Shown here piece after piece: positions 1 to 64,000 of a DNA stretch of 64,000 bases. Position numbers and translations under genes: made by a program. Source of the stretch: Planctomycetota bacterium (GTDB taxonomy: Bacteria > Planctomycetota > JAJSAM01 > JAJVHW01); the NCBI GenBank assembly GCA_965248445.1, contig CBDFJG010000001.1, positions 160,001-224,000 of the forward strand, written 5' to 3'. Each line of letters begins with the position of its first letter. The stretch's first letter is position 1. The notes below the pieces were generated by a model. The model had not been told where the DNA came from. It made no database searches and was given only the letters and a program-made list of their open reading frames with translations.

Positions 1-396
1 GAGATCAAACCGCGCTCGCGGACGCCTCGCCATGTACGTGCGCGCGTCACCCTCGTGAATGTCTGCAGTACACGCATCCAGACCGAAGTGCCGGCGCGCC
101 AGCCGCAGGATGTCGCCGTCCAGCTCCACTCCCACGAGGCGGTCGGGCGCGGACAGGTCGTCGATCATGCGGAGCGCTGACCCGCCACCGACGCCGAGCA
201 TCAGAACGTCGCGCGCTCCCCGCTCATCCACGAAGAAGGTCGAGAGCGCCAGGTGGTCCCAGATCGCCCCCGTCACCGGGCGGCCGGGGTTCCAGGCGGT
301 GTGCAGCACTCCGTCCACGTAGAGCCGCCGCGTCCGGCCGTGTCCGCGGACCTCGACGCGGCGGCCGTCGATCGTCTCCGCGTGCAGGACGCTCAC
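1..396 (-). CDS. Spermidine synthase-like SAM-dependent methyltransferase (partial, runs off the window)
   Basis: Not in the ORF track because it has no stop in the window. Manual translation from GTG 396 (GTGA overlap with the upstream stop) gives MSVLHAETIDGRRVEV...RDVLMLGVGGGS...LVGVELDGDILRLARRHFG...IHEGDAR...RFDL, i.e. class I SAM motifs. Confidence 0.8.
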   Translation of the reverse strand, partial: MSVLHAETIDGRRVEVRGHGRTRRLYVDGVLHTAWNPGRPVTGAIWDHLALSTFFVDERGARDVLMLGVGGGSALRMIDDLSAPDRLVGVELDGDILRLARRHFGLDACTADIHEGDARTYMARRPRARFDL

Positions 397-1088
397 GGGC
401 CGCCCAGCTCTTCCAGCAGCACCTGCAGGTCATTGACCAGGTGTGGTGCGGGCTCGTCGCGCAAGGCGTCCTGCACGCGGGCGGCCAGCCCGTTCCACGA
501 GGGCACCGCGCGCAGCGCTTCGACCGCCGCACGCCGAACTTCGTGGCGTCCGTCGTCCAGTCCGGCGAGAAGGGCGGCGCGCGCTGCGTCACTCGAGACC
601 CCGAGCAGCCCCAGCGAACGGAGCGCCTCGCCGCGGACGCGATGCTCGGAGTCCGCCCGCAGCGCGATCAGGACCGGCTCGGCCAGTTCGGCGGGTGCCC
701 CCACCCGTCCGAGCGCTCCGGCGACGGCATGTCGCACGTCGCGCTCCTGGTCGTTCGCGCAGGCGGCGAGCGCTGCGGCGACGCTCGCGGCGTGATCGCC
801 CTGCGGGGCCGCCAGCGCCCACGCGCAGCCGACACGCACCGCCGCCCCGTCCGCGCGCAGCCCGGCCACCAGCGCGGGGAGCGCGGCGCTGCCCAACGTC
901 TGCAACGCGGCGCGAGCGGCGTGCGGGACGTACGACCCCGGATCGGCCAGCACCGGAATCAGCGCCGCGGCTCGCAGCGCGGAATCGCCGTCGCCGTCAC
1001 GGAGCAGGTGCACACCGGCAAGCCGCGACGGCTCGTCGCCGGCCGAGAGCAGCGTCGCGGCCCGTGCGATGGTCCCGGCGCCACTCAT
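393..1088 (-). CDS. HEAT/PBS-lyase repeat protein
   Basis: Repeated D-x-VR-x-A-x-ALG helical units; overlaps both neighbours by 4 nt. Confidence 0.75.
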   Translation of the reverse strand: MSGAGTIARAATLLSAGDEPSRLAGVHLLRDGDGDSALRAAALIPVLADPGSYVPHAARAALQTLGSAALPALVAGLRADGAAVRVGCAWALAAPQGDHAASVAAALAACANDQERDVRHAVAGALGRVGAPAELAEPVLIALRADSEHRVRGEALRSLGLLGVSSDAARAALLAGLDDGRHEVRRAAVEALRAVPSWNGLAARVQDALRDEPAPHLVNDLQVLLEELGGP

Positions 1089-1321
1089 CGCTCATCTCTC
1101 GCGGACCGAGACACGAGCAGCGGAGTGCCCAGCACGACGAACACAGGAGGGACGAGCATCCAGAGCAACGGCGGCTCCGCCCGGCCGAACAGCGCCGCAA
1201 CCATCCCGATCAGCGCGGAGGCCGCACATGCCCCCGCTAGCGCCAGCAGAACGCGTGGCACGGCGGCCAGGAGCAAGCGCCGGCGCGGCGCCACAGGGTC
1301 GTCACCCATATCCGTCCTCAC
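1085..1321 (-). CDS. Small two-TM membrane protein
   Basis: Two hydrophobic segments; ATGA overlap with the downstream HEAT gene. Confidence 0.55.
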   Translation of the reverse strand: MRTDMGDDPVAPRRRLLLAAVPRVLLALAGACAASALIGMVAALFGRAEPPLLWMLVPPVFVVLGTPLLVSRSARDER

Positions 1322-1372
1322 GGCCGCGTTCTACCGGACCGGAGCGTGACGCGGGTGTGCCATACTCCCGGC

Positions 1373-1744
1373 ATGCGCCCGGTCGCTCTCGCCACTCTCA
1401 TCTCCACGTCGCTTCTCGCCGTGGTCCTCGCCGCGTGCAGCACGCCGGACCGGCCGTTGCACGGAGGGCGGGCGGTGCTCATCCACGCCGCGTCGCGAAA
1501 CGCGGACGCCGCCGTGGCGGCCGACCGTTTCCGCGAGGCAGGGTTCGACGTGCAGGTCGAGCCGGAGGGACCCGCGGTGCGCGAGAGGTCGAGTGCCATC
1601 GTCTACCGTGTCGGCCGCAATCCGTCGCTGCCCGATCTCGTCGAGTGGCTGCTCGAACCGGTCGGACCGGTGGAGATGCTCCCGTCGGTGCACCCGGGTC
1701 CCGGGACGACTGACGTCGTGGTTTGGCTGATAAACGACGGCTAG
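1373..1744 (+). CDS. Lipoprotein, LytR C-terminal-like domain
   Basis: Lipobox VLAAC; A..F..AGFDV, IVY and DVVVWL pattern resembles LytR_C; CATACT 6 nt before ATG 1373. Confidence 0.55.
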   Translation: MRPVALATLISTSLLAVVLAACSTPDRPLHGGRAVLIHAASRNADAAVAADRFREAGFDVQVEPEGPAVRERSSAIVYRVGRNPSLPDLVEWLLEPVGPVEMLPSVHPGPGTTDVVVWLINDG

Positions 1745-1746
1745 AG

Positions 1747-1953
1747 CTAGACCGAGAGCTCGCCCGCGACCTCGAGGAACAGCCCGCACTCCTCCTCGCG
1801 CGCCGCCTGCAGGAGCACGCGGAGCGCATCCCGGTACGCCCCGACGGCTTCGTCACGGGTCCGGTCATCCTCCGGTGTGAGGAGCATGCGCCCGATCGCT
1901 GCGCGCACGGCGCTACACGATTCGGCGAGGTGGATGAGTCGATCCTGGGACAT
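1747..1953 (-). CDS. Hypothetical small helical protein
   Basis: 68-aa ORF with protein-like composition, convergent with the preceding gene. Confidence 0.45.
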   Translation of the reverse strand: MSQDRLIHLAESCSAVRAAIGRMLLTPEDDRTRDEAVGAYRDALRVLLQAAREEECGLFLEVAGELSV

Positions 1954-2060
1954 GGGGCTCTTCCTGCGTTATCGGTGCAGCCTGGCCGGCTCTTCCCCAT
2001 CGGCGTGAGCGCGCCTCGGCTGAAGCGGGCCCAGGCTCGGCCGCGCAGTAGCATCGGGGG

Positions 2061-2750
2061 ATGTCCGACATGCTGCCCGGGAGCCCAGCGGCTCCACTGA
2101 CCACTCCACAGGCGATTCTGCGGCGCCGCAGCGTGCGCCACTACCACGACGAACCCGTGGACGAGGCGCTCCTCACGAAGCTGCTCGAGCTCACGGTCGC
2201 CGCTCCCAGCTCGTGGAATCTGCAGCCGTGGCGGATCGTCGTGATTCGCGACGCTGCCAATCGCGAGCGCCTATCGGCGGCCTGCTTCAATCAGCCCCAG
2301 CCACGCGAGGCGGCCGCTGTGTTCGTGTTCGCGATCAGTCATTCCGGCTGGCGCGAGGTCTTCGATGAGGTCATCGAGGAGGCCGAGGGCCGCGGCGCCT
2401 GGCCGGACGCCTACATCGAGATGTTTCGCAACGTGGCGGCCAACTCCCAGGAGGGGCTCGGCGAGCGCTTGCGGGAGTACAACACCAAGGACGCGCTCAT
2501 CGCAGCGACCCACCTCTCCCTGGCCGCCGAGAGCCTGGGGCTCGGCTCCTCCTTCATGAACGGGTACGACGAGGCTCGCGTGAAAGAGGTAATCGGTGCC
2601 GCGGACGACGAGGACGTGGGCGTCGTCCTGGTGATGGCGGTCGGACACCCTGCGCAGCGTGGCCTGAATCCGGGACGACTGCCGCTCTCCCGCACGGTCT
2701 TCGCGGAATCACTGGACCGTCCCTGGCAGGACGGCACGAGCGCGCCGTAG
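2061..2750 (+). CDS. Nitroreductase family protein
   Basis: RRSVRHY, APSSWNLQPWR, LAAESLGLGSSFMNGYD motifs. Confidence 0.9.
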   Translation: MSDMLPGSPAAPLTTPQAILRRRSVRHYHDEPVDEALLTKLLELTVAAPSSWNLQPWRIVVIRDAANRERLSAACFNQPQPREAAAVFVFAISHSGWREVFDEVIEEAEGRGAWPDAYIEMFRNVAANSQEGLGERLREYNTKDALIAATHLSLAAESLGLGSSFMNGYDEARVKEVIGAADDEDVGVVLVMAVGHPAQRGLNPGRLPLSRTVFAESLDRPWQDGTSAP

Positions 2751-2791
2751 ACTGACGGGTCGCTCCGCTGCAGGAGGCGGAACCACCCACC

Positions 2792-3211
2792 ATGTCACAC
2801 GTACCCTTCGACGGACGCCTCGACCTGCACGTCGCGTGCTTGCTCGTTGCCGAGCGGCACCACGAGCTGGCGAATCGCAGCGTCACGCCCAACGACGTCG
2901 CCGGGCTCGTCCTGGAGTTGATCGACCACCTCGACGTCGACGCGGACGATCTCGGCGACCTCGACGAGTTCCAGGACGCGATCGAAGAGGCGATGGACGA
3001 TCTGGTGAAAGCGAGCTGGCTGTCCCGCCGCCGCTACGGAAGCGTCGTGCGGTTCAGCGGACCGCCGCCGGCCGAGGACGCGATTCGCTGGATCCGCTCG
3101 CGGCTCGCAAGCCGCCCCCGCCGACTGCGCGCGTTCGACAAACTCGCCAACGAGATCACCGAACTCGTGGTGACGCGGCATGGCGCCGGACGGCGCACGC
3201 CCATCGCCTAG
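2792..3211 (+). CDS. Hypothetical protein
   Basis: 139-aa ORF with AGGAGG upstream and normal globular composition. Confidence 0.6.
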   Translation: MSHVPFDGRLDLHVACLLVAERHHELANRSVTPNDVAGLVLELIDHLDVDADDLGDLDEFQDAIEEAMDDLVKASWLSRRRYGSVVRFSGPPPAEDAIRWIRSRLASRPRRLRAFDKLANEITELVVTRHGAGRRTPIA

Positions 3212-3222
3212 CCCGCACGGCG

Positions 3223-5658
3223 TCACTCCCGCGACTCGCCGTCCACGACCGCTTCCTCGCCGAACGTCTTGCACGAGATCAGCAGCGCCGGGAGCAGCAC
3301 GAGGTCGGCCAGGATGCCGGCCACCATCGCGACGCCGACCAGAGCGCCGAAGTAGATCGTCGGGGTGAATTTCGACAGCACGAGCACCAGAAACCCCGCG
3401 ATCACGGTGAGGGCCGCGTAGAGGATTGCGCGGCCGATGGACCGATGGGCGTGGCGGCACGCCGTCGCGAAGTCGCCGCCGTTGCTGCCAACCTCGTGGC
3501 GGAATCGAATCAGGTAGTGGATCGTCGCGTCCGCGGCGATGCCCAGCGAAACACTGGCGATCGTGATCGTCATGATGTCGAGCGTGATCCCGGCGAACCC
3601 CATCGTCCCGAGGACCATCGCAATCGGCAGCATGTTCGGGATCATCGCGATCAGCCCGGCGCGGATGTGACGCAGCAGGACGATCAGCATCAGCGCCACA
3701 GCTACGAAGACGAAGCCGAGGCTTCGCACCTGGCTGCCCACCACCGTCTCGAGCATGCGCGTGAACAGTGGGAACATCCCGGTCACGATCACCTCGTCGG
3801 GCGGGTACTGGTCCGGCTCCGCGAGACGCGCTTCGAGACGCCGCATGAACTCGCTCCGGCGCAGGTCCACGCCGGTCTCGCGCAGCCGCGCCTGCAGCCG
3901 CGAGCGCCATACGTCGTCCGCGGGGTCTCCCGGGTCGGCAGTGTCGAGCGCGAGAACCATCTCGACGGCCGTGTCGAGCTGAGCTGCATCGTCGCCACCG
4001 CCCGTGAGCATCTGCTCGGCCATTGCCCACAGCGTCCGTGGCGGCATGTTCGCGAGGAATGGACTCTGCGCGACGGCGATCCTGCGCCCGTAGCGCTCGA
4101 AGCTCGCAAGCGACATGGTCTTACCCACCTCGGGCTGCGCGTCGAACCAGTCGTGGAGCGCGACGATCCGGTCGAAGTTCTCCGCGTCGAGGTAGGCGAA
4201 CTTGTCCTTCTCGGGCGGCAGGATCACCTCGAGTGTCATCGTGCCGCCGATCTTGTCGACCCACTTGATCCCTTGGTGCACGTCGGTCGACTCGACGAAG
4301 AAGTCGACGAAGCTCGTGTCCACTCGCAGCTTGGAGATGCCGATGCCCGCCGCGACGACCAGAGCGAGAGAGACGGCGTAGATGAGCGCGCGATGACGCA
4401 CCGCCGCGCCGGCGCACGCATCGAGGACCTGCAACCGCGACGTGTCCTCCAGGGGCCGCTCGTCGGTCGGCTTCAGCACGGCGAGCGCGCAGGGCAGGAA
4501 CAACAGCGAGACGACGAATGCGCAAATCGTCCCGCACGCCATCATCACGCCGAAGTGCTTGACCGGCGCGACGTCGGTCACCATCAGTGAGAGAAAACCT
4601 ACGCAGGTGGTGAGAGCGGTGTAGAGGCACGGGCGCCAGATGTGCGCGACAGCCGCCGAGATCGAGTCGTGGTACGAAGCGTCAGGTTCCTTGCCCCGCT
4701 CCTCCCTGTACGCCACGACGATGTGGATCGAGTGCGCCATCCCCACGATGAACAACAGCGAGCTGATGTTCGACGACACGACCGTCGTCTCCACACCGAC
4801 CTGGACCATGAGCCCCAGAATCGTGACCACGGTGATGAGACAGGTGACGACCGGCAGGATCACGAACCGCGGACGCCGGAAGAACACGAACAGGGCCACG
4901 AGCAAGAGCAGCGTGACGGCCCACCCGAACGTCCGGATGTCGTGCTCGATATAGTCGACCATGTCGACCGAGACCGCCGGCAGTCCCGAGGACTGGATGC
5001 GCGCGCCCCGTTCCCTGTGAGTCGCCATCACGTCGCGGATTGCGCCGATGACCGCGCGCTTGTGCGCGCTCTTCCGGTCGCGGTACTCCATCGAGCCCTC
5101 GGCCGGCCGGTCGCTCTCGGCGGGGACGCGCTCTGCCAGCACCTCGTCGAACGGCCGCAGGTACGCGAGCATGTTGAACGTCTCGCCGTCGTCGGAGACG
5201 ACGTTGCGCACGTAGACCTCGGAAGTCGTCAGTTCTTCGCGGGCCTTGGCGGTGTCCACCTCAGGATCGGCGAGCGTCTGGATGCCGATCGTCCCGTCCG
5301 CGCGGGACATCAGCAGTGGCGCGGTCGCGGGCGAGAGCACGCGCGTGATGATCGGCGTCCCATCGAGCGTGAGATCCTCGAGCTGGCGCGTCAGGACCGT
5401 GACCTGCGCCACGCCCTCCGGACTCCACGGCTCCGGCGGCGCGATCGCGATCAGCGCGTACTCGTCGTCGGTGAAGTACCGGCGCGTGTCCGTGTAGACG
5501 TCGAGCGTGTCGTCGCCCTCGAGGCGCAGCGTGTCCTCCCCCGCTCCCAGCCGGAAGTCGGGGAGGTAGACGACCGAGTACAGGGTCGCGATCAGCAGGA
5601 AGCTGACGATCACGATCCAGCGGTACGGCAGCACGACCCGGGCGTAGAACGAGGCCAT
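3223..5658 (-). CDS. MMPL/RND family transporter
   Basis: Duplicated TM-periplasmic-5TM architecture; GIAADATIHYL and GRAILYAALT motifs. Start taken at ATG 5658 (MASFYARV). Confidence 0.9.
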   Translation of the reverse strand: MASFYARVVLPYRWIVIVSFLLIATLYSVVYLPDFRLGAGEDTLRLEGDDTLDVYTDTRRYFTDDEYALIAIAPPEPWSPEGVAQVTVLTRQLEDLTLDGTPIITRVLSPATAPLLMSRADGTIGIQTLADPEVDTAKAREELTTSEVYVRNVVSDDGETFNMLAYLRPFDEVLAERVPAESDRPAEGSMEYRDRKSAHKRAVIGAIRDVMATHRERGARIQSSGLPAVSVDMVDYIEHDIRTFGWAVTLLLLVALFVFFRRPRFVILPVVTCLITVVTILGLMVQVGVETTVVSSNISSLLFIVGMAHSIHIVVAYREERGKEPDASYHDSISAAVAHIWRPCLYTALTTCVGFLSLMVTDVAPVKHFGVMMACGTICAFVVSLLFLPCALAVLKPTDERPLEDTSRLQVLDACAGAAVRHRALIYAVSLALVVAAGIGISKLRVDTSFVDFFVESTDVHQGIKWVDKIGGTMTLEVILPPEKDKFAYLDAENFDRIVALHDWFDAQPEVGKTMSLASFERYGRRIAVAQSPFLANMPPRTLWAMAEQMLTGGGDDAAQLDTAVEMVLALDTADPGDPADDVWRSRLQARLRETGVDLRRSEFMRRLEARLAEPDQYPPDEVIVTGMFPLFTRMLETVVGSQVRSLGFVFVAVALMLIVLLRHIRAGLIAMIPNMLPIAMVLGTMGFAGITLDIMTITIASVSLGIAADATIHYLIRFRHEVGSNGGDFATACRHAHRSIGRAILYAALTVIAGFLVLVLSKFTPTIYFGALVGVAMVAGILADLVLLPALLISCKTFGEEAVVDGESRE

Positions 5659-5851
5659 CAGGACGCAATGAGACGCGGCTGCGGGCTCGCGAGCCAGAAC
5701 CGCCTGACTTGCCCTGTCGCTGACTCCGCCGGCAGGCGGCGAGATGCCGCTCGGCGTGCGCTGATCTGCAGCAGCACGAGATAGCGCCCCACCCGCGCCA
5801 AGCTCAGTGAGCACATGGCACGGACGGGGGCGCTCTCTCTACCGCGCGCGG

Positions 5852-6469
5852 CTACTCGTCGTCCTCCAGGTTGTCGTCCTCTGACGGGTCGTCCTCTGAC
5901 GGGTCGTTCTCTGACGGGTCGTCCTCGATCGGTTCGAACGCCTGACCCTCGGCGTTCTCCTGGAGGTCCATCATCTTCTCCATGAACCCGGGGACCGGAG
6001 GCGGTGAGATGCCCGTGCGTTCCTCGAGCGTCTCTGCCGTCGCGAAGTTCTCCTCCCAACGCGACGCCTTGCCCTGGTGCGACTTGCCGCCCTTCGCGCG
6101 CCTGATCGCCTTGCCGACCGCAACACCGCGCAGCGGCATTCCGCCCTCGGCAAAGCTCTCGGCATAGAGCGTCCATCCGGCGTCCTGGAGTCGCTCGATC
6201 TCGGCTGCGTCTTCCGGGACGCTCTTCAGCCCGATCACGAAGACCATCTGATTGGCCTGTGGAGCAAGTTCCCAGACGGCGTCGTCGGCGACAGCCGTCG
6301 CGAAGTTGGCTTCGAGCGCCATGGAGCCCTTGGCCATGTGCTTCGTGAAGTCGATGAAGTCCTTCGACAGGAAGTAGCCGCCGACGCAGCACCCGATTCC
6401 GAGCACCACGACGATCGCCGCGATGATCAGCGCGATCTTCGCGCCACTGCTCTTGCCCTCTTTCGCCAT
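5852..6469 (-). CDS. Hypothetical single-pass membrane protein with acidic repeat tail
   Basis: GAGGA upstream of ATG 6469; TM ending GCCVGG; C-terminal (D/N)DPSE repeats from a 15-bp tandem repeat at about 5879-5925. Confidence 0.7.
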   Translation of the reverse strand: MAKEGKSSGAKIALIIAAIVVVLGIGCCVGGYFLSKDFIDFTKHMAKGSMALEANFATAVADDAVWELAPQANQMVFVIGLKSVPEDAAEIERLQDAGWTLYAESFAEGGMPLRGVAVGKAIRRAKGGKSHQGKASRWEENFATAETLEERTGISPPPVPGFMEKMMDLQENAEGQAFEPIEDDPSENDPSEDDPSEDDNLEDDE

Positions 6470-6793
6470 CGTTCCTCCCCGATACCTGCTGTGCGCGGGT
6501 CCCTGTTCTGTCCGGAAAGCCGGACAGCATGCCGGCAGTATGGTGAGGCCCGACGCCGACCGGCGTCCAGCACGATATCGGCGAGACCGATCCGGGCCTC
6601 GGCATCGTCCGAATGTCCAAACCGCCCAATCACGGGGCGGGTTGGGTCGAAGTAGAGAGTACGTCCTCGTTCGAGGCTCCCCGTGCCACCAGTGCTGCCC
6701 AACACCACCCCGCCGACGCTCTCCATCTGCCTGCACGCCGCCGGCGGCGCGCTGTCCTGTCGGCCTGACACGTCCGCCGCCGGCATCTGAACC

Positions 6794-9700
6794 GTGAACG
6801 CCCGAACACCCCGCTGTCCGAGCTGTGGCCGCCGTAACGCCGCCACCGCGAGTGGTTGCGCGCGATGCAACCGCAACCTGGTGTCCGTCTGCGCCTGCGG
6901 TGAGAGCGTCTCGATCCTCGCCGCGAAGTGCGGCTCCTGCGGCGCGGCACGGCGAGCAGCGCGGTTCCCCGTCATGCGGCGCGCTCTCCGGCGGACGGTG
7001 GTCGCCGGCGCCGTACTGCTCGTTCTCGGTTCGATCGCGTTGCTCGCACGTCACCGCGCGCGCCACGGCGACAAGTCCGCCCGAGCGGATCGCCGTGCGG
7101 CTGCCGCCGAGGCATTCGAAGCAGAGAACTACGAGCTCGCACGCGCGGGCGCGCGCACCCTGGTGGAGGAGGACGCGCGCGACGCACGGGCATGGCAGAT
7201 CCTCGCCATGGCGAGCAAGGCTCTTGGTGAACCGAGGGCGAAGTACCTCTCTCAGTCAGAGCGTGCGCTCGAGCTGAAGCCTCGGCTCATCACGGCCCTC
7301 GAGTTCCTCACGCGCGAGCACTTCCGCGTCGGCGAGTACGACGACGCGGCGCGATACGCACTGCGCGCGGCGGAGACTTCACCGGCCACGGCCGGTGCGT
7401 GGGCGCTCGTCGCAGACTGCGAGATGAGCCGCATCGCGCCCGACATGGGCCGCGCGGTGTACGCGCTCGGTCAGGCGCGGCGCCTCGGCGGGCCGGACCT
7501 CGAGATCCGAGCGCGCATCGCGGAGTTGCGTGTGCGCATGCTGGGAGCGACGCCCCCGGAAACGATGCCCTCGGAGATCCAGCTCGAACTCCTGGACGTC
7601 GATGTCGCGCTCGCCGCGGACAGAGAGAGCGTGAACCCGCGCATCGCGCCCACGACGTCGGCCTGGTTGCGCGCGACGATCCTCGTCGCCGCGGGGCAGC
7701 CCGCACTGGCGCTGCGGGAAATCGAGCGATGTGAGGACGCCCTCGCGGCCGACGCGCCGGCAGAGGAACGGGCGCATGTCGCTCTGCTGCGCGCCCGTGC
7801 GCGGGGTCTCGAGCGCAACTACGAGGCGGAATCTCGCGAGCTGTCGCGCGCACTCGCGCTGGCACCCTCCGGCGCCGTGCCGTCCGAGGTGGCGGTGCAT
7901 CTGGGGGCCGGCGGCCGCGGTGAGGAAGCCGTGGACCTTCTTTCGGAGGCGGCCGCGAGCACCCCCACCGCGGCGGTGGTCCGTGCGCTCGCGCGACTGC
8001 ACCTCGGTGTCGCGCGGACGTCCGAAGCGCAGGCCGCGCTGGACCTGCACGACCTCGACGACCCGTCCCTGCTTCTCGTTCGCGCCGACGTGCTCCGTGC
8101 CGAGGGCGACGTGGTCGCCGCCCGCAACGCCTATGCGCTCGCGGCGTCAGGAGCCGTCGACCCGCTGCCCGCGCGTGTGGGCGAAGCGCTGACGGCGCTG
8201 GTCGAGAGCGGCCCCTCCCGCGAGACAGCGCTGATCGAAGCCGAAGCGGCGCTCGCCGGCATGGGGGACGTCGCCATGCCGCGCGTCGAGGTCATGTTCG
8301 CGCTCGGCAGAGTGCGACTCGCCCGCGGTGATTTGGCCGGCGCGAGCACGGCGCTCAACCAGGCCGCCGCGGTGGATCCGTGGAACGCCATACTGCAACT
8401 CGTGCGAGCCGAGACATGGGCGCGCACGACCGAGCGCGGGGCACACGAGGCGGCCACAGACGCCGCTCTCATGGTGCTGGACATGCGACCCTACGACGCA
8501 CGCGTCGCCGCACCGGCAATGCGGGTCCTCCTGACGACGGGCCGTGTGCACGACGCGCTGTTCCGGCAACGACGTTCCTCGATCGCGCGCCCGACACGCC
8601 GGCGGTGCTGCGTGAGCGTGCGATCGCAGCGCTGCGCCTCGGCCGGCCGGCGCTCGCCGCGAGCGATCTGGGGCGGGCGGTCGCACTCGGCGACGACGAC
8701 GCCCTCACGTACGCGTCCCTCGTCGAGGCACTCCACCGCGCGGAGCGGCCCGGAGACGCGGCGCGCGCCGTCTCTGCCGCAGAGTCGAGACACGGGCGGA
8801 AGGGGGCCGCGGCGGCACGCATCGCACACGCCGTGCATACGGCCGACCGCGCTGAGACCGGCATGCCGGAAGATCCGCGTACGGCGCTGGACGCCGCCGT
8901 CTTGGCCGCGGGTGGCCGCCACGACGAGGCGCGCGTGCTTCTGCGCCAGATGCACGAGCGGGACCCGAGTGACGCAGATGCCGCGAGAGTCCTCGTTTTC
9001 TCGCTGCTGGTCGGAGAGACGGACGCGGAAGAGCTCGCAGAAGCACGGCGGGTGACCGAGCGGCTCGTCGCGAGCGGACATGACGGGATCGTCGAGTTGC
9101 TGCGGGGCGCGACCACACTGGCCTCCGGCGACCCCGCGGCGGCCCGTGCGCCGCTACGACTCGCAGCCGTACGCCGGCCCCACGACCCGCGAGCGCAGTA
9201 CTTGCACGGTGTCGCGCTGCACGACCTGGGAGACGTGGACGGTGCCCTCGTGCGATTCCGTCTCGCCCTCGCGCTTCCCGGTGCGGGTTGGACAGTGGGA
9301 CCCGAGATCGCCAAGCGCTTGCGCGCCGCCTCGCAAGACGAGGGCGACAGCGCACGGCGTCAGGAGCTCCTCTCCGCGGCAGTGCAGGCGAACCCCCGCG
9401 ACGCGGACGCCGCCGAGGCGCTGCACACGCTGCTCCGCAGCTCCGGTGAAGACGCCGCCGCCGCGCGTGTCCTCGCGCAGCTGCTGCGACGATCGTCACT
9501 CCCCTCCGAGCGCCGGCGCCGGATGCGGCTTCTCACGTTCGAGGCGCACATGTCAGCGGGCGACTTGCACGGCATGACAGATCACCTTCAGTCGCTCATG
9601 CGGGACGAGGAGCAGGACGCGGTGCTCTCGCTGACGCTGCAGGGCGTACTGCGCATCCAAATCGGAGACCCGCACGGTGCCGAATCGTTGCTGCGGGACG

Positions 9701-10758
9701 CCGTCGCCCGCGAGCCCGAGACGCTCTTGCCCACTCTTGCCCTCGTCGAGGCGCTGATTGCGCAGAGGGACTTCGCTGAGGCGCGAACCGCTGTCGGAGC
9801 GTGGAGTGATCTCCACCCAGGAGACCACCGCCTCAGGGACATGCTCACCCGCGTGCTCGCCCGGCACGGCGCGCTCGATGAGGCGCACGACGAGGTAGCG
9901 GAGCTGATCGGCCGAGCGGGTGCAGACCTCGTCAGGCTGCGCCAGTACGTGTGGATCGAGGTGCTGCGGGGACGTCCCGAGTCTGCGCTCGAGATCGTGG
10001 ACAACGCGGTGGCGGCCGGCACCGGCGAGGCGCAGACGGGCGCGGTCCTTCTGCGCGGCGAGGTGCTGCTGCAGGCGCTCGGCCGCGTGGACGACGCCGC
10101 GTCCGTCGCGCGTGGTGTCTTGAACGCCGAGGGCGCGTCGCCGCTGAACGAGCGGCGCGCACTCATGCTGTCGGTGGAAGCCCGGTTGCACACCGCGGGC
10201 GAGCAGGCGACTTCTGCTGCGGCCGTTCTGCTGCGTCGCCTCAAGCGCGGCGGGACCTCGGCGGGCGAGCGGAGCTTGACGGCCCGAATCGCGTTCGCCG
10301 ACGGCCTGGTTGCGTATCGCCGGGAACGCCTGACCACCGCCCGGGACCGCTTCCGCGCCTGCCTCGAAGCAGATCCATCCCACGCGGGCGCAGCGAACAA
10401 CCTGGCGTGGCTTCTCGCAAAGACGCCCGGACGGCAGAGCGAGGCGGTCCAGCTCGCCGAGCTGGCGACGCGCCTCGCGCCACGCAACGCCGAGCACTGG
10501 CAGACGCTCGGAGCGTGCCTCTCGGCGATGTCGCGTCACCGCGACGCCGTCGCGGCCCTGACCCGCACGCTCGGACTCCTCGAGGACGCACCGGCGGCGC
10601 GCGAGGACGCCGTGGCCGAGACGCTCGTCCTGCGAGCCGAGGCTCATCTGCTCTGGGACCACGGGTCCGCCGCGCGGGCGGACGCCGAGCGCGCCTTGAC
10701 GCTCGCCAAGCGTGCGGATCTGCTCTCGCGCGCCCGCCGGGTCCTCGAAGCCGACTGA
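6794..10758 (+). CDS. Large TPR protein with N-terminal double zinc ribbon and TM anchor (frameshift near 8566)
   Basis: CPSC/CARC/CACG/CGSC, one TM, then TPR helices. The TPR-like reading switches from ORF 6794-9055 to ORF 8380-10758 at about 8566; C-terminal AANNLAWLLA...AVQLAELA...WQTLG TPR signature. Confidence 0.75.
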
Positions 10759-11099
10759 TCCGTCCGCCGCCGCTCGTTCTGAGTCTCAATTCGAGAATCG
10801 GCTCAACCCGCGGTCGCTCCCCTCTCGATGCCACCAGTGAGGCATCGGTGGCACCAGGCTCACGCGCAGCGCGCGGGGTGTCGTCGCAGTCTCGGTAGAG
10901 ACCGAACGCGATGCCAGCCCAAGACCACACCCTGCCGTCCCCGGCAGGCGGCCTCCCGTGCCGTCTGCGGCGGATTCTCCGCGATTGCCCGTCAAGTAGT
11001 GGGGGTGGCGCTCCCGATCTTGTGGCGGGGAGGACGGTTCTCGGTCGATGCGCCTGGCGGGCGCGCGAAAGGGAGATCCGTGAGGTACCGAGCTACCTC

Positions 11100-11849
11100 A
11101 TGCGTACCACCCTCCTCGCCGTCCTCACCGTGCTAGCCCTCGTCGCGTTCGCGGCGACACCGGCGCACGCCGCAATCACCGCGAGCGGTTCCGTGATCAG
11201 CGTGCAGGCCGCGCCGACCGGCACGCTCAACGGGAACACCGTCGCGAGCAACACCAGTATCTTCGTCTGGTTCGAGAGGACCACGACCCTCGGCTCGGGG
11301 TTCGGCGCTGATCACGACGGCTCGACGGGCACGTTCACGACTACCGGTAGTCTCACCGCCGGGACCATCGCGGCGGGGACGCGTGTTTCGAGCTACTACG
11401 TACACTTCGACCAGGCGAACACGACCGGCTCGACAGTCTTGTCGAACGCCGCGCAACAGTTCATCACGTTCGACCAACAGATCCTCGGCATCGAGTTGCT
11501 CACCGGCACGTTCAACGGCGGAGCCGGTGACACGGCGTTCTCGCCAGCCGGCCTGACGTACGGAACTCTGCAGGCGCGTGGACTGGAACTGGGCGGCGGC
11601 GGCAACGGCGATCGCTTCGCGATCGCCAGCGGGGGGGGATCCTGGACGCTCACCCTCACGCGCCTGCGTGTCGTGAACGGCGGCGTGGACAGCATTCGCA
11701 TCATCACGGCCGCCCCACTCGCCACGCCCGAGCCCGGCACCTGGGCGCTGTTCGGGCTGGGCGCGCTCGGTCTCGGAGCGTACGTCCTGCGACGCCGTAA
11801 GCGGTGCCTCCCGGCCGAGACGGAAGACGCGGACGCCACCACAACGTAG
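11100..11849 (+). CDS. PEP-CTERM sorting-domain surface protein
   Basis: Signal peptide ending AHA, Thr/Gly/Ser-rich body, C-terminal TPEPGTWALFGLGALGLGAYVLRRRKR. Confidence 0.9.
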   Translation: MRTTLLAVLTVLALVAFAATPAHAAITASGSVISVQAAPTGTLNGNTVASNTSIFVWFERTTTLGSGFGADHDGSTGTFTTTGSLTAGTIAAGTRVSSYYVHFDQANTTGSTVLSNAAQQFITFDQQILGIELLTGTFNGGAGDTAFSPAGLTYGTLQARGLELGGGGNGDRFAIASGGGSWTLTLTRLRVVNGGVDSIRIITAAPLATPEPGTWALFGLGALGLGAYVLRRRKRCLPAETEDADATTT

Positions 11850-11861
11850 AGTCCGGGCCCT

Positions 11862-12665
11862 GTGAAGGTCCTCGCGAACTCCGTCCAGAAGTCAGGCACT
11901 CATCTGTTGCTCCGCCTGCTCGGCGAACTCGGTGTCCCCCGCTTCCTACGGTGGCGCATCGACCCCGAGTGGACGCTCGAGCGGTCGCGCTGGAAGCGCA
12001 TGAGCGTCCAGATGCCGTTCGGAGAGCGGGTGCCTGTCGGCATGGGTGTCGAGATCAGCGCTCGCTGGGTCCGCCGGCTGCTGGGCCGCATGCCGGACGA
12101 GAGTGCGCTCCTGGCGCACTGTGCTCACTCGCCGCAGATGTCGGCGATTCTAAAGAGTGAGCGTGCCCGGATGATCTGCATCGTCCGCGATCCGCGGGAC
12201 GTCGCGGTTTCGCACGCGCACTTCCTGATGAAGATCGGCAAGGACAAGATCACCCGGCGGCCCGAGCATCGCGCGCTCGTCGCGCTGCCCGATCACGCCG
12301 CCCGCATCACGGCACTCTTGCGCGGGCACGGCGCCACCCGGTCCGTGGCGCAGCGCTTCCGGGAGCTACTGCCCTGGCGCAGCGAGCCCGGCTGCCTGTT
12401 CGTCCGCTTCGAGGATCTGATCGGAGCCCGTGGGGGCGGCGACGAGTCTCGTCAGCTGGCCGCGGTCCGCAACGTGGCGGCACACGTCGGCCACGCCGAG
12501 CTGGGCGACGCCGCAGCGCGGCGCATCGCCGGGGGGCTGTTCGGCGGGACGGCGACGTTCCGAAAGGGCCTCATCGGTCAGTGGCGGGAGGAGTTCACGG
12601 ACGAACACGGGGCGCTCGCGCGCGACACACTGGCGGACGTGCTGTCCGCGTTCGGATACGACTGA
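11862..12665 (+). CDS. PAPS-dependent sulfotransferase
   Basis: 5'-PSB QKSGTHLL, 3'-PB RDPRDVAVSH, C-terminal FRKGLIGQWREEF. Confidence 0.85.
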   Translation: MKVLANSVQKSGTHLLLRLLGELGVPRFLRWRIDPEWTLERSRWKRMSVQMPFGERVPVGMGVEISARWVRRLLGRMPDESALLAHCAHSPQMSAILKSERARMICIVRDPRDVAVSHAHFLMKIGKDKITRRPEHRALVALPDHAARITALLRGHGATRSVAQRFRELLPWRSEPGCLFVRFEDLIGARGGGDESRQLAAVRNVAAHVGHAELGDAAARRIAGGLFGGTATFRKGLIGQWREEFTDEHGALARDTLADVLSAFGYD

Positions 12666-13280
12666 CTACTCGCTGTCGATGTCGTCGAGCGAAGCCTCGA
12701 TCTCGAAGTAGCTGTCCATCTCCTCGAGGACGGCTGCGACCTTCTCGTCGGGTGTCGAACCCCGCTTCAGCGGTGGGAGCGTGTTCATGATGTCGCCTGC
12801 GGCGTCGACGAAGTGCACGGTCGGGATGCCGCGAATGTTGTGTTCGCGCGCCCACTTCGATTCCTCGTCGCGGTTCGCGAGCACCGGCACGAAGTCCTTG
12901 GTCAGCCGCGCCAGCACGCGCTCGTCGGACATGGCCCCACGGGCCAACTTCTCGCAGGCGCCTCAATTGAGCGCGGAATAGAAGAGCATCGCGGGCTTGC
13001 CCTCGGCCTTCGCCTTCGCGAGTCCGGCATCGATGCCCCACGTGAACGGCACTTTCTCGAAGTACGGGGCGAAGTGCGGGTCCACTCCGTCCGGCAGATT
13101 GCCCTTCATCTCCGTGGGTGTGCGCGTGTCGGGGCCCACCTCGCCGGCGGGTCCGTCAGCCTTCGGCTCCACAACGGGAGCGGGGGCCTTCGCGGTGTCC
13201 GTCTCGGCCGACGGCTTCTCGCCGCATGCCACGGCCAGGAGGCCGCAGAGCGCCGCAGTGGTCAGGATCGTTCGATGCAT
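12666..13280 (-). CDS. Thioredoxin-like lipoprotein, putative selenoprotein (UGAC active site, in-frame TGA 12963-12965)
   Basis: ORFs 12963-13280 and 12666-12947 are in the same frame. Read-through gives GKPAMLFYSALN-U-GACEKL...NIRGIPTVHFVD, a Trx fold with cis-Pro loop; lipobox LAVAC. Confidence 0.8.
12932..12946 (-). promoter_or_regulatory. Putative bacterial SECIS hairpin
   Basis: UGGCCC-GUG-GGGCCA stem-loop starting 16 nt after the UGA; the loop begins with G. Confidence 0.6.
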
Positions 13281-13352
13281 CGGTGTGTCTCCACAGTCTG
13301 TCCTGGGGGAGCTCCGGGGCTGTCGTAGGGCCGCCCCATGGGACGGTCCCCG

Positions 13353-15119
13353 TCACAGCGGAATACCGTACTCGTCCCAGCGCCGGTCCACGAGGTCCCG
13401 CGTGGCGTCGTCGACCTCCATGACCTCGGGGTACCACGGCTTCACACGGCAGTCCCAGACGACCGGCGCCTCGAGACCGACGTGGAAGCGAGCCACCCGC
13501 TCGCTCCGACCGTGAATGTCGCCCGCGGGTTCCATCCGCGTGAAGGTGGTCCAGAGGAAGAGCTCGGACGATGCCGTCGCCTCGTCGACGTCGTCGACCA
13601 GCACCACGAGAGGCCAGTCTGCGAACACGTCCTCGCGCGCGATCCGCGCGGCCTGCCCCTCTTCCTCGGCATACGGTCTCCCGCCGACGACCAGGCATCC
13701 GCGGCAGTACGGGCGCGCCGCGACGACGCCGCCGGGCAGTGTCCCGTCGAAACGCCGAGGCAACTCCCGAACCACCTCGCCGAGGCCGAGGAGCATGCCC
13801 TTGCTCCCGTGATTCACACGCGGGCCGGTGTAGTCGAGTGTGTCCTGTGCCGTCTGGCTCACGACGATGAGGTCCCGGCCCCAGTCCACGCGCTCGAGGA
13901 TCGTCTCGAGCACAGTGACGAAGTCGGTGAGATCGATCTCTTGATCCGTCAGGAACACGAACTTCTGCAGTGACAACTGGCCCTCGCCCAGGATCCGGAA
14001 GCCCGAGACGATCGCCTCCCGCGGGTAGCGGTCGCGCACCACGGCCGCGGCCAGGCTGTGAAAGCCGGTCTCGCCGTAGCTCCAGAGTTTGCGCACGCTC
14101 GGCATCACCAGCGGGAAGAGCGGCGAAAGCAGGTCCTGCAGGAAGTCCCCGATGTGGAAGTCCTCCTGCCGCGGCCGCCCCACCACGGTCGCCGGGAACA
14201 CGGCGTCCCTGCGGCGGTGCACGCGATCCACGCGGAACACGGGATAGTCGTGCGCGAGGCTGTTGTAGCCGTAGTGATCGCCGAACGGCCCCTCGGTGCG
14301 GCGCTGTCCCGCGAGGACACGTCCCGCGAAAGCGAACTCGCAGTCGGCAACGAGCGGATGAGGGGCCTTGCCGCGTACACGGCGCAGACGCTCTCCGAGC
14401 AGGAGACTCGCGAGAAGCAGTTCCGGCACGTCCTCCGGTAGCGGCGCGATCGCCGAGAGGATCAGCGCAGGCGGTCCGCCGAGGAACACGGTCGCGTGCA
14501 AGTCCTCGCCGCGTTCCTCCGCCGCCGCGTAGTGGAACCCGCCTCCCTTGTGGATCTGGAAGTGCATGCCTGTCTCGGCCGGGCCGTGCACGTGCATGCG
14601 GTACATACCGAGGTTGTGCTTCCCGGTCTGCGGATGCTCGGTGTACACGAGCGGCAGCGTGAGGAACGGACCGCCGTCGCTGTGCCACGACGTCAGCGCC
14701 GGCAGGCGGTCGAGCCGCGGCTCCTCCTCGATCTCCGTCACCGGCCCGCTGGACACGTCCTTCATGCCGACGCGCAGTCCGCCGAACAGCACGTCCCGGA
14801 AACCCCACAACTTCCCGGCCGTCGGCGGCACGAGTTGCTCCGCCATCTCGACGACGCGTTCGATGAACTTGCGCGGTCTCTCCCCGAACGCGAGGGCGGC
14901 GCGCTCCGAAGTGCCGAACAGGTTGGTCGCGACGGGCGTGTCGGCGCCCCGTGGATTGCGGAACAGCAGAGCCGGACCACCCTCATGGATCACGCGGCGG
15001 TGGATCTCCGCGATCTCGAGACGCGGGTCCACCTCAGCGGTGATCTCGAGCAGCTCTCCGCGGGGCCGCAGGAGGTCGAGATAGGCGTGGAGGTCGCGCA
15101 CGGGCGCCGGCGTGTTCAT
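13353..15119 (-). CDS. UbiD family (prFMN-dependent) decarboxylase, long form
   Basis: GGPALLF, NLFGT, NLGMYR, EGPFGDHYGY, TVVGRPRQED motifs. Confidence 0.9.
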   Translation of the reverse strand: MNTPAPVRDLHAYLDLLRPRGELLEITAEVDPRLEIAEIHRRVIHEGGPALLFRNPRGADTPVATNLFGTSERAALAFGERPRKFIERVVEMAEQLVPPTAGKLWGFRDVLFGGLRVGMKDVSSGPVTEIEEEPRLDRLPALTSWHSDGGPFLTLPLVYTEHPQTGKHNLGMYRMHVHGPAETGMHFQIHKGGGFHYAAAEERGEDLHATVFLGGPPALILSAIAPLPEDVPELLLASLLLGERLRRVRGKAPHPLVADCEFAFAGRVLAGQRRTEGPFGDHYGYNSLAHDYPVFRVDRVHRRRDAVFPATVVGRPRQEDFHIGDFLQDLLSPLFPLVMPSVRKLWSYGETGFHSLAAAVVRDRYPREAIVSGFRILGEGQLSLQKFVFLTDQEIDLTDFVTVLETILERVDWGRDLIVVSQTAQDTLDYTGPRVNHGSKGMLLGLGEVVRELPRRFDGTLPGGVVAARPYCRGCLVVGGRPYAEEEGQAARIAREDVFADWPLVVLVDDVDEATASSELFLWTTFTRMEPAGDIHGRSERVARFHVGLEAPVVWDCRVKPWYPEVMEVDDATRDLVDRRWDEYGIPL

Positions 15120-15232
15120 CCATCGAGTCTCGCGCCTTCGGCTCACGGAGGCCAAACGTGCCTGGCGGGAGACTGCTGCCCGGTTTCGGCGTTCGGTTGC
15201 TTCCGGGCCTGAGGTGGGTCGATAATGCCCTC

Positions 15233-16147
15233 GTGGGAGAAGAACGGGTCTGCGCGCTCTGTCAGACGGTCAACGTGGCCGGTACGCAGCTCTGCATCGC
15301 CTGCGGATCGTCGTTCGCAGCCTCGCCGCCGTCGGTGGAGACCGCCGGCGAGGAGGACCTCGACAGCGCGGCCCGCCAGGCAACCGTGATCGAGGGCGCT
15401 GTGCCGGGAGGCGGGGTCGCGAAGCGAGCGGCCGCGGTCGTGGCGACCGCGGCCGAGGCCGCGCGACCGCAGTCACCGCCGGAGACCGAGCACGACCCCG
15501 TCGGTGCGCCAACGACGACCAAGTTCACAGCGCGGCTGCTGCTCCCGGACGGGGACCGGCGCAGTCTCGAACTCACCGACGCGACCCAGCTCCTCGGCTC
15601 CGGTCTCGACGACCTCGGCGTGACGGGCGACCCGCGCATCGGTTCCGGAGAAGCGACGCTCACGGTCGAGGACGGCGATCTGTACCTGACGCCGAAGCCG
15701 GATGCGCGCGGCATCTACCGACGGCTGCGCGGCGAAGAGACGCTATCGCCCGGAGACGTCGTTCTGATGGGTGACATCGCGGCCCGTTACGAGCCGCTCG
15801 AACCCTTGGCTCCCATCGACGACGGGCAGCAAGTGCTCGGCGGCGGCGCGAACTCGCCCGTCGGCCGGCTCGTGTTCCTGCGTCGGGACGGCACCGACGG
15901 ACCGGTGCACGACTTGCCCGCGGGCAAGACGATCATCGGAAGGACCGACGGCCATCTCAACTTCCCACACGACGGACGGCTCTCGCGCCGGCACGCGCGC
16001 TTCTTCGGGTCGGAGCGCGGAGTCACGATCGAGGACCTGGGGAGTCGCAACGGCACGTACTTGCGGCTATGGAGACGAGAGCGCCTGGACATCGGGGACG
16101 CGCTCCGCGTCGGGTCGGCCGGCCTGCAGGTGAAGTCCCGCAGCTGA
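15233..16147 (+). CDS. Zinc-ribbon + tandem FHA-domain protein
   Basis: CALC...CIACG ribbon; degenerate first FHA; canonical second FHA (IIGR...LSRRH...DLGSRNGT). TTGCTT-N18-GATAAT lies just upstream of GTG 15233. Confidence 0.85.
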   Translation: MGEERVCALCQTVNVAGTQLCIACGSSFAASPPSVETAGEEDLDSAARQATVIEGAVPGGGVAKRAAAVVATAAEAARPQSPPETEHDPVGAPTTTKFTARLLLPDGDRRSLELTDATQLLGSGLDDLGVTGDPRIGSGEATLTVEDGDLYLTPKPDARGIYRRLRGEETLSPGDVVLMGDIAARYEPLEPLAPIDDGQQVLGGGANSPVGRLVFLRRDGTDGPVHDLPAGKTIIGRTDGHLNFPHDGRLSRRHARFFGSERGVTIEDLGSRNGTYLRLWRRERLDIGDALRVGSAGLQVKSRS

Positions 16148-16188
16148 TCCGCCGACTGGCGGCTCGCCGCGGAGGGGGGAGAAAGCGC

Positions 16189-17970
16189 ATGCAAGCGACG
16201 CGGATGACGCGTTCGCGGTGCGTGGCGCTCGCAACGCTCGCACTCGTGCTGGGCTCCCTCGTGCTCCCCGTCACGGATCGCGAGGCGGCGGCCGTTGGAC
16301 CGCCGCTCACGACCGCCGACGTGGAGACACTGGTCTCGCGCTGTGTGACGTTCGCGCGACGCGCATCCAAGCGGCCTCTCTCGATCGCGGTCGTGGACAC
16401 CGAGGGCAACTCGCTCGGCGTGTTCCACATGACCGGGAGCAGCGGCTGCCGCGCCATCGCGCTGTCCAAGGCCGGCACGGGCGCGTACTTCAGCAGCGAC
16501 TTCGGGTCATTCACGACCCGCACGGCGGCGTTCATCATCCAGGACCACTTCCCGCCGGGGCTGCGATTCGCTCCGGGCGGGCCCCTCTATGGGGTGCAGT
16601 TCTCGAGCCTCGCCGCGAGTGACACGAACGCGATCTACTACCCGACGCCGCAGTCGCTGCCGTTGATGGAGGACTGCGACGGACTGCCGGAGATCGCGCA
16701 GGCGCGTGTGCGCGGAGACCTGGGCGGGATCGGCATCTACAAGGACGGCAAGCGAGTCGGTGGGCTCGGCGTCGACGACGGCAGCCGGAACCGCACCGTG
16801 ACGATTCCGCCGATCGCGATCACGGACCCGACGAAGGGGCATCGGATCACGTATCGCAAGCTCGAACGCGGCCGTCCGCTCGAGCGCGTCGTCATGGCCG
16901 CCGGCCGCGGCTTCCTTCCTGACCGCAAGCGACGGGCGACTCGAATCACGGTCGACGGCTTCCGGCTCACCTACAGAAAGCCGGCGAACCTCAAGAAGAA
17001 CGTCACGGCCCCGACGATCGTGCCCGGAGTCGATGGTGTCTGGGACACCGACTACCCGTTGCGCGACGCGGCGGTGCTGCCGTCGCGGTTCGTTCCGCTC
17101 ACCTTGGATCCCCCTGTCGGGTCCAGCGCGGAAGCGCAGCGCTTCCGCGGATCGCGTCCGGCCGCGTTCCCGATCCGCGCCAGCACCGACGGACTGCTCT
17201 CCGAGGCGGACGTGCGCCGCATCCTCTGGCAGGGAGCGCAGCGGGCGAACATCACGCGCGCCGCGATCCGCCGTCCGATCGGTCTCGCGATGCAGTGCTG
17301 GATCTCCGTCGTCGACACGAACGGCGAGGTGCTCGGCGTGTACCGCTCGCCGGACGCGACGCTGTTCTCCTACGACGTCAGCGTGCAGAAGGCGCGCACG
17401 ACCGTGCTCTTCTCGGACGAGAAGGTCGCGTGGAGCTGCCGGGCTCTTGGACAGCACGCCCAGCGCTTCTACCCCGCGGGTCAGCAGCAATCGGGCACCG
17501 GACCGATCTACCAGCTCCAGGACGGCCTGTCCGTAGGGCTCCTCACCGGATCGCTCGCCGTGGGCGGAAGCACGGACGCGCTGCTACGCAACGGCATCAC
17601 GATCTTCCCGGGCGGTGTACCGCTCTACCGCAACGGACAGGTGGTCGGCGGCGTCGGCGTCTCCGGCGACGGCGTGGATCAGGACGACCTCGTGGCGGAT
17701 TTCGCGTCCATCGGCCTGAGAGCGGCGCCGCCGATCCGCTGCGACCGAGCGGGTCCCCAAGCACTGAAGAACTCGCTGCTGCGCGCGCTGACACGGATCG
17801 AGGGCATCGTTCCCGCGGGTCCGCTGGCCGATCCTGTCGCAGAGACGGGCCTCCGGTTCTTGAAGGCGCGCATCCGCAACTCGCGCGGCCGCCTCGGGCG
17901 CATTCGGCTCACCGTCGGACCACCGTACGTGAAGCACCCCAGGCATCCGGGGCCCGTCACGATCCGATGA
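16189..17970 (+). CDS. Secreted heme-binding protein with two GlcG/HbpS-like domains
   Basis: Signal peptide; IAVVDTEG...ALSKAGTG and ISVVDTNG...QKARTT; C-terminal FPGGVPLYRNGQVVGGVGVSGDGVDQDD. Confidence 0.8.
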   Translation: MQATRMTRSRCVALATLALVLGSLVLPVTDREAAAVGPPLTTADVETLVSRCVTFARRASKRPLSIAVVDTEGNSLGVFHMTGSSGCRAIALSKAGTGAYFSSDFGSFTTRTAAFIIQDHFPPGLRFAPGGPLYGVQFSSLAASDTNAIYYPTPQSLPLMEDCDGLPEIAQARVRGDLGGIGIYKDGKRVGGLGVDDGSRNRTVTIPPIAITDPTKGHRITYRKLERGRPLERVVMAAGRGFLPDRKRRATRITVDGFRLTYRKPANLKKNVTAPTIVPGVDGVWDTDYPLRDAAVLPSRFVPLTLDPPVGSSAEAQRFRGSRPAAFPIRASTDGLLSEADVRRILWQGAQRANITRAAIRRPIGLAMQCWISVVDTNGEVLGVYRSPDATLFSYDVSVQKARTTVLFSDEKVAWSCRALGQHAQRFYPAGQQQSGTGPIYQLQDGLSVGLLTGSLAVGGSTDALLRNGITIFPGGVPLYRNGQVVGGVGVSGDGVDQDDLVADFASIGLRAAPPIRCDRAGPQALKNSLLRALTRIEGIVPAGPLADPVAETGLRFLKARIRNSRGRLGRIRLTVGPPYVKHPRHPGPVTIR

Positions 17971-19901
17971 GAACGCGGTGCGCCGCCTCCACTGTCGTCG
18001 TGGGGCTCGCTCTCGCCGCCTGCAGGGTCGTGCCGGTGGACGACAACCGCGCGCCGATGCCGTTCCGCATCGAGAGCGTGCTCGACGACTACGCCCGCCA
18101 GAACCCGGACGGCGCGGCGCCGCTCGCTCCCCCTACCCCCACAACCGCCCGGGCGACAACCCCGGACGGCCGCGCGGACGCGGACACGGCGCAGCGCCCC
18201 GCGGTGCGAGAGCAACTCGAATACGGACCGCTCGGGTACGCACGACCCGGCGATGCACCCGCGACGCGAACGCCCCGCGATCTCTTCGAGAACGAGTCGA
18301 CGCGGCCCGATCGGTGGCGGGTCGGCATGCCCGCATGGGAGCGCGGCTCGAAGTCCGACTCGCCGTACGACCAGGGTTCGTGGTGGGACCCCTACCACCA
18401 GAACGTCCTGAAGGGCGACTACCCGCTGCCGGGTACGCAGAACACGTTCATGCTGCTCGAGGCCACGTCGCTCAGCCTCGCCGAGTCGCGCAAGGTGCCG
18501 ACGCCGACGAGCGTGTTCCCGCGCGGCGCGAACGATGCTGCGTTCTTCGGGAAGCCACACCAGACGCTCCTCGCGGAGACGGTTCAGGTGACGCTCGACC
18601 TGTTCCAAGGTGAGACGGCCTTCAAGCCCGTCGACTGGCGCCTGCTGGTGCGGGGCGCGTTCAACTGGAACCACGCTACGGCCCGGGAGAACGTGGCGCT
18701 GTTCGCGGATCCGGCGCGCGGCGGACGACGCACGGATCGTCACGCGGCGTTGCAACAGGCCTTCGTGGAGACGACGATCGCCTCCGTCAGCGACAAGTAC
18801 GACGTCATCCAGGCTCGCCTGGGCACGCAGCAGTTCAACAGCGACTTCAAGGGCTTCCTGTTCCGTGACGAAGCGCTCGGGGCGCGTCTGTTCGGCAGCC
18901 TCGATGACAACCGGTGGCTGTGGAACGCCGCGTACTTCCGTCGCTGGGACAAGGACACGAACAGCGGCCTGAACACATTCGACTCGATCAAGCAGGACAT
19001 CTTCCTCGTCAACCTGTACCGCCAGGACGTGCTGCAGATGCTCCTGCCGCGCTCCGAGAGTAAGGAGTGGTCGAAGGGGCTCACCGCCCAGCTCTCGTAC
19101 CACCACTTCAGCGACGACGAGTCCGTGCACTACGACGAGAACGACTTCCTGGTGCGCCCGCGAGCCGTCGGCACCGTCGCGCCGAGCCGGCGCTCGATCG
19201 ACTACGTCGGGTTCAACATGGACGGTCACGTGGACCGCCTGAACATCACGTCTTCGCTGTACCACGCTTCGGGCAACGCGACTCTCGATGAGATCGCCGG
19301 CCGCGAGGTCGATGTCGACGCGATGATGGCTGCACTCGAGCTGTCCGTCGACGTCGACTGGATGCGCTTCCGCGTGTTCGGGTTCTACCAGCAGGGCGAT
19401 GAGGACCCGTTCGACGGCGACGGCGAAGGGTTCGACGCGATCTTCGATGCGCCGGTGTTCGCGGGTGGCGAGTTCTCGTTCTGGAACCGGAACACGATTC
19501 GTCTGACCGGGAGCGGAGTCGGTCTGATGCAGCGGTTCAGCCTGCTCAACTCCCTCCGCAGCAGCAAGGACCAGGGGGCGCCGTCCTACGTCAACCCGGG
19601 GCTGATCCTCGGAGGAGTCGGGTACGACGCTCAGCTGACCCCGCACATCAAGCTGATCACCAACGCGTCCTACCTGCGCTTCGACCACACGAATTCGATC
19701 CAGTACGTCCTGAACCAGGACTCCATCGGCAGTGAGATCGGCTACGACCTCTCTGCCGGTGTGGTCTGGCGTCCCTTGCTCACCGACAACGTGATCGTCA
19801 AGGGCGGCGTCAGTGCGCTCGTCCCCGGTACCGGTTTCCGCGACGTGTTCACGGCGGACACGCTCTACGCCGGCTTCCTGGAGGTCATCCTCACGTGGTG
19901 A
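17967..19901 (+). CDS. Putative outer-membrane beta-barrel (lipo)protein
   Basis: ATGA overlap; lipobox LALAAC; aromatic-rich amphipathic beta-strands; ends YAGFLEVILTW with a terminal aromatic residue. Confidence 0.7.
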   Translation: MRTRCAASTVVVGLALAACRVVPVDDNRAPMPFRIESVLDDYARQNPDGAAPLAPPTPTTARATTPDGRADADTAQRPAVREQLEYGPLGYARPGDAPATRTPRDLFENESTRPDRWRVGMPAWERGSKSDSPYDQGSWWDPYHQNVLKGDYPLPGTQNTFMLLEATSLSLAESRKVPTPTSVFPRGANDAAFFGKPHQTLLAETVQVTLDLFQGETAFKPVDWRLLVRGAFNWNHATARENVALFADPARGGRRTDRHAALQQAFVETTIASVSDKYDVIQARLGTQQFNSDFKGFLFRDEALGARLFGSLDDNRWLWNAAYFRRWDKDTNSGLNTFDSIKQDIFLVNLYRQDVLQMLLPRSESKEWSKGLTAQLSYHHFSDDESVHYDENDFLVRPRAVGTVAPSRRSIDYVGFNMDGHVDRLNITSSLYHASGNATLDEIAGREVDVDAMMAALELSVDVDWMRFRVFGFYQQGDEDPFDGDGEGFDAIFDAPVFAGGEFSFWNRNTIRLTGSGVGLMQRFSLLNSLRSSKDQGAPSYVNPGLILGGVGYDAQLTPHIKLITNASYLRFDHTNSIQYVLNQDSIGSEIGYDLSAGVVWRPLLTDNVIVKGGVSALVPGTGFRDVFTADTLYAGFLEVILTW

Positions 19902-22900
19902 GCTCACGGATCGCGCTACCGGTCGCCATCGTCGCCCTCGCCGCGACGGGCCTCGGTGCATGCCTCGGCATCGGACGCTTCATCGACGATCTGCCGCCGC
20001 CGCCCGGCACGATCTGGACCTCGCACGCGCAACTCCCCACCACCAACGACGTGGACGCGGGTCTGATGTCGCAAAGCGCGCAGGTAGCGGACGAGAAGAG
20101 CGTCGGCTGCCTCACCTGCCACGATGGCGTCGAGAAGCCGCACGCATCGCAGATCGTGCGGCTCGGCTGCACGGACTGTCATGGCGGCGACGCCGTAGCG
20201 ACGACGAAGGAGCTTGCGCACATCAGTTCCGGTGACCGGCAGCGGGACAACGCGGCGACGACACCGGCGGACGACAACGCGGATTGGCTACGGCAGAGGT
20301 TCGAGTACGTCCGCTTCGTCAACCCCGGCGACCTGCGCGTGGCGGAGTCGACGTGCGGCCACTGCCACGAACAGCACACGTACAACACGCGCAAGAGCAT
20401 GATGGCGCACGGCGCGATGCTCTGGGGCGCAGCGCTCTACAACAACGGCAGCTTCCCACTCAAGCGTCCGCGGTTCGGCGCAGCGTACGACCGCTACGGA
20501 TTCCCGTCGCGCATCCGCACGGTTCCGCCGCCGACTGACGCCGAGGTGGCCCGCGGCGTGCTCGCATACCTGGATCCGTTGCCTCGCTACAACGTCACGC
20601 AGATGGGGAACGTCCTCCGCGTGTTCGAGCGCGGACAGCGGCGCCCCCTCGAGCTGGCCAACCCCAACGCGGAAGAGGAGGCCGGCCTGCCGGCCCGGCG
20701 CTTCAGCCAGCGAGGACTCGGCACGCTGCTGCGCACGGACCCCGTGTGGCTCGGCCTGCTGAAGACACGCTTGCTCGACCCAATGTTGTGGAAGCCGGGG
20801 ACGAACGATCACCCCGGCGACTACCGCCAGTCCGGATGCACTGCCTGCCACATGGTGTACGCCAACGACCGCGACCCCGCGCACTCCGGCCCCTACGCCG
20901 TGCACGGCAACCGCGGCCGCTACGCGGGCGGCGATCCGACCATCTCCAAGGAGGAGAGCGGGCATCCGATCTCGCATCGCATGACCCGCGCGATCCCGAG
21001 CAGCCAGTGCATGGTCTGCCACATGCACCCCGGCACGAACATGCTCACGACGTACTACGGCGACCTGTGGTGGGACAACGAGACGGACGGCGCGCAGCTC
21101 TACCACGGCGCCGGCCGGGAGCCGGATAGCGCGGAAGTCCACACGATCCAGCAGCGTAATCCGGAGGGCGCCGCCCTGCGCGGCCGCTGGAGCGATCCGG
21201 AGTTCCTCGCCGAGATCACCCGGCTGAACTCGGAACTGCGCAACATGCAGCTGTCCGACTACCACGGGCACGGCTGGCTGTACCGCAAGGTGTGGAAGAA
21301 GAGCCGCAAGGGTGACCTGCTGGACGCCGGTGGCAACGTCATCGACCCCACCGACCCGGAGAAGTGGAAGAAGGCGGTCCACCTGAAGGACATCCATCTC
21401 GAACGCGGGATGCACTGCGTCGACTGCCACTTCACGCAGGACGTGCACGGCGACGGGAAGCTCTACGGGGAGCCCCGAGCGGCGACGGAGATCACCTGCA
21501 TCGACTGCCACGGCACGACGCAGGCGCGCACCAACCTCGTGACGTCCGGGCCGGCCGGGGGAAACGACCTGCGCCAATCGCGGGTGGGCTTCGGCAAGCG
21601 GTTTTTCTACCGCGAGGGGCGGCTCTACCAGCGCTCGCAGCTCGACGACGACCTCCTGTGGATCGTCCCGCAGGTGATCGACTCCGTGGACCCGGCGCTG
21701 GCATCGGCGCAGTACACCGTCCCCGGCCGCCCGGCTCGGCAGATCTACAACGAGCGCGCGCGCTACGCCAAGACGGTGCAGAAGGACGGACGCACGTGGG
21801 GCGATGCATCCGCCGCCGGCTCGTTCGCCCACTCCGACGACGCGATGACCTGCCAGGCGTGCCACACGTCATGGACGACGTCGTGCTTCGGTTGCCACCT
21901 CCCCATGCAGGCGAACACGCGCAAGGACAGCCGGCACTTCGAGGGCGACCAGTCGCGAAACTGGGTCGGCTACAACTTCCAGGTGCTGCGCGACGCGGCG
22001 TACATGCTGGCCGTCGACGGATCCGTTACCGGGAACCGGGTCAGCCCGGCGCGATCGGCGTGTGCCGTCGTGGTCGGCTCGCAGAACCAGAACCGTGAGT
22101 GGATCTACTCGCAGCAGCAGACCGTCAGTGCGGAGGGCTTCAGCGGACACGCATTCTCGACGTACGTCCCCCACACGGTGCGCACGCGCGAGACCAAGCA
22201 GTGCACGGACTGCCACGTCTCCGAGGCCGACGACAACAACGCGATCATGGCGCAGTTGCTCTTACAGGGCACGAACTTCACGAACTTCATGGGCCGCTTC
22301 TGCTACGTGGGTTGCGGTGAGGCGGGCTTCTACGCCGTGGTCGTCTCGGAGCGCGACGAGCCGCAAGCCGTGTACGGGAGCACCCTGCACCGCGACGCGT
22401 TCCCGGATCGCTTCGCGCGCTTCGTCGAGCAGAAGGGGAGAAAGCTCGACGAGGCGTACCACCACGGAGGCACCGACACGCAGTCGCTCCAGCTCCGTGG
22501 CGAGTATCTCTACGCGGCCGAGGGCGCAGGCGGGCTGTACCTGTACGACGTCGCCAACGTGGACAACAAGGGGTTCAGCGAGCGCATCACGACTTCGATC
22601 ATCTCGCCGCTCGGCCAGCGCTTCTTCGTGGAGACGAAAGACGCGCGCTCGGTGGCCAGCCCCTCCACGCTCGCGATCGATCCGACCCGTCCGCAACGTC
22701 CCGAGAACGAGGAGCAGAGCGTCCACCCGCTGTACGCCTTCCTATACGTCGCGGACGCGCAGGAGGGGCTGATCATGGTCGGCGCCGCGTCGCTCCTCGA
22801 CGGCGATCCTGCGAACAACTTCGTAGAGCGCGACGTGGTGTTCAACCCGGACGGCCTGCTCGACGGCGCTCGATACGTGACGGTCACCGGGCAGTGGTGC

Positions 22901-23635
22901 TGGGTGGCCTGCGACCGCGGCCTGGTGCTGCTCGACCTCGGCGCGATCTCGCTGGGCGATCCCGCCCCCCGCGTGGCCGCCACGTTCGAGGACCTGAAGG
23001 GCGTGACCTGCGTGCAGGTGCAGTTCCGGTATGCGTTCGTCACGGATGCCGCCGGGCTGAAGATCCTCGACGTCACGTCGCCGGAGCAGTCCGCGGTCGT
23101 GGCGTCCGTCGCCATCGGGCCATGCAACGACGTTTACGTGGCACGAACGTACGCATACGTCTCCGCGCTCGAGAAAGGGCTCGTGATCGTTGACGTCGAG
23201 CGGCCGAGAGAGCCGGCGGTCGATCAGGTGTTCACGGCCGGCGGCGCGCTGAACGACGTCCGCATGTGCCGCATCGCGATGACGAACGCATCGCTGTTTG
23301 CATACGTCGCGGACGGGAAGAACGGCCTCCGCGTGCTCCAGCTCACCGCGCCCGAAACCGTCCCCCAGTTCGCCGGCTTCTCGCCACGGCCGATGCCGAA
23401 GCTGATCGCGACGTTCGAGACCCCCGCGCCCGCGAAGTCGCTCAGTAAGGCGCTCGACCGCGACCGCGCGGTGGACGAGAGCGGACATCAGATCGCGGTC
23501 TTCGGGCGACTCGGCGCCCGACCTCTGAACGCCGAGGAACAGCGGCGGCTCTACCTTCAGCGTGGCCAGATCTTCACCGTGCGCGACACGCCGCCGGAGA
23601 AGCCGCTGCCGAATCGCCGCCCCGACAGGCGATAG
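19898..23635 (+). CDS. Decaheme c-type cytochrome lipoprotein with C-terminal LVIVD-repeat beta-propeller
   Basis: Lipobox LGAC; 10 CxxCH motifs counted; repeats YLYAAEG.GGLYLYDV, LYVADAQEGL, YAFVTDAAGLKILDV, YAYVSALEKGLVIVDV, AYVADGKNGLRVL. Confidence 0.9.
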   Translation: MSSRIALPVAIVALAATGLGACLGIGRFIDDLPPPPGTIWTSHAQLPTTNDVDAGLMSQSAQVADEKSVGCLTCHDGVEKPHASQIVRLGCTDCHGGDAVATTKELAHISSGDRQRDNAATTPADDNADWLRQRFEYVRFVNPGDLRVAESTCGHCHEQHTYNTRKSMMAHGAMLWGAALYNNGSFPLKRPRFGAAYDRYGFPSRIRTVPPPTDAEVARGVLAYLDPLPRYNVTQMGNVLRVFERGQRRPLELANPNAEEEAGLPARRFSQRGLGTLLRTDPVWLGLLKTRLLDPMLWKPGTNDHPGDYRQSGCTACHMVYANDRDPAHSGPYAVHGNRGRYAGGDPTISKEESGHPISHRMTRAIPSSQCMVCHMHPGTNMLTTYYGDLWWDNETDGAQLYHGAGREPDSAEVHTIQQRNPEGAALRGRWSDPEFLAEITRLNSELRNMQLSDYHGHGWLYRKVWKKSRKGDLLDAGGNVIDPTDPEKWKKAVHLKDIHLERGMHCVDCHFTQDVHGDGKLYGEPRAATEITCIDCHGTTQARTNLVTSGPAGGNDLRQSRVGFGKRFFYREGRLYQRSQLDDDLLWIVPQVIDSVDPALASAQYTVPGRPARQIYNERARYAKTVQKDGRTWGDASAAGSFAHSDDAMTCQACHTSWTTSCFGCHLPMQANTRKDSRHFEGDQSRNWVGYNFQVLRDAAYMLAVDGSVTGNRVSPARSACAVVVGSQNQNREWIYSQQQTVSAEGFSGHAFSTYVPHTVRTRETKQCTDCHVSEADDNNAIMAQLLLQGTNFTNFMGRFCYVGCGEAGFYAVVVSERDEPQAVYGSTLHRDAFPDRFARFVEQKGRKLDEAYHHGGTDTQSLQLRGEYLYAAEGAGGLYLYDVANVDNKGFSERITTSIISPLGQRFFVETKDARSVASPSTLAIDPTRPQRPENEEQSVHPLYAFLYVADAQEGLIMVGAASLLDGDPANNFVERDVVFNPDGLLDGARYVTVTGQWCWVACDRGLVLLDLGAISLGDPAPRVAATFEDLKGVTCVQVQFRYAFVTDAAGLKILDVTSPEQSAVVASVAIGPCNDVYVARTYAYVSALEKGLVIVDVERPREPAVDQVFTAGGALNDVRMCRIAMTNASLFAYVADGKNGLRVLQLTAPETVPQFAGFSPRPMPKLIATFETPAPAKSLSKALDRDRAVDESGHQIAVFGRLGARPLNAEEQRRLYLQRGQIFTVRDTPPEKPLPNRRPDRR

Positions 23636-23745
23636 CTCCTCATCGCACGAGGCTCGCGCATTCCGTCGAGCACGCGGACCAGCGGGGGCCTGAATTCGCC
23701 GGGAACCGTATAGTGACGCTCCGCGTCCCGTACGTGGGAGGAAGC

Positions 23746-25311
23746 ATGCGCACCGCCGTCATCTCCATCGCCCTCTTGTTCGCCGCGGTCCCCGCGACGG
23801 TCGGGTCGCCCCCTGCGGTGTTCGCGGCGCCGGCCGAGCTCGACCGGGCGCGCGCCCTCGTCAAGGAGGCCCAGCCTCACGTTGAGAAGGCGATGAACCC
23901 GGACAACGACGCCGCCACGCGCAAGAAGGGCCGCAAGGCGGCGTACAAGCTGCTCAAGGAAGCGCGCCGCCTCTTCGACACGCATCTCGACTCGAACCCC
24001 GGCCAGACCGGCTCGCTGGACAGCGAGTACTGCTCGATCTCCTCGAACATCTACTGGATCAAGAAGTTCGCGACGCTGAACGAGTTCCGCGGAGCCGACA
24101 AGGACCGTCCGGTCGAGCTTCCCGGCACGAAGAAGGCCGAGGACACCGGCAGCGGGGGCGACGGAATCGGCGGCACGTCCAGCCGGGACGACCCGCCGGC
24201 GAAAAAGCCGCCCGTCGACGATCCCCCGCCGCACGACGACCCGCCACCTCAGCCCCCGACCGAAGACGATCCGCCCGACGAGGGCCCAACCGTCGTGAAG
24301 CCGCCCCCCGAGGATCCGGCAGTGCTGCGCGCACAGGAAGCACGCGACGTCCTCGAGGCAATCGAGGCGGAGGAAGCCAAGCGCCCGGGCGACGTCGCCC
24401 ACGCGCACGCGCTCTACGAGAAGTTCCTGTTCGAGTTCGACGATCCGACTCTTCCGGAGTACCAGAAGGCGGCTCTCAAGCTCGGCGCGCTGACCGATCG
24501 CATGAAGGTCGTGCTCAAAGAGGAGTCCGGCGTCGATCCGGACGACTTCGACGTGAGGGACAGCGCCGAAGTCACGCGCGTCGTCAAGAGTCTCACGAAG
24601 ATGCTGAAGAAGGGCAGCGACGAGGACCGTCGCAAGGCGGCAGAGCTCCTCGGCAAGCTCGGCACCGGCGCCGCCGGCTTCCCCCTCGTGAACGTGCTGC
24701 GGGACAAGGACCCCGAGGTCGCGCGGCTCGCGGCGGACGGGCTCGTCGCCATCGGCGGCCGGCGCGTGGCCGTGAATCTCACGAAGACCTACCGCGGCAA
24801 GAAGCCCGAGGCCGAGATGGCCGCGCTCGACGTGCTACGTCGCATCTGCGCGAAGGGCGACGTCGACGCACGCTCGGTCAGCGAGCAACTCGGCCGCTTC
24901 ATGCTGTCCAACACCTCGAAGGTTGCGGAGGGCGCGCTCGACGCGTTGATCGGACTGGGCGAGGCGGGCGGGCCCGGACTGTTGGAGGCGCTCGAGACGC
25001 GCAACGTCATGAAGCGAGTGGCGATCATGGAGGCACTCGGCCAGATCAAGTACTACAAGTCCGCCACTCAAATGACGCGCTTCCTGCTGCTCGGCGACGC
25101 GCAGAAGACCAGGATGCAGCGCAAGGCCGCGTTCGAGTCAGTGAAGGCCATGGGCAAGCCCGCCATCCCCTACTTGATCCCGGGCCTCAAGGACAAGCGC
25201 ACGAAGGGGTGGACCGCGAGGGCGCTGCGCGAGATCAGCGGCGTGACTCTCTCGTCGCGGCCGCGCGCGTGGCAGAAGTGGTGGGAGGAGAACGGCGGCG
25301 CGGCCGAGTAG
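23746..25311 (+). CDS. Secreted HEAT-repeat protein, paralog 1
   Basis: GGAGG RBS; signal peptide; Pro/Asp-rich linker; HEAT repeats; ends WQKWWEE. Confidence 0.8.
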   Translation: MRTAVISIALLFAAVPATVGSPPAVFAAPAELDRARALVKEAQPHVEKAMNPDNDAATRKKGRKAAYKLLKEARRLFDTHLDSNPGQTGSLDSEYCSISSNIYWIKKFATLNEFRGADKDRPVELPGTKKAEDTGSGGDGIGGTSSRDDPPAKKPPVDDPPPHDDPPPQPPTEDDPPDEGPTVVKPPPEDPAVLRAQEARDVLEAIEAEEAKRPGDVAHAHALYEKFLFEFDDPTLPEYQKAALKLGALTDRMKVVLKEESGVDPDDFDVRDSAEVTRVVKSLTKMLKKGSDEDRRKAAELLGKLGTGAAGFPLVNVLRDKDPEVARLAADGLVAIGGRRVAVNLTKTYRGKKPEAEMAALDVLRRICAKGDVDARSVSEQLGRFMLSNTSKVAEGALDALIGLGEAGGPGLLEALETRNVMKRVAIMEALGQIKYYKSATQMTRFLLLGDAQKTRMQRKAAFESVKAMGKPAIPYLIPGLKDKRTKGWTARALREISGVTLSSRPRAWQKWWEENGGAAE

Positions 25312-25318
25312 CGAGAGC

Positions 25319-26893
25319 ATGATTCACCGCGCCGCGCTGCTTGCCCTCCTACTGCTTCCGGCAGTCACGCTGACGCAGGCCGTCGCACCGCGCACCGTTC
25401 TCGCCGCGCCCGCAGAACTCGATCAGGCGCGCGCGATGGTGAAGCAGGCGCAGCCCCACCTCGAGCTAGCGATGAACCCGGACAACAGTCCGGCCGACCG
25501 CAAGAAGGGACGGAAGGCGGCATACAAGCTGCTCAAGGAAGCCCGCCGGCTGTTCGACACGTACCTGGACGCAAGCCCGGGCCAGACCGATTCGCTCGAC
25601 AGCGAGTACTGCTCGGTCTCCGCGAACCTCTACTGGATCAAGAAGTTCGCCACTCTGAACGAGTTCAGGGGCGGCTCGGACGACCGCGTCGTCGAACTCC
25701 CTCCCGTCAAGAGCACCGGCGCCGGAGAAGACGACGCCGACGACGACGCGGGGGGAATCGGCGGCGCATCCGACACGCCGACGCCGCCGGTCGAGGACGA
25801 CCCGCCGGGCAAGGACGAACCACCCCCCGTCACCGACGAGCCTCCGCCGGCAACCGAGGACGAAGTCGTCGCTCCAGTGCTCGATGCGGAGGCACTACGC
25901 GCAACGCAAGCGCGCGAGGTGTTCGCGGCGCTCCAGCAAGAAGAGGCGCGGCGGCCCGCGGACGTCGCGCACCTGCACGCGCTGTACGAGAAGTTCCTGT
26001 TCGAGTACGACGATCCGACGCTGCCCGAGTACCAGAAGGCGGCGCTGAAGCTCGGCGCCCTGACGGATCGCATGCGCGTGGTGCTCAAGGAAGAGTCCGG
26101 CGTCGATCCCGACGACTTCGACGCGAAGGACAGCGCCGAGGTCACGCGCGTCGTGAAGCGTCTCTCCGACATGCTGCGGAGCAGGGAACAGGAGGACCGC
26201 CGCCGAGCCTCCGCACTGCTGGGCAAGCTGGGCAGCGGCGCCGCGGGCTTCCCGCTGGCGAAGGTGCTGTTCGACAAGGATGAGGTCGTTGCAAAGAACG
26301 CCGCCGACGGACTCGTTGCGATCGGCGGGAAGCGCGTGGCCGAGAACCTGACCAAGCTCTACCACGGCAAGAGCGCGGAACATCAGGCCGCTGCGGTCGA
26401 TGTGCTGAGCCGCATCTGCGCGAAGGGCGACGTCGACGGGCGCTCGGTCGCGCATTGGCTCGGACGCTTCGTGCTCTCGAACGACGACGCCGTCTCGGGT
26501 GCTGCGCTCACGAGTCTCGGTTCGCTCGGCAGAGCCGGAGTCGACGGGCTGCTCGAGGGACTCAAGACGAAGAGCACCGAAAAGCGGGTCGACGTCATCC
26601 GCGCGCTCGGCGACACGGGTTTCGTCCCGGCCACGCGGAAGATCGCGCTCTATCTGTTGCCGGGCAGCACGGAACGCGCTGGGATGCAACGCAACGCGGC
26701 CTTCGAAGCGCTCGACAAGTTCGGACTGCCGGCCGTGCCCTATCTCATCCCGATGCTGAAGGACGGCAAGCGCAAGGTCGAGATCCGCAATGCGCTCACC
26801 CGCCTGACCGGACAGCGCTTCTCCGCCGCCCGCCCCGGTGACTGGCAGAAGTGGTGGAAGCGCGTCGGCAGCAAGCAGGTCGAGTCGAAGTGA
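25319..26893 (+). CDS. Secreted HEAT-repeat protein, paralog 2
   Basis: Collinear with paralog 1, with long identical peptide blocks; ends WQKWWKR. Confidence 0.8.
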   Translation: MIHRAALLALLLLPAVTLTQAVAPRTVLAAPAELDQARAMVKQAQPHLELAMNPDNSPADRKKGRKAAYKLLKEARRLFDTYLDASPGQTDSLDSEYCSVSANLYWIKKFATLNEFRGGSDDRVVELPPVKSTGAGEDDADDDAGGIGGASDTPTPPVEDDPPGKDEPPPVTDEPPPATEDEVVAPVLDAEALRATQAREVFAALQQEEARRPADVAHLHALYEKFLFEYDDPTLPEYQKAALKLGALTDRMRVVLKEESGVDPDDFDAKDSAEVTRVVKRLSDMLRSREQEDRRRASALLGKLGSGAAGFPLAKVLFDKDEVVAKNAADGLVAIGGKRVAENLTKLYHGKSAEHQAAAVDVLSRICAKGDVDGRSVAHWLGRFVLSNDDAVSGAALTSLGSLGRAGVDGLLEGLKTKSTEKRVDVIRALGDTGFVPATRKIALYLLPGSTERAGMQRNAAFEALDKFGLPAVPYLIPMLKDGKRKVEIRNALTRLTGQRFSAARPGDWQKWWKRVGSKQVESK

Positions 26894-26933
26894 ACGGCTC
26901 CGCGGACGCGCTCCGTTGCTCCGATCTCGTCTG

Positions 26934-27857
26934 CTAGGGCCTCGTGCACTCCTGGATCTGCACGTTCTCGTTGAGCGGCGCCTCGCAGAAGGCCGAGTAC
27001 CACGCGAGCGCGTGGATCCGCTCCGCCTCGTCGTCGTCGTGCAGCGTCAACACCACGCGCGCGTCGGTGCCATCGACACCGAGCCTGCGGACATGCTCGT
27101 CGCCGTCTCCGAACTCCAGCTGGAATCCCGTCAGCAGGGGAATGCTCCCTCGCCAGATCCGGTTCAAGGGCACGTCGATCCGCGGACCTGGAACGGGCGC
27201 CAGGAAGTCCGTTCCGGCGATCGTCGCGCGTGTCGTCCAGCTCCTCGGGAAGAGGATGTAACTCAACTCGATGTCGAATCGCTCTGCGCCGTCATCGTCC
27301 TGGCACGCGGCCCTGATGACGCGCGTACCAGATGCCGCATGGCGTCCCCACGGCCGGATCCCGATCTTGCGGAGGTTGTTCTCCCCGTCCGGGAAGTTGA
27401 ACCGGAAGCCGGTGATGACGAAGACGCTGTCGGGTTCGTCGCGAATCGTCAGATCGCACGTCGACGTGCAGCTCGTGCCCGACGCGAACTGCTGCACCCC
27501 GTAGGAGCTGTCCTCGGGCAAGCCGAAGAACACGCGGCTGCCTTCGCTCCAGCGGAAGTACCGCGCGCTCCCCGCCATCCGGTCGCCGCCATCGCCGTCC
27601 TTCAGTTCAAGGTGGAAGGCGTCGCTCCCGCCGCGCCGCGCGCCCACGCCGATGGACCACAGGGGGCGGTCTCCGCCGGCGAAGCTCAGGTCGAAGCTCT
27701 GGAGCAGCGGCACGAACCCGCCGAGTTCGTCGGTCTCACTCCCCGTCGGGGAGTCGACCGTGACCGTGCATCCGCCGGCGCAAGCGCGGGACACAGCGCA
27801 CGCGGGGAGCGCCCCGAGCAGAGCCACGGCGGCGAGCGCCGCGATAGCCCGCGGCAC
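26934..27857 (-). CDS. Secreted/lipoprotein with three internal beta-rich repeats
   Basis: Hydrophobic leader ending LPAC; three L/I-x-(S/G)F-x-(L/F)-x-F-x-x-G(D/E)...IG/LG units. Start could alternatively be ATG 27887 or 27893. Confidence 0.65.
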   Translation of the reverse strand: MPRAIAALAAVALLGALPACAVSRACAGGCTVTVDSPTGSETDELGGFVPLLQSFDLSFAGGDRPLWSIGVGARRGGSDAFHLELKDGDGGDRMAGSARYFRWSEGSRVFFGLPEDSSYGVQQFASGTSCTSTCDLTIRDEPDSVFVITGFRFNFPDGENNLRKIGIRPWGRHAASGTRVIRAACQDDDGAERFDIELSYILFPRSWTTRATIAGTDFLAPVPGPRIDVPLNRIWRGSIPLLTGFQLEFGDGDEHVRRLGVDGTDARVVLTLHDDDEAERIHALAWYSAFCEAPLNENVQIQECTRP

Positions 27858-27916
27858 ACGAATCTTCCGACGTCTCGACGATCCCATGCCCATTCAGTCT
27901 AGCCAGATCGGCTGTC

Positions 27917-28408
27917 TCATGTCGCGCAGCAGACGATCGGGCCGCCGGCAAGCTCCTCGATCAGTTCGCCCACTACGGTTCCGCGGGCCAGGTGATGTGC
28001 GTAGTGCAGGTGTAGGCACTTGACGTTCGCGCGGCTCTGCGTCCCGCCGATGCCGCGGTCCCGGAGCACGTACAGGAAGTTGCTTCCCTCGACGAGCGCG
28101 CGCTCGTCTTCCGACAGCCGCGACCAGCGCTCCGCGACGTACGCGTCGTGGTCGGCACCGAACCGCGCGGCCAGCGCTGGATCATCGCGCAGACGCATCT
28201 CGAGGCGCTCGATCGCGCCGTCCCCCTCGAGCACCGAGAGTGCGCGGTGCGTCTCGTCGCACGCGAGCCAGAAGAGGGTCGGGAACGGCTCCGCACGCGG
28301 ACCGTCCGTGCGGAGCGGATGGCAGATCAGGACACGAGGATGGCCCGCCGCGCAGCGATCTAGCACCTCCGTTCGGATGCCGTCCACCGTGCGCGACGGG
28401 CCACGCAT
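27917..28408 (-). CDS. DUF501 family protein
   Basis: PFPTLFWLAC, GIGG, VKCLHLHYAHHLA motifs. Confidence 0.85.
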   Translation of the reverse strand: MRGPSRTVDGIRTEVLDRCAAGHPRVLICHPLRTDGPRAEPFPTLFWLACDETHRALSVLEGDGAIERLEMRLRDDPALAARFGADHDAYVAERWSRLSEDERALVEGSNFLYVLRDRGIGGTQSRANVKCLHLHYAHHLARGTVVGELIEELAGGPIVCCAT

Positions 28409-28428
28409 GGGCTCTGTTCGCCCGGCGG

Positions 28429-28740
28429 TTAGTTGGGGCCGCCGTCCTTACCGGGCGCGGTCGACTCGTCGCACTCTTCCCACTCGATCGAGCAATCGCT
28501 CGGCCCGTCACACTCGGCAGCTTCGGAGCACTCGGCCGCTTCGGAGCACTCGGAGGCCGCTTCGCCGATCGCTTCCGCAGCGACGTCGCCGATCACGCCG
28601 TCCGTCGCGACGTCGAGATCGAGAGTGCAGTCGGTGCACTCACTCTGCTTCACCTGCACGGAGACCGTGGGCTTGTCGAACAGCTCACACTCGGTGAGGG
28701 CGAGACACGAGAATACGGCGGCGAGGATGAACGAACGCAT
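28429..28740 (-). CDS. Small exported acidic Cys-rich peptide
   Basis: AGGAG RBS; hydrophobic N-terminus; 103 aa with 9 Cys; ECSEAA tandem repeat of 18-bp units. Confidence 0.65.
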   Translation of the reverse strand: MRSFILAAVFSCLALTECELFDKPTVSVQVKQSECTDCTLDLDVATDGVIGDVAAEAIGEAASECSEAAECSEAAECDGPSDCSIEWEECDESTAPGKDGGPN

Positions 28741-28832
28741 GGGCACTCCTGTAGCGGTGGTGGTCTGTTGGCGAGAGGCGCGCCGGTATCCGGGCGCCGC
28801 TCCGCGGGAGCATATCACCCGCGCGCTCGCTG

Positions 28833-29612
28833 TCACCCCTCCTGGCGGGGGTAGCGCTTGCGAGCCTCACGTAGCTGGGAAAGCCCGAACTCCGCGTCGT
28901 CCTTCTTCTCGGCGTCCTCGGACATCCGCTCGAACGCCGAGCAGGCTGCCTCGAAGCGGCTCGCGCTGCCGCCCTCGCCGAGCACGTCCTCGGAGATCCC
29001 CAGATAGCCCTCGCCGAGCGCCGTGGCGAAGTCCTCGTCATTGGGGACCTCTCGCTCCTCCCGCTCGGTCGCGGCCGCGCGGGCCTGCTCCAGCGACAGC
29101 GCGAACGCCTCCCGCGACCCCGAGAGATCCCCCAGAGACAAGCGGTGCATACCGAGCGCCCAGTTCGCCATGCTCTTCGGACCGGGTCCCTTCTCGAGCT
29201 CATCCCTCCAGCGAACGCAGTCCTCGGCCGCGCGCAGTCCCGCCTCGAGGTGGCGGCGCTCGCGCGGGAAGGGATCATCCGGCCAGCAGTCGGCCAGAGA
29301 CGCGGAGAGGTTGTAGGAGAGGACGTTCGCGAAGTCCTTGCGGCGGGCCGCGACCTCGGCATCGACCTCGTCGGACGCCTCGCGCAGTCCCTCGCGGATG
29401 CCGGAGCCGGCGATTGCGATCAGAGCGTCGAGGTTCTTGCCCTCCCACTCGTTGTGGGCGAACGCAGACGCCGCGAACAGGTAGAGCTTGCGGCGCTTGA
29501 GGAGGTCCTCGTGGGCCTCGATGTGCGCGACGACCGTGTCGGTGCCGTCGCTCTCCATCAGTGCCTTGAGCTCGTCCCAGCGGTCGTAGGGAAACTCGGT
29601 CTTGTCGGGCAT
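28833..29612 (-). CDS. Hypothetical all-helical (TPR-like) protein
   Basis: 259-aa ORF with TPR-like WALG...GD...FALSLE helices; GACAAT 6 nt before the ATG. Confidence 0.7.
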   Translation of the reverse strand: MPDKTEFPYDRWDELKALMESDGTDTVVAHIEAHEDLLKRRKLYLFAASAFAHNEWEGKNLDALIAIAGSGIREGLREASDEVDAEVAARRKDFANVLSYNLSASLADCWPDDPFPRERRHLEAGLRAAEDCVRWRDELEKGPGPKSMANWALGMHRLSLGDLSGSREAFALSLEQARAAATEREEREVPNDEDFATALGEGYLGISEDVLGEGGSASRFEAACSAFERMSEDAEKKDDAEFGLSQLREARKRYPRQEG

Positions 29613-29635
29613 GGGTGGATTGTCTCAGGGACCGG

Positions 29636-31672
29636 TCATCGATGGAAGCGCCGGAGAGCGTGGCACTGCACGCACGCGGCGTGGTCGTAGGCCGGCCACA
29701 GCACGCTGGTGACCCGATCGGCTTCATCGACCGCCGCCTTGGTGTGGCAGTCTCCGCACGGCACGTCGGCGTGCCCGGCACTCGTGTGTCCGAAGCCCGG
29801 CAGGGCCGCCGTCGTCTTCCGTGCCGCCTTCGACCGTTCGAAGGGGCCCAGCTCGCTGTAGACGAAGAGCAAGCGCCCGTCCTTCCCACGGTTGCCCTCG
29901 AACTCGCGGTCCACGTGGCAGAGCACGCATCTGCCGGCCCCGACGTTCGCGTGGCGGGTGTGACACGCGGTGCAGTCGCGCGTTCCGGGTCGGAACGAGA
30001 CGCGCCCCGTGTCCGCCTCCGGCACGTGGCAGGACAGACAGCCGGACAGCAGCTTCTCGCGCTCGGCGAGCGAGCGTCGCGCGCCGGTCATCGCATCCGT
30101 CGGATCGACCGTGTGCAGGCTGTGGAACATGTCCACCACTGTCCGCGTGCCGTTGCCCGGGAGCGGACGCGGGTCGCCTCCCGAGTGGCACTCGCCGCAC
30201 GACGACGTATCGACGATCTCCACGCCGGCCAACGACTCCGACTTCGCGACAGCGGGGTGGCAGGCGACGCACTGCTCGGAGAAGACGAGACCGGTGCCCG
30301 GCGACGCCACGCCCTTCAGGTGATGGTCGTGGCGGAACGCGAGTTCCACCGGCGTGTCAGTGCGGCGGTCCGGAGTGATGTCGCGCACATGACACGTCCG
30401 ACACTCGTCGTTGCTCATGTCATGCCGTCGCGGCGGCACGGACCACATGCGGCCCGTCGCGGGTAGATCCACGGAGCGCAGATCGACGCCGACGTGATCC
30501 GGCGGCCCGGACCGCGCGTGACAGTCGGCGCACGCCGAGCCGTTGTCATCGCGCCCGTGAACGGGAACGGCCCAGTCAGCGTGACACTCGAGACACCCTT
30601 CGTAGTCAACAATCTTGAAGTCGGACCCCGCGGGGTCGCTGCGTAGATCGATGACCCGCGCCGCGTGACACGCCGAGCATTCGACGGGGAACGCACCGTC
30701 CGGCGCAGCCGCGGGTCCGCGACGTACTCGCGATCGCTGCTCCGCGATGCGGTGTTCCCGGTGGGAGAAGCCGTCCACGACGAGAGCGCGCGTGCGCGGT
30801 TCGCCCGCTCGGTCCCGCGCCGACCGTTCACCGGAGGCGCCTGGCTCGAGGACGCCGTGACAGCCGAGGCAGAACTCGCTCCAGCCGTCTTCGCCAGGGG
30901 CATCGCGTACCGGGATCAGGTCGGCATTCGCGCCGCGGTGGTCCTCGTGGCACTCGTTGCACGGGGTGTCGGCGGCGCGCCCGAACGGATGGAACTGCAC
31001 GTCGTCGTATCCCTCGTGGCAGGCAGCGCACTTGGGCGTGTAGTCGTCGGCGAGGGGATCGTGGCAGTCCGCGCACGATGCGGGCCCCTGCGCGTGCGCG
31101 CCGATCCGATGGTGCCACGCGAGCTCGCCCCGCGACTGCCACTCGGTGTCGATCAGGAACGGGACCGATGCGAATGCGCCGAGACCGAGCGCGCACGCGA
31201 TCAGAACGGAGCAACGGAGCACGGGGGAGCGTCCCCAGCGGTGCTCCTGGGGTCCCGACTCGACCAGGCGGAACGGCCGCGGCGGCTTCGCCTTCCGGAC
31301 AAGGGCATCGACGGCGCTGGATAGGTGCTGCTCGTTCGTCGTGACGGTGCACACGCCCTCTCCGACGTCCACGTCGATCTCGATCAGCGTGTGCCCCACC
31401 TGCACCACGGCGTTCTCCGGGACGCTCGTGCGCCCGTCGACCGCGCGGCCGTCGACGTAGACCCCCGTGAACTCATCGAGCGTCTCGACAGAGACGGAGG
31501 CGCCATCGAACACGAGGGCCGCGGCCTGCTGCGCGACCATGCGATCCGTCACGTAGATGTCGGCGAGCGGACGCGAACCGACGAGCAGCCGTCCACGCTC
31601 GACCGATTCGTCCTGGCGGGCGCGGTTCGGCCGCCCCTTCATCTTCCACTTGAGGACGAAGCGCGGCGTCAC
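29636..31672 (-). CDS. FHA-like domain + TM + 15-heme cytochrome c3-type protein
   Basis: GTG 31672 overlaps the upstream TGA; N-terminal degenerate FHA fold; one TM (VLIACALGLGAFASVPFLI); 15 CxxCH motifs counted, with FxHxxH distal-ligand motifs. Confidence 0.85.
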   Translation of the reverse strand: MTPRFVLKWKMKGRPNRARQDESVERGRLLVGSRPLADIYVTDRMVAQQAAALVFDGASVSVETLDEFTGVYVDGRAVDGRTSVPENAVVQVGHTLIEIDVDVGEGVCTVTTNEQHLSSAVDALVRKAKPPRPFRLVESGPQEHRWGRSPVLRCSVLIACALGLGAFASVPFLIDTEWQSRGELAWHHRIGAHAQGPASCADCHDPLADDYTPKCAACHEGYDDVQFHPFGRAADTPCNECHEDHRGANADLIPVRDAPGEDGWSEFCLGCHGVLEPGASGERSARDRAGEPRTRALVVDGFSHREHRIAEQRSRVRRGPAAAPDGAFPVECSACHAARVIDLRSDPAGSDFKIVDYEGCLECHADWAVPVHGRDDNGSACADCHARSGPPDHVGVDLRSVDLPATGRMWSVPPRRHDMSNDECRTCHVRDITPDRRTDTPVELAFRHDHHLKGVASPGTGLVFSEQCVACHPAVAKSESLAGVEIVDTSSCGECHSGGDPRPLPGNGTRTVVDMFHSLHTVDPTDAMTGARRSLAEREKLLSGCLSCHVPEADTGRVSFRPGTRDCTACHTRHANVGAGRCVLCHVDREFEGNRGKDGRLLFVYSELGPFERSKAARKTTAALPGFGHTSAGHADVPCGDCHTKAAVDEADRVTSVLWPAYDHAACVQCHALRRFHR

Positions 31673-33461
31673 TGCGATCCCAGCAGGTGATCGGGATCGA
31701 TGCGTTCGATCGCGCCGCACGGGCAGTTGTAGATGCACGCCATATCCGCCCGGCCGGCGCACATGTCGCACTTCACCGCGAGAGCCTTCGGCAGCTTCTC
31801 GACCTTGGCTTTCGGTTCCCCCTCGATCTTGCGCGGCTGCGGAGGCGACGCCGGCCGCTTGCGCAATCCGATGGTCCGGATCAGGCTCTCGAACACGGAC
31901 GGTTTCGCGACGGTGGCCGTGACGGCGACGCCAGTCTCGTCGAGTAGCGACTGCATGTGGATCGTGCCGTACGGGCAAGCGGGTTCGCACAGCGTGCATC
32001 CGGTGCACGCGTCGGCGTCGATCTGCACCTGCCCCTGGCGATCACGCGAATCGCACCGAACTTGCACGCCAGCATGCAGTCGGGGACTTTGCAGTTGTAG
32101 CAAGACGAAGTGAGCAGCAGGTCGCCGTAGCGAATCCCCCGTTTGCCGATCCGCGGAATGCGATCGTCGTGCGCCTCGATGCAGCCCGTCACGCACATGT
32201 TGCAGTGCGTGCACTTGCTCATGTCGATCACGAGCGCATCACCCGCCTTGATGACCTCGTGCTCGGTGCCGATCTCGGTCGCGCGCTCGCGCGCCTTCGC
32301 GTCGTCGGGACTTGGGTTCTCCGTCTCGATCAACTGCCGCACCCGCGCGAGGACCGTGGCCTTTACCTCCGGGTGGGCTTCGAGGAGCGCCAGGAACGGC
32401 TCGCGCGGGATGCGCACCAGATCCATGCGATCCACGGCCTCGACGGCCGAACCGCGCGGCGTGTCTCCGAGCAGCGCCAGCTCACCGAAGAACGAGTTCT
32501 CGCAGAGCCACGCGACGATTTCCTCGTCGTCCCCGGTCGTGCGAATCACACGCGCGTGACCCGTGCGAACGAGGAAGAACGCGTCACAGGGCGCTCCCTG
32601 CTCGACGACGGCCTCGCCCTTCTCCGCCACGATCAGCTCAGCGACGCGTCCGATCTCGCGCAGTACGCGGCGAGACAGTCCGCGGAACAGCGCTACCGAG
32701 CCGAGGTGGTTCTCCAGAGCGCGCTCGCGATAGGCGTCGTCGATACGCGTCTTGAACGCGGTGCTCTTTCGATCGCCGTAGCACTTCATGAACACGTGCC
32801 GCGGGAGTTGGAGCACGAGAGCCTCGCCCTCGGCGAGGACCGTTGCGTTGCGAGGCGCGTGCGACATGCAACTCATCTCGCCGAACCAGTTCCCCGAACT
32901 CAGCGTGCCGAGGTAGTTGCGGTCGCCAGCCTCGGCCTTGTAGACGCCGACGGTCCCGTCGAGCAGGACGAAGAACTCCGAGGTGTACTCCCCCTCCCGG
33001 CAGATCTCAGCGCGCGACGAGAACGCGCGGAACTGCCCTTCCGCCGCGACGGCACGAACCATGCCCGGCGTCAGCCCGCCGAAGACGTCGAGCGCCGCGA
33101 GGTGGGCCTCCTGCGATCCCTCCGCGAACGTCGCGGGCTCCGGGGCACCTGCGGCCGCGGGTGGCACCGGCTGCCCCGACGGCTGCGGCAGGCCCGGCGG
33201 TTTCGGAGTGCCCGGCGGTTTGGGCGGACCGGGTGGCGTCGGCGCACCGGGTGAGCTCGGCGGCCCCGGCGGCACTGGGAGCTTCGGGGGTTTCGGCGCG
33301 CCGGACGGCGGCGGCGGTGCCGGGGGCGGCGGCGCGCCTGGAGGCTTCGGTGGACCGGGAGGCGTCGGTGGACCGGGAGGCTTCGGCGGACCGGGAGGCT
33401 TCGGAGGACCGGGGGGACCCGCGCTTGCGTCGTCGGGGCGATCGGCGTCGTCTGCGCCCAC
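31669..33461 (-). CDS. Pro-rich + 2x cNMP-binding + 4x[4Fe-4S] ferredoxin-type protein (frameshift near 32046)
   Basis: FGEMS...PRNAT and FGELA...PRGSA phosphate-binding cassettes; CTHCNMCVTGC and CYNC...CMLAC, then (other frame) CTGCTLCEPACP and KCDMC...CIYNCP. One added C restores GAIRRDRQG. Confidence 0.85.
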
Positions 33462-33462
33462 G

Positions 33463-34521
33463 TCAGTACCAAATCACCTGGAACACGTGCACTGCGATGA
33501 CGCCGAAGAGCAGCAGCGAGAGCGGGATGTGAATCCACTTCCACACGACGAGCATGCGATCCAACCGGACGGCCGGTGCGGTCACCTCCCGCAGGCGGTC
33601 ACGGGACGCTGCCATGACCGCGAGATCGCGAATCAAGGAAGCAGACTCCGGATGGGCCGGAGCGACCTCATCGAGGACGACCGCATTGCGCCGCGCGATG
33701 GCCGCCTGCGAACGCGCCGTCTTGCGCAGCGGAGCCAGTGCTGTCCGCAGCGGTTCGTCGAGCGTGGCGAGGATGCCGGTCACGCACTGGTGATACGTCG
33801 CCCGCGCGACGCCCGCTTCCTCATACGGAATGCCGGGATCGGCGCGTGAGAGCGCCGGAGGCACGAAGCGGTAGGCCACCGCACCGAACACGCCGGAGAT
33901 CAGGATCAGCGACGAGAGTGTGACCAGCGCCCAGCCGACGTGGTGCCAGACCATCAGGTCCGCGTGCAGCCACACCCCAAGGCACGCGGTGACACCGACG
34001 CCCATGTGCGCCTCGAGCCATGCCTCGAGACGTCCCAACGGCTCGCGACGCACGAGCCGTACGACGCGCACCGTTCGGTCCTGCACGCGCAACGCGGAGA
34101 GCGTCGCCCGCTGGGCGCGATCCACACCGTGATGCACCAGCACCTTGTGGGCCGCCTCGAGGACGCGCTCGTCGCTGGCATAGGCACCGGCGAGGACCTT
34201 GCGATTGACGTCCTGCACGCCCGCCCACGCCGCATCGGTCTGCTCGGGTGTGCGCCGGCCCATGTCACGGACCACGCGCAGCTTGATGCACCACTTTCGC
34301 GCGCTGAAGAGCGCCGCGACGATGAACAGTGCGAGCAGGACGTTGCCCGACCAGAGAAACCAGGTTCGCTCGTCGCCGGGTGATCCGCGAGCCGGCAGAG
34401 CCACGAGAGCCCAGCCGGTGGCGAACGGGATCATCGTCAGTGCCAGCCAGAGCCAAGCGCGCGGTCGCCCGAGGAACCGCACACCGAAGCGGCGGCCGGA
34501 CAGAGTGATCGCGTCGCTCAC
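33463..34521 (-). CDS. Five-TM membrane protein, ferric-reductase-like di-heme cytochrome b candidate
   Basis: GTG 34521 overlaps the upstream TGA; two TM helices each carry H-x13-H (HMGVGVTACLGVWLH; HIPLSLLLFGVIAVH). Confidence 0.7.
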   Translation of the reverse strand: MSDAITLSGRRFGVRFLGRPRAWLWLALTMIPFATGWALVALPARGSPGDERTWFLWSGNVLLALFIVAALFSARKWCIKLRVVRDMGRRTPEQTDAAWAGVQDVNRKVLAGAYASDERVLEAAHKVLVHHGVDRAQRATLSALRVQDRTVRVVRLVRREPLGRLEAWLEAHMGVGVTACLGVWLHADLMVWHHVGWALVTLSSLILISGVFGAVAYRFVPPALSRADPGIPYEEAGVARATYHQCVTGILATLDEPLRTALAPLRKTARSQAAIARRNAVVLDEVAPAHPESASLIRDLAVMAASRDRLREVTAPAVRLDRMLVVWKWIHIPLSLLLFGVIAVHVFQVIWY

Positions 34522-36677
34522 TCCCCGAGGTTCCTCAGGTAGCCGCGTGGCTCGCGCCGGTGGCACGTCATGCACGTCCGACCCTGGCCGCCCGGGTCTC
34601 CCTCCGGCTTGTCGATGCGCGGGTCGTTGAACCATGCGTCGGCGAACTGCGGATCGTCGTGGATGCTGCTCGTGACCTTCGCGCGCGTGATCCTTTCCTG
34701 GTACGCCGACCCCTCCTGGTACGACGACCCCTGCTGGTACGACGACCCCGAGGCGGACGAGGACCGCTCGTGACACGCAGCGCACGCGCCCGTGCGGTCG
34801 TGCCACTGCGTTCCCGGCAAGAGGTCGATGTGGACGCGGGTGCGCGGCTGATGCGCCGGAGCCGCGTCCCCGACCGGCCACGCACCGCCGTGGCAATGGG
34901 CACAGCGCGTCGCCTCCTCGCGCGACGCCGCGACGCCGGTGCGCCCGAACTTCTGCGTGTCGGCCGGATCGTGCCCGTGGCAACGCGTGCAGTCCGCAAC
35001 GTCCGCCGGGACGTGGTATCCGGTGTCACCGCCGGGCTCGTGGCAGGTGGTGCAGGGGATGCCGTCCGGCGCGCCGATGTACGTCTTGGCCGAGGCGTGC
35101 GATCGGTGGTCGAACTGTGGGACGACGGCCGAAACCCGCCGCACGCCGAGTTCCCCGGGCAGCGCTCCCGCGTGGCAGTCGAGGCATCCACGCGGATCGA
35201 TGCCGGCCCGAGCTGGGCCGACACGTTCCACGTGGGTGTCGAAGCGGGAGAGATCCTCGCTCCACGATGTCGTGGCTGCCGTCGCGTGGCAACCGAGGCA
35301 CTCCGCTGAGGTCGGGAGATCGCTGACGTGCGGTGCGTGGTCGAACGTGCGCCCGGTAAGGCGCGACGGCACGGTCTCGTTGTCCGCGACGTGACAGTCG
35401 CTGCACGTCTTCCCGTCCGGCTGGGAGTCGTCGACGAGCACCGCACCGTTCGTCGTCACTCCGGGATGCGCATGCACGCCGAACGCGACGGCTTCGACGT
35501 CGTCCCGTTCGACCCGGGCGGTCGCGACGGCGAGGGCGCCGTCCGCCTCGAGATCTCCCGAGTGGCACTTGAAGCAGGCCCACGCGCCGACTCCGTGATT
35601 CGCCACACTCCATGTAGCGTGACACGGCGCGCAGGCGCGGTACTCGATCAGCTCTGCGCGGCCCACCGGCTCGGTCGAATTGCTGCCCGAACCTCTGCCG
35701 GAACCGCTGCGCAGGGGGAAGAGCGAGGCAGCCGCCGCATCCGTCTCCGGGAAGTGGCAAGTCCGGCATCCCGCTGTCACGGCGCCGCTCGTCTCCACGG
35801 TCCCGGCCGGCACAAGATGCGCACTGTGGGGAAAGCGGTCGAACGCGACGTATGGCAACTTGCTCGTCCGGGCGGGCGTCGCCACGCCCGCTAGCGCCGT
35901 ACCCGCCGCGTCGGCAACGTGGCAGGCGGAGCAGCGATCGCGGGTGTCGGTCGCGGGGTCGTAGTCCCAGATGGTCTGACTTGCGCGGATGCCCGCATGG
36001 CAGTCGTCGCACTCCGCCGCCGCGCCGCCGTGATCAGCGTGAAGGAACGGGCGCACGCCCGCGGCCGTCGAGCGCGCTGCCCGGTAGCGCTGTGGGAGGA
36101 TCGACGTCGCGCCCTGGTGGCACGCGGCGCAGCGGCGGCCGTCTCCCGTGACGCCGTCCTGCGTGACCAGCCCCCCGGCGGGTTCATGCTCCGCGTGGCA
36201 GTCCGCGCACGTTCGCGTCCCCAACGCACCCCCCGGCGAGCCGCCGTGACCGCGCGGCCCGAGCCCGCCCGCGGGCACCGAGAACTCGACCCAGTCGTAC
36301 TCGACCTTCATCCGGTGGCAGTCGAAGCAGGTGATCGACTCGTCGCGCAGGTGGGATGCGTGCGGGAATGGCGTGCGCGGACCGTGCGGTGCTGCTCGCT
36401 CGACGACCAGGTGCGCGTCGTCCTGATGGCACTGCGCACACCCACTCAGGTGCGTCTCCTCGCCCCCCGTGTAGTCGTGACACACGCGGCACTCGGAGTC
36501 GTCCGGATCGCCGCGGTCGGCCGCGAACGCTAGCCCGCGGTCGACCGTGGCCGCCGACAGGTGCGGAGCGTGCGGGAAGCTGTACGGGCCCTCCGCGCGC
36601 AGCGTGATCACCGGCACCGTGACCACGACCGCCGCCGCTACGAGAAGAGCGCCGGTAACCGTGATGCGAAGCTTCAT
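34518..36677 (-). CDS. Secreted 18-heme cytochrome c3-type protein
   Basis: ATGA overlap; signal peptide; 18 CxxCH motifs counted; repeated FPHxxH/FDHxxH motifs. Confidence 0.9.
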   Translation of the reverse strand: MKLRITVTGALLVAAAVVVTVPVITLRAEGPYSFPHAPHLSAATVDRGLAFAADRGDPDDSECRVCHDYTGGEETHLSGCAQCHQDDAHLVVERAAPHGPRTPFPHASHLRDESITCFDCHRMKVEYDWVEFSVPAGGLGPRGHGGSPGGALGTRTCADCHAEHEPAGGLVTQDGVTGDGRRCAACHQGATSILPQRYRAARSTAAGVRPFLHADHGGAAAECDDCHAGIRASQTIWDYDPATDTRDRCSACHVADAAGTALAGVATPARTSKLPYVAFDRFPHSAHLVPAGTVETSGAVTAGCRTCHFPETDAAAASLFPLRSGSGRGSGSNSTEPVGRAELIEYRACAPCHATWSVANHGVGAWACFKCHSGDLEADGALAVATARVERDDVEAVAFGVHAHPGVTTNGAVLVDDSQPDGKTCSDCHVADNETVPSRLTGRTFDHAPHVSDLPTSAECLGCHATAATTSWSEDLSRFDTHVERVGPARAGIDPRGCLDCHAGALPGELGVRRVSAVVPQFDHRSHASAKTYIGAPDGIPCTTCHEPGGDTGYHVPADVADCTRCHGHDPADTQKFGRTGVAASREEATRCAHCHGGAWPVGDAAPAHQPRTRVHIDLLPGTQWHDRTGACAACHERSSSASGSSYQQGSSYQEGSAYQERITRAKVTSSIHDDPQFADAWFNDPRIDKPEGDPGGQGRTCMTCHRREPRGYLRNLGE

Positions 36678-37684
36678 CGCGTGACGAGGTACACCACGGC
36701 CGCGATCGCTACCGTCAGCAGAATCAGGACGATGCCGAGCACCCACTTGGACGAACCGACCGCGCGCGCGGACGGCGCGACGGCGGCGATGGCGTCCCGC
36801 TGGCGATGGAGTTCGCACCATTGCGCGGGCGTCAGGAGGCCCCGCTCGACGAGCAGGTCACCGACGTCGCGCTGCTCGTCGCGATGGGCCGCCAGCACCT
36901 CGTCACCCTGATGGACGGTCGCCCGGCCCTGCGCCACGACGTGGCGCACGAGCGCGCCCGCCAGGGGATCCTCCGTGCGGCCGCCGGAAGGTGGCCGCGT
37001 CACGAAGAGGCAGTCCACCGTCCCGAAAGTCACCGGCGTGTGAGGCGGCAGCGTCGTCCAGCCGGAGGTCCGGCTGCCCGCCACGAACGTACCGTTCGAC
37101 GAGTCGAGGTCACGGACCTCGAATCTGCCCTCGGCATACCGAATAGCCGCGTGGCGGCCGGAAATCGACGCGTGCGACACGGCGATCTGGCAGGTCTTTG
37201 CGTCGCGGCCGACGGTCATCTCCATCTCGGTGAGCGGGATGGATCTCCTGTCGTGCTCGGCGGCGATCACGAGGCGGGCCTCGGCCGCCTTGAACCGCGC
37301 GATGGCAACCAGCCCGGTGTGGCCCGCCGCGGGCCCGCCGAGGATTGTCTCTCCTGTCGAGCTGTGGAACTCGGATGCCACGCCATCTGCGGCGTGTGCA
37401 ACGACCTCGACGACCGTTCGCCCGAGCGACAGTTTGTTGCCGCGCGCGAATGCCACGGGATGGCCGGGGCGCAGGCGCTCAGAACCGTCGAGCACGGTCC
37501 CGTTCGTCGAGTCGAGGTCCTCGGCTTCGAGCCCTCGCCCGCGGGGGCGGATCGCGAGGTGCCGTGAGGAGAGCTCCTCGTCGTCGATGGCGACGTCCGC
37601 ACCACGCGAGCGCCCGATCACGACCTCTTGATCGATCTCGCGCTCGTCGCGAACAACCCCCTCAACCGAGATCCGGATGCGCAT
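36674..37684 (-). CDS. Tandem FHA-domain protein with C-terminal TM anchor
   Basis: VIGRS...LSSRH...DLDSTNGT and TVGRD...ISGRH...DLDSSNGT; C-terminal hydrophobic helix. Confidence 0.88.
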   Translation of the reverse strand: MRIRISVEGVVRDEREIDQEVVIGRSRGADVAIDDEELSSRHLAIRPRGRGLEAEDLDSTNGTVLDGSERLRPGHPVAFARGNKLSLGRTVVEVVAHAADGVASEFHSSTGETILGGPAAGHTGLVAIARFKAAEARLVIAAEHDRRSIPLTEMEMTVGRDAKTCQIAVSHASISGRHAAIRYAEGRFEVRDLDSSNGTFVAGSRTSGWTTLPPHTPVTFGTVDCLFVTRPPSGGRTEDPLAGALVRHVVAQGRATVHQGDEVLAAHRDEQRDVGDLLVERGLLTPAQWCELHRQRDAIAAVAPSARAVGSSKWVLGIVLILLTVAIAAVVYLVTR

Positions 37685-37832
37685 CTCTCGGGTCTCGACC
37701 TCCCGTGGCGAGCGCCCCAGGCTGTGCGTGTCGGCAGCGGCTCGTGTCGCCGGTCGGACTTTCTCGGTTCGGCGAGACGCGGCGTGCGCCGAAATGCGCT
37801 CGGGCGACGCTCCCCCATCGTATCCTGCGCTC

Positions 37833-39758
37833 GTGGCGAAGGCGAGACTGACGATCACAGGCGATCAGGCCGAAGCTCGTAACATCGAGTTCGACGGTGA
37901 GGTCGTGATCGGCCGCTCCCCGCGAGCCAACATCCAAATACTCGGAGACCTCGTCTCGAGACAGCATGCCCGGTTCGCGTTCCGCGAGGGCAAGTGGCGG
38001 TTCGAGGATCTCGGCAGCCGGAACGGATCGCTCGTCAACGGGGAGAGCGCGACCGAAGCGATCCTCCGCACCGGCGACGTGGTCATGATCGGCTACGGAC
38101 GCATCGAGTTCGAAGCGCTCGGCGATCCCGGCACCACGTCGATCTCCGTCGACCTCGTGGACGCCGAGGCCTCCCTCGACAGAGCGCTCGTGGCTGAGGA
38201 GGACGACGGGTCGACGAACGCGACCGTCGCACTGTCGTACCAGAACCTCGTCGCCATCAACGAGCGGCTGTCGACGATCGCCCGCATCAGTAGCAACCTG
38301 GCAACCGTTCTCGACCGCCAGGCCCTCCTCGGGCAAGTGCTCGACACGCTCTTCGACCTGTTCGAGCAGCTCGACCGAAGCGCCGTCGTGGTGCGCGACG
38401 ATCTCGGCTCCTTCCGGGTGGACGCAACCCGGCAACGCAGCTCGGCCGACGATTCGGTGATGCGGATCTCGACGTCGCTGATCCAGTTCGTGCAGCGCGA
38501 AGGCAAGGCGGTTCTTTCAGAGGATACGGCGCACGACGACCGGTTCTCCGGCAAGGACAGCATCGTCGCTGCGGGCGGCCGCTCGATCATGTGCGCCCCG
38601 CTCCTCGCAAAGGATGAGTTCCTCGGTGTCATCTACCTCGACACGGCGTCGCTCAGCCAGCCGTTCGCGTTCCAGGACCTGAACCTGCTGCAAGGGATCG
38701 CCGGCCCGATGGCGATCTTCCTCAAGAACGCGGAGCTGATCTCCCAGATCGAGGACGAAACCCGCATTCGGACGAGCCTCTCCCGCTACCTCTCGCCCGA
38801 CGTCGTCTCACAGACCGGCGACGGAACCCTCGACGCGAACCTCGGCGGAGAGATGGTCACAGGAACCGTGATGTTCAGTGACATCGTCGGGTTCACGGCG
38901 ATGGCGGAACGGCTGCCGCCGGTCGAGGTCGTGGACCGCCTGAACCGGTACTTCACGTCGATGCTGCACGCGATCTTCGGCTGGGAGGGAACCGTCGACA
39001 AGTTCGGTGGCGACGCGATCCTCGCGGTGTGGGGAGCACCGCTCGCCAACGCCGATCACGCACGCATGGCGACCGCGGCAGCACTCGACATGCAGGCGCG
39101 CCTGTTCGATCTGAACCTCGCATTGCACGAAGCCGGTGAGCCCAGCATCCGCATGGCGCTCGGCCTGAACTCGGGCAAGTTCGTCGCCGGGAACATCGGG
39201 GGCGAGGACCGCATCGAGTGGACGATCATCGGTGACGCGGTCAACACGGCGCAGCGCGTCGAGGCGCAGGGATTCCCGGGCGGAGTTCTGGTCGAGGGGT
39301 CAACGTGGGACGGACTCGGCGACGACGCCGGCGCATACGCGTTCCCTGCGGTACGCGTGAAGAACCGCGACACACCCGTTCACGTGTTCAGCGTGCGCAC
39401 CCTCCGCGGCCCGCACGGTGTGACCGCAGCCATCCCCGTCATCGTCACCTGGGGCGACGAGGCCGGCGACGGCATGCTCAACGGCGCAGTCCTCGACGAT
39501 CGCGACATCGCCGGACTCCGCATCCACATGGGTGCCGAGCCGGCACTGGGGCCGATCACGGTCTCCGCGATCCTCCCCGAGGTACCCGAGGGGTTGTCGA
39601 TGGACGGCACCGTGACGCACGTCGATCCGCTACCCGGTTCGGAGACCGGGCGAATCGTCACGGTCGAGGTCGAGGAGATGGACGAGGAACTGGGCTGGCT
39701 GCTCAACGCAGAGGGCGCGCGCAACTCGAGCCGCACGCTCGGGGAGATCGGACGATGA
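37833..39758 (+). CDS. FHA-GAF-class III adenylate cyclase
   Basis: FHA (VIGRS, VSRQH, SRNGS); GAF (RSIMCAPL...GVIYLD); cyclase FSDIVGFT, DKFGGDA, WTIIGDAVNTAQRVE with K/T residues typical of ATP specificity. Confidence 0.92.
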   Translation: MAKARLTITGDQAEARNIEFDGEVVIGRSPRANIQILGDLVSRQHARFAFREGKWRFEDLGSRNGSLVNGESATEAILRTGDVVMIGYGRIEFEALGDPGTTSISVDLVDAEASLDRALVAEEDDGSTNATVALSYQNLVAINERLSTIARISSNLATVLDRQALLGQVLDTLFDLFEQLDRSAVVVRDDLGSFRVDATRQRSSADDSVMRISTSLIQFVQREGKAVLSEDTAHDDRFSGKDSIVAAGGRSIMCAPLLAKDEFLGVIYLDTASLSQPFAFQDLNLLQGIAGPMAIFLKNAELISQIEDETRIRTSLSRYLSPDVVSQTGDGTLDANLGGEMVTGTVMFSDIVGFTAMAERLPPVEVVDRLNRYFTSMLHAIFGWEGTVDKFGGDAILAVWGAPLANADHARMATAAALDMQARLFDLNLALHEAGEPSIRMALGLNSGKFVAGNIGGEDRIEWTIIGDAVNTAQRVEAQGFPGGVLVEGSTWDGLGDDAGAYAFPAVRVKNRDTPVHVFSVRTLRGPHGVTAAIPVIVTWGDEAGDGMLNGAVLDDRDIAGLRIHMGAEPALGPITVSAILPEVPEGLSMDGTVTHVDPLPGSETGRIVTVEVEEMDEELGWLLNAEGARNSSRTLGEIGR

Positions 39759-39795
39759 CCGCGGCGACCCGATCGTCGTGGCGCCGGACGGGCTG

Positions 39796-40554
39796 ATGCG
39801 GATCCGCGTCCTCGGCTGCAGCGGGGGCAGCGCCAAGGGCGCAGAGCCATCGTGCTATCTGTTCGAGCACGGGGTCTCCGTGGACGCCGGCGCGCTCGCC
39901 GCAACGCTCACACTCGAGGAACAGCGCGCGGTCACGGACGTCTTCGTGACGCACTCGCACTGGGATCACGTCCGCGACCTGCCGCTCACTACGATCAACC
40001 GGACGCCCGACACACCGACCCTGAACGTGCACGGACTGTCGCAGACGATCGAGGCACTTCGAACTCACCTCATGAACGACGTCATGTGGTTCCCCGCGTT
40101 CGACGTGCCGTCCGCCGACACGCCGTACGTGGCGCCGACCGTCATCGCACCTGGCGAGACCCGCGCCGTGAACCGGTACCGAGTGACCGCCGTGCCGATG
40201 CAGCACTCCGTGCCGGCGATCGGATACCTCCTCGATGACGGAACGGTCTCGGTGCTGATGTGTGCGGACACCGTCGGTGGCGGCGCCTGCCGCGACCTCC
40301 CCCGGGACGCGAGCCCCCTCGCCGCGGTCTTCATCGAGGCGTCCTTCCCGAACCGGATGCGCGCGTTCGCCGAGATGACCGGTCACCTCACACCCGAGAT
40401 GATGGCGGCCGAGTGCGCCCACCTGCCCGCCGACGTGAAGGTGTTCGCCACGCACATGAAGCCGGGGTTCGAGGCGGAGATCACGGCCGAGGTCGCCGCG
40501 CTGGACCGCCCCGGCGTGCGCCCAGCGGTGGGTGGTGAGGAACTGGTCTTCTGA
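39796..40554 (+). CDS. MBL-fold 3',5'-cyclic nucleotide phosphodiesterase (class II-like)
   Basis: MRIRVLGCSGG, VDAG, THSHWDH, HSVPAIGY, EASFPN, GHLTP, THMKP motifs; directly follows the cyclase. Confidence 0.85.
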   Translation: MRIRVLGCSGGSAKGAEPSCYLFEHGVSVDAGALAATLTLEEQRAVTDVFVTHSHWDHVRDLPLTTINRTPDTPTLNVHGLSQTIEALRTHLMNDVMWFPAFDVPSADTPYVAPTVIAPGETRAVNRYRVTAVPMQHSVPAIGYLLDDGTVSVLMCADTVGGGACRDLPRDASPLAAVFIEASFPNRMRAFAEMTGHLTPEMMAAECAHLPADVKVFATHMKPGFEAEITAEVAALDRPGVRPAVGGEELVF

Positions 40555-40913
40555 GAGGTTGTCCGACGCCGCAGCTTCTGTCCGGCCCCGCTTGGGTCAG
40601 CCCGCATCGTTCACCGGGATCACGCGCCTGACGCGTCGCGGAGAGCGCGATCTCCGCGTTGGCTCGCCTCGCACGGCCCGTGCAGGGCCGATTTCGGCTC
40701 GCCGCCTTGATCTCGCGCTCGCCGCTCGGTCAGAGATGGGCGACGCCGCACCCCGACCCGGGCAAGCCGGGCAACCCTCACGCAGCTCCCGCATCTCTCG
40801 AGAAACCCGCGCGACCCTGGCGAACGAAGCGGGCTAAACTCCCGGACCCAGCGGATGGATGCGGCCCACAGCCGCACCGGCGACCCGCTCGGTGAGCGCA
40901 AGGGAGACGCACG

Positions 40914-41834
40914 ATGTCCATCACACCCCAGGTCCGCGAAATCCTCTCGTGGTACCCCGCGGACAACGCGGGCACGAAGTCCAACATCGCCCGGCTGCTG
41001 ATGACCGGACGCCTGGCCGGCACGGGCAAGCTCGTGATCCTGCCGGTCGACCAGGGCTGCGAGCACGGCCCGGACCGCTCGTTCCTGCCGAACCCCGCGG
41101 GCTACGACCCCACGTATCACCCCGACCTCGCGGTGGAGGCCGGGTGCAACGGTTACGCGGCTCCGCTCGGCGCGATCGAGGCGGCAGCGGACCGCTACCC
41201 CGGTGTGCTCCCGCTCATCCTCAAGGCGAACAACAGCGACGGCATGGGTGGGCCCGGCGACCCCTGGCCGGCGGTCACGGGATCCGTCGAGGACGCCGTG
41301 CGGCTCGGCTGCTCAGGGATCGGGTTCACGATCTACCCGGGGTCGGACTACCGCAACGACATGTACGGCGAGATCCGTGAGATGGCCGCCGACGCCAAGG
41401 CGCACGGTCTCGCCGTCGTCATCTGGTCGTATCCGCGCGGGAGCGGGCTGGACAAGAAGGCGGAGACGGCCGTCGACGTGATTTCGTACGCCGCGCACAT
41501 GGCCTGCCAGCTCGGCGCTCACCTCGTGAAGGTCAAGCCGCCGACGGATCACGTGAACCAGGACCAGTGCCGGAAGCTCTACGAGGAGCACGGCGTCGAA
41601 CTGGACACGCTCGAGAAGCGCATCCGTCACGTCGTCCGGGCCACGTTCGGCGGGCGGCGCATCGTGATCTTCTCCGGCGGCGCCGCGAAGGGCCGCGACG
41701 CGGTCCTCGAGGAGATCCGCCAGATCAACGCCGGCGGCGGCTTCGGGTCGATCGTCGGTCGCAACTCGTTCCAGCGTACGAAGGAGGATGGCGTCGCCCT
41801 CCTGAACGAGATCATGGACATCTACTCCGGCTGA
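40914..41834 (+). CDS. fbaB: Class I fructose-bisphosphate aldolase
   Basis: GKLVILPVDQG.EHGP.RSF, WSYPRG, GAHLVKVK, GSIVGRNSFQR motifs. Confidence 0.92.
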   Translation: MSITPQVREILSWYPADNAGTKSNIARLLMTGRLAGTGKLVILPVDQGCEHGPDRSFLPNPAGYDPTYHPDLAVEAGCNGYAAPLGAIEAAADRYPGVLPLILKANNSDGMGGPGDPWPAVTGSVEDAVRLGCSGIGFTIYPGSDYRNDMYGEIREMAADAKAHGLAVVIWSYPRGSGLDKKAETAVDVISYAAHMACQLGAHLVKVKPPTDHVNQDQCRKLYEEHGVELDTLEKRIRHVVRATFGGRRIVIFSGGAAKGRDAVLEEIRQINAGGGFGSIVGRNSFQRTKEDGVALLNEIMDIYSG

Positions 41835-41973
41835 ACCGAGTTCCTGATCTCTGTCGCGGTCGAGCGGCGCGGAACCCTGACAAGCACTGCTTTTCCCCTT
41901 CGCTTTCTCCGAGGCAGTCCTGCGAGCCGCGTAGCATGTGCGACCCGATCGGAACCCCCTGGGAGCTCACCAG

Positions 41974-43791
41974 ATGACCGCCGAGACCTCCGCCCCCGCG
42001 GCCGTGCGCACGCTCGTGAACGACTTCACGATCAACGTCGCGACCGTCAACGGCACCGGGAGCCAGACCGCCAACAACACGCTCATCCGCGCGATCATGC
42101 GCATGGGCATTCCGGTCAGCGGGAAGAACCTGTTCCCGTCCAACATCCAGGGGCTTCCGACGTGGTACGTCATCCGCGTCTCCGAGGCTGGGTGGCTCGC
42201 TCCGACCCCCACCATGGAGGTCGTGATCTGCATGAACCGGACGACCGCGCGGGACGACGTCATGAAGGCGCCGCCCGGAGCGTGGGTGATCTACGACGCG
42301 CCGTTCAAGCTCGACACGCTGCGCGACGACGTGCGCTTCTTCCCTGTGCCGTTCTCCGGCGTCGTGAAGGCCGTCGCACCTCCGAAGCTGTGGCGGCTCG
42401 TGCAGAACATGGTCTACGTCGGTGTCGCCGCGCAACTGCTCGGAATCGACCTCGTTCGGATCGACGCGTCGCTCGACAAGTTCTTCGCCAAGAAGCCCAA
42501 GGCCGCCGAGGTCAACAAGGCCGCCGTCCGCGCGGGGATCGCGTACTCCGAAGAGCACTTCGGGGACACGCCGCCGGCGTACCGCGTCGAGCCGCGCAAC
42601 CTGACGGACGGCAAGGTACTCATCGACGGCAACTCGGCAGCCGGGCTCGGCGCGCTGATGGCGGGCTGCACGGTGCTGACGTGGTACCCGATCACGCCGT
42701 CGTCGTCGCTGGCCGAGGCGTTCGAGGAGTACTGCAACCAGTATCGTCACGGAGAGGACGGCCAGGCCCGCTACGCGATCCTCCAGGCGGAGGACGAACT
42801 CGCCGCAATCGGCATGGTGATCGGCGCGGGCTGGGCCGGAGCGCGCGCGATGACGACGACGTCCGGTCCGGGCATCTCGCTGATGAGCGAGTTCATCGGG
42901 CTCTCGTACTACGCCGAGATCCCCGCAGTCATCGCGAACGTGCAGCGCGTCGGACCCTCCACCGGACTGCCGACCCGCACCGCGCAGGGTGACATTCTGT
43001 TCTGCGCATACAACTCGCACGGCGACACCAAGCACCCGCTCGTCCTTCCCGCGTCGCCGCAGGAAGCGTACGAGTTCATGATGGCGGCGTTCGACATCGC
43101 CGAGCGCTTCCAGACGGTGTGCTTCTTCGTCTCCGACCTCGATCTCGGGATGAACAACTGGCTGGCGGACCCGTTCCCCTACCCGACCGCCGACCTCGAC
43201 CGGGGGAAGGTCCTCTCGAACGAGAAACTCGCCGAGATCGGGCTCGAGAACTGGGGCCGCTACAAGGACCTCGACGGCGACGGGGTCCCGTGGCGTTCGC
43301 TACCGGGACAGGAGCTCGACGGCGCGGCGTTCTTCACGCGCGGGAGCGGCCACAACGCCTACGCCCGCTACACGGAGAGCGGCGAGGCGTACGTCGAGAA
43401 CGTCGACCGACTGAGCCGCAAGTTCGACTCGATGCGCAGTTACATGCCGGCTCCGATCGAGGACCCGGCGCCGGACGGCAGCAAGGTCGGTGTCATCGCC
43501 TACGGCACGACCCACTGGGCGATCCTCGAGGCGCGGGTCGAACTGTTCGAGCAGCACGGTGTGCGCTTCGACTACATGCGCCTCTGCGCCTACCCGTTCG
43601 CCGACTCCGTGCGGACGTTCATCGAAGCCCATGATGTCGTGTACGTCATCGAGCAGAACCGCGACGCCCAGATGCTCACCCTGATCCGTAACGACATGCC
43701 GGATCTCACCGGCAAGACCCGCAGCGTCGTCAACTACGACGGCATGCCCATCTACGCACGTGCCGTCGTCGACGGACTTCTCGCGGACTAG
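41974..43791 (+). CDS. 2-oxoacid:acceptor (ferredoxin) oxidoreductase alpha subunit
   Basis: GKNLFPSNIQGLPTW, WYPITPSS, QAEDELAAIG, TSGPGISLM, QRVGPSTGLPT. Confidence 0.93.
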   Translation: MTAETSAPAAVRTLVNDFTINVATVNGTGSQTANNTLIRAIMRMGIPVSGKNLFPSNIQGLPTWYVIRVSEAGWLAPTPTMEVVICMNRTTARDDVMKAPPGAWVIYDAPFKLDTLRDDVRFFPVPFSGVVKAVAPPKLWRLVQNMVYVGVAAQLLGIDLVRIDASLDKFFAKKPKAAEVNKAAVRAGIAYSEEHFGDTPPAYRVEPRNLTDGKVLIDGNSAAGLGALMAGCTVLTWYPITPSSSLAEAFEEYCNQYRHGEDGQARYAILQAEDELAAIGMVIGAGWAGARAMTTTSGPGISLMSEFIGLSYYAEIPAVIANVQRVGPSTGLPTRTAQGDILFCAYNSHGDTKHPLVLPASPQEAYEFMMAAFDIAERFQTVCFFVSDLDLGMNNWLADPFPYPTADLDRGKVLSNEKLAEIGLENWGRYKDLDGDGVPWRSLPGQELDGAAFFTRGSGHNAYARYTESGEAYVENVDRLSRKFDSMRSYMPAPIEDPAPDGSKVGVIAYGTTHWAILEARVELFEQHGVRFDYMRLCAYPFADSVRTFIEAHDVVYVIEQNRDAQMLTLIRNDMPDLTGKTRSVVNYDGMPIYARAVVDGLLAD

Positions 43792-43807
43792 TCGAAAGGA
43801 AGCCCTC

Positions 43808-44887
43808 ATGGCCGAACTTCCGAAGCTGCCAGGTGCTCCGAGTCTCCCCGGCGGCGGAAAGCCGAAGGGTCCGGCCAAGAACCGGCTCGGGATGGTGCAG
43901 AACGAATACAAGGGCACGGATTCGACGCTCTGCAAGGGCTGTGGACACGACGCCATCACGGCGGCCATCGTCCGCGCGTTGTGGGAGAACGCCGAGAACC
44001 CGTTGAAGGTCGCCAAGATGAGCGGCATCGGTTGCTCGTCGAAGACGACGGCGTACTTCCTCTCGCGATCCTGGGGCTTCAACTCGGTACATGGCCGCAT
44101 GCCGTCGGTCACCACCGGCGCCATGCTCGGCAACCGCACGCTGCTGGCGGTCGGGGTCTCCGGCGACGGCGACTCGGCGTCCATCGGCATGGGCCAGTTC
44201 GTGCACGTGATGCGCCGCAACCTCCCGATGACCTACATCGTCGAGAACAACGGCGTGTACGGGCTCACCAAGGGCCAGTTCAGCGCCACGGCGGACCACG
44301 GCGCGAAGTCGAAGTACGGAGAATCGAACGAGTTCGAGGCGATCGACCTCTGCGGACTCGCTCTCGAGCTCGGCGCCACGTTCGTCGCCCGCAGCTACTC
44401 CGCCGACCGAAAGCAGCTGATCCCAATCCTGCGGGCGGCTCTCGACCACCACGGCACCGCCCTGGTGGACGTCATCTCACCATGCGTCACGTTCAACAAC
44501 CACGCCGGCTCCACCAAGTCGTACGACTGGGGCAAGGAGCACGAGGAGCCGATCCACGAGATCGGATACGTGAACGACTGGGACCTGGGCACAGTCGAGT
44601 ACGAGGAGGGTGGATCGATCCGGGTCGACATGCCCGACGGCGGCGAGTTGCAGCTCACCAAGCTGGCCCGCGACCACGATCCGCGCAATCTGCAGGCGGC
44701 AAAGGCGTTGCTGGCCGAGTCGAAGGGCCGCGGGGAGTTCCTCACGGGGATCTTCTACATCGACGAGTCGAAACCCAATCTGCTCGAGAACCTGAAGATG
44801 GTCGAACGGCCCCTCTGCGAGCTGGGCGCGGCCGACCTCCGCCCCAGCGAAGACGCCCTCCACGAGATCATGGAGTCGTTCCGGTAG
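43808..44887 (+). CDS. 2-oxoacid:ferredoxin oxidoreductase beta subunit
   Basis: LCKGCGH, SGIGCS, HGRMP, TPP motif GDGD...NNGVYGLTKGQ, SPCVTFN. Confidence 0.93.
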   Translation: MAELPKLPGAPSLPGGGKPKGPAKNRLGMVQNEYKGTDSTLCKGCGHDAITAAIVRALWENAENPLKVAKMSGIGCSSKTTAYFLSRSWGFNSVHGRMPSVTTGAMLGNRTLLAVGVSGDGDSASIGMGQFVHVMRRNLPMTYIVENNGVYGLTKGQFSATADHGAKSKYGESNEFEAIDLCGLALELGATFVARSYSADRKQLIPILRAALDHHGTALVDVISPCVTFNNHAGSTKSYDWGKEHEEPIHEIGYVNDWDLGTVEYEEGGSIRVDMPDGGELQLTKLARDHDPRNLQAAKALLAESKGRGEFLTGIFYIDESKPNLLENLKMVERPLCELGAADLRPSEDALHEIMESFR

Positions 44888-44993
44888 GGGCGCGCGCTGC
44901 GCGCTCCGCTACCGGAACGAACGTCTGCGTCACGCGGATCGCTCAAGCGATCCGCGCGCCGCGACCCGCGTGCCTGGCGGCACGGTGTTGTCT

Positions 44994-45026
44994 CCCTCCT
45001 ACGCGGTCTCCGACGGCTACGGAGGG
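44994..45026 (+). repeat. REP-like palindrome, copy A
   Basis: CCCTCCTACGCGGTCTCCGACGGCTACGGAGGG; 32/33 identical to the copy at 51585. Confidence 0.75.
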
Positions 45027-45095
45027 CTGCGGTCACGGCGCTCGCTACGCGACCCCCGCGCCCTCGCAGTCCGCTACATCGAGAGAGACGTCGCT

Positions 45096-45120
45096 GTAGG
45101 GGCGGGGCGCTGCCCCGCCC
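45096..45120 (+). repeat. GTAG-type REP-like palindrome
   Basis: GTAG-GGGCGGGGC-GCT-GCCCCGCCC; related units at 44884, 51760 and 13325. Confidence 0.6.
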
Positions 45121-45326
45121 GCGAATGGGCCGGGTCGTTTCACCCTCGCGGGAAACGGTGCCCCGCAACTCGCAGAGCGCGCTCGGTCTCGTCAGTTCGA
45201 CTCCGCCGGTGTACTCCGCGCGCGATGCATGCGCGGGCGCAGCGGCCCGCCGGTACTTGGTGTTACGCGGCGATGCTGCGGATCGGGAGGGCGTGGGGGT
45301 TGCAACGCAATACCCATGACCGACCT

Positions 45327-45358
45327 CCTCCGTAGCGTCCGGAGGACGCGTAGGAGGG
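45327..45358 (-). repeat. REP-like palindrome, copy B (inverted)
   Basis: Reverse complement CCCTCCTACGCGTCCTCCGGACGCTACGGAGG. Confidence 0.7.
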
Positions 45359-45385
45359 ACACGATTCGTGCCGTCAGGCACGCAG

Positions 45386-45426
45386 GTCGTGGCACGCTGA
45401 TCGCGGAGCGATCAGCGTGCCACGAC
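45386..45426. terminator. Perfect 19-bp hairpin between convergent genes
   Basis: GTCGTGGCACGCTGATCGC-GGA-GCGATCAGCGTGCCACGAC, 17 nt after the citrate synthase stop; no clear U-tract. Confidence 0.55.
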
Positions 45427-45443
45427 AATCAGGCCTACGTCGC

Positions 45444-46736
45444 TCAGCGCGCGTCGATCGGTTCGACCGATCGATCGCGCTCGCCGACGTAGACCTGTCT
45501 GGGCCTCGCGATCTTCTGCTCCTTGTCGCCCATCATCTCGTTCCACTGCGCGACCCAGCCCGGCGTGCGGCCGATGGCGAAGAGCACCGTGAAGTACGCC
45601 GGATCGAAGCCGAGCGACTGGTAGATGAGGCCGGAGTAGAAGTCGACGTTCGGGTACAGGTTGCGCGCCTTGAAGTACTCCTCGGCGAGCGCGATGCGCT
45701 CGAGCTCGACGGCCACGTCGAGGAGCGGGTTGCGCCCTGTCTTCGCGAAGACCTCGTGCGCGATGCCCCCGATGATGCGGGCCCGGGGGTCGTAGCTCTT
45801 GTAGACGCGGTGCCCGAAGCCCATCAGCTTGGCTTCCTTGTCCCGCACGCGCTGCATGTACGCGGGGATGCCGGTCGCATCACCGATCTCGGCCAGCATG
45901 CGCAGGACCGCCTCGTTCGCCCCGCCGTGCAGGGGTCCCGAGAGCGATGCGACGGCGGCGGCCGCCGCCGCGTAGGGAGTGGCCTCAGCGCTGCCGACCA
46001 CGCGCATCGTGCTCGTCGAGCAGTTCTGCTCGTGGTCACCGTGCAGGATGAACAGAACGTCGAGCGCGTGCGCGAGAACGGGGTCCGGATCGACGTCGCC
46101 GTCCTCGGACCCGACCATGCGTAGGAAGTCGGCTGCGTAACCGAGCTCCGGCCGCGCGGCAATGGGCTGCCAGCCCTGCCGGTACCGCCAGACCGCGGCG
46201 GCCAGCAACGGCATCTGCGCGATCAGCTTCCGCGTGCGCATCGAGCGCGCTTCGGGATCGCGAACACGTGTTGCGTCGACATCGTGCGCACCGAGGGCGA
46301 CCAGGACTCCCATCAGCATGCTCATGGGATGCGCGTCGCGCGGGAAGCCGTCGAGCGTGCGCTCGAGACCCGAGGGCAGTGAACCGTACGAGGCGAGTTC
46401 GCTGCCGAACGCATCGAGCTGCGCGCGATTCGGCAGATCGCCCTCGAGCAATGCGTAGCACACCTCGACGAACGAAGTGCCCTCGGCCAGCTGCTCGATC
46501 GGATAGCCGCGGTACTGCAGGACGCCGCGGGCGCCGTCGATGTACGTGATCCGGCTGGTGCAGCACGCGGTGTTCTTGAATGCCGGGTCGTACGACATCA
46601 TCCCGAACTCGTCTTCGGTGACCTTCACCTCGCGCAGCCCCATGGCGGGCACGGTCGAGTTCGTGATCGGAAGCGCGTACTCACGGCCGGTGCGGCCGTC
46701 GCGGATCGTGAGGTTGTCCTGGCTGTCGTTGGGCAT
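45444..46736 (-). CDS. gltA: Citrate synthase
   Basis: YDPAFKNTA, LQYRGYPIEQL, HGDHEQNCST, GPLHGGANE, GFGHRVYK, YPNVDFYSG. Confidence 0.95.
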   Translation of the reverse strand: MPNDSQDNLTIRDGRTGREYALPITNSTVPAMGLREVKVTEDEFGMMSYDPAFKNTACCTSRITYIDGARGVLQYRGYPIEQLAEGTSFVEVCYALLEGDLPNRAQLDAFGSELASYGSLPSGLERTLDGFPRDAHPMSMLMGVLVALGAHDVDATRVRDPEARSMRTRKLIAQMPLLAAAVWRYRQGWQPIAARPELGYAADFLRMVGSEDGDVDPDPVLAHALDVLFILHGDHEQNCSTSTMRVVGSAEATPYAAAAAAVASLSGPLHGGANEAVLRMLAEIGDATGIPAYMQRVRDKEAKLMGFGHRVYKSYDPRARIIGGIAHEVFAKTGRNPLLDVAVELERIALAEEYFKARNLYPNVDFYSGLIYQSLGFDPAYFTVLFAIGRTPGWVAQWNEMMGDKEQKIARPRQVYVGERDRSVEPIDAR

Positions 46737-46974
46737 ACCGGAGGTCCGTTGCTTGTTCCGGACCACCGAGCACTGCAGCGAGCCGGGCATTGCAGGGGGC
46801 GGCGGTCCTGTGGTGGTCGGCAGCGGCGCTTCGCCGAAGCACGCCCAGAGATCTGACGGGCGGGTTCGGCGAGAGTTCCGTTGCCTCGATGTGGAACCGC
46901 TCAGTCTACTTGGGGCTTGCGGGGCGGCGCCGAGGATCCGGAGCCGGACAGGTGGGCCGAGGGTGACGAGAACC

Positions 46975-47850
46975 ATGCAGACAGCGGTTGACAGCCAGAC
47001 GAGCGAGGCCCGCCGGGGCCGGAACTTCGGTTTGCCTGCGCTCGGCGTGTCCGTGGGACTGCGGCGGCCGCACGTGGATCAGATCGTGGCGGAGCGCCCC
47101 GACCTGCCGTTCTTCGAGTTCGTGCCCGAGAACTACATGGACCGTGGTGGTCGCTCGCGGCGCACGCTGCTCTCGGTCGCCGCCCACTACAGCATGGTCA
47201 GCCACGGCGTCGGTCTCGGGATCGGCTCTGTGGACCCGCTCGACTGGGAGTACCTGCGCCGGCTCAAGCAGGTCGTGCAAGACGCGGGCGCCCTGTGGGC
47301 GAGCGACCACCTGTGCTGGAACCGCGCCGACGGCCGGTCGTCGAACGACCTGCTGCCGCTCCCGATGACCGGCGAAGCGGTGCGCCACACGGCCGCGCGT
47401 ATCCGTACGGTTGCAGAGTTCCTCGAGGTGCCGTTCCTGATCGAGAACATCAGCACGTACACGGTGCTGCCGGGCGCCGAGATGAGCGAGGCCGAGTTCA
47501 CCACCGCCGTGCTCGAGGAGGCCGATTGCGGCCTCCTGCTCGACGTCAACAACGTCTACGTGAACTCCCGAAACAACGGCATCGACCCGCACGCCTTCCT
47601 GCGCGGCATCCCCGCGCACCGCATCGGGCAGATGCACATGGCCGGCCACGACGACCAGGGCGACGTCTGCGTCGACTCGCACGGCGCGCCGGTGCGCGAC
47701 GAGGTCTGGGCGCTGTTCCGCGAGGCGCTGGCGATCTCCGGCCCGACCAGCGTGCTCATCGAGTGGGACACCAACATCCCGACGCTGGAGAGGCTCCTCG
47801 AAGAGCGCGCCACCGCACAGCGGATCTACAACGAGGTCGTGTCGTCGTGA
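46975..47850 (+). CDS. DUF692 multinuclear non-heme iron oxidase (MNIO; MbnB/TglH/ChrH family)
   Basis: EFVPENYM, SHGVGLGIGS, WASDHLCW, LIENIS, LLLDVNNVYVN, HMAGH, DSHGAPV, LIEWD. Confidence 0.92.
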   Translation: MQTAVDSQTSEARRGRNFGLPALGVSVGLRRPHVDQIVAERPDLPFFEFVPENYMDRGGRSRRTLLSVAAHYSMVSHGVGLGIGSVDPLDWEYLRRLKQVVQDAGALWASDHLCWNRADGRSSNDLLPLPMTGEAVRHTAARIRTVAEFLEVPFLIENISTYTVLPGAEMSEAEFTTAVLEEADCGLLLDVNNVYVNSRNNGIDPHAFLRGIPAHRIGQMHMAGHDDQGDVCVDSHGAPVRDEVWALFREALAISGPTSVLIEWDTNIPTLERLLEERATAQRIYNEVVSS

Positions 47851-48710
47851 GCGAGCCCCCGGCTTCGCTCGCGGACACGCTCTCACGGTTCGCGGATCGC
47901 CTGTTCCACACCGGCGGCGCGGACCCGGGCGACGACGCAATCCACGTCCCCCCGGAGCGCATGCAGGTCTACCGGCAGCTCCTGTTCGGCAACTACAAGT
48001 CGATGCTGCGCTTCGCGTACACGGCGACCTTCCGCATCGTCGCGCTCGAGGCGAAGAGCAACCCCGTCCCGCCCGGCCTGCCCGCTTCGGTGGGAGAGGC
48101 GGTCGACGTCTACCTGTCCACCCAGCCACCCGCGGGACACAGCACGCGCCTGATCGCGGACACGTTCCGGCCGATCTTCGAGGCGCGCTACCCCGTCCTC
48201 TTCGCCCGCTGGCCGCAACTCGCATCGCTGATGGATGTCGAGCGCGCGGAGCTCCACGCGAACTACCACTGGGACGATCCGGGCCGCGGGCCGGAGGACG
48301 ATGAGTTGCCCGCGATGGCGGCCGAGTCGGTCGCAGAGTTCCTCGCGCGCGAGGTGGTGCGTGCGCCCTCGTCTTCGACTCTCCGGCTCGATCAGCCAGG
48401 TGCCACGCTCCACCACCGCGTGATGCACCGAGACTTCCCAGAGCCGGACGCACTGACGGGCCCCGAGTTCGTGCTGGCGTCGCGTCACCCCGACCGGCTC
48501 GAAGCCGTCATCCAGGTCGTGCCCGAGGAAACGCTCCTCCTGCACGAGCTGGCGATGCCCGGCACACCCGTTCGCATCGAGGCGCTCGCGGTTCGGTGGA
48601 TGGAGTCGCTTCCGTCCCGACTCGCATCGGCAGACGACGCGACGAAGCTCTCGAAGTTCGGCCAGGGCGTGTTCGCGGGCCTGTCGGCCGGGGCGCTGCG
48701 GTTCGCATGA
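47847..48710 (+). CDS. DUF2063-like MNIO partner protein
   Basis: GTGA overlap with DUF692; N-terminal ERMQVYRQLLFGN...L..AY pattern and later LASLMDVERAE. Confidence 0.7.
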   Translation: MSEPPASLADTLSRFADRLFHTGGADPGDDAIHVPPERMQVYRQLLFGNYKSMLRFAYTATFRIVALEAKSNPVPPGLPASVGEAVDVYLSTQPPAGHSTRLIADTFRPIFEARYPVLFARWPQLASLMDVERAELHANYHWDDPGRGPEDDELPAMAAESVAEFLAREVVRAPSSSTLRLDQPGATLHHRVMHRDFPEPDALTGPEFVLASRHPDRLEAVIQVVPEETLLLHELAMPGTPVRIEALAVRWMESLPSRLASADDATKLSKFGQGVFAGLSAGALRFA

Positions 48711-49189
48711 GCGGAATCTCGGTCCGTCGCGCGGGTCCCGATGACGCAGAGTCGGTGTACGCCTTCGTGTGCGCGCTCGCGCACTACGAACGCGAGCCGG
48801 ACGCCGTCGAGGCGACGCCGGAGACGTATCGCACGCAACTCGCGTCGGACACACCGCCGTTCGAGTGCCTCCTGGCCGAGGAGGCCGGTAGCCCTCGCGG
48901 GTTCGCCCTGTTCTTCACGACGTACTCCACCTGGCGCGGCAAGCCGGGCATCTGGCTCGACGACCTATTCGTGCCCGAGGAGCACCGCGGCCGTGGAATC
49001 GGCAAGGCGCTGTTCGCGGCGGTCGGCCGCATCGCCGTCGAACGGAACGCCGGCCGCCTCGAGTGGTCCGTGCTCGACTGGAACGAGCCGGCCATCGGCT
49101 TCTACCGTGCGCTCGGCGCCGAGCAGATGGACGAGTGGACGACCCACCGCCTGACCGGCGATCACCTTCGTCGCCTCGGCGGTTCGTAG
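48707..49189 (+). CDS. GNAT N-acetyltransferase (SSAT-like)
   Basis: YSTWRGKPGIWLDDLFVPEEHRGRGIGKAL, WSVLDWNEPAIGFY. Confidence 0.92.
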   Translation: MSGISVRRAGPDDAESVYAFVCALAHYEREPDAVEATPETYRTQLASDTPPFECLLAEEAGSPRGFALFFTTYSTWRGKPGIWLDDLFVPEEHRGRGIGKALFAAVGRIAVERNAGRLEWSVLDWNEPAIGFYRALGAEQMDEWTTHRLTGDHLRRLGGS

Positions 49190-49200
49190 CGGGTCAGCGG

Positions 49201-49788
49201 CTACTCGGCCGCGTCGTCGTCGGGCGTCTCGGGAGTCTCCGGCGGCGCGGGATGCTGTTGCGGCAACGCGATGCGGCCGAGCATCTCACGCGGATCGGGC
49301 ATGGTGAGTTCCTCGATCTGCGCGGGCGACAACGCGATGTCGCCCAGCTCCTCGGGCAGGCAGACCTCTCCCATGGTCGGGGGGAGTTCCGGCGTCTCGA
49401 CGCTCGGGGTGGGCGTTTCGCCGCCACCGGACTCGATGCCTCCGGCCTCGACGGCGCCCTGAGTGCAGGCCATGAGGCCGAACGGAGCGAGCGTCGCGGC
49501 GATCAGCGCGGCCACGCGGCCCAGCCGGCGGCGGGTGCTGCGCACCGGACCGCAGTCCTTCGTCAGGACCGTGCCGTCGGCGCGACGGACCATGCGGCCG
49601 CACAGACGGCCCTCGGTGTTGGCGACAAGGTCGCCGACCTCGCCGCTGGTCATCTGCGAGAAGTCGAAGACGTTCAGGCGGCACTCGCCGCACCAGCGCT
49701 TCGCCCCCTGGCCTTCGAGTTCGTCCCACTTCATGGGACAGGGAGTGCCGACACGCAGGCTCTGCACGAGATCGTTTTTCTCAGTCAC
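49201..49788 (-). CDS. Membrane protein with N-terminal Cys-rich domain
   Basis: AGGAG RBS; PCPMKWDEL...RWCGEC...VFDFS..T...LCGR.....DGTV..KDC, then a hydrophobic segment ending MAC and an acidic tail. Confidence 0.75.
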   Translation of the reverse strand: MTEKNDLVQSLRVGTPCPMKWDELEGQGAKRWCGECRLNVFDFSQMTSGEVGDLVANTEGRLCGRMVRRADGTVLTKDCGPVRSTRRRLGRVAALIAATLAPFGLMACTQGAVEAGGIESGGGETPTPSVETPELPPTMGEVCLPEELGDIALSPAQIEELTMPDPREMLGRIALPQQHPAPPETPETPDDDAAE

Positions 49789-49969
49789 GGGGTTCTCCTG
49801 TCGGCTTCCTTCCGCGGTCTTGGACGCAGAGGGGGGTGCGGAGTTCGCGGATTCTCGGTCCGAGGCGCCCGCGAGCGCTCCCTGAGCCTGGATCGGGAGA
49901 CTGGGTCGTGCGCATGAGCCGGGACTTCGCAGTAGCCTCACCCGCGATGGGAACGAGGAGAGAACACGG

Positions 49970-50404
49970 GTGAGCGGCGACAACGGAGTGCCGGTGCCGG
50001 CGAGCGCCATCGGGATGCACGAGGGCGCACTGCCAGACGCCCGCGTCGTCCGCGCGTCGCTGCGAGCTCACTGGCCGTCGATCCGTCTCGGCGAGCGGCG
50101 GCCCCTGCAGGATCTCACCGCCGAGCGTTCGCTCGTGTTCCTGGACGGTCCCGACCGCGTGGGAGCGGCCCACTTCCCGTGGACCCTGAGCGTTCCCGGT
50201 GTCGCGATGCCCGAGCACGCGTCGCACATCTGGCTGTCGGTGCGCAACTACGACCGGGAGCGCCGCACCGAAGCCCTACGCCTGCTGGCTCGTGCGACGA
50301 CGGCGATGATCCGCGCGACGCGCGGCGACTTCGTGTGGTGGAGCGTCGGCGACAAGATCATGGCGCCCGCGGTCTTCGCCGCGTCGACCGAGCGCGAGGC
50401 ATGA
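49970..50404 (+). CDS. Hypothetical protein
   Basis: ORF overlapping the HAD start (ATGA); start uncertain (49970 or 50015). Confidence 0.45.
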   Translation: MSGDNGVPVPASAIGMHEGALPDARVVRASLRAHWPSIRLGERRPLQDLTAERSLVFLDGPDRVGAAHFPWTLSVPGVAMPEHASHIWLSVRNYDRERRTEALRLLARATTAMIRATRGDFVWWSVGDKIMAPAVFAASTEREA

Positions 50405-51246
50405 CCCCGCTGTTCGTGACGGATCTGGACGGCACGCTTCTCGACGCGGATGCGCGCCTCTCCGACACGACGCGCGACGGGCTGATGCAACTACTCGACG
50501 CTGGCGTTCTCGTCACGGTCGCTACGGCGCGCAGTCTTGCATCGATGCGGGAGATCCTCCGGGGAGTCCCGTTCACGCTACCCGTGATCGAGATGTGCGG
50601 AGCGGCGCTGACGAGACTCGACGACGAAACTCGCTACGACGTCGCGGATCTGTCGCACGACGTCGTGCACGACATCGTGGAGATCGCACGGGAACGCAAC
50701 ATGCCGCCGTACCTCTCCGCGCAGGCGGATGGCCGCGATCATCTGTTTCACGAGGCGAGCACGAATGACGCCATGCGCTGGTACGAGGATGACCGCAAGA
50801 GGCTGCCGGATCCACGCTTGACGCCGGTCCATTGCGTCAAATCCGCGGTCGCCGGAGCCGTGCTTTGCCTGACGTTCATGGGATTCGAGGAGCGCGTCCG
50901 CGACGCCGCATCTGTCATCTCCACCAGACATGAGAGCGTGACGGTCAACGTGTACGAGAACCCCTACCACCGCGGCTGGTGGTGGGCTTCGGTGCTCTCG
51001 GAGCGGGCGCAAAAGGGCGCCGCGCTCCGCCGTTTGGTGGCGCGTCACGGTCTCGAAGACGCACGAATCGTCGCATTTGGCGACACCGAGACGGACCTCT
51101 CGCTGTTCGAGGCGGCGCACCACGCCATCGCTCCCGCGAACGCGGAGCCAGCCGCCAGGCGCGCGGCGGACGAGATCATCCCGCCGCACACGGAGGACAG
51201 CGTCGTGCGGTGGATGCTCGAAGCTGCGGGGCGAGTGGGAGCCTAG
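50401..51246 (+). CDS. HAD superfamily hydrolase (Cof-like)
   Basis: FVTDLDGTLL, VATAR, KGAAL, AFGDTETDLSLF. Confidence 0.9.
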   Translation: MTPLFVTDLDGTLLDADARLSDTTRDGLMQLLDAGVLVTVATARSLASMREILRGVPFTLPVIEMCGAALTRLDDETRYDVADLSHDVVHDIVEIARERNMPPYLSAQADGRDHLFHEASTNDAMRWYEDDRKRLPDPRLTPVHCVKSAVAGAVLCLTFMGFEERVRDAASVISTRHESVTVNVYENPYHRGWWWASVLSERAQKGAALRRLVARHGLEDARIVAFGDTETDLSLFEAAHHAIAPANAEPAARRAADEIIPPHTEDSVVRWMLEAAGRVGA

Positions 51247-51299
51247 TCCCGGTCCGACAATGACTGCTTGAAGTTGTCGCTGAGGGCCGTAAAGTAATC

Positions 51300-51480
51300 C
51301 CCAGGTGATGAGTAGTCATGGGGAGGCGGGACACGATCCCGTTCCCGAGTCAACGAGGTCGGTCGAAGCGCAACCGCTCCCTCTGACATTTCGAACGCTT
51401 GTCCGCCACCGCTTCGGCGGTGTCGGATAGCGGAGCACCCCGTTACGACCCTTGAGCCTGGGGTCAGGGGACTCCCTTCT
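51300..51480 (+). ncRNA. Candidate structured non-coding RNA (family unassigned)
   Basis: TTGAAG-N16-TAAAGT upstream; nested helices including a C-UUCG-G capped hairpin and G-U pairs valid on +; followed by a second UUCG hairpin. Confidence 0.45.
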
Positions 51481-51485
51481 CTCTC

Positions 51486-51515
51486 GCTCCGGGTCTGCTT
51501 CGGTGGGCCCGGAGC
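51486..51515 (+). terminator. UUCG-capped hairpin, possible terminator
   Basis: GCTCCGGGTCTGC-TTCG-GTGGGCCCGGAGC, a 13-bp stem with G-U pairs; weak U-tract. Confidence 0.5.
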
Positions 51516-51584
51516 ACTCTGATTCTGGGCACTCTGATTCTAGGCGGCGCGGAGCGCGCCTATAGAGAGTGCTCCGGCGTGTAT

Positions 51585-51617
51585 CCCTCCTACGCGGTCT
51601 CCGACCGCTACGGAGGG
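51585..51617 (+). repeat. REP-like palindrome, copy C
   Basis: CCCTCCTACGCGGTCTCCGACCGCTACGGAGGG. Confidence 0.75.
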
Positions 51618-51940
51618 CTTCTGTCACGCGGTGCGTGGCACCCGACGTGACATCGCGATTCACGCAACGAGTGCCTGCCCATCGAGTGCGGTCTGCGACC
51701 GCTAGGCCGGAGCTGCGGTCACTCCTCCGCGATTCGCGCGACGAGGGCAGACCCCGCACGTGGGGCGGGGTTCCACCCCGCCCGTGCATCGTGCGCGAGG
51801 CGCACCGGGTGAGTCCAACTGACGGGCGGGCACGCCATCGGCGAGCTGCTGGGGACCGCGTCTCACGAGGACGGAACGCCCCCGATGCGTCGCGGGCGGG
51901 CGGGACGTGTCAACGACTTTGAGACACCGCGTCTTCGAGT

Positions 51941-52969
51941 TTAGTGAGCAGCCTCCTGTGTCGCAGTCTCCAGCGCCGCGAGTTCCCGGGCCGGCGGGTT
52001 GATCCACGTCTCGGTCGGCAGAGCCGGCGGCGTCGGCGCACGGCGCACGAAGCGCTCGGGATGCGCCGCGTACGCGGCATCGAGCACGACCGAGCGCGCG
52101 GCGACGGCCGCTTCGGCGCGGCCGTAGTGCACGGTCTCGGGCGTCAGCAGCCCGAGACTCGAGTGACGATGCTCGCGGTTGTACCAGTGGAAAAAGGCGC
52201 GGCAGTGCGCCCGCGCGTCCTCGATGCAGCCGAAGCGCGCTGGGAAGTCCGGCCGGTACTTCAGCGTGCGGAATTGGCTCTCGGAAAACGGATTGTCATT
52301 CGACGTGTACGGCCGGCTGTGCGACTTCGTCACGCCGAGATCGGCGAGCAGAAAGGCCACCGGCTTGCTGATCATCGGCGGCCCCCGATCGGAGTGGATC
52401 GTGAGCTGCTCCGCCGCGATCCCCTGCTTCTCGCAGGACTGCTCGATGAGTGCCGTCGCCAGCGCACCGCTCTCGCAGTCCGCCAGCATCCAGCCCACGA
52501 CGTTGCGGGAGTAGATGTCGAGCACGACGTAGAGATAGAAGTAGCTCCACTTCACCGGGCCGCGGAGCTTGGTGATGTCCCAGCTCCAGACCTGGTTCGG
52601 GGAGGTCGCGAGGAGCTCGGGCTTCTTGTACGCGGGATGACGCAGCTGGTTGCGGCGCTCACGCACAGCACCAGCCGCACCGAGGATGCGGTACATCGTG
52701 CGCACCGAGCACAGGTAGCGTCCCTCGTCGAGCAGGATCGCCCACGCCGCAAGCGGTGACAGATCGCAGAAGCGCTCCTCGCTCAGCACCGCGAGTACGG
52801 TAAGACGCTCGTCGATCGTGAGGGCGCGCGGCGAGCGCCGGCGCGGCTGCTGGGGCCGGGGGCACGTGCGTGCCGTTCGGCGCCGATAGAGCGTGGCGCG
52901 CGTGACTCCGAGCGCGCGGCACGCGGGGGCGACGCCCACGCGTCCCCCCAGCTCCTCCGCCGCAATCAC
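51941..52969 (-). CDS. IS3-family transposase OrfB (DDE integrase core)
   Basis: PNQVWSWDITKL, LDIYSRNVVGW, HSDRG, DNPFSESQFRTLKY, YNREHRHSSL; GTG overlaps the orfA stop. Confidence 0.92.
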   Translation of the reverse strand: MIAAEELGGRVGVAPACRALGVTRATLYRRRTARTCPRPQQPRRRSPRALTIDERLTVLAVLSEERFCDLSPLAAWAILLDEGRYLCSVRTMYRILGAAGAVRERRNQLRHPAYKKPELLATSPNQVWSWDITKLRGPVKWSYFYLYVVLDIYSRNVVGWMLADCESGALATALIEQSCEKQGIAAEQLTIHSDRGPPMISKPVAFLLADLGVTKSHSRPYTSNDNPFSESQFRTLKYRPDFPARFGCIEDARAHCRAFFHWYNREHRHSSLGLLTPETVHYGRAEAAVAARSVVLDAAYAAHPERFVRRAPTPPALPTETWINPPARELAALETATQEAAH

Positions 52970-53469
52970 GTGTCGCTCCCGCTCGTCTCGGGCATCTCGA
53001 TGCCCAGCAGCCGTGAGACTTTTCGCTGCACGTCGATGATCACCTCGGCCGTCTCGAGCCGCTTCTCGAGACGGGCGACTTCGCGCTCGAGCTGCTCGTT
53101 GCGCTTCTTGAGCGCACGGTCCGGATCGGGCTTGGGACCACGCCGCTTGGGCGAGAGCGCCTCGAGCTGGCCCTGGTCCCGCGCGCGCCGCCACGTCAAC
53201 AAGTGCGAGGAGTACAGCCCCTCACGGCGCAAGAGAGCGCCGATCTCGCCGGGCTTCGTGCACGCGTCCGCCGCCTCGATGATCCGTAGCTTGTACGCGG
53301 CGCCAAAGCGCCGCCGCGAGGCGCGCGGCACGACCTCGGGGTCGCGCACCCCAACGTCCCCCGGGCCGCGCGCCCCGGGGGAGCCCCCTCCGCCTCGATC
53401 GCGCTCGCTATGCTCGCCCTCCCTCGGCTCCGGGATCTCCCCCGGCGCTGTGTTGTGGTTGTTCGTCAT
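52966..53469 (-). CDS. IS3-family transposase OrfA (HTH + coiled coil)
   Basis: RRRFGAAYKLRI, GALLRREGLYSSHL.TWR, leucine-zipper-like C-terminus; GGAGG RBS. Confidence 0.88.
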   Translation of the reverse strand: MTNNHNTAPGEIPEPREGEHSERDRGGGGSPGARGPGDVGVRDPEVVPRASRRRFGAAYKLRIIEAADACTKPGEIGALLRREGLYSSHLLTWRRARDQGQLEALSPKRRGPKPDPDRALKKRNEQLEREVARLEKRLETAEVIIDVQRKVSRLLGIEMPETSGSDT

Positions 53470-53541
53470 CGCTGGTTCCTCCACCGCCCTGCACAGTAAT
53501 CATCCGTGGGGTCGGTGTCTCAGCCACGTTGGCACAGAGGG

Positions 53542-54021
53542 GGCGCCCACGGTGACCGCGTACTGGAACGCGGACGAGAGGACGGCAGCATGGTGTCGAG
53601 TCGTTGCCGCTCTGAGCCCCTTACGTCGGCTGAACGTGTCGAGCAGCTGCTGCACGTCACCGGTCGTGATCGACGCGAGCGCGCGCTTCCCGAAGTGCTT
53701 GGCCGCGTCACGGATGAACCCGCGTCGCCCGGCGACCGTGGCCGGTCGGAGCGTTGCCTCCCAGTGCCGGAGCAGCGCGGGCGCGAGGGCCTCGAGTGTG
53801 ACGTTGCCGACCTGGCGTTCACCGCTGAGTCGCGCGGCGTCGCGCTCGGTGCCCTTCTTCCGGAGGTACGCCTCGGCTTCGCTCTTGTTCCGCCCGCCGT
53901 ACTCCTGGTGGCGACCGCCCCAGGCGTCCGTGTAGCGGACGTAGAAGCCGGAGTAGAGGGTCCCGTTGGACCTCTTGCGGCGGAACACGGACCCGAATCT
54001 GCGTCGCTTCTTGGCGGCCAT
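53542..54021 (-). pseudogene. Truncated tyrosine integrase (arm-binding and core-binding domains only)
   Basis: MAAKKRRRFGSVFRR...FYVRYTD...G...KSEAEA...LRPAT...FGKRALASIT..DVQ...LSSAFQYAV; the reading runs into the IS end and no catalytic domain follows. Confidence 0.8.
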
Positions 54022-54088
54022 CTTGTGCCTAACTCCTGTCGCGCTAGTGTACCAAATAGGGCACAAGCGGGGAGTCTAGGCTCGCCGG

Positions 54089-55987
54089 TCAATAGTACTG
54101 GTACTGCGAGCTGCTGAGCAGGGCGAGCGCGGCGGTGCGCCAGGTGGCGCCGGGTTCGCTGAGCACCTCGACGAACGCCTTGAGTTCGTCTGCGCTCGGG
54201 TCGCGGCCGAGGAGCCGGTTGAAGAGGCTCGTGATCGTGTCGGCGCTGATGCTCGTCGCCTTCGCGCTGCCGTCGCTGGTGCGCGAGCCGCCGGTTGGGT
54301 CCTCGTCTTCCGGCGCGGGGCCGTCGAGTCCGGCGGGCGGCAGGACGGCGCCGCTGTCGAGCATCACCTTCGCGAGCACGCCGCGGACGGGTGCGGGATC
54401 GGTGAGCGCCTGAAGGGCGTTGCGCATGTTGCGGAACTCCTGCAGAGCCGGCGGGCGGCCCAGGAGGTCGACGAACAACCCGCGTATGAACTGGTGGTCG
54501 TCCTTGATGACGGGTGGGCGCTCCTCCTGCTGGTACTCCTCGCTCGTCAGCCACTCGCGGAGGATCTTCGGGAACTCCATCGGATCGAGCTTCATGCGCT
54601 CGACGGCAACGTAGTGCTCCTCCTCCGTGAGCGGTGCACCGCGGTAGCGCATGGCCATGCGGTTCGCGAACACCTCGAGGTACGCCGGCTGGGCCAGGCT
54701 GATCTGCACGACGTTGGCCTGGTTGGTGCCGAGCGTCTTGAAGATGCGCGTTTTCTCGCCGTCGTACATCTTCTTGGCGGCCTCGAGGAGGCGAACGTCC
54801 TTCTGCACCTCGATGCCGAGGAACTGCTCGAGGATGACGGTGACGTACGTGTCGTTGCCCGGATTGCGTGAGTTGAACTCGGCGCTGAGAGCGAACTCCA
54901 TGTGCGCGTCGCGGAAGCTCGCGCGGCCCTCGCGCATGCGCCCTGGGATGGCCGCGAGGCGGTCGCTGACCGGGCGGAAGCGGTCGATCAGCAGGAAGTA
55001 GAAACTCTCTTCCTTGAACCAGTGCTCCCAGGTCTCGGCGGCGCCGAGCAACTTGTCCACGCGGTCCTCGAAGGGAAGCGCCGCGACTTGCGCGAGTTCC
55101 TCCTCGATCGGACTGCGTCCGTAGAGATCGAAGTACAGGCGGCGGGTGAGACGGCGCTCGACGCTCGCCACCTTGGCGAGCGGCTCGGTCGTGGGGCCGT
55201 CGCCGGCGGTGCCGGTCTCGCGGACGCGTGTTGCGTCGACGCGCACGTAAACCGGCCATGCGCCGAGCTTCTCCGCCTTCACGTTGCAGCGGATGACCCA
55301 CGGGCCCGCGCGGTCGGGGGTGACCTTGGTCTTGGCGCCCGACTTCGCTTCGAGCTTGGCCTCTGCTCCGAGCGGCTTCTCGAGGATCTCCCACGTGACG
55401 GCCGGCTTGTCGCCGTCCGGATCGAAGGAGAGTGTCGCGTCGAGGTTCAGTTCGGTGCCGACGTCGAGCGTGCGCGGCCACGGGGCGAGCACTGCGACGG
55501 GGGGCTTCTCTGTCGCGCTTGCGCCGAAGATCCAGCTGACGAGCGGTCCCTGGGGATCGAGGAGTGCCGTGTCGAAGTCCGTCCCGTCGGCCTTGCCACC
55601 GTCGTGGTCGACGCCGCCGCGGGTCATCGGGGCGAGCTTCGAGAGGAGTGTGCTGCGTTCGGGGGCCGGCGCGTGCAGGAGGGCAGTGATGCCCTTGTAG
55701 TTGGCTTCGACGGACTCGGGGGTCCAGGAGGTGCCGTCGTCCGGCGCGGTCAGGCGGTGGCGGGTGATGTTGTCCGGGTCGTCCGCGTCGTGACACCCGA
55801 TGCACTCGCGCTCGAGCAGAGGGAGCACGTCCGTGCGGAAGAAAGCGGGGTCGTGGCGCACGATCTGCTGCATCTGCATGCCGCCCTCCATCTCGTCCAT
55901 CTTGTCCTGGGCGTGAGCCAGGACGGCGACGGCGAAGAGGGCGCTCGTGGCGAGAGCGGCGGCCAGGTGGTGGGCTCGGAGCTTCAC
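54089..55987 (-). CDS. Secreted planctomycete-type protein: monoheme CxxCH + PKD-like + DUF1549/DUF1553-like domains
   Basis: Signal peptide ending AHA; FFRTDVLPLLERECIGCH; LDATLSFDPDGD; RRLYFDLYGRSP, GLFVDLLGRPP, LFNRLLGRDPSADE...ALLSSSQYQYY. Confidence 0.75.
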   Translation of the reverse strand: MKLRAHHLAAALATSALFAVAVLAHAQDKMDEMEGGMQMQQIVRHDPAFFRTDVLPLLERECIGCHDADDPDNITRHRLTAPDDGTSWTPESVEANYKGITALLHAPAPERSTLLSKLAPMTRGGVDHDGGKADGTDFDTALLDPQGPLVSWIFGASATEKPPVAVLAPWPRTLDVGTELNLDATLSFDPDGDKPAVTWEILEKPLGAEAKLEAKSGAKTKVTPDRAGPWVIRCNVKAEKLGAWPVYVRVDATRVRETGTAGDGPTTEPLAKVASVERRLTRRLYFDLYGRSPIEEELAQVAALPFEDRVDKLLGAAETWEHWFKEESFYFLLIDRFRPVSDRLAAIPGRMREGRASFRDAHMEFALSAEFNSRNPGNDTYVTVILEQFLGIEVQKDVRLLEAAKKMYDGEKTRIFKTLGTNQANVVQISLAQPAYLEVFANRMAMRYRGAPLTEEEHYVAVERMKLDPMEFPKILREWLTSEEYQQEERPPVIKDDHQFIRGLFVDLLGRPPALQEFRNMRNALQALTDPAPVRGVLAKVMLDSGAVLPPAGLDGPAPEDEDPTGGSRTSDGSAKATSISADTITSLFNRLLGRDPSADELKAFVEVLSEPGATWRTAALALLSSSQYQYY

Positions 55988-56497
55988 GTCACACATGGTA
56001 CCGGGGGATCGGCCGGGCGCAGGCTCCACTGGAGGCGTGAGCGCTGCGCGCGCCACTCGTGGGCTCGGACCCCGTCCATGCCGCTGCTGACTGCGTTGTT
56101 CACGCACTCAGCTCGCTCGGGCGCTGGCACGCGCCCTGGCGCCGCGGCCGTTCGCGCCGTCCGGCGCAGCGTGCTGCTCGGGCCTGCCTGTCGGCCGGGA
56201 CGGAGCCCAGTGGTGAGCCTGACCCTTCCCCGCTCGGTCGGCGCTCACCCCACCCACCCACGGGGGAGGACGGTGCGGGCAGGGCTCCGGTTACATCTGC
56301 CGTTCGGACGCGGCGCTGCCGCGGTTCGCAGCGAGACGCTCCCGCTGCTGCGACCCATGCGGAAGACCGCTCGCTACGCCACATCGCTCGGCTGGCGCGG
56401 CGCGGTGGTTCCCGTTCCGCGTTGCTGCTTCGCGTGCCGTAGGCACACAGGAGCACTGCGGAGAGCTCTCGCCACCTCGGCCCGACCCAACAAGCAA

Positions 56498-56562
56498 CCG
56501 CTCTTCTGATTCACGCGAAGCGTGAATCAGAAGAGCGGGGTGATCGTTCGATCACCCCGCTC
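56498..56562. terminator. Two overlapping perfect hairpins downstream of the histone-like gene
   Basis: 19-bp stem 56498-56538 (GAA loop) and 13-bp stem 56533-56562. Confidence 0.5.
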
Positions 56563-56590
56563 CGAACGGACCTTGGCCCGTCGTGAGTTG

Positions 56591-57133
56591 CTAGCGAGAG
56601 GACTTGCGGCGCGAGGCCTTCTTGCGAGTCGTCTTCTTGCGGCGTGTCGCCTTCTTACGAGTCGCCTTCTTGCGAGTCGCCTTCTTGCGACGTGTCGTCT
56701 TCTTGCGACGCGTCGTCTTCTTGCGAGTCGCCTTCTTCCGGCGTGTCGTCTTCTTGCGACGCTTCGCCTTCTTGCGAGTCGCCTTCTTGCGACGTGTCGT
56801 CTTCTTGCGAGTCGCCTTCTTCCGGCGTGTCGTCTTCTTACGACGCGTCGTCTTCTTGCGAGTCGCCTTCTTCCGGCGTGTCGTCTTCTTACGACGCGTC
56901 GTCTTCTTGCGAGTCGCCTTCTTGCGGCGTGTCGTCTTCTTGCGACGCGTCGCCTTCTTGCGGGTCGCCTTCTTGCGACGTGTCGTCTTCTTGCGAGTCG
57001 CCTTCTTGCGGCGTGTCGTCTTCTTACGACGCGTCGTCTTCTTGCGAGTCGCCTTCTTGCGGGTGGCCTTCTTGCGAGTGGCCTTCTTCCGCTTTGCCGG
57101 CTTACGTCGCCGGCCAGACTTCTTTGCGGCCAT
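56591..57133 (-). CDS. Histone H1-like Lys/Arg-rich repeat protein
   Basis: GGAGG RBS; MAAKKSGRRRKPAK followed by many RKKAT/RKKTTR units (15/18-bp tandem repeats). Confidence 0.85.
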   Translation of the reverse strand: MAAKKSGRRRKPAKRKKATRKKATRKKATRKKTTRRKKTTRRKKATRKKTTRRKKATRKKATRRKKTTRRKKATRKKTTRRKKTTRRKKATRKKTTRRKKTTRRKKATRKKTTRRKKATRKKAKRRKKTTRRKKATRKKTTRRKKTTRRKKATRKKATRKKATRRKKTTRKKASRRKSSR

Positions 57134-57247
57134 AGTTGAGATACCTCCGTGTGTGCACGCACATGAGAGCGACACGGCCGTGTGTCACTCTTCACTCAGT
57201 ACATCGACCGAGTTGCCTCAGTACTTCGACAAGCCTTCAGAGAATCT

Positions 57248-57568
57248 TCAGCCGGTGTTGTCCCGGCGCGTCATGACATTGACCCAATGCGCGTACGAGT
57301 TGTTCAATCCACACACTTCCAACACCGCAATCTCCGGAACTTTGTACGGATGCAACTCCTCGACGCGGGCGGTCAGGGCGTCGACCCGGTCCGCCGCGGT
57401 CTTGATCACGAGCAGAGTCTCCTCGTCGGTGGTGACAGCACCCTCCCAGCGGTAGACCGAGGTCACGGCGGGGAGGATGTTCACGCAGGCGGCAAGCCGC
57501 TCCTCGACCAGCGTAGAAGCCAGTGTTCTGGCGGCTTTGGGCGGGACGGTGGACAGGACGATGCGCAT
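57248..57568 (-). CDS. cutA: Divalent-cation tolerance protein CutA
   Basis: LVEERLAACVN, SVYRWEG, EETLLVIKT, HPYKVPEI. Confidence 0.92.
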   Translation of the reverse strand: MRIVLSTVPPKAARTLASTLVEERLAACVNILPAVTSVYRWEGAVTTDEETLLVIKTAADRVDALTARVEELHPYKVPEIAVLEVCGLNNSYAHWVNVMTRRDNTG

Positions 57569-57660
57569 CCCCGCGCCTCCATGGGGGCCTCCACGCGGTG
57601 CCTGGCAGGTGCCCCGGCAGGCCGCGTTGCCGCCATCCTCGCACGCACGCGGGACCCCTC

Positions 57661-58401
57661 TTACGCCGGGCGCACGCGCGCGAGGAACGTGCGGAGCCGG
57701 TCGCTCTGCGGCGCGCTCAGGAGATCCGAGGTGGCGCCCTCCTCGACCACCTCGCCGGCATCCATGAACACCGTGCGTGTGGAAACTTCCGCGGCGAACG
57801 CGAGCTCGTGCGTGACGACGCACATCGTGGTTCCCGCGGCGGCAATCTCTCGGAGAACCTCGAGAACCTCGCCCACGGTCTCCGGATCCAGGGCGCTCGT
57901 CGGCTCGTCGCAGAGCAGCGCGTCGGGGCGCATCGCGAGTGCACGGGCGATGGCCACTCGCTGCTGCTGGCCGCCCGACAGTTGCGACGGGCGTGACGCC
58001 TCCCGGTCGGCCAGACCGACGCGCCACAGCAGTTCGCGCGCGTGCTGCTCCGCGTCGCGGCGGGACTCCGCTCCCACCAGCACCGGGGCGAGGACGAGAT
58101 TGTCGAGGACAGAGAGATGGGGAAACAGGTGGAAGGCCTGGAAGACCATCGCGACCCGTCGCCGGGCGGCATCGATGCCCCGGGCACCGGCGCGCACCGG
58201 CTGGCCGGCCACCGTCACCTCTCCGGAATCCGGGACCTCCAGCCCGTTCAGGCAGCGCAGGAGGGTGGACTTTCCGCTGCCCGAGCGACCCACGATCGTG
58301 ACGATTTCGCCCCTGCGGACCGTCAGGTCCACTCCGGCGAGCGCAACGGTCTCTCCGTAACGCTTCCGAAGACCGGTGGCGGTGACGACGACGTCGCTCA
58401 C
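57661..58401 (-). CDS. Polar amino-acid ABC transporter ATP-binding protein
   Basis: GRSGSGKST, MVFQAFHLFPH, LSGGQQQRVAIARALA, DEPTSALDPE. Confidence 0.92.
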   Translation of the reverse strand: MSDVVVTATGLRKRYGETVALAGVDLTVRRGEIVTIVGRSGSGKSTLLRCLNGLEVPDSGEVTVAGQPVRAGARGIDAARRRVAMVFQAFHLFPHLSVLDNLVLAPVLVGAESRRDAEQHARELLWRVGLADREASRPSQLSGGQQQRVAIARALAMRPDALLCDEPTSALDPETVGEVLEVLREIAAAGTTMCVVTHELAFAAEVSTRTVFMDAGEVVEEGATSDLLSAPQSDRLRTFLARVRPA

Positions 58402-59180
58402 AGCCGCGCCACCGGGAGGGACTCGGGCGGCGCCATGCGGCGCTCGAGCCGTCGCGAGAACCACGCCAGAGGCAGCGTGACACAAAGGTAGAGCGCCGCG
58501 AGCGCCAGGAACGCACCCCAGGTCTCGTAGCGATCTGCCTGCAGACCCTTGGCGTGGTAGGTGATCTCGGCGACGCCGATGATCGAGAGGAGCGAGCTCT
58601 CCTTCACGAGCGACACGGCCTCACCGGTGAGCGGCGGGAGCATGCGCCGCACGCATTGCGGGAGGATCACGTGACGCAGCGCTTGCGCGTGGGACAGACC
58701 GAGCGAGCGCGCGGCCTCCCACTGTCCGCGCCCGACGGATTCGACCGCTGCGCGCACGATCTCCGCGATGTACGCCCCGGCGAACACGCCCAGTCCCGCG
58801 GCGCCCACGACCGCAGCGAGCGACGCATCGAACAGGCGTGCGAGCTGCAGCAACTCCGCGATGCACCAGTACCAGACGTAGAGCTGCACGAGGAACGGTG
58901 TCCCCCGGACGATCTCGACGTAGACCCGCGCTACCTGGTCGAGAGCGACGGACCGCGAGAGGCGGGCCAGCGCGGCCGCCGTTCCGAGGACGAGGCCCAG
59001 CAGCAGCGCCCCCGCGGAGATGGCCACCGTGAGCCAGAGGCCCTGCAGGAACAGCCCGCGCCGCGCCCAGGCGAGGTGCCAACGGATCTCGACTGGAGCG
59101 AGGGAGAGGGCCAGAACGACGAGGGCCGCGAGGCCCAGGGTGACCGCGAAGCGGACTCCCCGCTCCCGGCCCGGGGTCAC
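58398..59180 (-). CDS. Polar amino-acid ABC transporter permease
   Basis: YVEIVRGTPFLVQL, AYIAEIVR, GQWEAARSLGL, KESSL. Confidence 0.92.
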   Translation of the reverse strand: MTPGRERGVRFAVTLGLAALVVLALSLAPVEIRWHLAWARRGLFLQGLWLTVAISAGALLLGLVLGTAAALARLSRSVALDQVARVYVEIVRGTPFLVQLYVWYWCIAELLQLARLFDASLAAVVGAAGLGVFAGAYIAEIVRAAVESVGRGQWEAARSLGLSHAQALRHVILPQCVRRMLPPLTGEAVSLVKESSLLSIIGVAEITYHAKGLQADRYETWGAFLALAALYLCVTLPLAWFSRRLERRMAPPESLPVARL

Positions 59181-59983
59181 CGTGCGTCCTTGGCCTTGAA
59201 GCGCGCTGGGTCGCCCAGCCAGGTCTCGATCAGCTTCCAGACGCGGCCGCCGGGCTGACTCTCGCGGTCCAGGAACTTGCTGACGGGCTGCGTCAGGGGC
59301 GAGCCCTTGCCGAACGCGATGCAGTAGTGGTCGGTGCCGAGCACCGTGTCGGGCACGCTCGTCTTGTCCGGATGTAGGCCATGCAGCTTGAGCACGGAGA
59401 CCATGTCGTAGACGAGTGCGTCGGCCCGGCCGCCGGCCACCTCGAGCGCGGCGTCGAGTTCACGGTCGTAGGAACGAATCGTGGCGCGCGGGAAGTGCTC
59501 GCGCGCCGTCTCCTCGCCCGTGGTCTTGCGCTGTACTGCAATCACGACACCCTCGCGGTCCAGGGTCGTCAGATCGGTGATCGTTCCCGCCCGCTGTGTG
59601 CTGAGCAACACACCCATTGCCATGCGGACGTAGGGCCGGCTGAAGTCGACCTGCTCCGCGCGCTCGGGGGTGTAGGAGAGGCCCGAGATGACGGCGTCGA
59701 CTCGGCCCAGGCGCAACTCCTCGAGCAGCGCCGCGAACTCGAGGTTGCGGAACTCGATGGGCCGGCCGAGTTCCTCGCCGACGGCGCGCATGAGCTCGAT
59801 GTCGAGCCCGACCAGGCTGCCGTCGTCGGCCACCGATTCGAACGGCGGGAACGCGGCCTCGGTGCCGACGACGAGCGGCTGCTGGCCGGCCGTGGCCGGA
59901 TCCTCCCTCCGGCAGCCGCCGACCGCGACGGCGACCAGCAGTGACGCAAGCAGCAGGGTCCGGCGGGAGGCTGTTCGTGGCAT
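59177..59983 (-). CDS. Polar amino-acid ABC transporter substrate-binding lipoprotein
   Basis: Lipobox VGGC; GTEAAFPPFE, GLDIEL, TPERAEQVDFSRPY. Confidence 0.92.
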   Translation of the reverse strand: MPRTASRRTLLLASLLVAVAVGGCRREDPATAGQQPLVVGTEAAFPPFESVADDGSLVGLDIELMRAVGEELGRPIEFRNLEFAALLEELRLGRVDAVISGLSYTPERAEQVDFSRPYVRMAMGVLLSTQRAGTITDLTTLDREGVVIAVQRKTTGEETAREHFPRATIRSYDRELDAALEVAGGRADALVYDMVSVLKLHGLHPDKTSVPDTVLGTDHYCIAFGKGSPLTQPVSKFLDRESQPGGRVWKLIETWLGDPARFKAKDAR

Positions 59984-60288
59984 CGGGGCGGAGTGTAAAG
60001 CGCCGCGCGGGTCGGGAGAGGCGCGGATGTAACCAAACCGCCGCGGACGGCGTCCCCGAGCCGTCGAGTGTTGGGGGGGGGGCGGGGGTGGCAGTTTGCG
60101 GTCGCGAGGCCGGGCGACGGGCGGGAGCTTTTCGAGCCTGTCAGGGTCTCAGGACACCCCTTCGGTGACCGGAGGCTCGACCACGGCCTCGGCGGTTCCC
60201 CAGGGCGGGGCTCAACCCCGAGCCTCCGGCTGGCCGAAGAAAGGGAGCGTCCCAAGGCCGTCTGCCTCGGCCGAGATGGAGGAATCCG

Positions 60289-60555
60289 ATGAAGAAGACC
60301 CTGATCGCGCTGGCGGTTGCCAGCCTTCTCACGTCCGGCTGCTACACGTCGCGCCGCGTTGTCGGCGACGAACTGAAGGGCGGCATCACAAACCCCGCTC
60401 TCTGGGTGACGGTCCCGATCGACACCGTGATGGCGCCGTTCCAGATCCCCAAGTGGCTGTCGGACGAGACCGACCCCTGGACCCCCTGGGATCCGGACAC
60501 GATCCGCGAGGAGTACGAGTACTCCGACTGGGCGAAGCAGGGCTTCGCGTTCTAG
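60289..60555 (+). CDS. Small lipoprotein
   Basis: GGAGG RBS; MKKTLIALAVASLLTSGC lipobox; VPIDTVMAPF segment. Confidence 0.75.
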   Translation: MKKTLIALAVASLLTSGCYTSRRVVGDELKGGITNPALWVTVPIDTVMAPFQIPKWLSDETDPWTPWDPDTIREEYEYSDWAKQGFAF

Positions 60556-60963
60556 CCCTCGCGGGACGCCTCGGCACCCACGGATGCCCCCCGGCCGGAC
60601 GGCCTAGGAGAGCTCGCTCTCCGGTCGCCCGGCCGGCGCTCCAGTGGGGCCCTCGGTAACCGATTCGGCGCTTTTTGTGCACCGTCTCCTCGGGTTGACA
60701 CCCTCCGTCGGCGCAAACCCTGCCACGAGCAGGGTTTCGGTCCATGTGGGGACGTGCTGCGAGATGCCGGAAAGACCCCCACGCACCGAGATTCGTAGGT
60801 GTGCGCTCGCGCGCGTAGGTAGCCTCCGCGGCTTTATCGGGGGAAAGACGTCCAAAGTCCTCCTGACAGGCCTCGAAGCCCCTGCAGAGGGCCGCCACGG
60901 CGGGCCGCGACGCAGGATCTTCACGAGACCGGGACGCGACCCTCGAAAGCGCGCGTACTCCTC

Positions 60964-61179
60964 ATGACGGGCCCCAACGACCGGGCGGGAACATCGTGGC
61001 TTCGCTTCACTCACCTCGGCTTTCAGTACTGCCTGACCTTGCTGCTATTCGTAGCGGCGGGGATGTGGGCGGATCGTCGACTGGAGTGGGATCCGTGGCT
61101 CACGATCGCGGGGTCGGTGGTGGGGTTCGCGGCGGCGACGTATCTGATCGTCAAGCAGACGTCAGAGATCGGCCGCTGA
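60964..61179 (+). CDS. AtpZ/AtpI-type two-TM F0F1 accessory protein
   Basis: GMWADRRL...PWLTIAGSVVG; first gene of the atp operon. Confidence 0.8.
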   Translation: MTGPNDRAGTSWLRFTHLGFQYCLTLLLFVAAGMWADRRLEWDPWLTIAGSVVGFAAATYLIVKQTSEIGR

Positions 61180-61220
61180 CGCCGGCGTCGTTTGTCGAGC
61201 GCGTCTTCGGCACGGGCTCG

Positions 61221-61643
61221 ATGGCGCTGCTGTTCCTCGTACTGCTGTGGCTGGTCGCCGCCTACCGCGGATTCGACCCGACCGTCGCGCTCGGCCTCGC
61301 CGTCGGCACGTTCGTCGGGCTGGTCAGCCTGGTGGGCGAGATCGCCATTGTCGGGCGCTCGATGCGCAGCTTCGCGCGCAACGGCATCGGCGCGACGCTC
61401 ACGACCTTCGGCATGCGACTCGCCACCGTCGGGATGCTCGGCGTCTGGTTCCTGGTGCTCGACGCCGTCGACGCTGAGGCCTTCTGCCTGAGCTATATCT
61501 CGACCTTCTTCGTGTACATGTGCTGGCTCACGTGGCGCTACCACCGCGAGCCGGTGCACTACACGCCTGCCAAGGCGAAGAAGTACATCAAGTACGACGA
61601 CAAGCCGAGCGTTCGTGACCTGGTCCGCGGGGGTGTCGCGTGA
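61221..61643 (+). CDS. ATP synthase protein I-like four-TM protein
   Basis: Four hydrophobic helices directly upstream of atpB; the start may lie up to about 45 nt further upstream. Confidence 0.65.
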   Translation: MALLFLVLLWLVAAYRGFDPTVALGLAVGTFVGLVSLVGEIAIVGRSMRSFARNGIGATLTTFGMRLATVGMLGVWFLVLDAVDAEAFCLSYISTFFVYMCWLTWRYHREPVHYTPAKAKKYIKYDDKPSVRDLVRGGVA

Positions 61644-62467
61644 ACGCGCTCCTCGCCGCCGGCGACCCGTTCGAGCACACGTGGAACACGTGGCACATCC
61701 ACTTCTACCGGTGGGACCTCGACCTGCGGGCCATCCCGGGCTTCGAGGCGCTCGGCATCACGAACTTCGTGGTCGTGATGGGAGTGGTCGCCCTGCTGCT
61801 CGCCCTGGTCGGCCGCAAGATCGGCAAGGAGGCCGCGAAGGCGTCCACCGAGGGCCGCATGCCGCGCACGCTGACGCACCTGTTCGAGGTGTTCGTCCAG
61901 TTCATCCGCGACGACATGATGAAGCCGAACATGCCGCACCACTACAAGCGTGAGGGGTTCATCGGGCTGTTCTGCACGATGTTCTTCTTCATCCTGTTGT
62001 GCAACCTGATCGGTCTCCTGCCGCAGCCGTTCGGACACACCGCCACCGGCAGCTTCTGGATCTCAGGCGGACTCGCGTTCGGCGTCACGCTCATCGTGAT
62101 GGTGACGGCCGGCATGAAGGAGCACGGTCCTCTCGGACTCGTGGTTCACCTGGCGCCGCCGTCGCCGTGGTGGGTCCGGTGGCCGATGCTGCTCCCGATC
62201 GAGGTGATCGGCATCTTCGTGAAGCCGTTCTCCTTGACGATCCGGCTCGCGGCCAACATGACCGCGGGCCACATCATCCTCGCGGTTCTCTCCGGCTTCC
62301 TGACCGCTTCGGTCTCGTGGATGGTCGGCGCGCTGGTCTACCCCGCGAGTGCATTCGGCTTCGCCGCCATCACGGTCTTCGAGATCGTGATCGCCTTCAT
62401 CCAGGCATACATCTTCACAGTTCTGAGTTGCGTGTTCGTCGGCCAGATGGTGGCGCACGAGCACTAA
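61640..62467 (+). CDS. atpB: F0F1 ATP synthase subunit a
   Basis: FFFILLCNLIGLLP, KPFSLTIRLAANMTAGH, FEIVIAFIQAYIFTVL. Confidence 0.95.
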   Translation: MNALLAAGDPFEHTWNTWHIHFYRWDLDLRAIPGFEALGITNFVVVMGVVALLLALVGRKIGKEAAKASTEGRMPRTLTHLFEVFVQFIRDDMMKPNMPHHYKREGFIGLFCTMFFFILLCNLIGLLPQPFGHTATGSFWISGGLAFGVTLIVMVTAGMKEHGPLGLVVHLAPPSPWWVRWPMLLPIEVIGIFVKPFSLTIRLAANMTAGHIILAVLSGFLTASVSWMVGALVYPASAFGFAAITVFEIVIAFIQAYIFTVLSCVFVGQMVAHEH

Positions 62468-62518
62468 TCACAAGGACGCGGTGCGACCCGGTTGGGCGCC
62501 CGCGAGGAGGTAGTTCCG

Positions 62519-62779
62519 ATGGAAGGACTTGGAATCGGATTTCTCGGTGCCGCGCTCGGCGCCGGTGCTGCCGCGCTGGCCGCGGCGTTCGGTATCGGCA
62601 AGATCGCGGCTGCGGCCTGTGAGTCGATCGCGCGCCAGCCCGAGGCTGTCGCGGACATCAAGGCCAACACGATCCTGACGGCCGCCTTCATCGAGGGTGT
62701 CTGCCTGTTCGCCTGCGTGATCGCGCTGCTGGTCAACGGCAACGTCCTCACGGCGATCGAGACGGTCACCGCCAAGTAG
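62519..62779 (+). CDS. atpE: F0F1 ATP synthase subunit c
   Basis: GAALGAG, IARQPE loop, ion-binding Glu in FIEGV. Confidence 0.95.
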   Translation: MEGLGIGFLGAALGAGAAALAAAFGIGKIAAAACESIARQPEAVADIKANTILTAAFIEGVCLFACVIALLVNGNVLTAIETVTAK

Positions 62780-62786
62780 CCCGCTC

Positions 62787-62810
62787 CACCGACCGGTGCG
62801 CCGGTCGGTG
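62787..62810 (+). other. Intercistronic hairpin after atpE
   Basis: CACCGACCGG-TGCG-CCGGTCGGTG perfect 10-bp stem. Confidence 0.5.
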
Positions 62811-62958
62811 AAGCGTGTGCGTACGCCCGGCTCCGACACCCGCGGGTGGCGGAGCCGGGGCGCGTGGACGGTGGCGCGTCGTGGGGACGGGCTGCCGAGT
62901 TGGAAGTGCGTAGAAGTGCGTGGATGCTCGGCATCCGACGCAGGTTGGGAGCAAGGGC

Positions 62959-63516
62959 ATGCTCTATCTGCTGCTAGCTGCCGAAGAGGGTGGCCACGGG
63001 GTGATCAGCCCCTTGGACTTGTTCCATCCGGCCAATCACAAGGCCGCGTTCTGGGCTCTCGGCATCTTCATCCTGCTGGTCTTCGTTCTGAAGAAGCTGG
63101 CGTGGACTCCGATCGTCGCGGGACTGAACGCCCGCGAAGACCGCATCGCCGAGAGCTTGAAGAAGGCCGAGGAGATCGAGAAGGCCACCGCGGAGCTCGC
63201 CGAGACGAACCGCAAGACCCTCGAAGAGGCGCAGCAGAAGGCGCAGCAGATCATCGCGGACGCCCGCGAGGCCTCCCGCACCGCGGGCGACGAGATCATG
63301 GCCAAGGCGCGCGCCGAAATCGAAGCCAGCCGCGATCGCGCCAAGCGCGAGGTCGCTCTCGAGATGGAGAAGGCCCGCTCGGAGTTGCGCGCAGAGACGG
63401 TCAACCTCACCGTCGCCGCGGCGTCGCGACTCGTCGGACGCAGCCTGTCCGGGGACGACCAGCGCCGCCTTGCGATGGAAGCGCTTCGCGATGCGGAAGA
63501 CGTGGCGAGGAACTAG
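62959..63516 (+). CDS. atpF: F0F1 ATP synthase subunit b
   Basis: FWALGIFILLVFVLKKLAWTPIVAGLNAREDRI followed by a coiled coil. Confidence 0.93.
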   Translation: MLYLLLAAEEGGHGVISPLDLFHPANHKAAFWALGIFILLVFVLKKLAWTPIVAGLNAREDRIAESLKKAEEIEKATAELAETNRKTLEEAQQKAQQIIADAREASRTAGDEIMAKARAEIEASRDRAKREVALEMEKARSELRAETVNLTVAAASRLVGRSLSGDDQRRLAMEALRDAEDVARN

Positions 63517-63524
63517 AGGCACGC

Positions 63525-64000
63525 GTGGCCAATCCCAGTGAACCTGCTGCCCGCGTCTACGCCGGGGCGCTCGTCCAGGTCGGTCACGAGACCGGTCAGA
63601 TGGGCGCGATCTACCGAGACCTCATGGCCGTCGCGCGCATGTATGCGGATGACGACTGGTTCCGGAACTTCTTCACGTCTCCGCGCATCGACCGGGAGGT
63701 GAAGTGGCGTGCAGTCCTCGCGGCGTTCGAGGGACAGGTCGGCCGTCCTGTCCTGGGGCTTCTCAAGGTCCTCATCACGAAGGGCCGCGCGGCGCTCCTC
63801 GACAACGTGGCGGGCCAGTTCGAGAAGTACCGCGACGAGGCTGAGAACCGCATCCACGCGCACGTGACCCTGGCGACGGAGCTCCCCGCCGCGGACCTGG
63901 ACGCTCTGCGCGGCCGCCTCGAACGCACGAGCGGCAAGACCGTCGAGATGCACGTCCACGTGCACCCCGAGGCGCTCGGCGGCGCCGCGATCCGCATCGG
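63525..64000 (+). CDS. atpH: F0F1 ATP synthase subunit delta (partial)
   Basis: Not in the ORF track. Manual translation gives MANPSEPAARVYAGAL...FFTSPRI...LLKVLITKGR...HPEALGGAAIRI. Confidence 0.92.
   Translation, partial: MANPSEPAARVYAGALVQVGHETGQMGAIYRDLMAVARMYADDDWFRNFFTSPRIDREVKWRAVLAAFEGQVGRPVLGLLKVLITKGRAALLDNVAGQFEKYRDEAENRIHAHVTLATELPAADLDALRGRLERTSGKTVEMHVHVHPEALGGAAIRI

What the first reader, a model, noticed from the sequence alone, without database searches (positions are those of the whole stretch)
15233..40554. Candidate uncharacterised system: 43-heme trans-envelope electron conduit wired to cAMP and FHA (phospho-Thr) signalling
Seen: a plus-strand unit of Zn-ribbon-FHA, tandem GlcG/HbpS, beta-barrel and 10-heme/LVIVD lipoprotein. 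Seen: a translationally coupled minus-strand operon of FHA-FHA-TM, 18-heme, H-x13-H membrane protein, cNMP2-[4Fe-4S]4 and FHA-TM-15-heme. An FHA-GAF-adenylate cyclase and an MBL phosphodiesterase lie divergently 148 bp away. Known: porin plus multiheme plus inner-membrane heme b/FeS modules form electron conduits; FHA binds pThr; cNMP domains bind cAMP. Inference: one pathway in which electron flow is gated by, or reported through, locally made and degraded cAMP and Ser/Thr phosphorylation. I recall similar neighbourhoods among unannotated genes, but no functional characterisation. No catalytic molybdopterin or NiFe subunit and no kinase is present in the window.
Basis: partly seen in the sequence, partly recalled or inferred. 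Interest (0 to 1): 0.92.

Follow-up and report, generated by a model that had tools for sequence, protein, structure and literature searches.

The report
cAMP-gated electron chain across envelope
An uncultured planctomycete carries a gene cluster, shared by many soil and water bacteria, that appears to pass electrons from the cytoplasm through iron-sulfur and heme proteins to an enzyme sitting under an outer-membrane pore, with signs that the signal molecule cAMP switches it on or off.

Summary
Observation confirmed: 43 CxxCH motifs (10+15+18), coupled operons, cyclase 148 bp away. Missed: the cNMP-FeS gene is frameshifted here. The halves belong together: barrel-positive genomes all had the di-heme membrane protein (36 of 36 Planctomycetota, 23 of 23 Acidobacteriota; barrel-negative 46 of 215, 5 of 20). 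It is not uncharted: the inner module matches PCC4 (He 2017) and the Ferrigenium NHC cluster (2026 preprint), both untested, and this scan saw the barrel-decaheme pair on other DNA. New here: relatives feed the FeS protein from NAD(P)H modules (NuoEF/G, TrxR-like, FNR-like). The cNMP phosphate-binding Arg tracks class III cyclase: Arg-intact modules were always in cyclase-bearing genomes (41 of 41; baseline 172 of 251), and all 5 cyclase-less carriers scored lost both Arg. The barrel is an 18-strand AlgE-like pore, not an MtrB sheath; a model docks the decaheme on it by a heme-free loop. Best reading: cAMP-gated export of reductant to a pore-coupled periplasmic enzyme. Electrons leaving the cell and pThr control are unshown; this genome has no recognisable input partner.

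The parts
15233..16147 (+). Zn-ribbon, degenerate FHA, intact FHA; cytoplasmic; family-level accessory
   Evidence: PF00498; motifs compared in 7-8 relatives; syntenic in relatives
16189..17970 (+). Secreted tandem GlcG/HbpS-like protein (heme binding inferred, not tested)
   Evidence: PF03928 two stretches; in 49 of 80 LVIVD loci, 34 of 39 full-length ones
17967..19901 (+). Lipoprotein-signal outer-membrane barrel, 18 strands, AlgE/OprD-like fold
   Evidence: AF2 pLDDT 88, 18 long strands; Foldseek AlgE 4b61 E 2e-15; Atlas neighbours 'alginate export family'; in 67 of 80 loci
19898..23635 (+). Lipoprotein decaheme cytochrome with C-terminal LVIVD propeller; about 70 aa per heme, 15 conserved His outside CxxCH; probable terminal enzyme
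   Evidence: at least 8000 homologues; no PDB sequence match; docks on barrel in model
29636..31672 (-). Degenerate FHA (YscD-like), one TM, 15 hemes; about 31 aa per heme, wire-like
31669..33461 (-). Pro-rich tail, two cNMP domains with intact FGE..R cassettes, four-cluster FeS domain; frameshifted near 32046 in this genome
   Evidence: PF13247 over cut-off in intact relative L011
33463..34521 (-). Five-helix inner-membrane protein with two W-x3-H-x13-H motifs and SGxxG; di-heme b inferred; PCC4-type IMP
   Evidence: His in 51, 50, 50, 50 of 51 homologues; invariant in 43 of 43; AF2 pLDDT 87.6; motifs as in PMC5566968
34518..36677 (-). Sec-exported 18-heme cytochrome, about 36 aa per heme, wire-like
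   Evidence: 17-18-heme counterparts in five other families
36674..37684 (-). FHA-FHA, weak MshEN-like stretch, C-terminal TM; both FHA intact
   Evidence: GR, SxxH, NG invariant or nearly so in 8 sequences; NF053729 E 0.009, below cut-off
37833..39758 (+). FHA-GAF-class III adenylate cyclase; only PF00211 match in the genome
   Evidence: catalytic motifs read
39796..40554 (+). MBL-fold class II-like cyclic nucleotide phosphodiesterase (THSHWDH)
   Evidence: PF02112 45 bits over 23.7, PF12706

Best explanation
A regulated reductant-export chain that works like a bacterial, multi-subunit NADPH oxidase/ferric reductase. Cytoplasmic NAD(P)H (or ferredoxin) reduces a four-cluster FeS protein. Two cNMP domains sit directly before the clusters and open or close the path when cAMP binds. 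Electrons cross the inner membrane on two b hemes, run along the 15- and 18-heme wires, and reach the decaheme-propeller lipoprotein. That protein hangs on the periplasmic face of an 18-strand pore and reduces a small solute entering through it. Shown here: parts, motifs, co-occurrence, NAD(P)H-type partners in relatives, Arg/cyclase co-loss. Modelled: barrel fold and barrel-decaheme contact. Inferred: cofactor binding, cAMP gating, direction, substrate. In this family no flavoprotein partner is found; a Pro-rich tail replaces it, so the donor may be ferredoxin.
For: Barrel implies membrane protein: 36 of 36 and 23 of 23, against 46 of 215 and 5 of 20; 78 of 80 LVIVD genomes. FeS protein is fused to the membrane protein in 5 loci, and a tetraheme to the barrel in 3. 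Inputs: NuoEF in 15, NuoG-type N-terminus in 13 and TrxR-like in 9 of 80 loci; Pyr_redox-FHA and FAD/NAD/2Fe-2S partners in others. Arg-intact modules: cyclase found in 41 of 41 sampled Planctomycetota, 5 of 5 further relatives and 31 of 31 other records, baseline 172 of 251; cyclase-less carriers lost both Arg in 5 of 5 scored. Neighbouring cyclases have unlike architectures (FHA-GAF, CHASE2, other). Barrel 18 strands, AlgE-like. Complex score 0.81, best control 0.00; the mark was reached by 116 of 157 solved and 2 of 215 mismatched pairs; runs agree in at least 35% of contacts, partner pLDDT at least 70.
Against: No known input partner was found in this genome (92% complete); its NuoEF/G-like genes belong to a formate dehydrogenase and complex I. 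The FeS gene is frameshifted here. 4 of 9 modules that lost both Arg are in genomes that have a cyclase (G119, G185, G306, G307). The Arg losses fall in only about 4-5 places on a FastTree tree. Three cyclase-less genomes have CYTH proteins. G217 lacks a cyclase but its cNMP gene was not scored. Only the N-terminal 465 residues of the decaheme were docked. The membrane protein's fold search was inconclusive. Published models put quinone, not NAD(P)H, at the membrane step.
Confidence: 0.5

Rival explanations
1. A true extracellular electron-transfer conduit (first reader; He et al. model for PCC4): hemes pass through or over the barrel to minerals, humics or other cells.
For: Porin plus multihemes plus di-heme membrane protein is the PCC pattern; wire-like heme spacing in the 15- and 18-heme proteins; tetraheme-barrel fusion in 3 loci; barrel and decaheme bind in the model; propeller half untested.
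Against: 18 strands, AlgE/OprD class, against 26-28 for MtrB/UetC as stated. The confident interface is a heme-free loop (245-264) meeting strand ends that I read as periplasmic. Carriers include Sphingobium, which I do not recall as metal-respiring.
Confidence: 0.2
2. An inward, quinone-coupled oxidation chain: a periplasmic substrate or Fe(II) is oxidised and electrons go to quinone or, uphill, to NAD(P)+.
For: Proposed for PCC4 and NHC in iron oxidisers; the NHC cluster was expressed in all four tested conditions; sequence cannot fix direction.
Against: Cytoplasmic FeS and NAD(P)H-type partners recur in several unrelated forms, which a quinone end point would not need. Moving electrons from c hemes to NAD(P)+ is uphill (general redox knowledge).
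Confidence: 0.15
3. Mainly a sensor: the heme chain reports outside redox state, and FHA, cNMP, cyclase and PDE turn it into a signal with little electron flux.
For: Six FHA-like domains, a cyclase and a PDE in the cluster; HbpS has a redox-sensing role; kinase and PP2C genes lie beside 3 loci; Pro-rich tail with PTPP repeats in this family.
Against: No output domain on the FeS protein. The redox core persists without cyclase, Arg or FHA partners, and variants with TrxR-like input and no cNMP exist. 43 c hemes are costly for a sensor (inference).
Confidence: 0.1
4. Not exclusive of the above: this genome's own copy is inactive because the FeS gene is frameshifted.
For: Frame change near 32046, unchanged in contigs of four runs of one sample; 8 of 8 relatives in frame.
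Against: The other ten genes are intact. The four runs may be the assembly's source and could share a systematic error. The site is not a homopolymer, which argues against a simple run-length error.
Confidence: 0.45

Closest known systems
PCC4 putative porin-cytochrome cluster (He et al. 2017, PMC5566968; passages and section 3 part 5 read)
   Same: Five-TM inner-membrane protein with SGXXG and two WX3HX13H; pfam13247 FeS gene; periplasmic multihemes; a porin; reported in Planctomycetes. Barrel-less relatives fetched here (4-, 5-, 10-heme, e.g. L126, L134, L165-L168) fit PCC4 proper.
   Different: Here 10-, 15- and 18-heme proteins rather than 4/5/10; an AlgE-like barrel with no clear match to the presumed PCC4-type porin; LVIVD decaheme, GlcG, FHA proteins. 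'Cyclic' does not occur in that paper's main text; supplementary files 6-8, which may show the cNMP domain, could not be read. No function tested.
Ferrigenium straubiae NHC cluster (bioRxiv 10.64898/2026.01.22.701106; section 6.3.2 read)
   Same: FHA-TM-multiheme next to a five-TM protein and a [4Fe-4S] protein; function unknown.
   Different: Nine hemes; no barrel, LVIVD, GlcG or cNMP mentioned in the passages seen; quinone proposed as acceptor. Sequence homology not tested.
NOX / ferric-reductase-domain chains (recalled; motif link stated in PMC5566968)
   Same: Two HX13H pairs; NAD(P)H-type input; a ligand-binding domain placed to gate flow. UniRef names the Sphingobium homologues 'Ferric reductase like transmembrane component'.
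   Different: No PF01794 hit; multi-subunit, FeS relay, multiheme c output; cNMP in place of EF hands.
MtrCAB/PioAB/Uet porin-cytochrome conduits
   Same: Barrel gene coupled to a decaheme gene.
   Different: 18 against 26-28 strands; the decaheme is 1245 aa with a propeller; MtrA/MtrC family cut-offs not met.
Geobacter ExtHIJKLMNOPQS (PMC5877670; passages read)
   Same: Small porin proposed as solute channel or anchor for periplasmic multihemes; ExtM is the nearest NCBIfam to the decaheme (E 4.5e-27).
   Different: 95 bits against a cut-off of 800; Rieske/cytochrome b core; no cNMP.

Membership tests
PCC4 | IMP with five TM helices, SGXXG, two WX3HX13H | tested here: met
   W168-H172-H186, W327-H331-H345, SGVFG; five membrane helices in model
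PCC4 | pfam13247 FeS gene upstream of the IMP gene (subgroup II) | tested here: inconclusive
   PF13247 over cut-off in intact relative, below it in the split window gene; here the gene is downstream of the IMP
PCC4 | Periplasmic 4-, 5- and 10-heme trio | tested here: not met
   10, 15, 18 hemes; tetraheme relative not found in this genome, though present in 37 of 80 sister loci
PCC4 | PCC4-family porin | tested here: inconclusive
   Best pairwise E 0.008 over 39 aa to the presumed porin of a PCC4-like locus; that protein's identity is my inference
MtrCAB-type conduit | 26-28-strand barrel | tested here: not met
   18 strands, AlgE best match
MtrCAB-type conduit | MtrA/DmsE-family decaheme | tested here: not met
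   TIGR03508 at 22-28 bits against 192 for the wires; no hit for the decaheme
MtrCAB-type conduit | Surface-exposed cytochrome | not testable with these tools
   Lipoprotein sorting cannot be read from sequence; model suggests periplasmic docking
Ferrigenium NHC cluster | FHA-TM-multiheme + five-TM protein + [4Fe-4S] protein | tested here: met
   By architecture only
Ferrigenium NHC cluster | Sequence homology to the three IMG proteins | not testable with these tools
   IMG ids cannot be fetched
NOX/ferric reductase (FRD) | Two HX13H heme pairs | tested here: met
NOX/ferric reductase (FRD) | PF01794 domain with FAD/NADPH dehydrogenase domain | tested here: not met
   No Pfam hit at E 0.01; no fused dehydrogenase
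NOX/ferric reductase (FRD) | FRD fold | tested here: inconclusive
   STEAP1 Z 8.2, rmsd 4.6, 156 aligned; CybB 5oc0 Z 8.5, rmsd 3.0, 129 aligned; both within helical noise
Mo/NiFe respiratory enzymes with four-cluster subunit and b-type anchor | Catalytic molybdopterin or NiFe subunit in the cluster | tested here: not met
   None in the window or among recurring neighbour families of the loci
Class III adenylate cyclase | PF00211 with two Asp, Lys/Thr specificity and Asn/Arg residues | tested here: met
   70 bits over 21.9; FSDIVGFT, DKFGGD, TIIGDAVNTAQR (consensus recalled)
cAMP-binding cNMP domain | Phosphate-binding cassette G-E ... R | tested here: met
   FGEMSCMSHAPR and FGELALLGDTPR (consensus recalled)
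cAMP-binding cNMP domain | Measured cAMP binding | not testable with these tools
   Needs biochemistry
pThr-binding FHA | GR, SxxH, NG motifs | tested here: inconclusive
   Met in four domains (tandem FHA x2, cyclase, second Zn-ribbon FHA); not met in the cytochrome FHA (10 of 10 rows) or first Zn-ribbon FHA

The most novel reading that the evidence does not exclude
A widespread, quinone-independent, second-messenger-gated redox chain: cAMP binding inside the FeS subunit directly switches on NAD(P)H- or ferredoxin-driven electron export to a new class of decaheme-propeller enzyme that plugs its own substrate pore, with pThr/FHA docking on a PTPP-repeat tail recruiting the donor in this family. 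It would also recast PCC4 and NHC, now counted as iron-oxidation candidates, as cAMP-regulated reductant exporters.
Probability: 0.35. Interest if true: 0.85.

Novelty: new variant of a known kind. Interest (0 to 1): 0.66.

Why it matters
The barrel version was found in 36 of 251 Planctomycetota and 23 of 201 Acidobacteriota sampled, and in cultured Sphingobium, yet my ten literature searches found no tested function. I recall cAMP acting on bacterial electron transport through transcription factors; a cNMP pair built into the electron path, whose binding residue is lost where cyclases are missing, points to direct allosteric control. PCC4-type genes are read as markers of iron oxidation; NAD(P)H-type inputs suggest another direction and purpose. 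Sphingobium herbicidovorans carries both halves with a fused flavin domain, so the core claim can be tested with one purified protein.

Tried and rejected
Frameshift as assembly error: my first guess, not supported. GlcG-barrel and barrel-decaheme 'fusions' in the locus maps were stop-to-stop ORF artefacts. The genome's NuoEF/NuoG-like genes as dedicated input: they belong to a molybdopterin formate dehydrogenase and complex I. The Pyr_redox-FHA partner of sister clusters: not found with this query in this genome; only short N-terminal hits in 2 of 5 relatives, under a stricter first look. Fold search of the membrane protein: nothing at E 0.001, noise-level Z. PDB sequence search with the decaheme profile: 0; Atlas gave only unnamed multihemes. 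No RNA holder listed. Rfam 0; promoter and terminator scans at chance level. Cyclase adjacency as a universal feature: rejected (10 of 80 loci; 4 of 39 full-length; PDE 4 of 80). Verrucomicrobia porin-octaheme cluster (PMC5615132, passages): eight hemes and at least 20 strands do not fit, but identity could not be tested. Uet cluster, bioanode PCCs and passages: different systems. A planned conservation check of the docking interface and of GlcG His residues was not run because the script machine was lost; interface side, aa per heme and loop sequence were read by hand. Word look-ups in earlier findings gave nothing.
Full report
Observation. The window is C1:160001-224000 of a 5.4 Mb, four-contig, 92% complete genome; close homologues are named 'Planctomycetes bacterium'. 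One thing was missed: the cNMP-FeS gene changes frame near 32046. Eight relatives read through in frame. Contigs from four runs of a single sample, possibly the source of this assembly, carry the same letters, so the break may be real in this population. The 6 kb between the halves is a variable insert.

The halves are one system. Both halves are syntenic in six same-family relatives (G001-G006), five of them with cyclase and PDE inside the fetched stretch; in G007 they lie on separate contigs. Sphingobium herbicidovorans pMSHV has the same convergent layout with a CHASE2 cyclase upstream. In these 80: barrel 67, GlcG 49, membrane protein 40 (41 with one truncated fusion), four-cluster domain 35, cNMP 35, cyclase 10, PDE 4. 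Of the 39 without the membrane protein in the locus, 37 have it elsewhere in the genome. In even samples, barrel-positive genomes all had it: 36 of 36 among 251 Planctomycetota and 23 of 23 among 201 Acidobacteriota; barrel-negative 46 of 215 and 5 of the 20 tested. It lay within 20 kb on the same contig in 25 of 36 and 13 of 21; the rest were on different contigs. The dependence is one-way: the inner module often stands without this barrel. The profile also picks up a related subfamily, a few sampled genomes helped build the profiles, and kin are not independent.

Inner module. The membrane protein has two W-x3-H-x13-H motifs, with His in 51, 50, 50 and 50 of 51 homologues, five membrane helices in a confident model, and no decisive fold match. 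Sphingobium homologues carry PF01292 or the UniRef name 'Ferric reductase like transmembrane component'. The FeS protein is fused to it in five loci. What feeds the FeS protein varies: a NuoG-type N-terminus with an adjacent NuoEF (13 and 15 of 80 loci), a TrxR-like flavin domain (9 of 80), a separate Pyr_redox-FHA protein, or an FAD/NAD/2Fe-2S protein. Several unrelated NAD(P)H-type modules in one slot suggest a cytoplasmic donor (inference). In this family the slot holds a Pro-rich tail with PTPP repeats, and none of these partners was found in the genome. A 2-oxoacid:ferredoxin oxidoreductase follows the PDE here and in four relatives, so ferredoxin is a candidate, though this may be plain family synteny.

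cAMP. The neighbouring cyclase is the only PF00211 match in the genome and keeps the recalled catalytic motifs. Adjacency is 7 of 7 in the family, 3 of 31 in other barrel-positive Planctomycetota, 10 of 80 GTDB loci, and 6 of 20 barrel-less PCC4-like loci, with different cyclase architectures. A sharper test used the phosphate-binding Arg of the cNMP domains in 93 collected proteins (four could not be placed, five were read). Modules with at least one Arg were in genomes with a class III cyclase in 41 of 41 sampled Planctomycetota (G226's single hit is marginal and was not returned), 5 of 5 further relatives, G075, and 31 of 31 other records (one duplicate genome, one plasmid); the baseline is 172 of 251. 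Nine modules lost both Arg; five are in genomes where no cyclase was found even at relaxed thresholds (G098, G157, G178, G303, G071), four are not (G119, whose one cyclase sits beside a second, Arg-intact module; G185; G306; G307). So every cyclase-less carrier scored had lost the Arg. Limits: about 4-5 separate losses on a FastTree tree, three of them including cyclase-less genomes; incomplete genomes; CYTH proteins in three of them; G217 unscored. This supports a real cAMP ligand. It does not show gating.

FHA. Four domains keep GR/SxxH/NG; the cytochrome's FHA and the first Zn-ribbon FHA do not. The genome has 56 kinase matches, none in the window; kinase and PP2C genes flank three distant loci. 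pThr control is possible, untested, and not part of the conserved core.

Outer module. The barrel folds as 18 strands, closest to AlgE, then OprD-type porins. Barrel residues 18-550 with decaheme residues 60-524 scored 0.81 against a best control of 0.00; that mark was reached by 116 of 157 solved and 2 of 215 mismatched pairs, roughly applicable since my own alignments were used; runs agree in at least 35% of contacts and partner pLDDT is at least 70. The confident interface is decaheme 245-264, a conserved acidic loop with no heme motif, against strand ends that I read as periplasmic plus two long loops. The decaheme has about 70 aa per heme against 31-36 for the two wires (about 33 is cited for MtrA-type wires) and 15 conserved His outside CxxCH, which fits an enzyme. 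A tetraheme is fused to the barrel N-terminus in three loci. I therefore favour a solute pore with a reductase docked beneath it over an MtrB-like sheath; the propeller half was not docked. The Geobacter Ext cluster is a conceptual parallel. GlcG/HbpS relatives bind heme; that was not tested here.

Comparison with what is known. He et al. 2017 (PMC5566968; passages and one section part read) describe PCC4, whose membrane protein has the same motifs and whose subgroup II has a pfam13247 gene; they propose quinone-linked extracellular electron transfer, untested. This cluster fails the 4/5/10-heme criterion and seems to use another barrel, so it is a relative, not PCC4 proper. Supplement files 6-8 could not be read and may show the cNMP domains. 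The 2026 Ferrigenium preprint (section read) describes FHA-TM-nonaheme with five-TM and FeS neighbours. Ten literature searches found no paper linking these parts to cNMP domains, cyclases, GlcG or NAD(P)H input; subscription journals are mostly outside the library.

Verdict. Real, conserved across phyla, partly described, function untested. New variant of a known kind. Best explanation, cAMP-gated reductant export to a pore-coupled periplasmic decaheme, 0.5; extracellular conduit 0.2; inward chain 0.15; sensor 0.1. This genome's own copy may be broken (0.45). Interest 0.66.

Noticed in passing
window 40914-44887: Class I aldolase (DeoC/LacD) and 2-oxoacid:ferredoxin oxidoreductase alpha/beta follow the PDE; the oxidoreductase is adjacent in four same-family relatives and is the only close copy in the genome. 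Possible ferredoxin source.
   Followed up: partly
window 23713-26893: Two tandem secreted Pro-rich HEAT-repeat paralogues (about 61-78% alike in parts), with a third copy on C3.
   Followed up: no
window 46540-47850: MbnB/TglH/ChrH (DUF692) RiPP-modifying enzyme, 332 bits; precursor not looked for.
   Followed up: no
window 36674-37684: Weak MshEN-like c-di-GMP motif before the TM of the FHA-FHA protein (E 0.009); RxLG-like stretch kept in relatives.
   Followed up: partly
L114:8157-11195 (G000 C4): A second, distant decaheme sharing the LVIVD protein's heme domain (23-26% identity), common in the family and order.
   Followed up: partly
L127, L170-L173: Related modules without cNMP: Fer4-TrxR-like input (fused to the membrane protein in L127) with 13- to 26-heme cytochromes; two of these five genomes had no class III cyclase match.
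   Followed up: partly
L133:10011-14972: 1654-aa frame with Pyr_redox, four FHA, Fer4, cNMP and four-cluster domains, next to a membrane protein fused to five hemes.
   Followed up: no
L057, L065, L078, L082: Planctomycete loci where a cyclase gene lies directly upstream of the LVIVD decaheme in place of the barrel.
   Followed up: no
window 51944-53194; 61640-63516; 10911-11849: Integrase-core (IS) gene; start of an ATP synthase operon; a PEP-CTERM protein.
   Followed up: no
L057, L094: Record titles read 'Candidatus Kuenenia stuttgartiensis' and 'Akkermansia muciniphila' for uncultured MAGs; I did not rely on these names.
   Followed up: no
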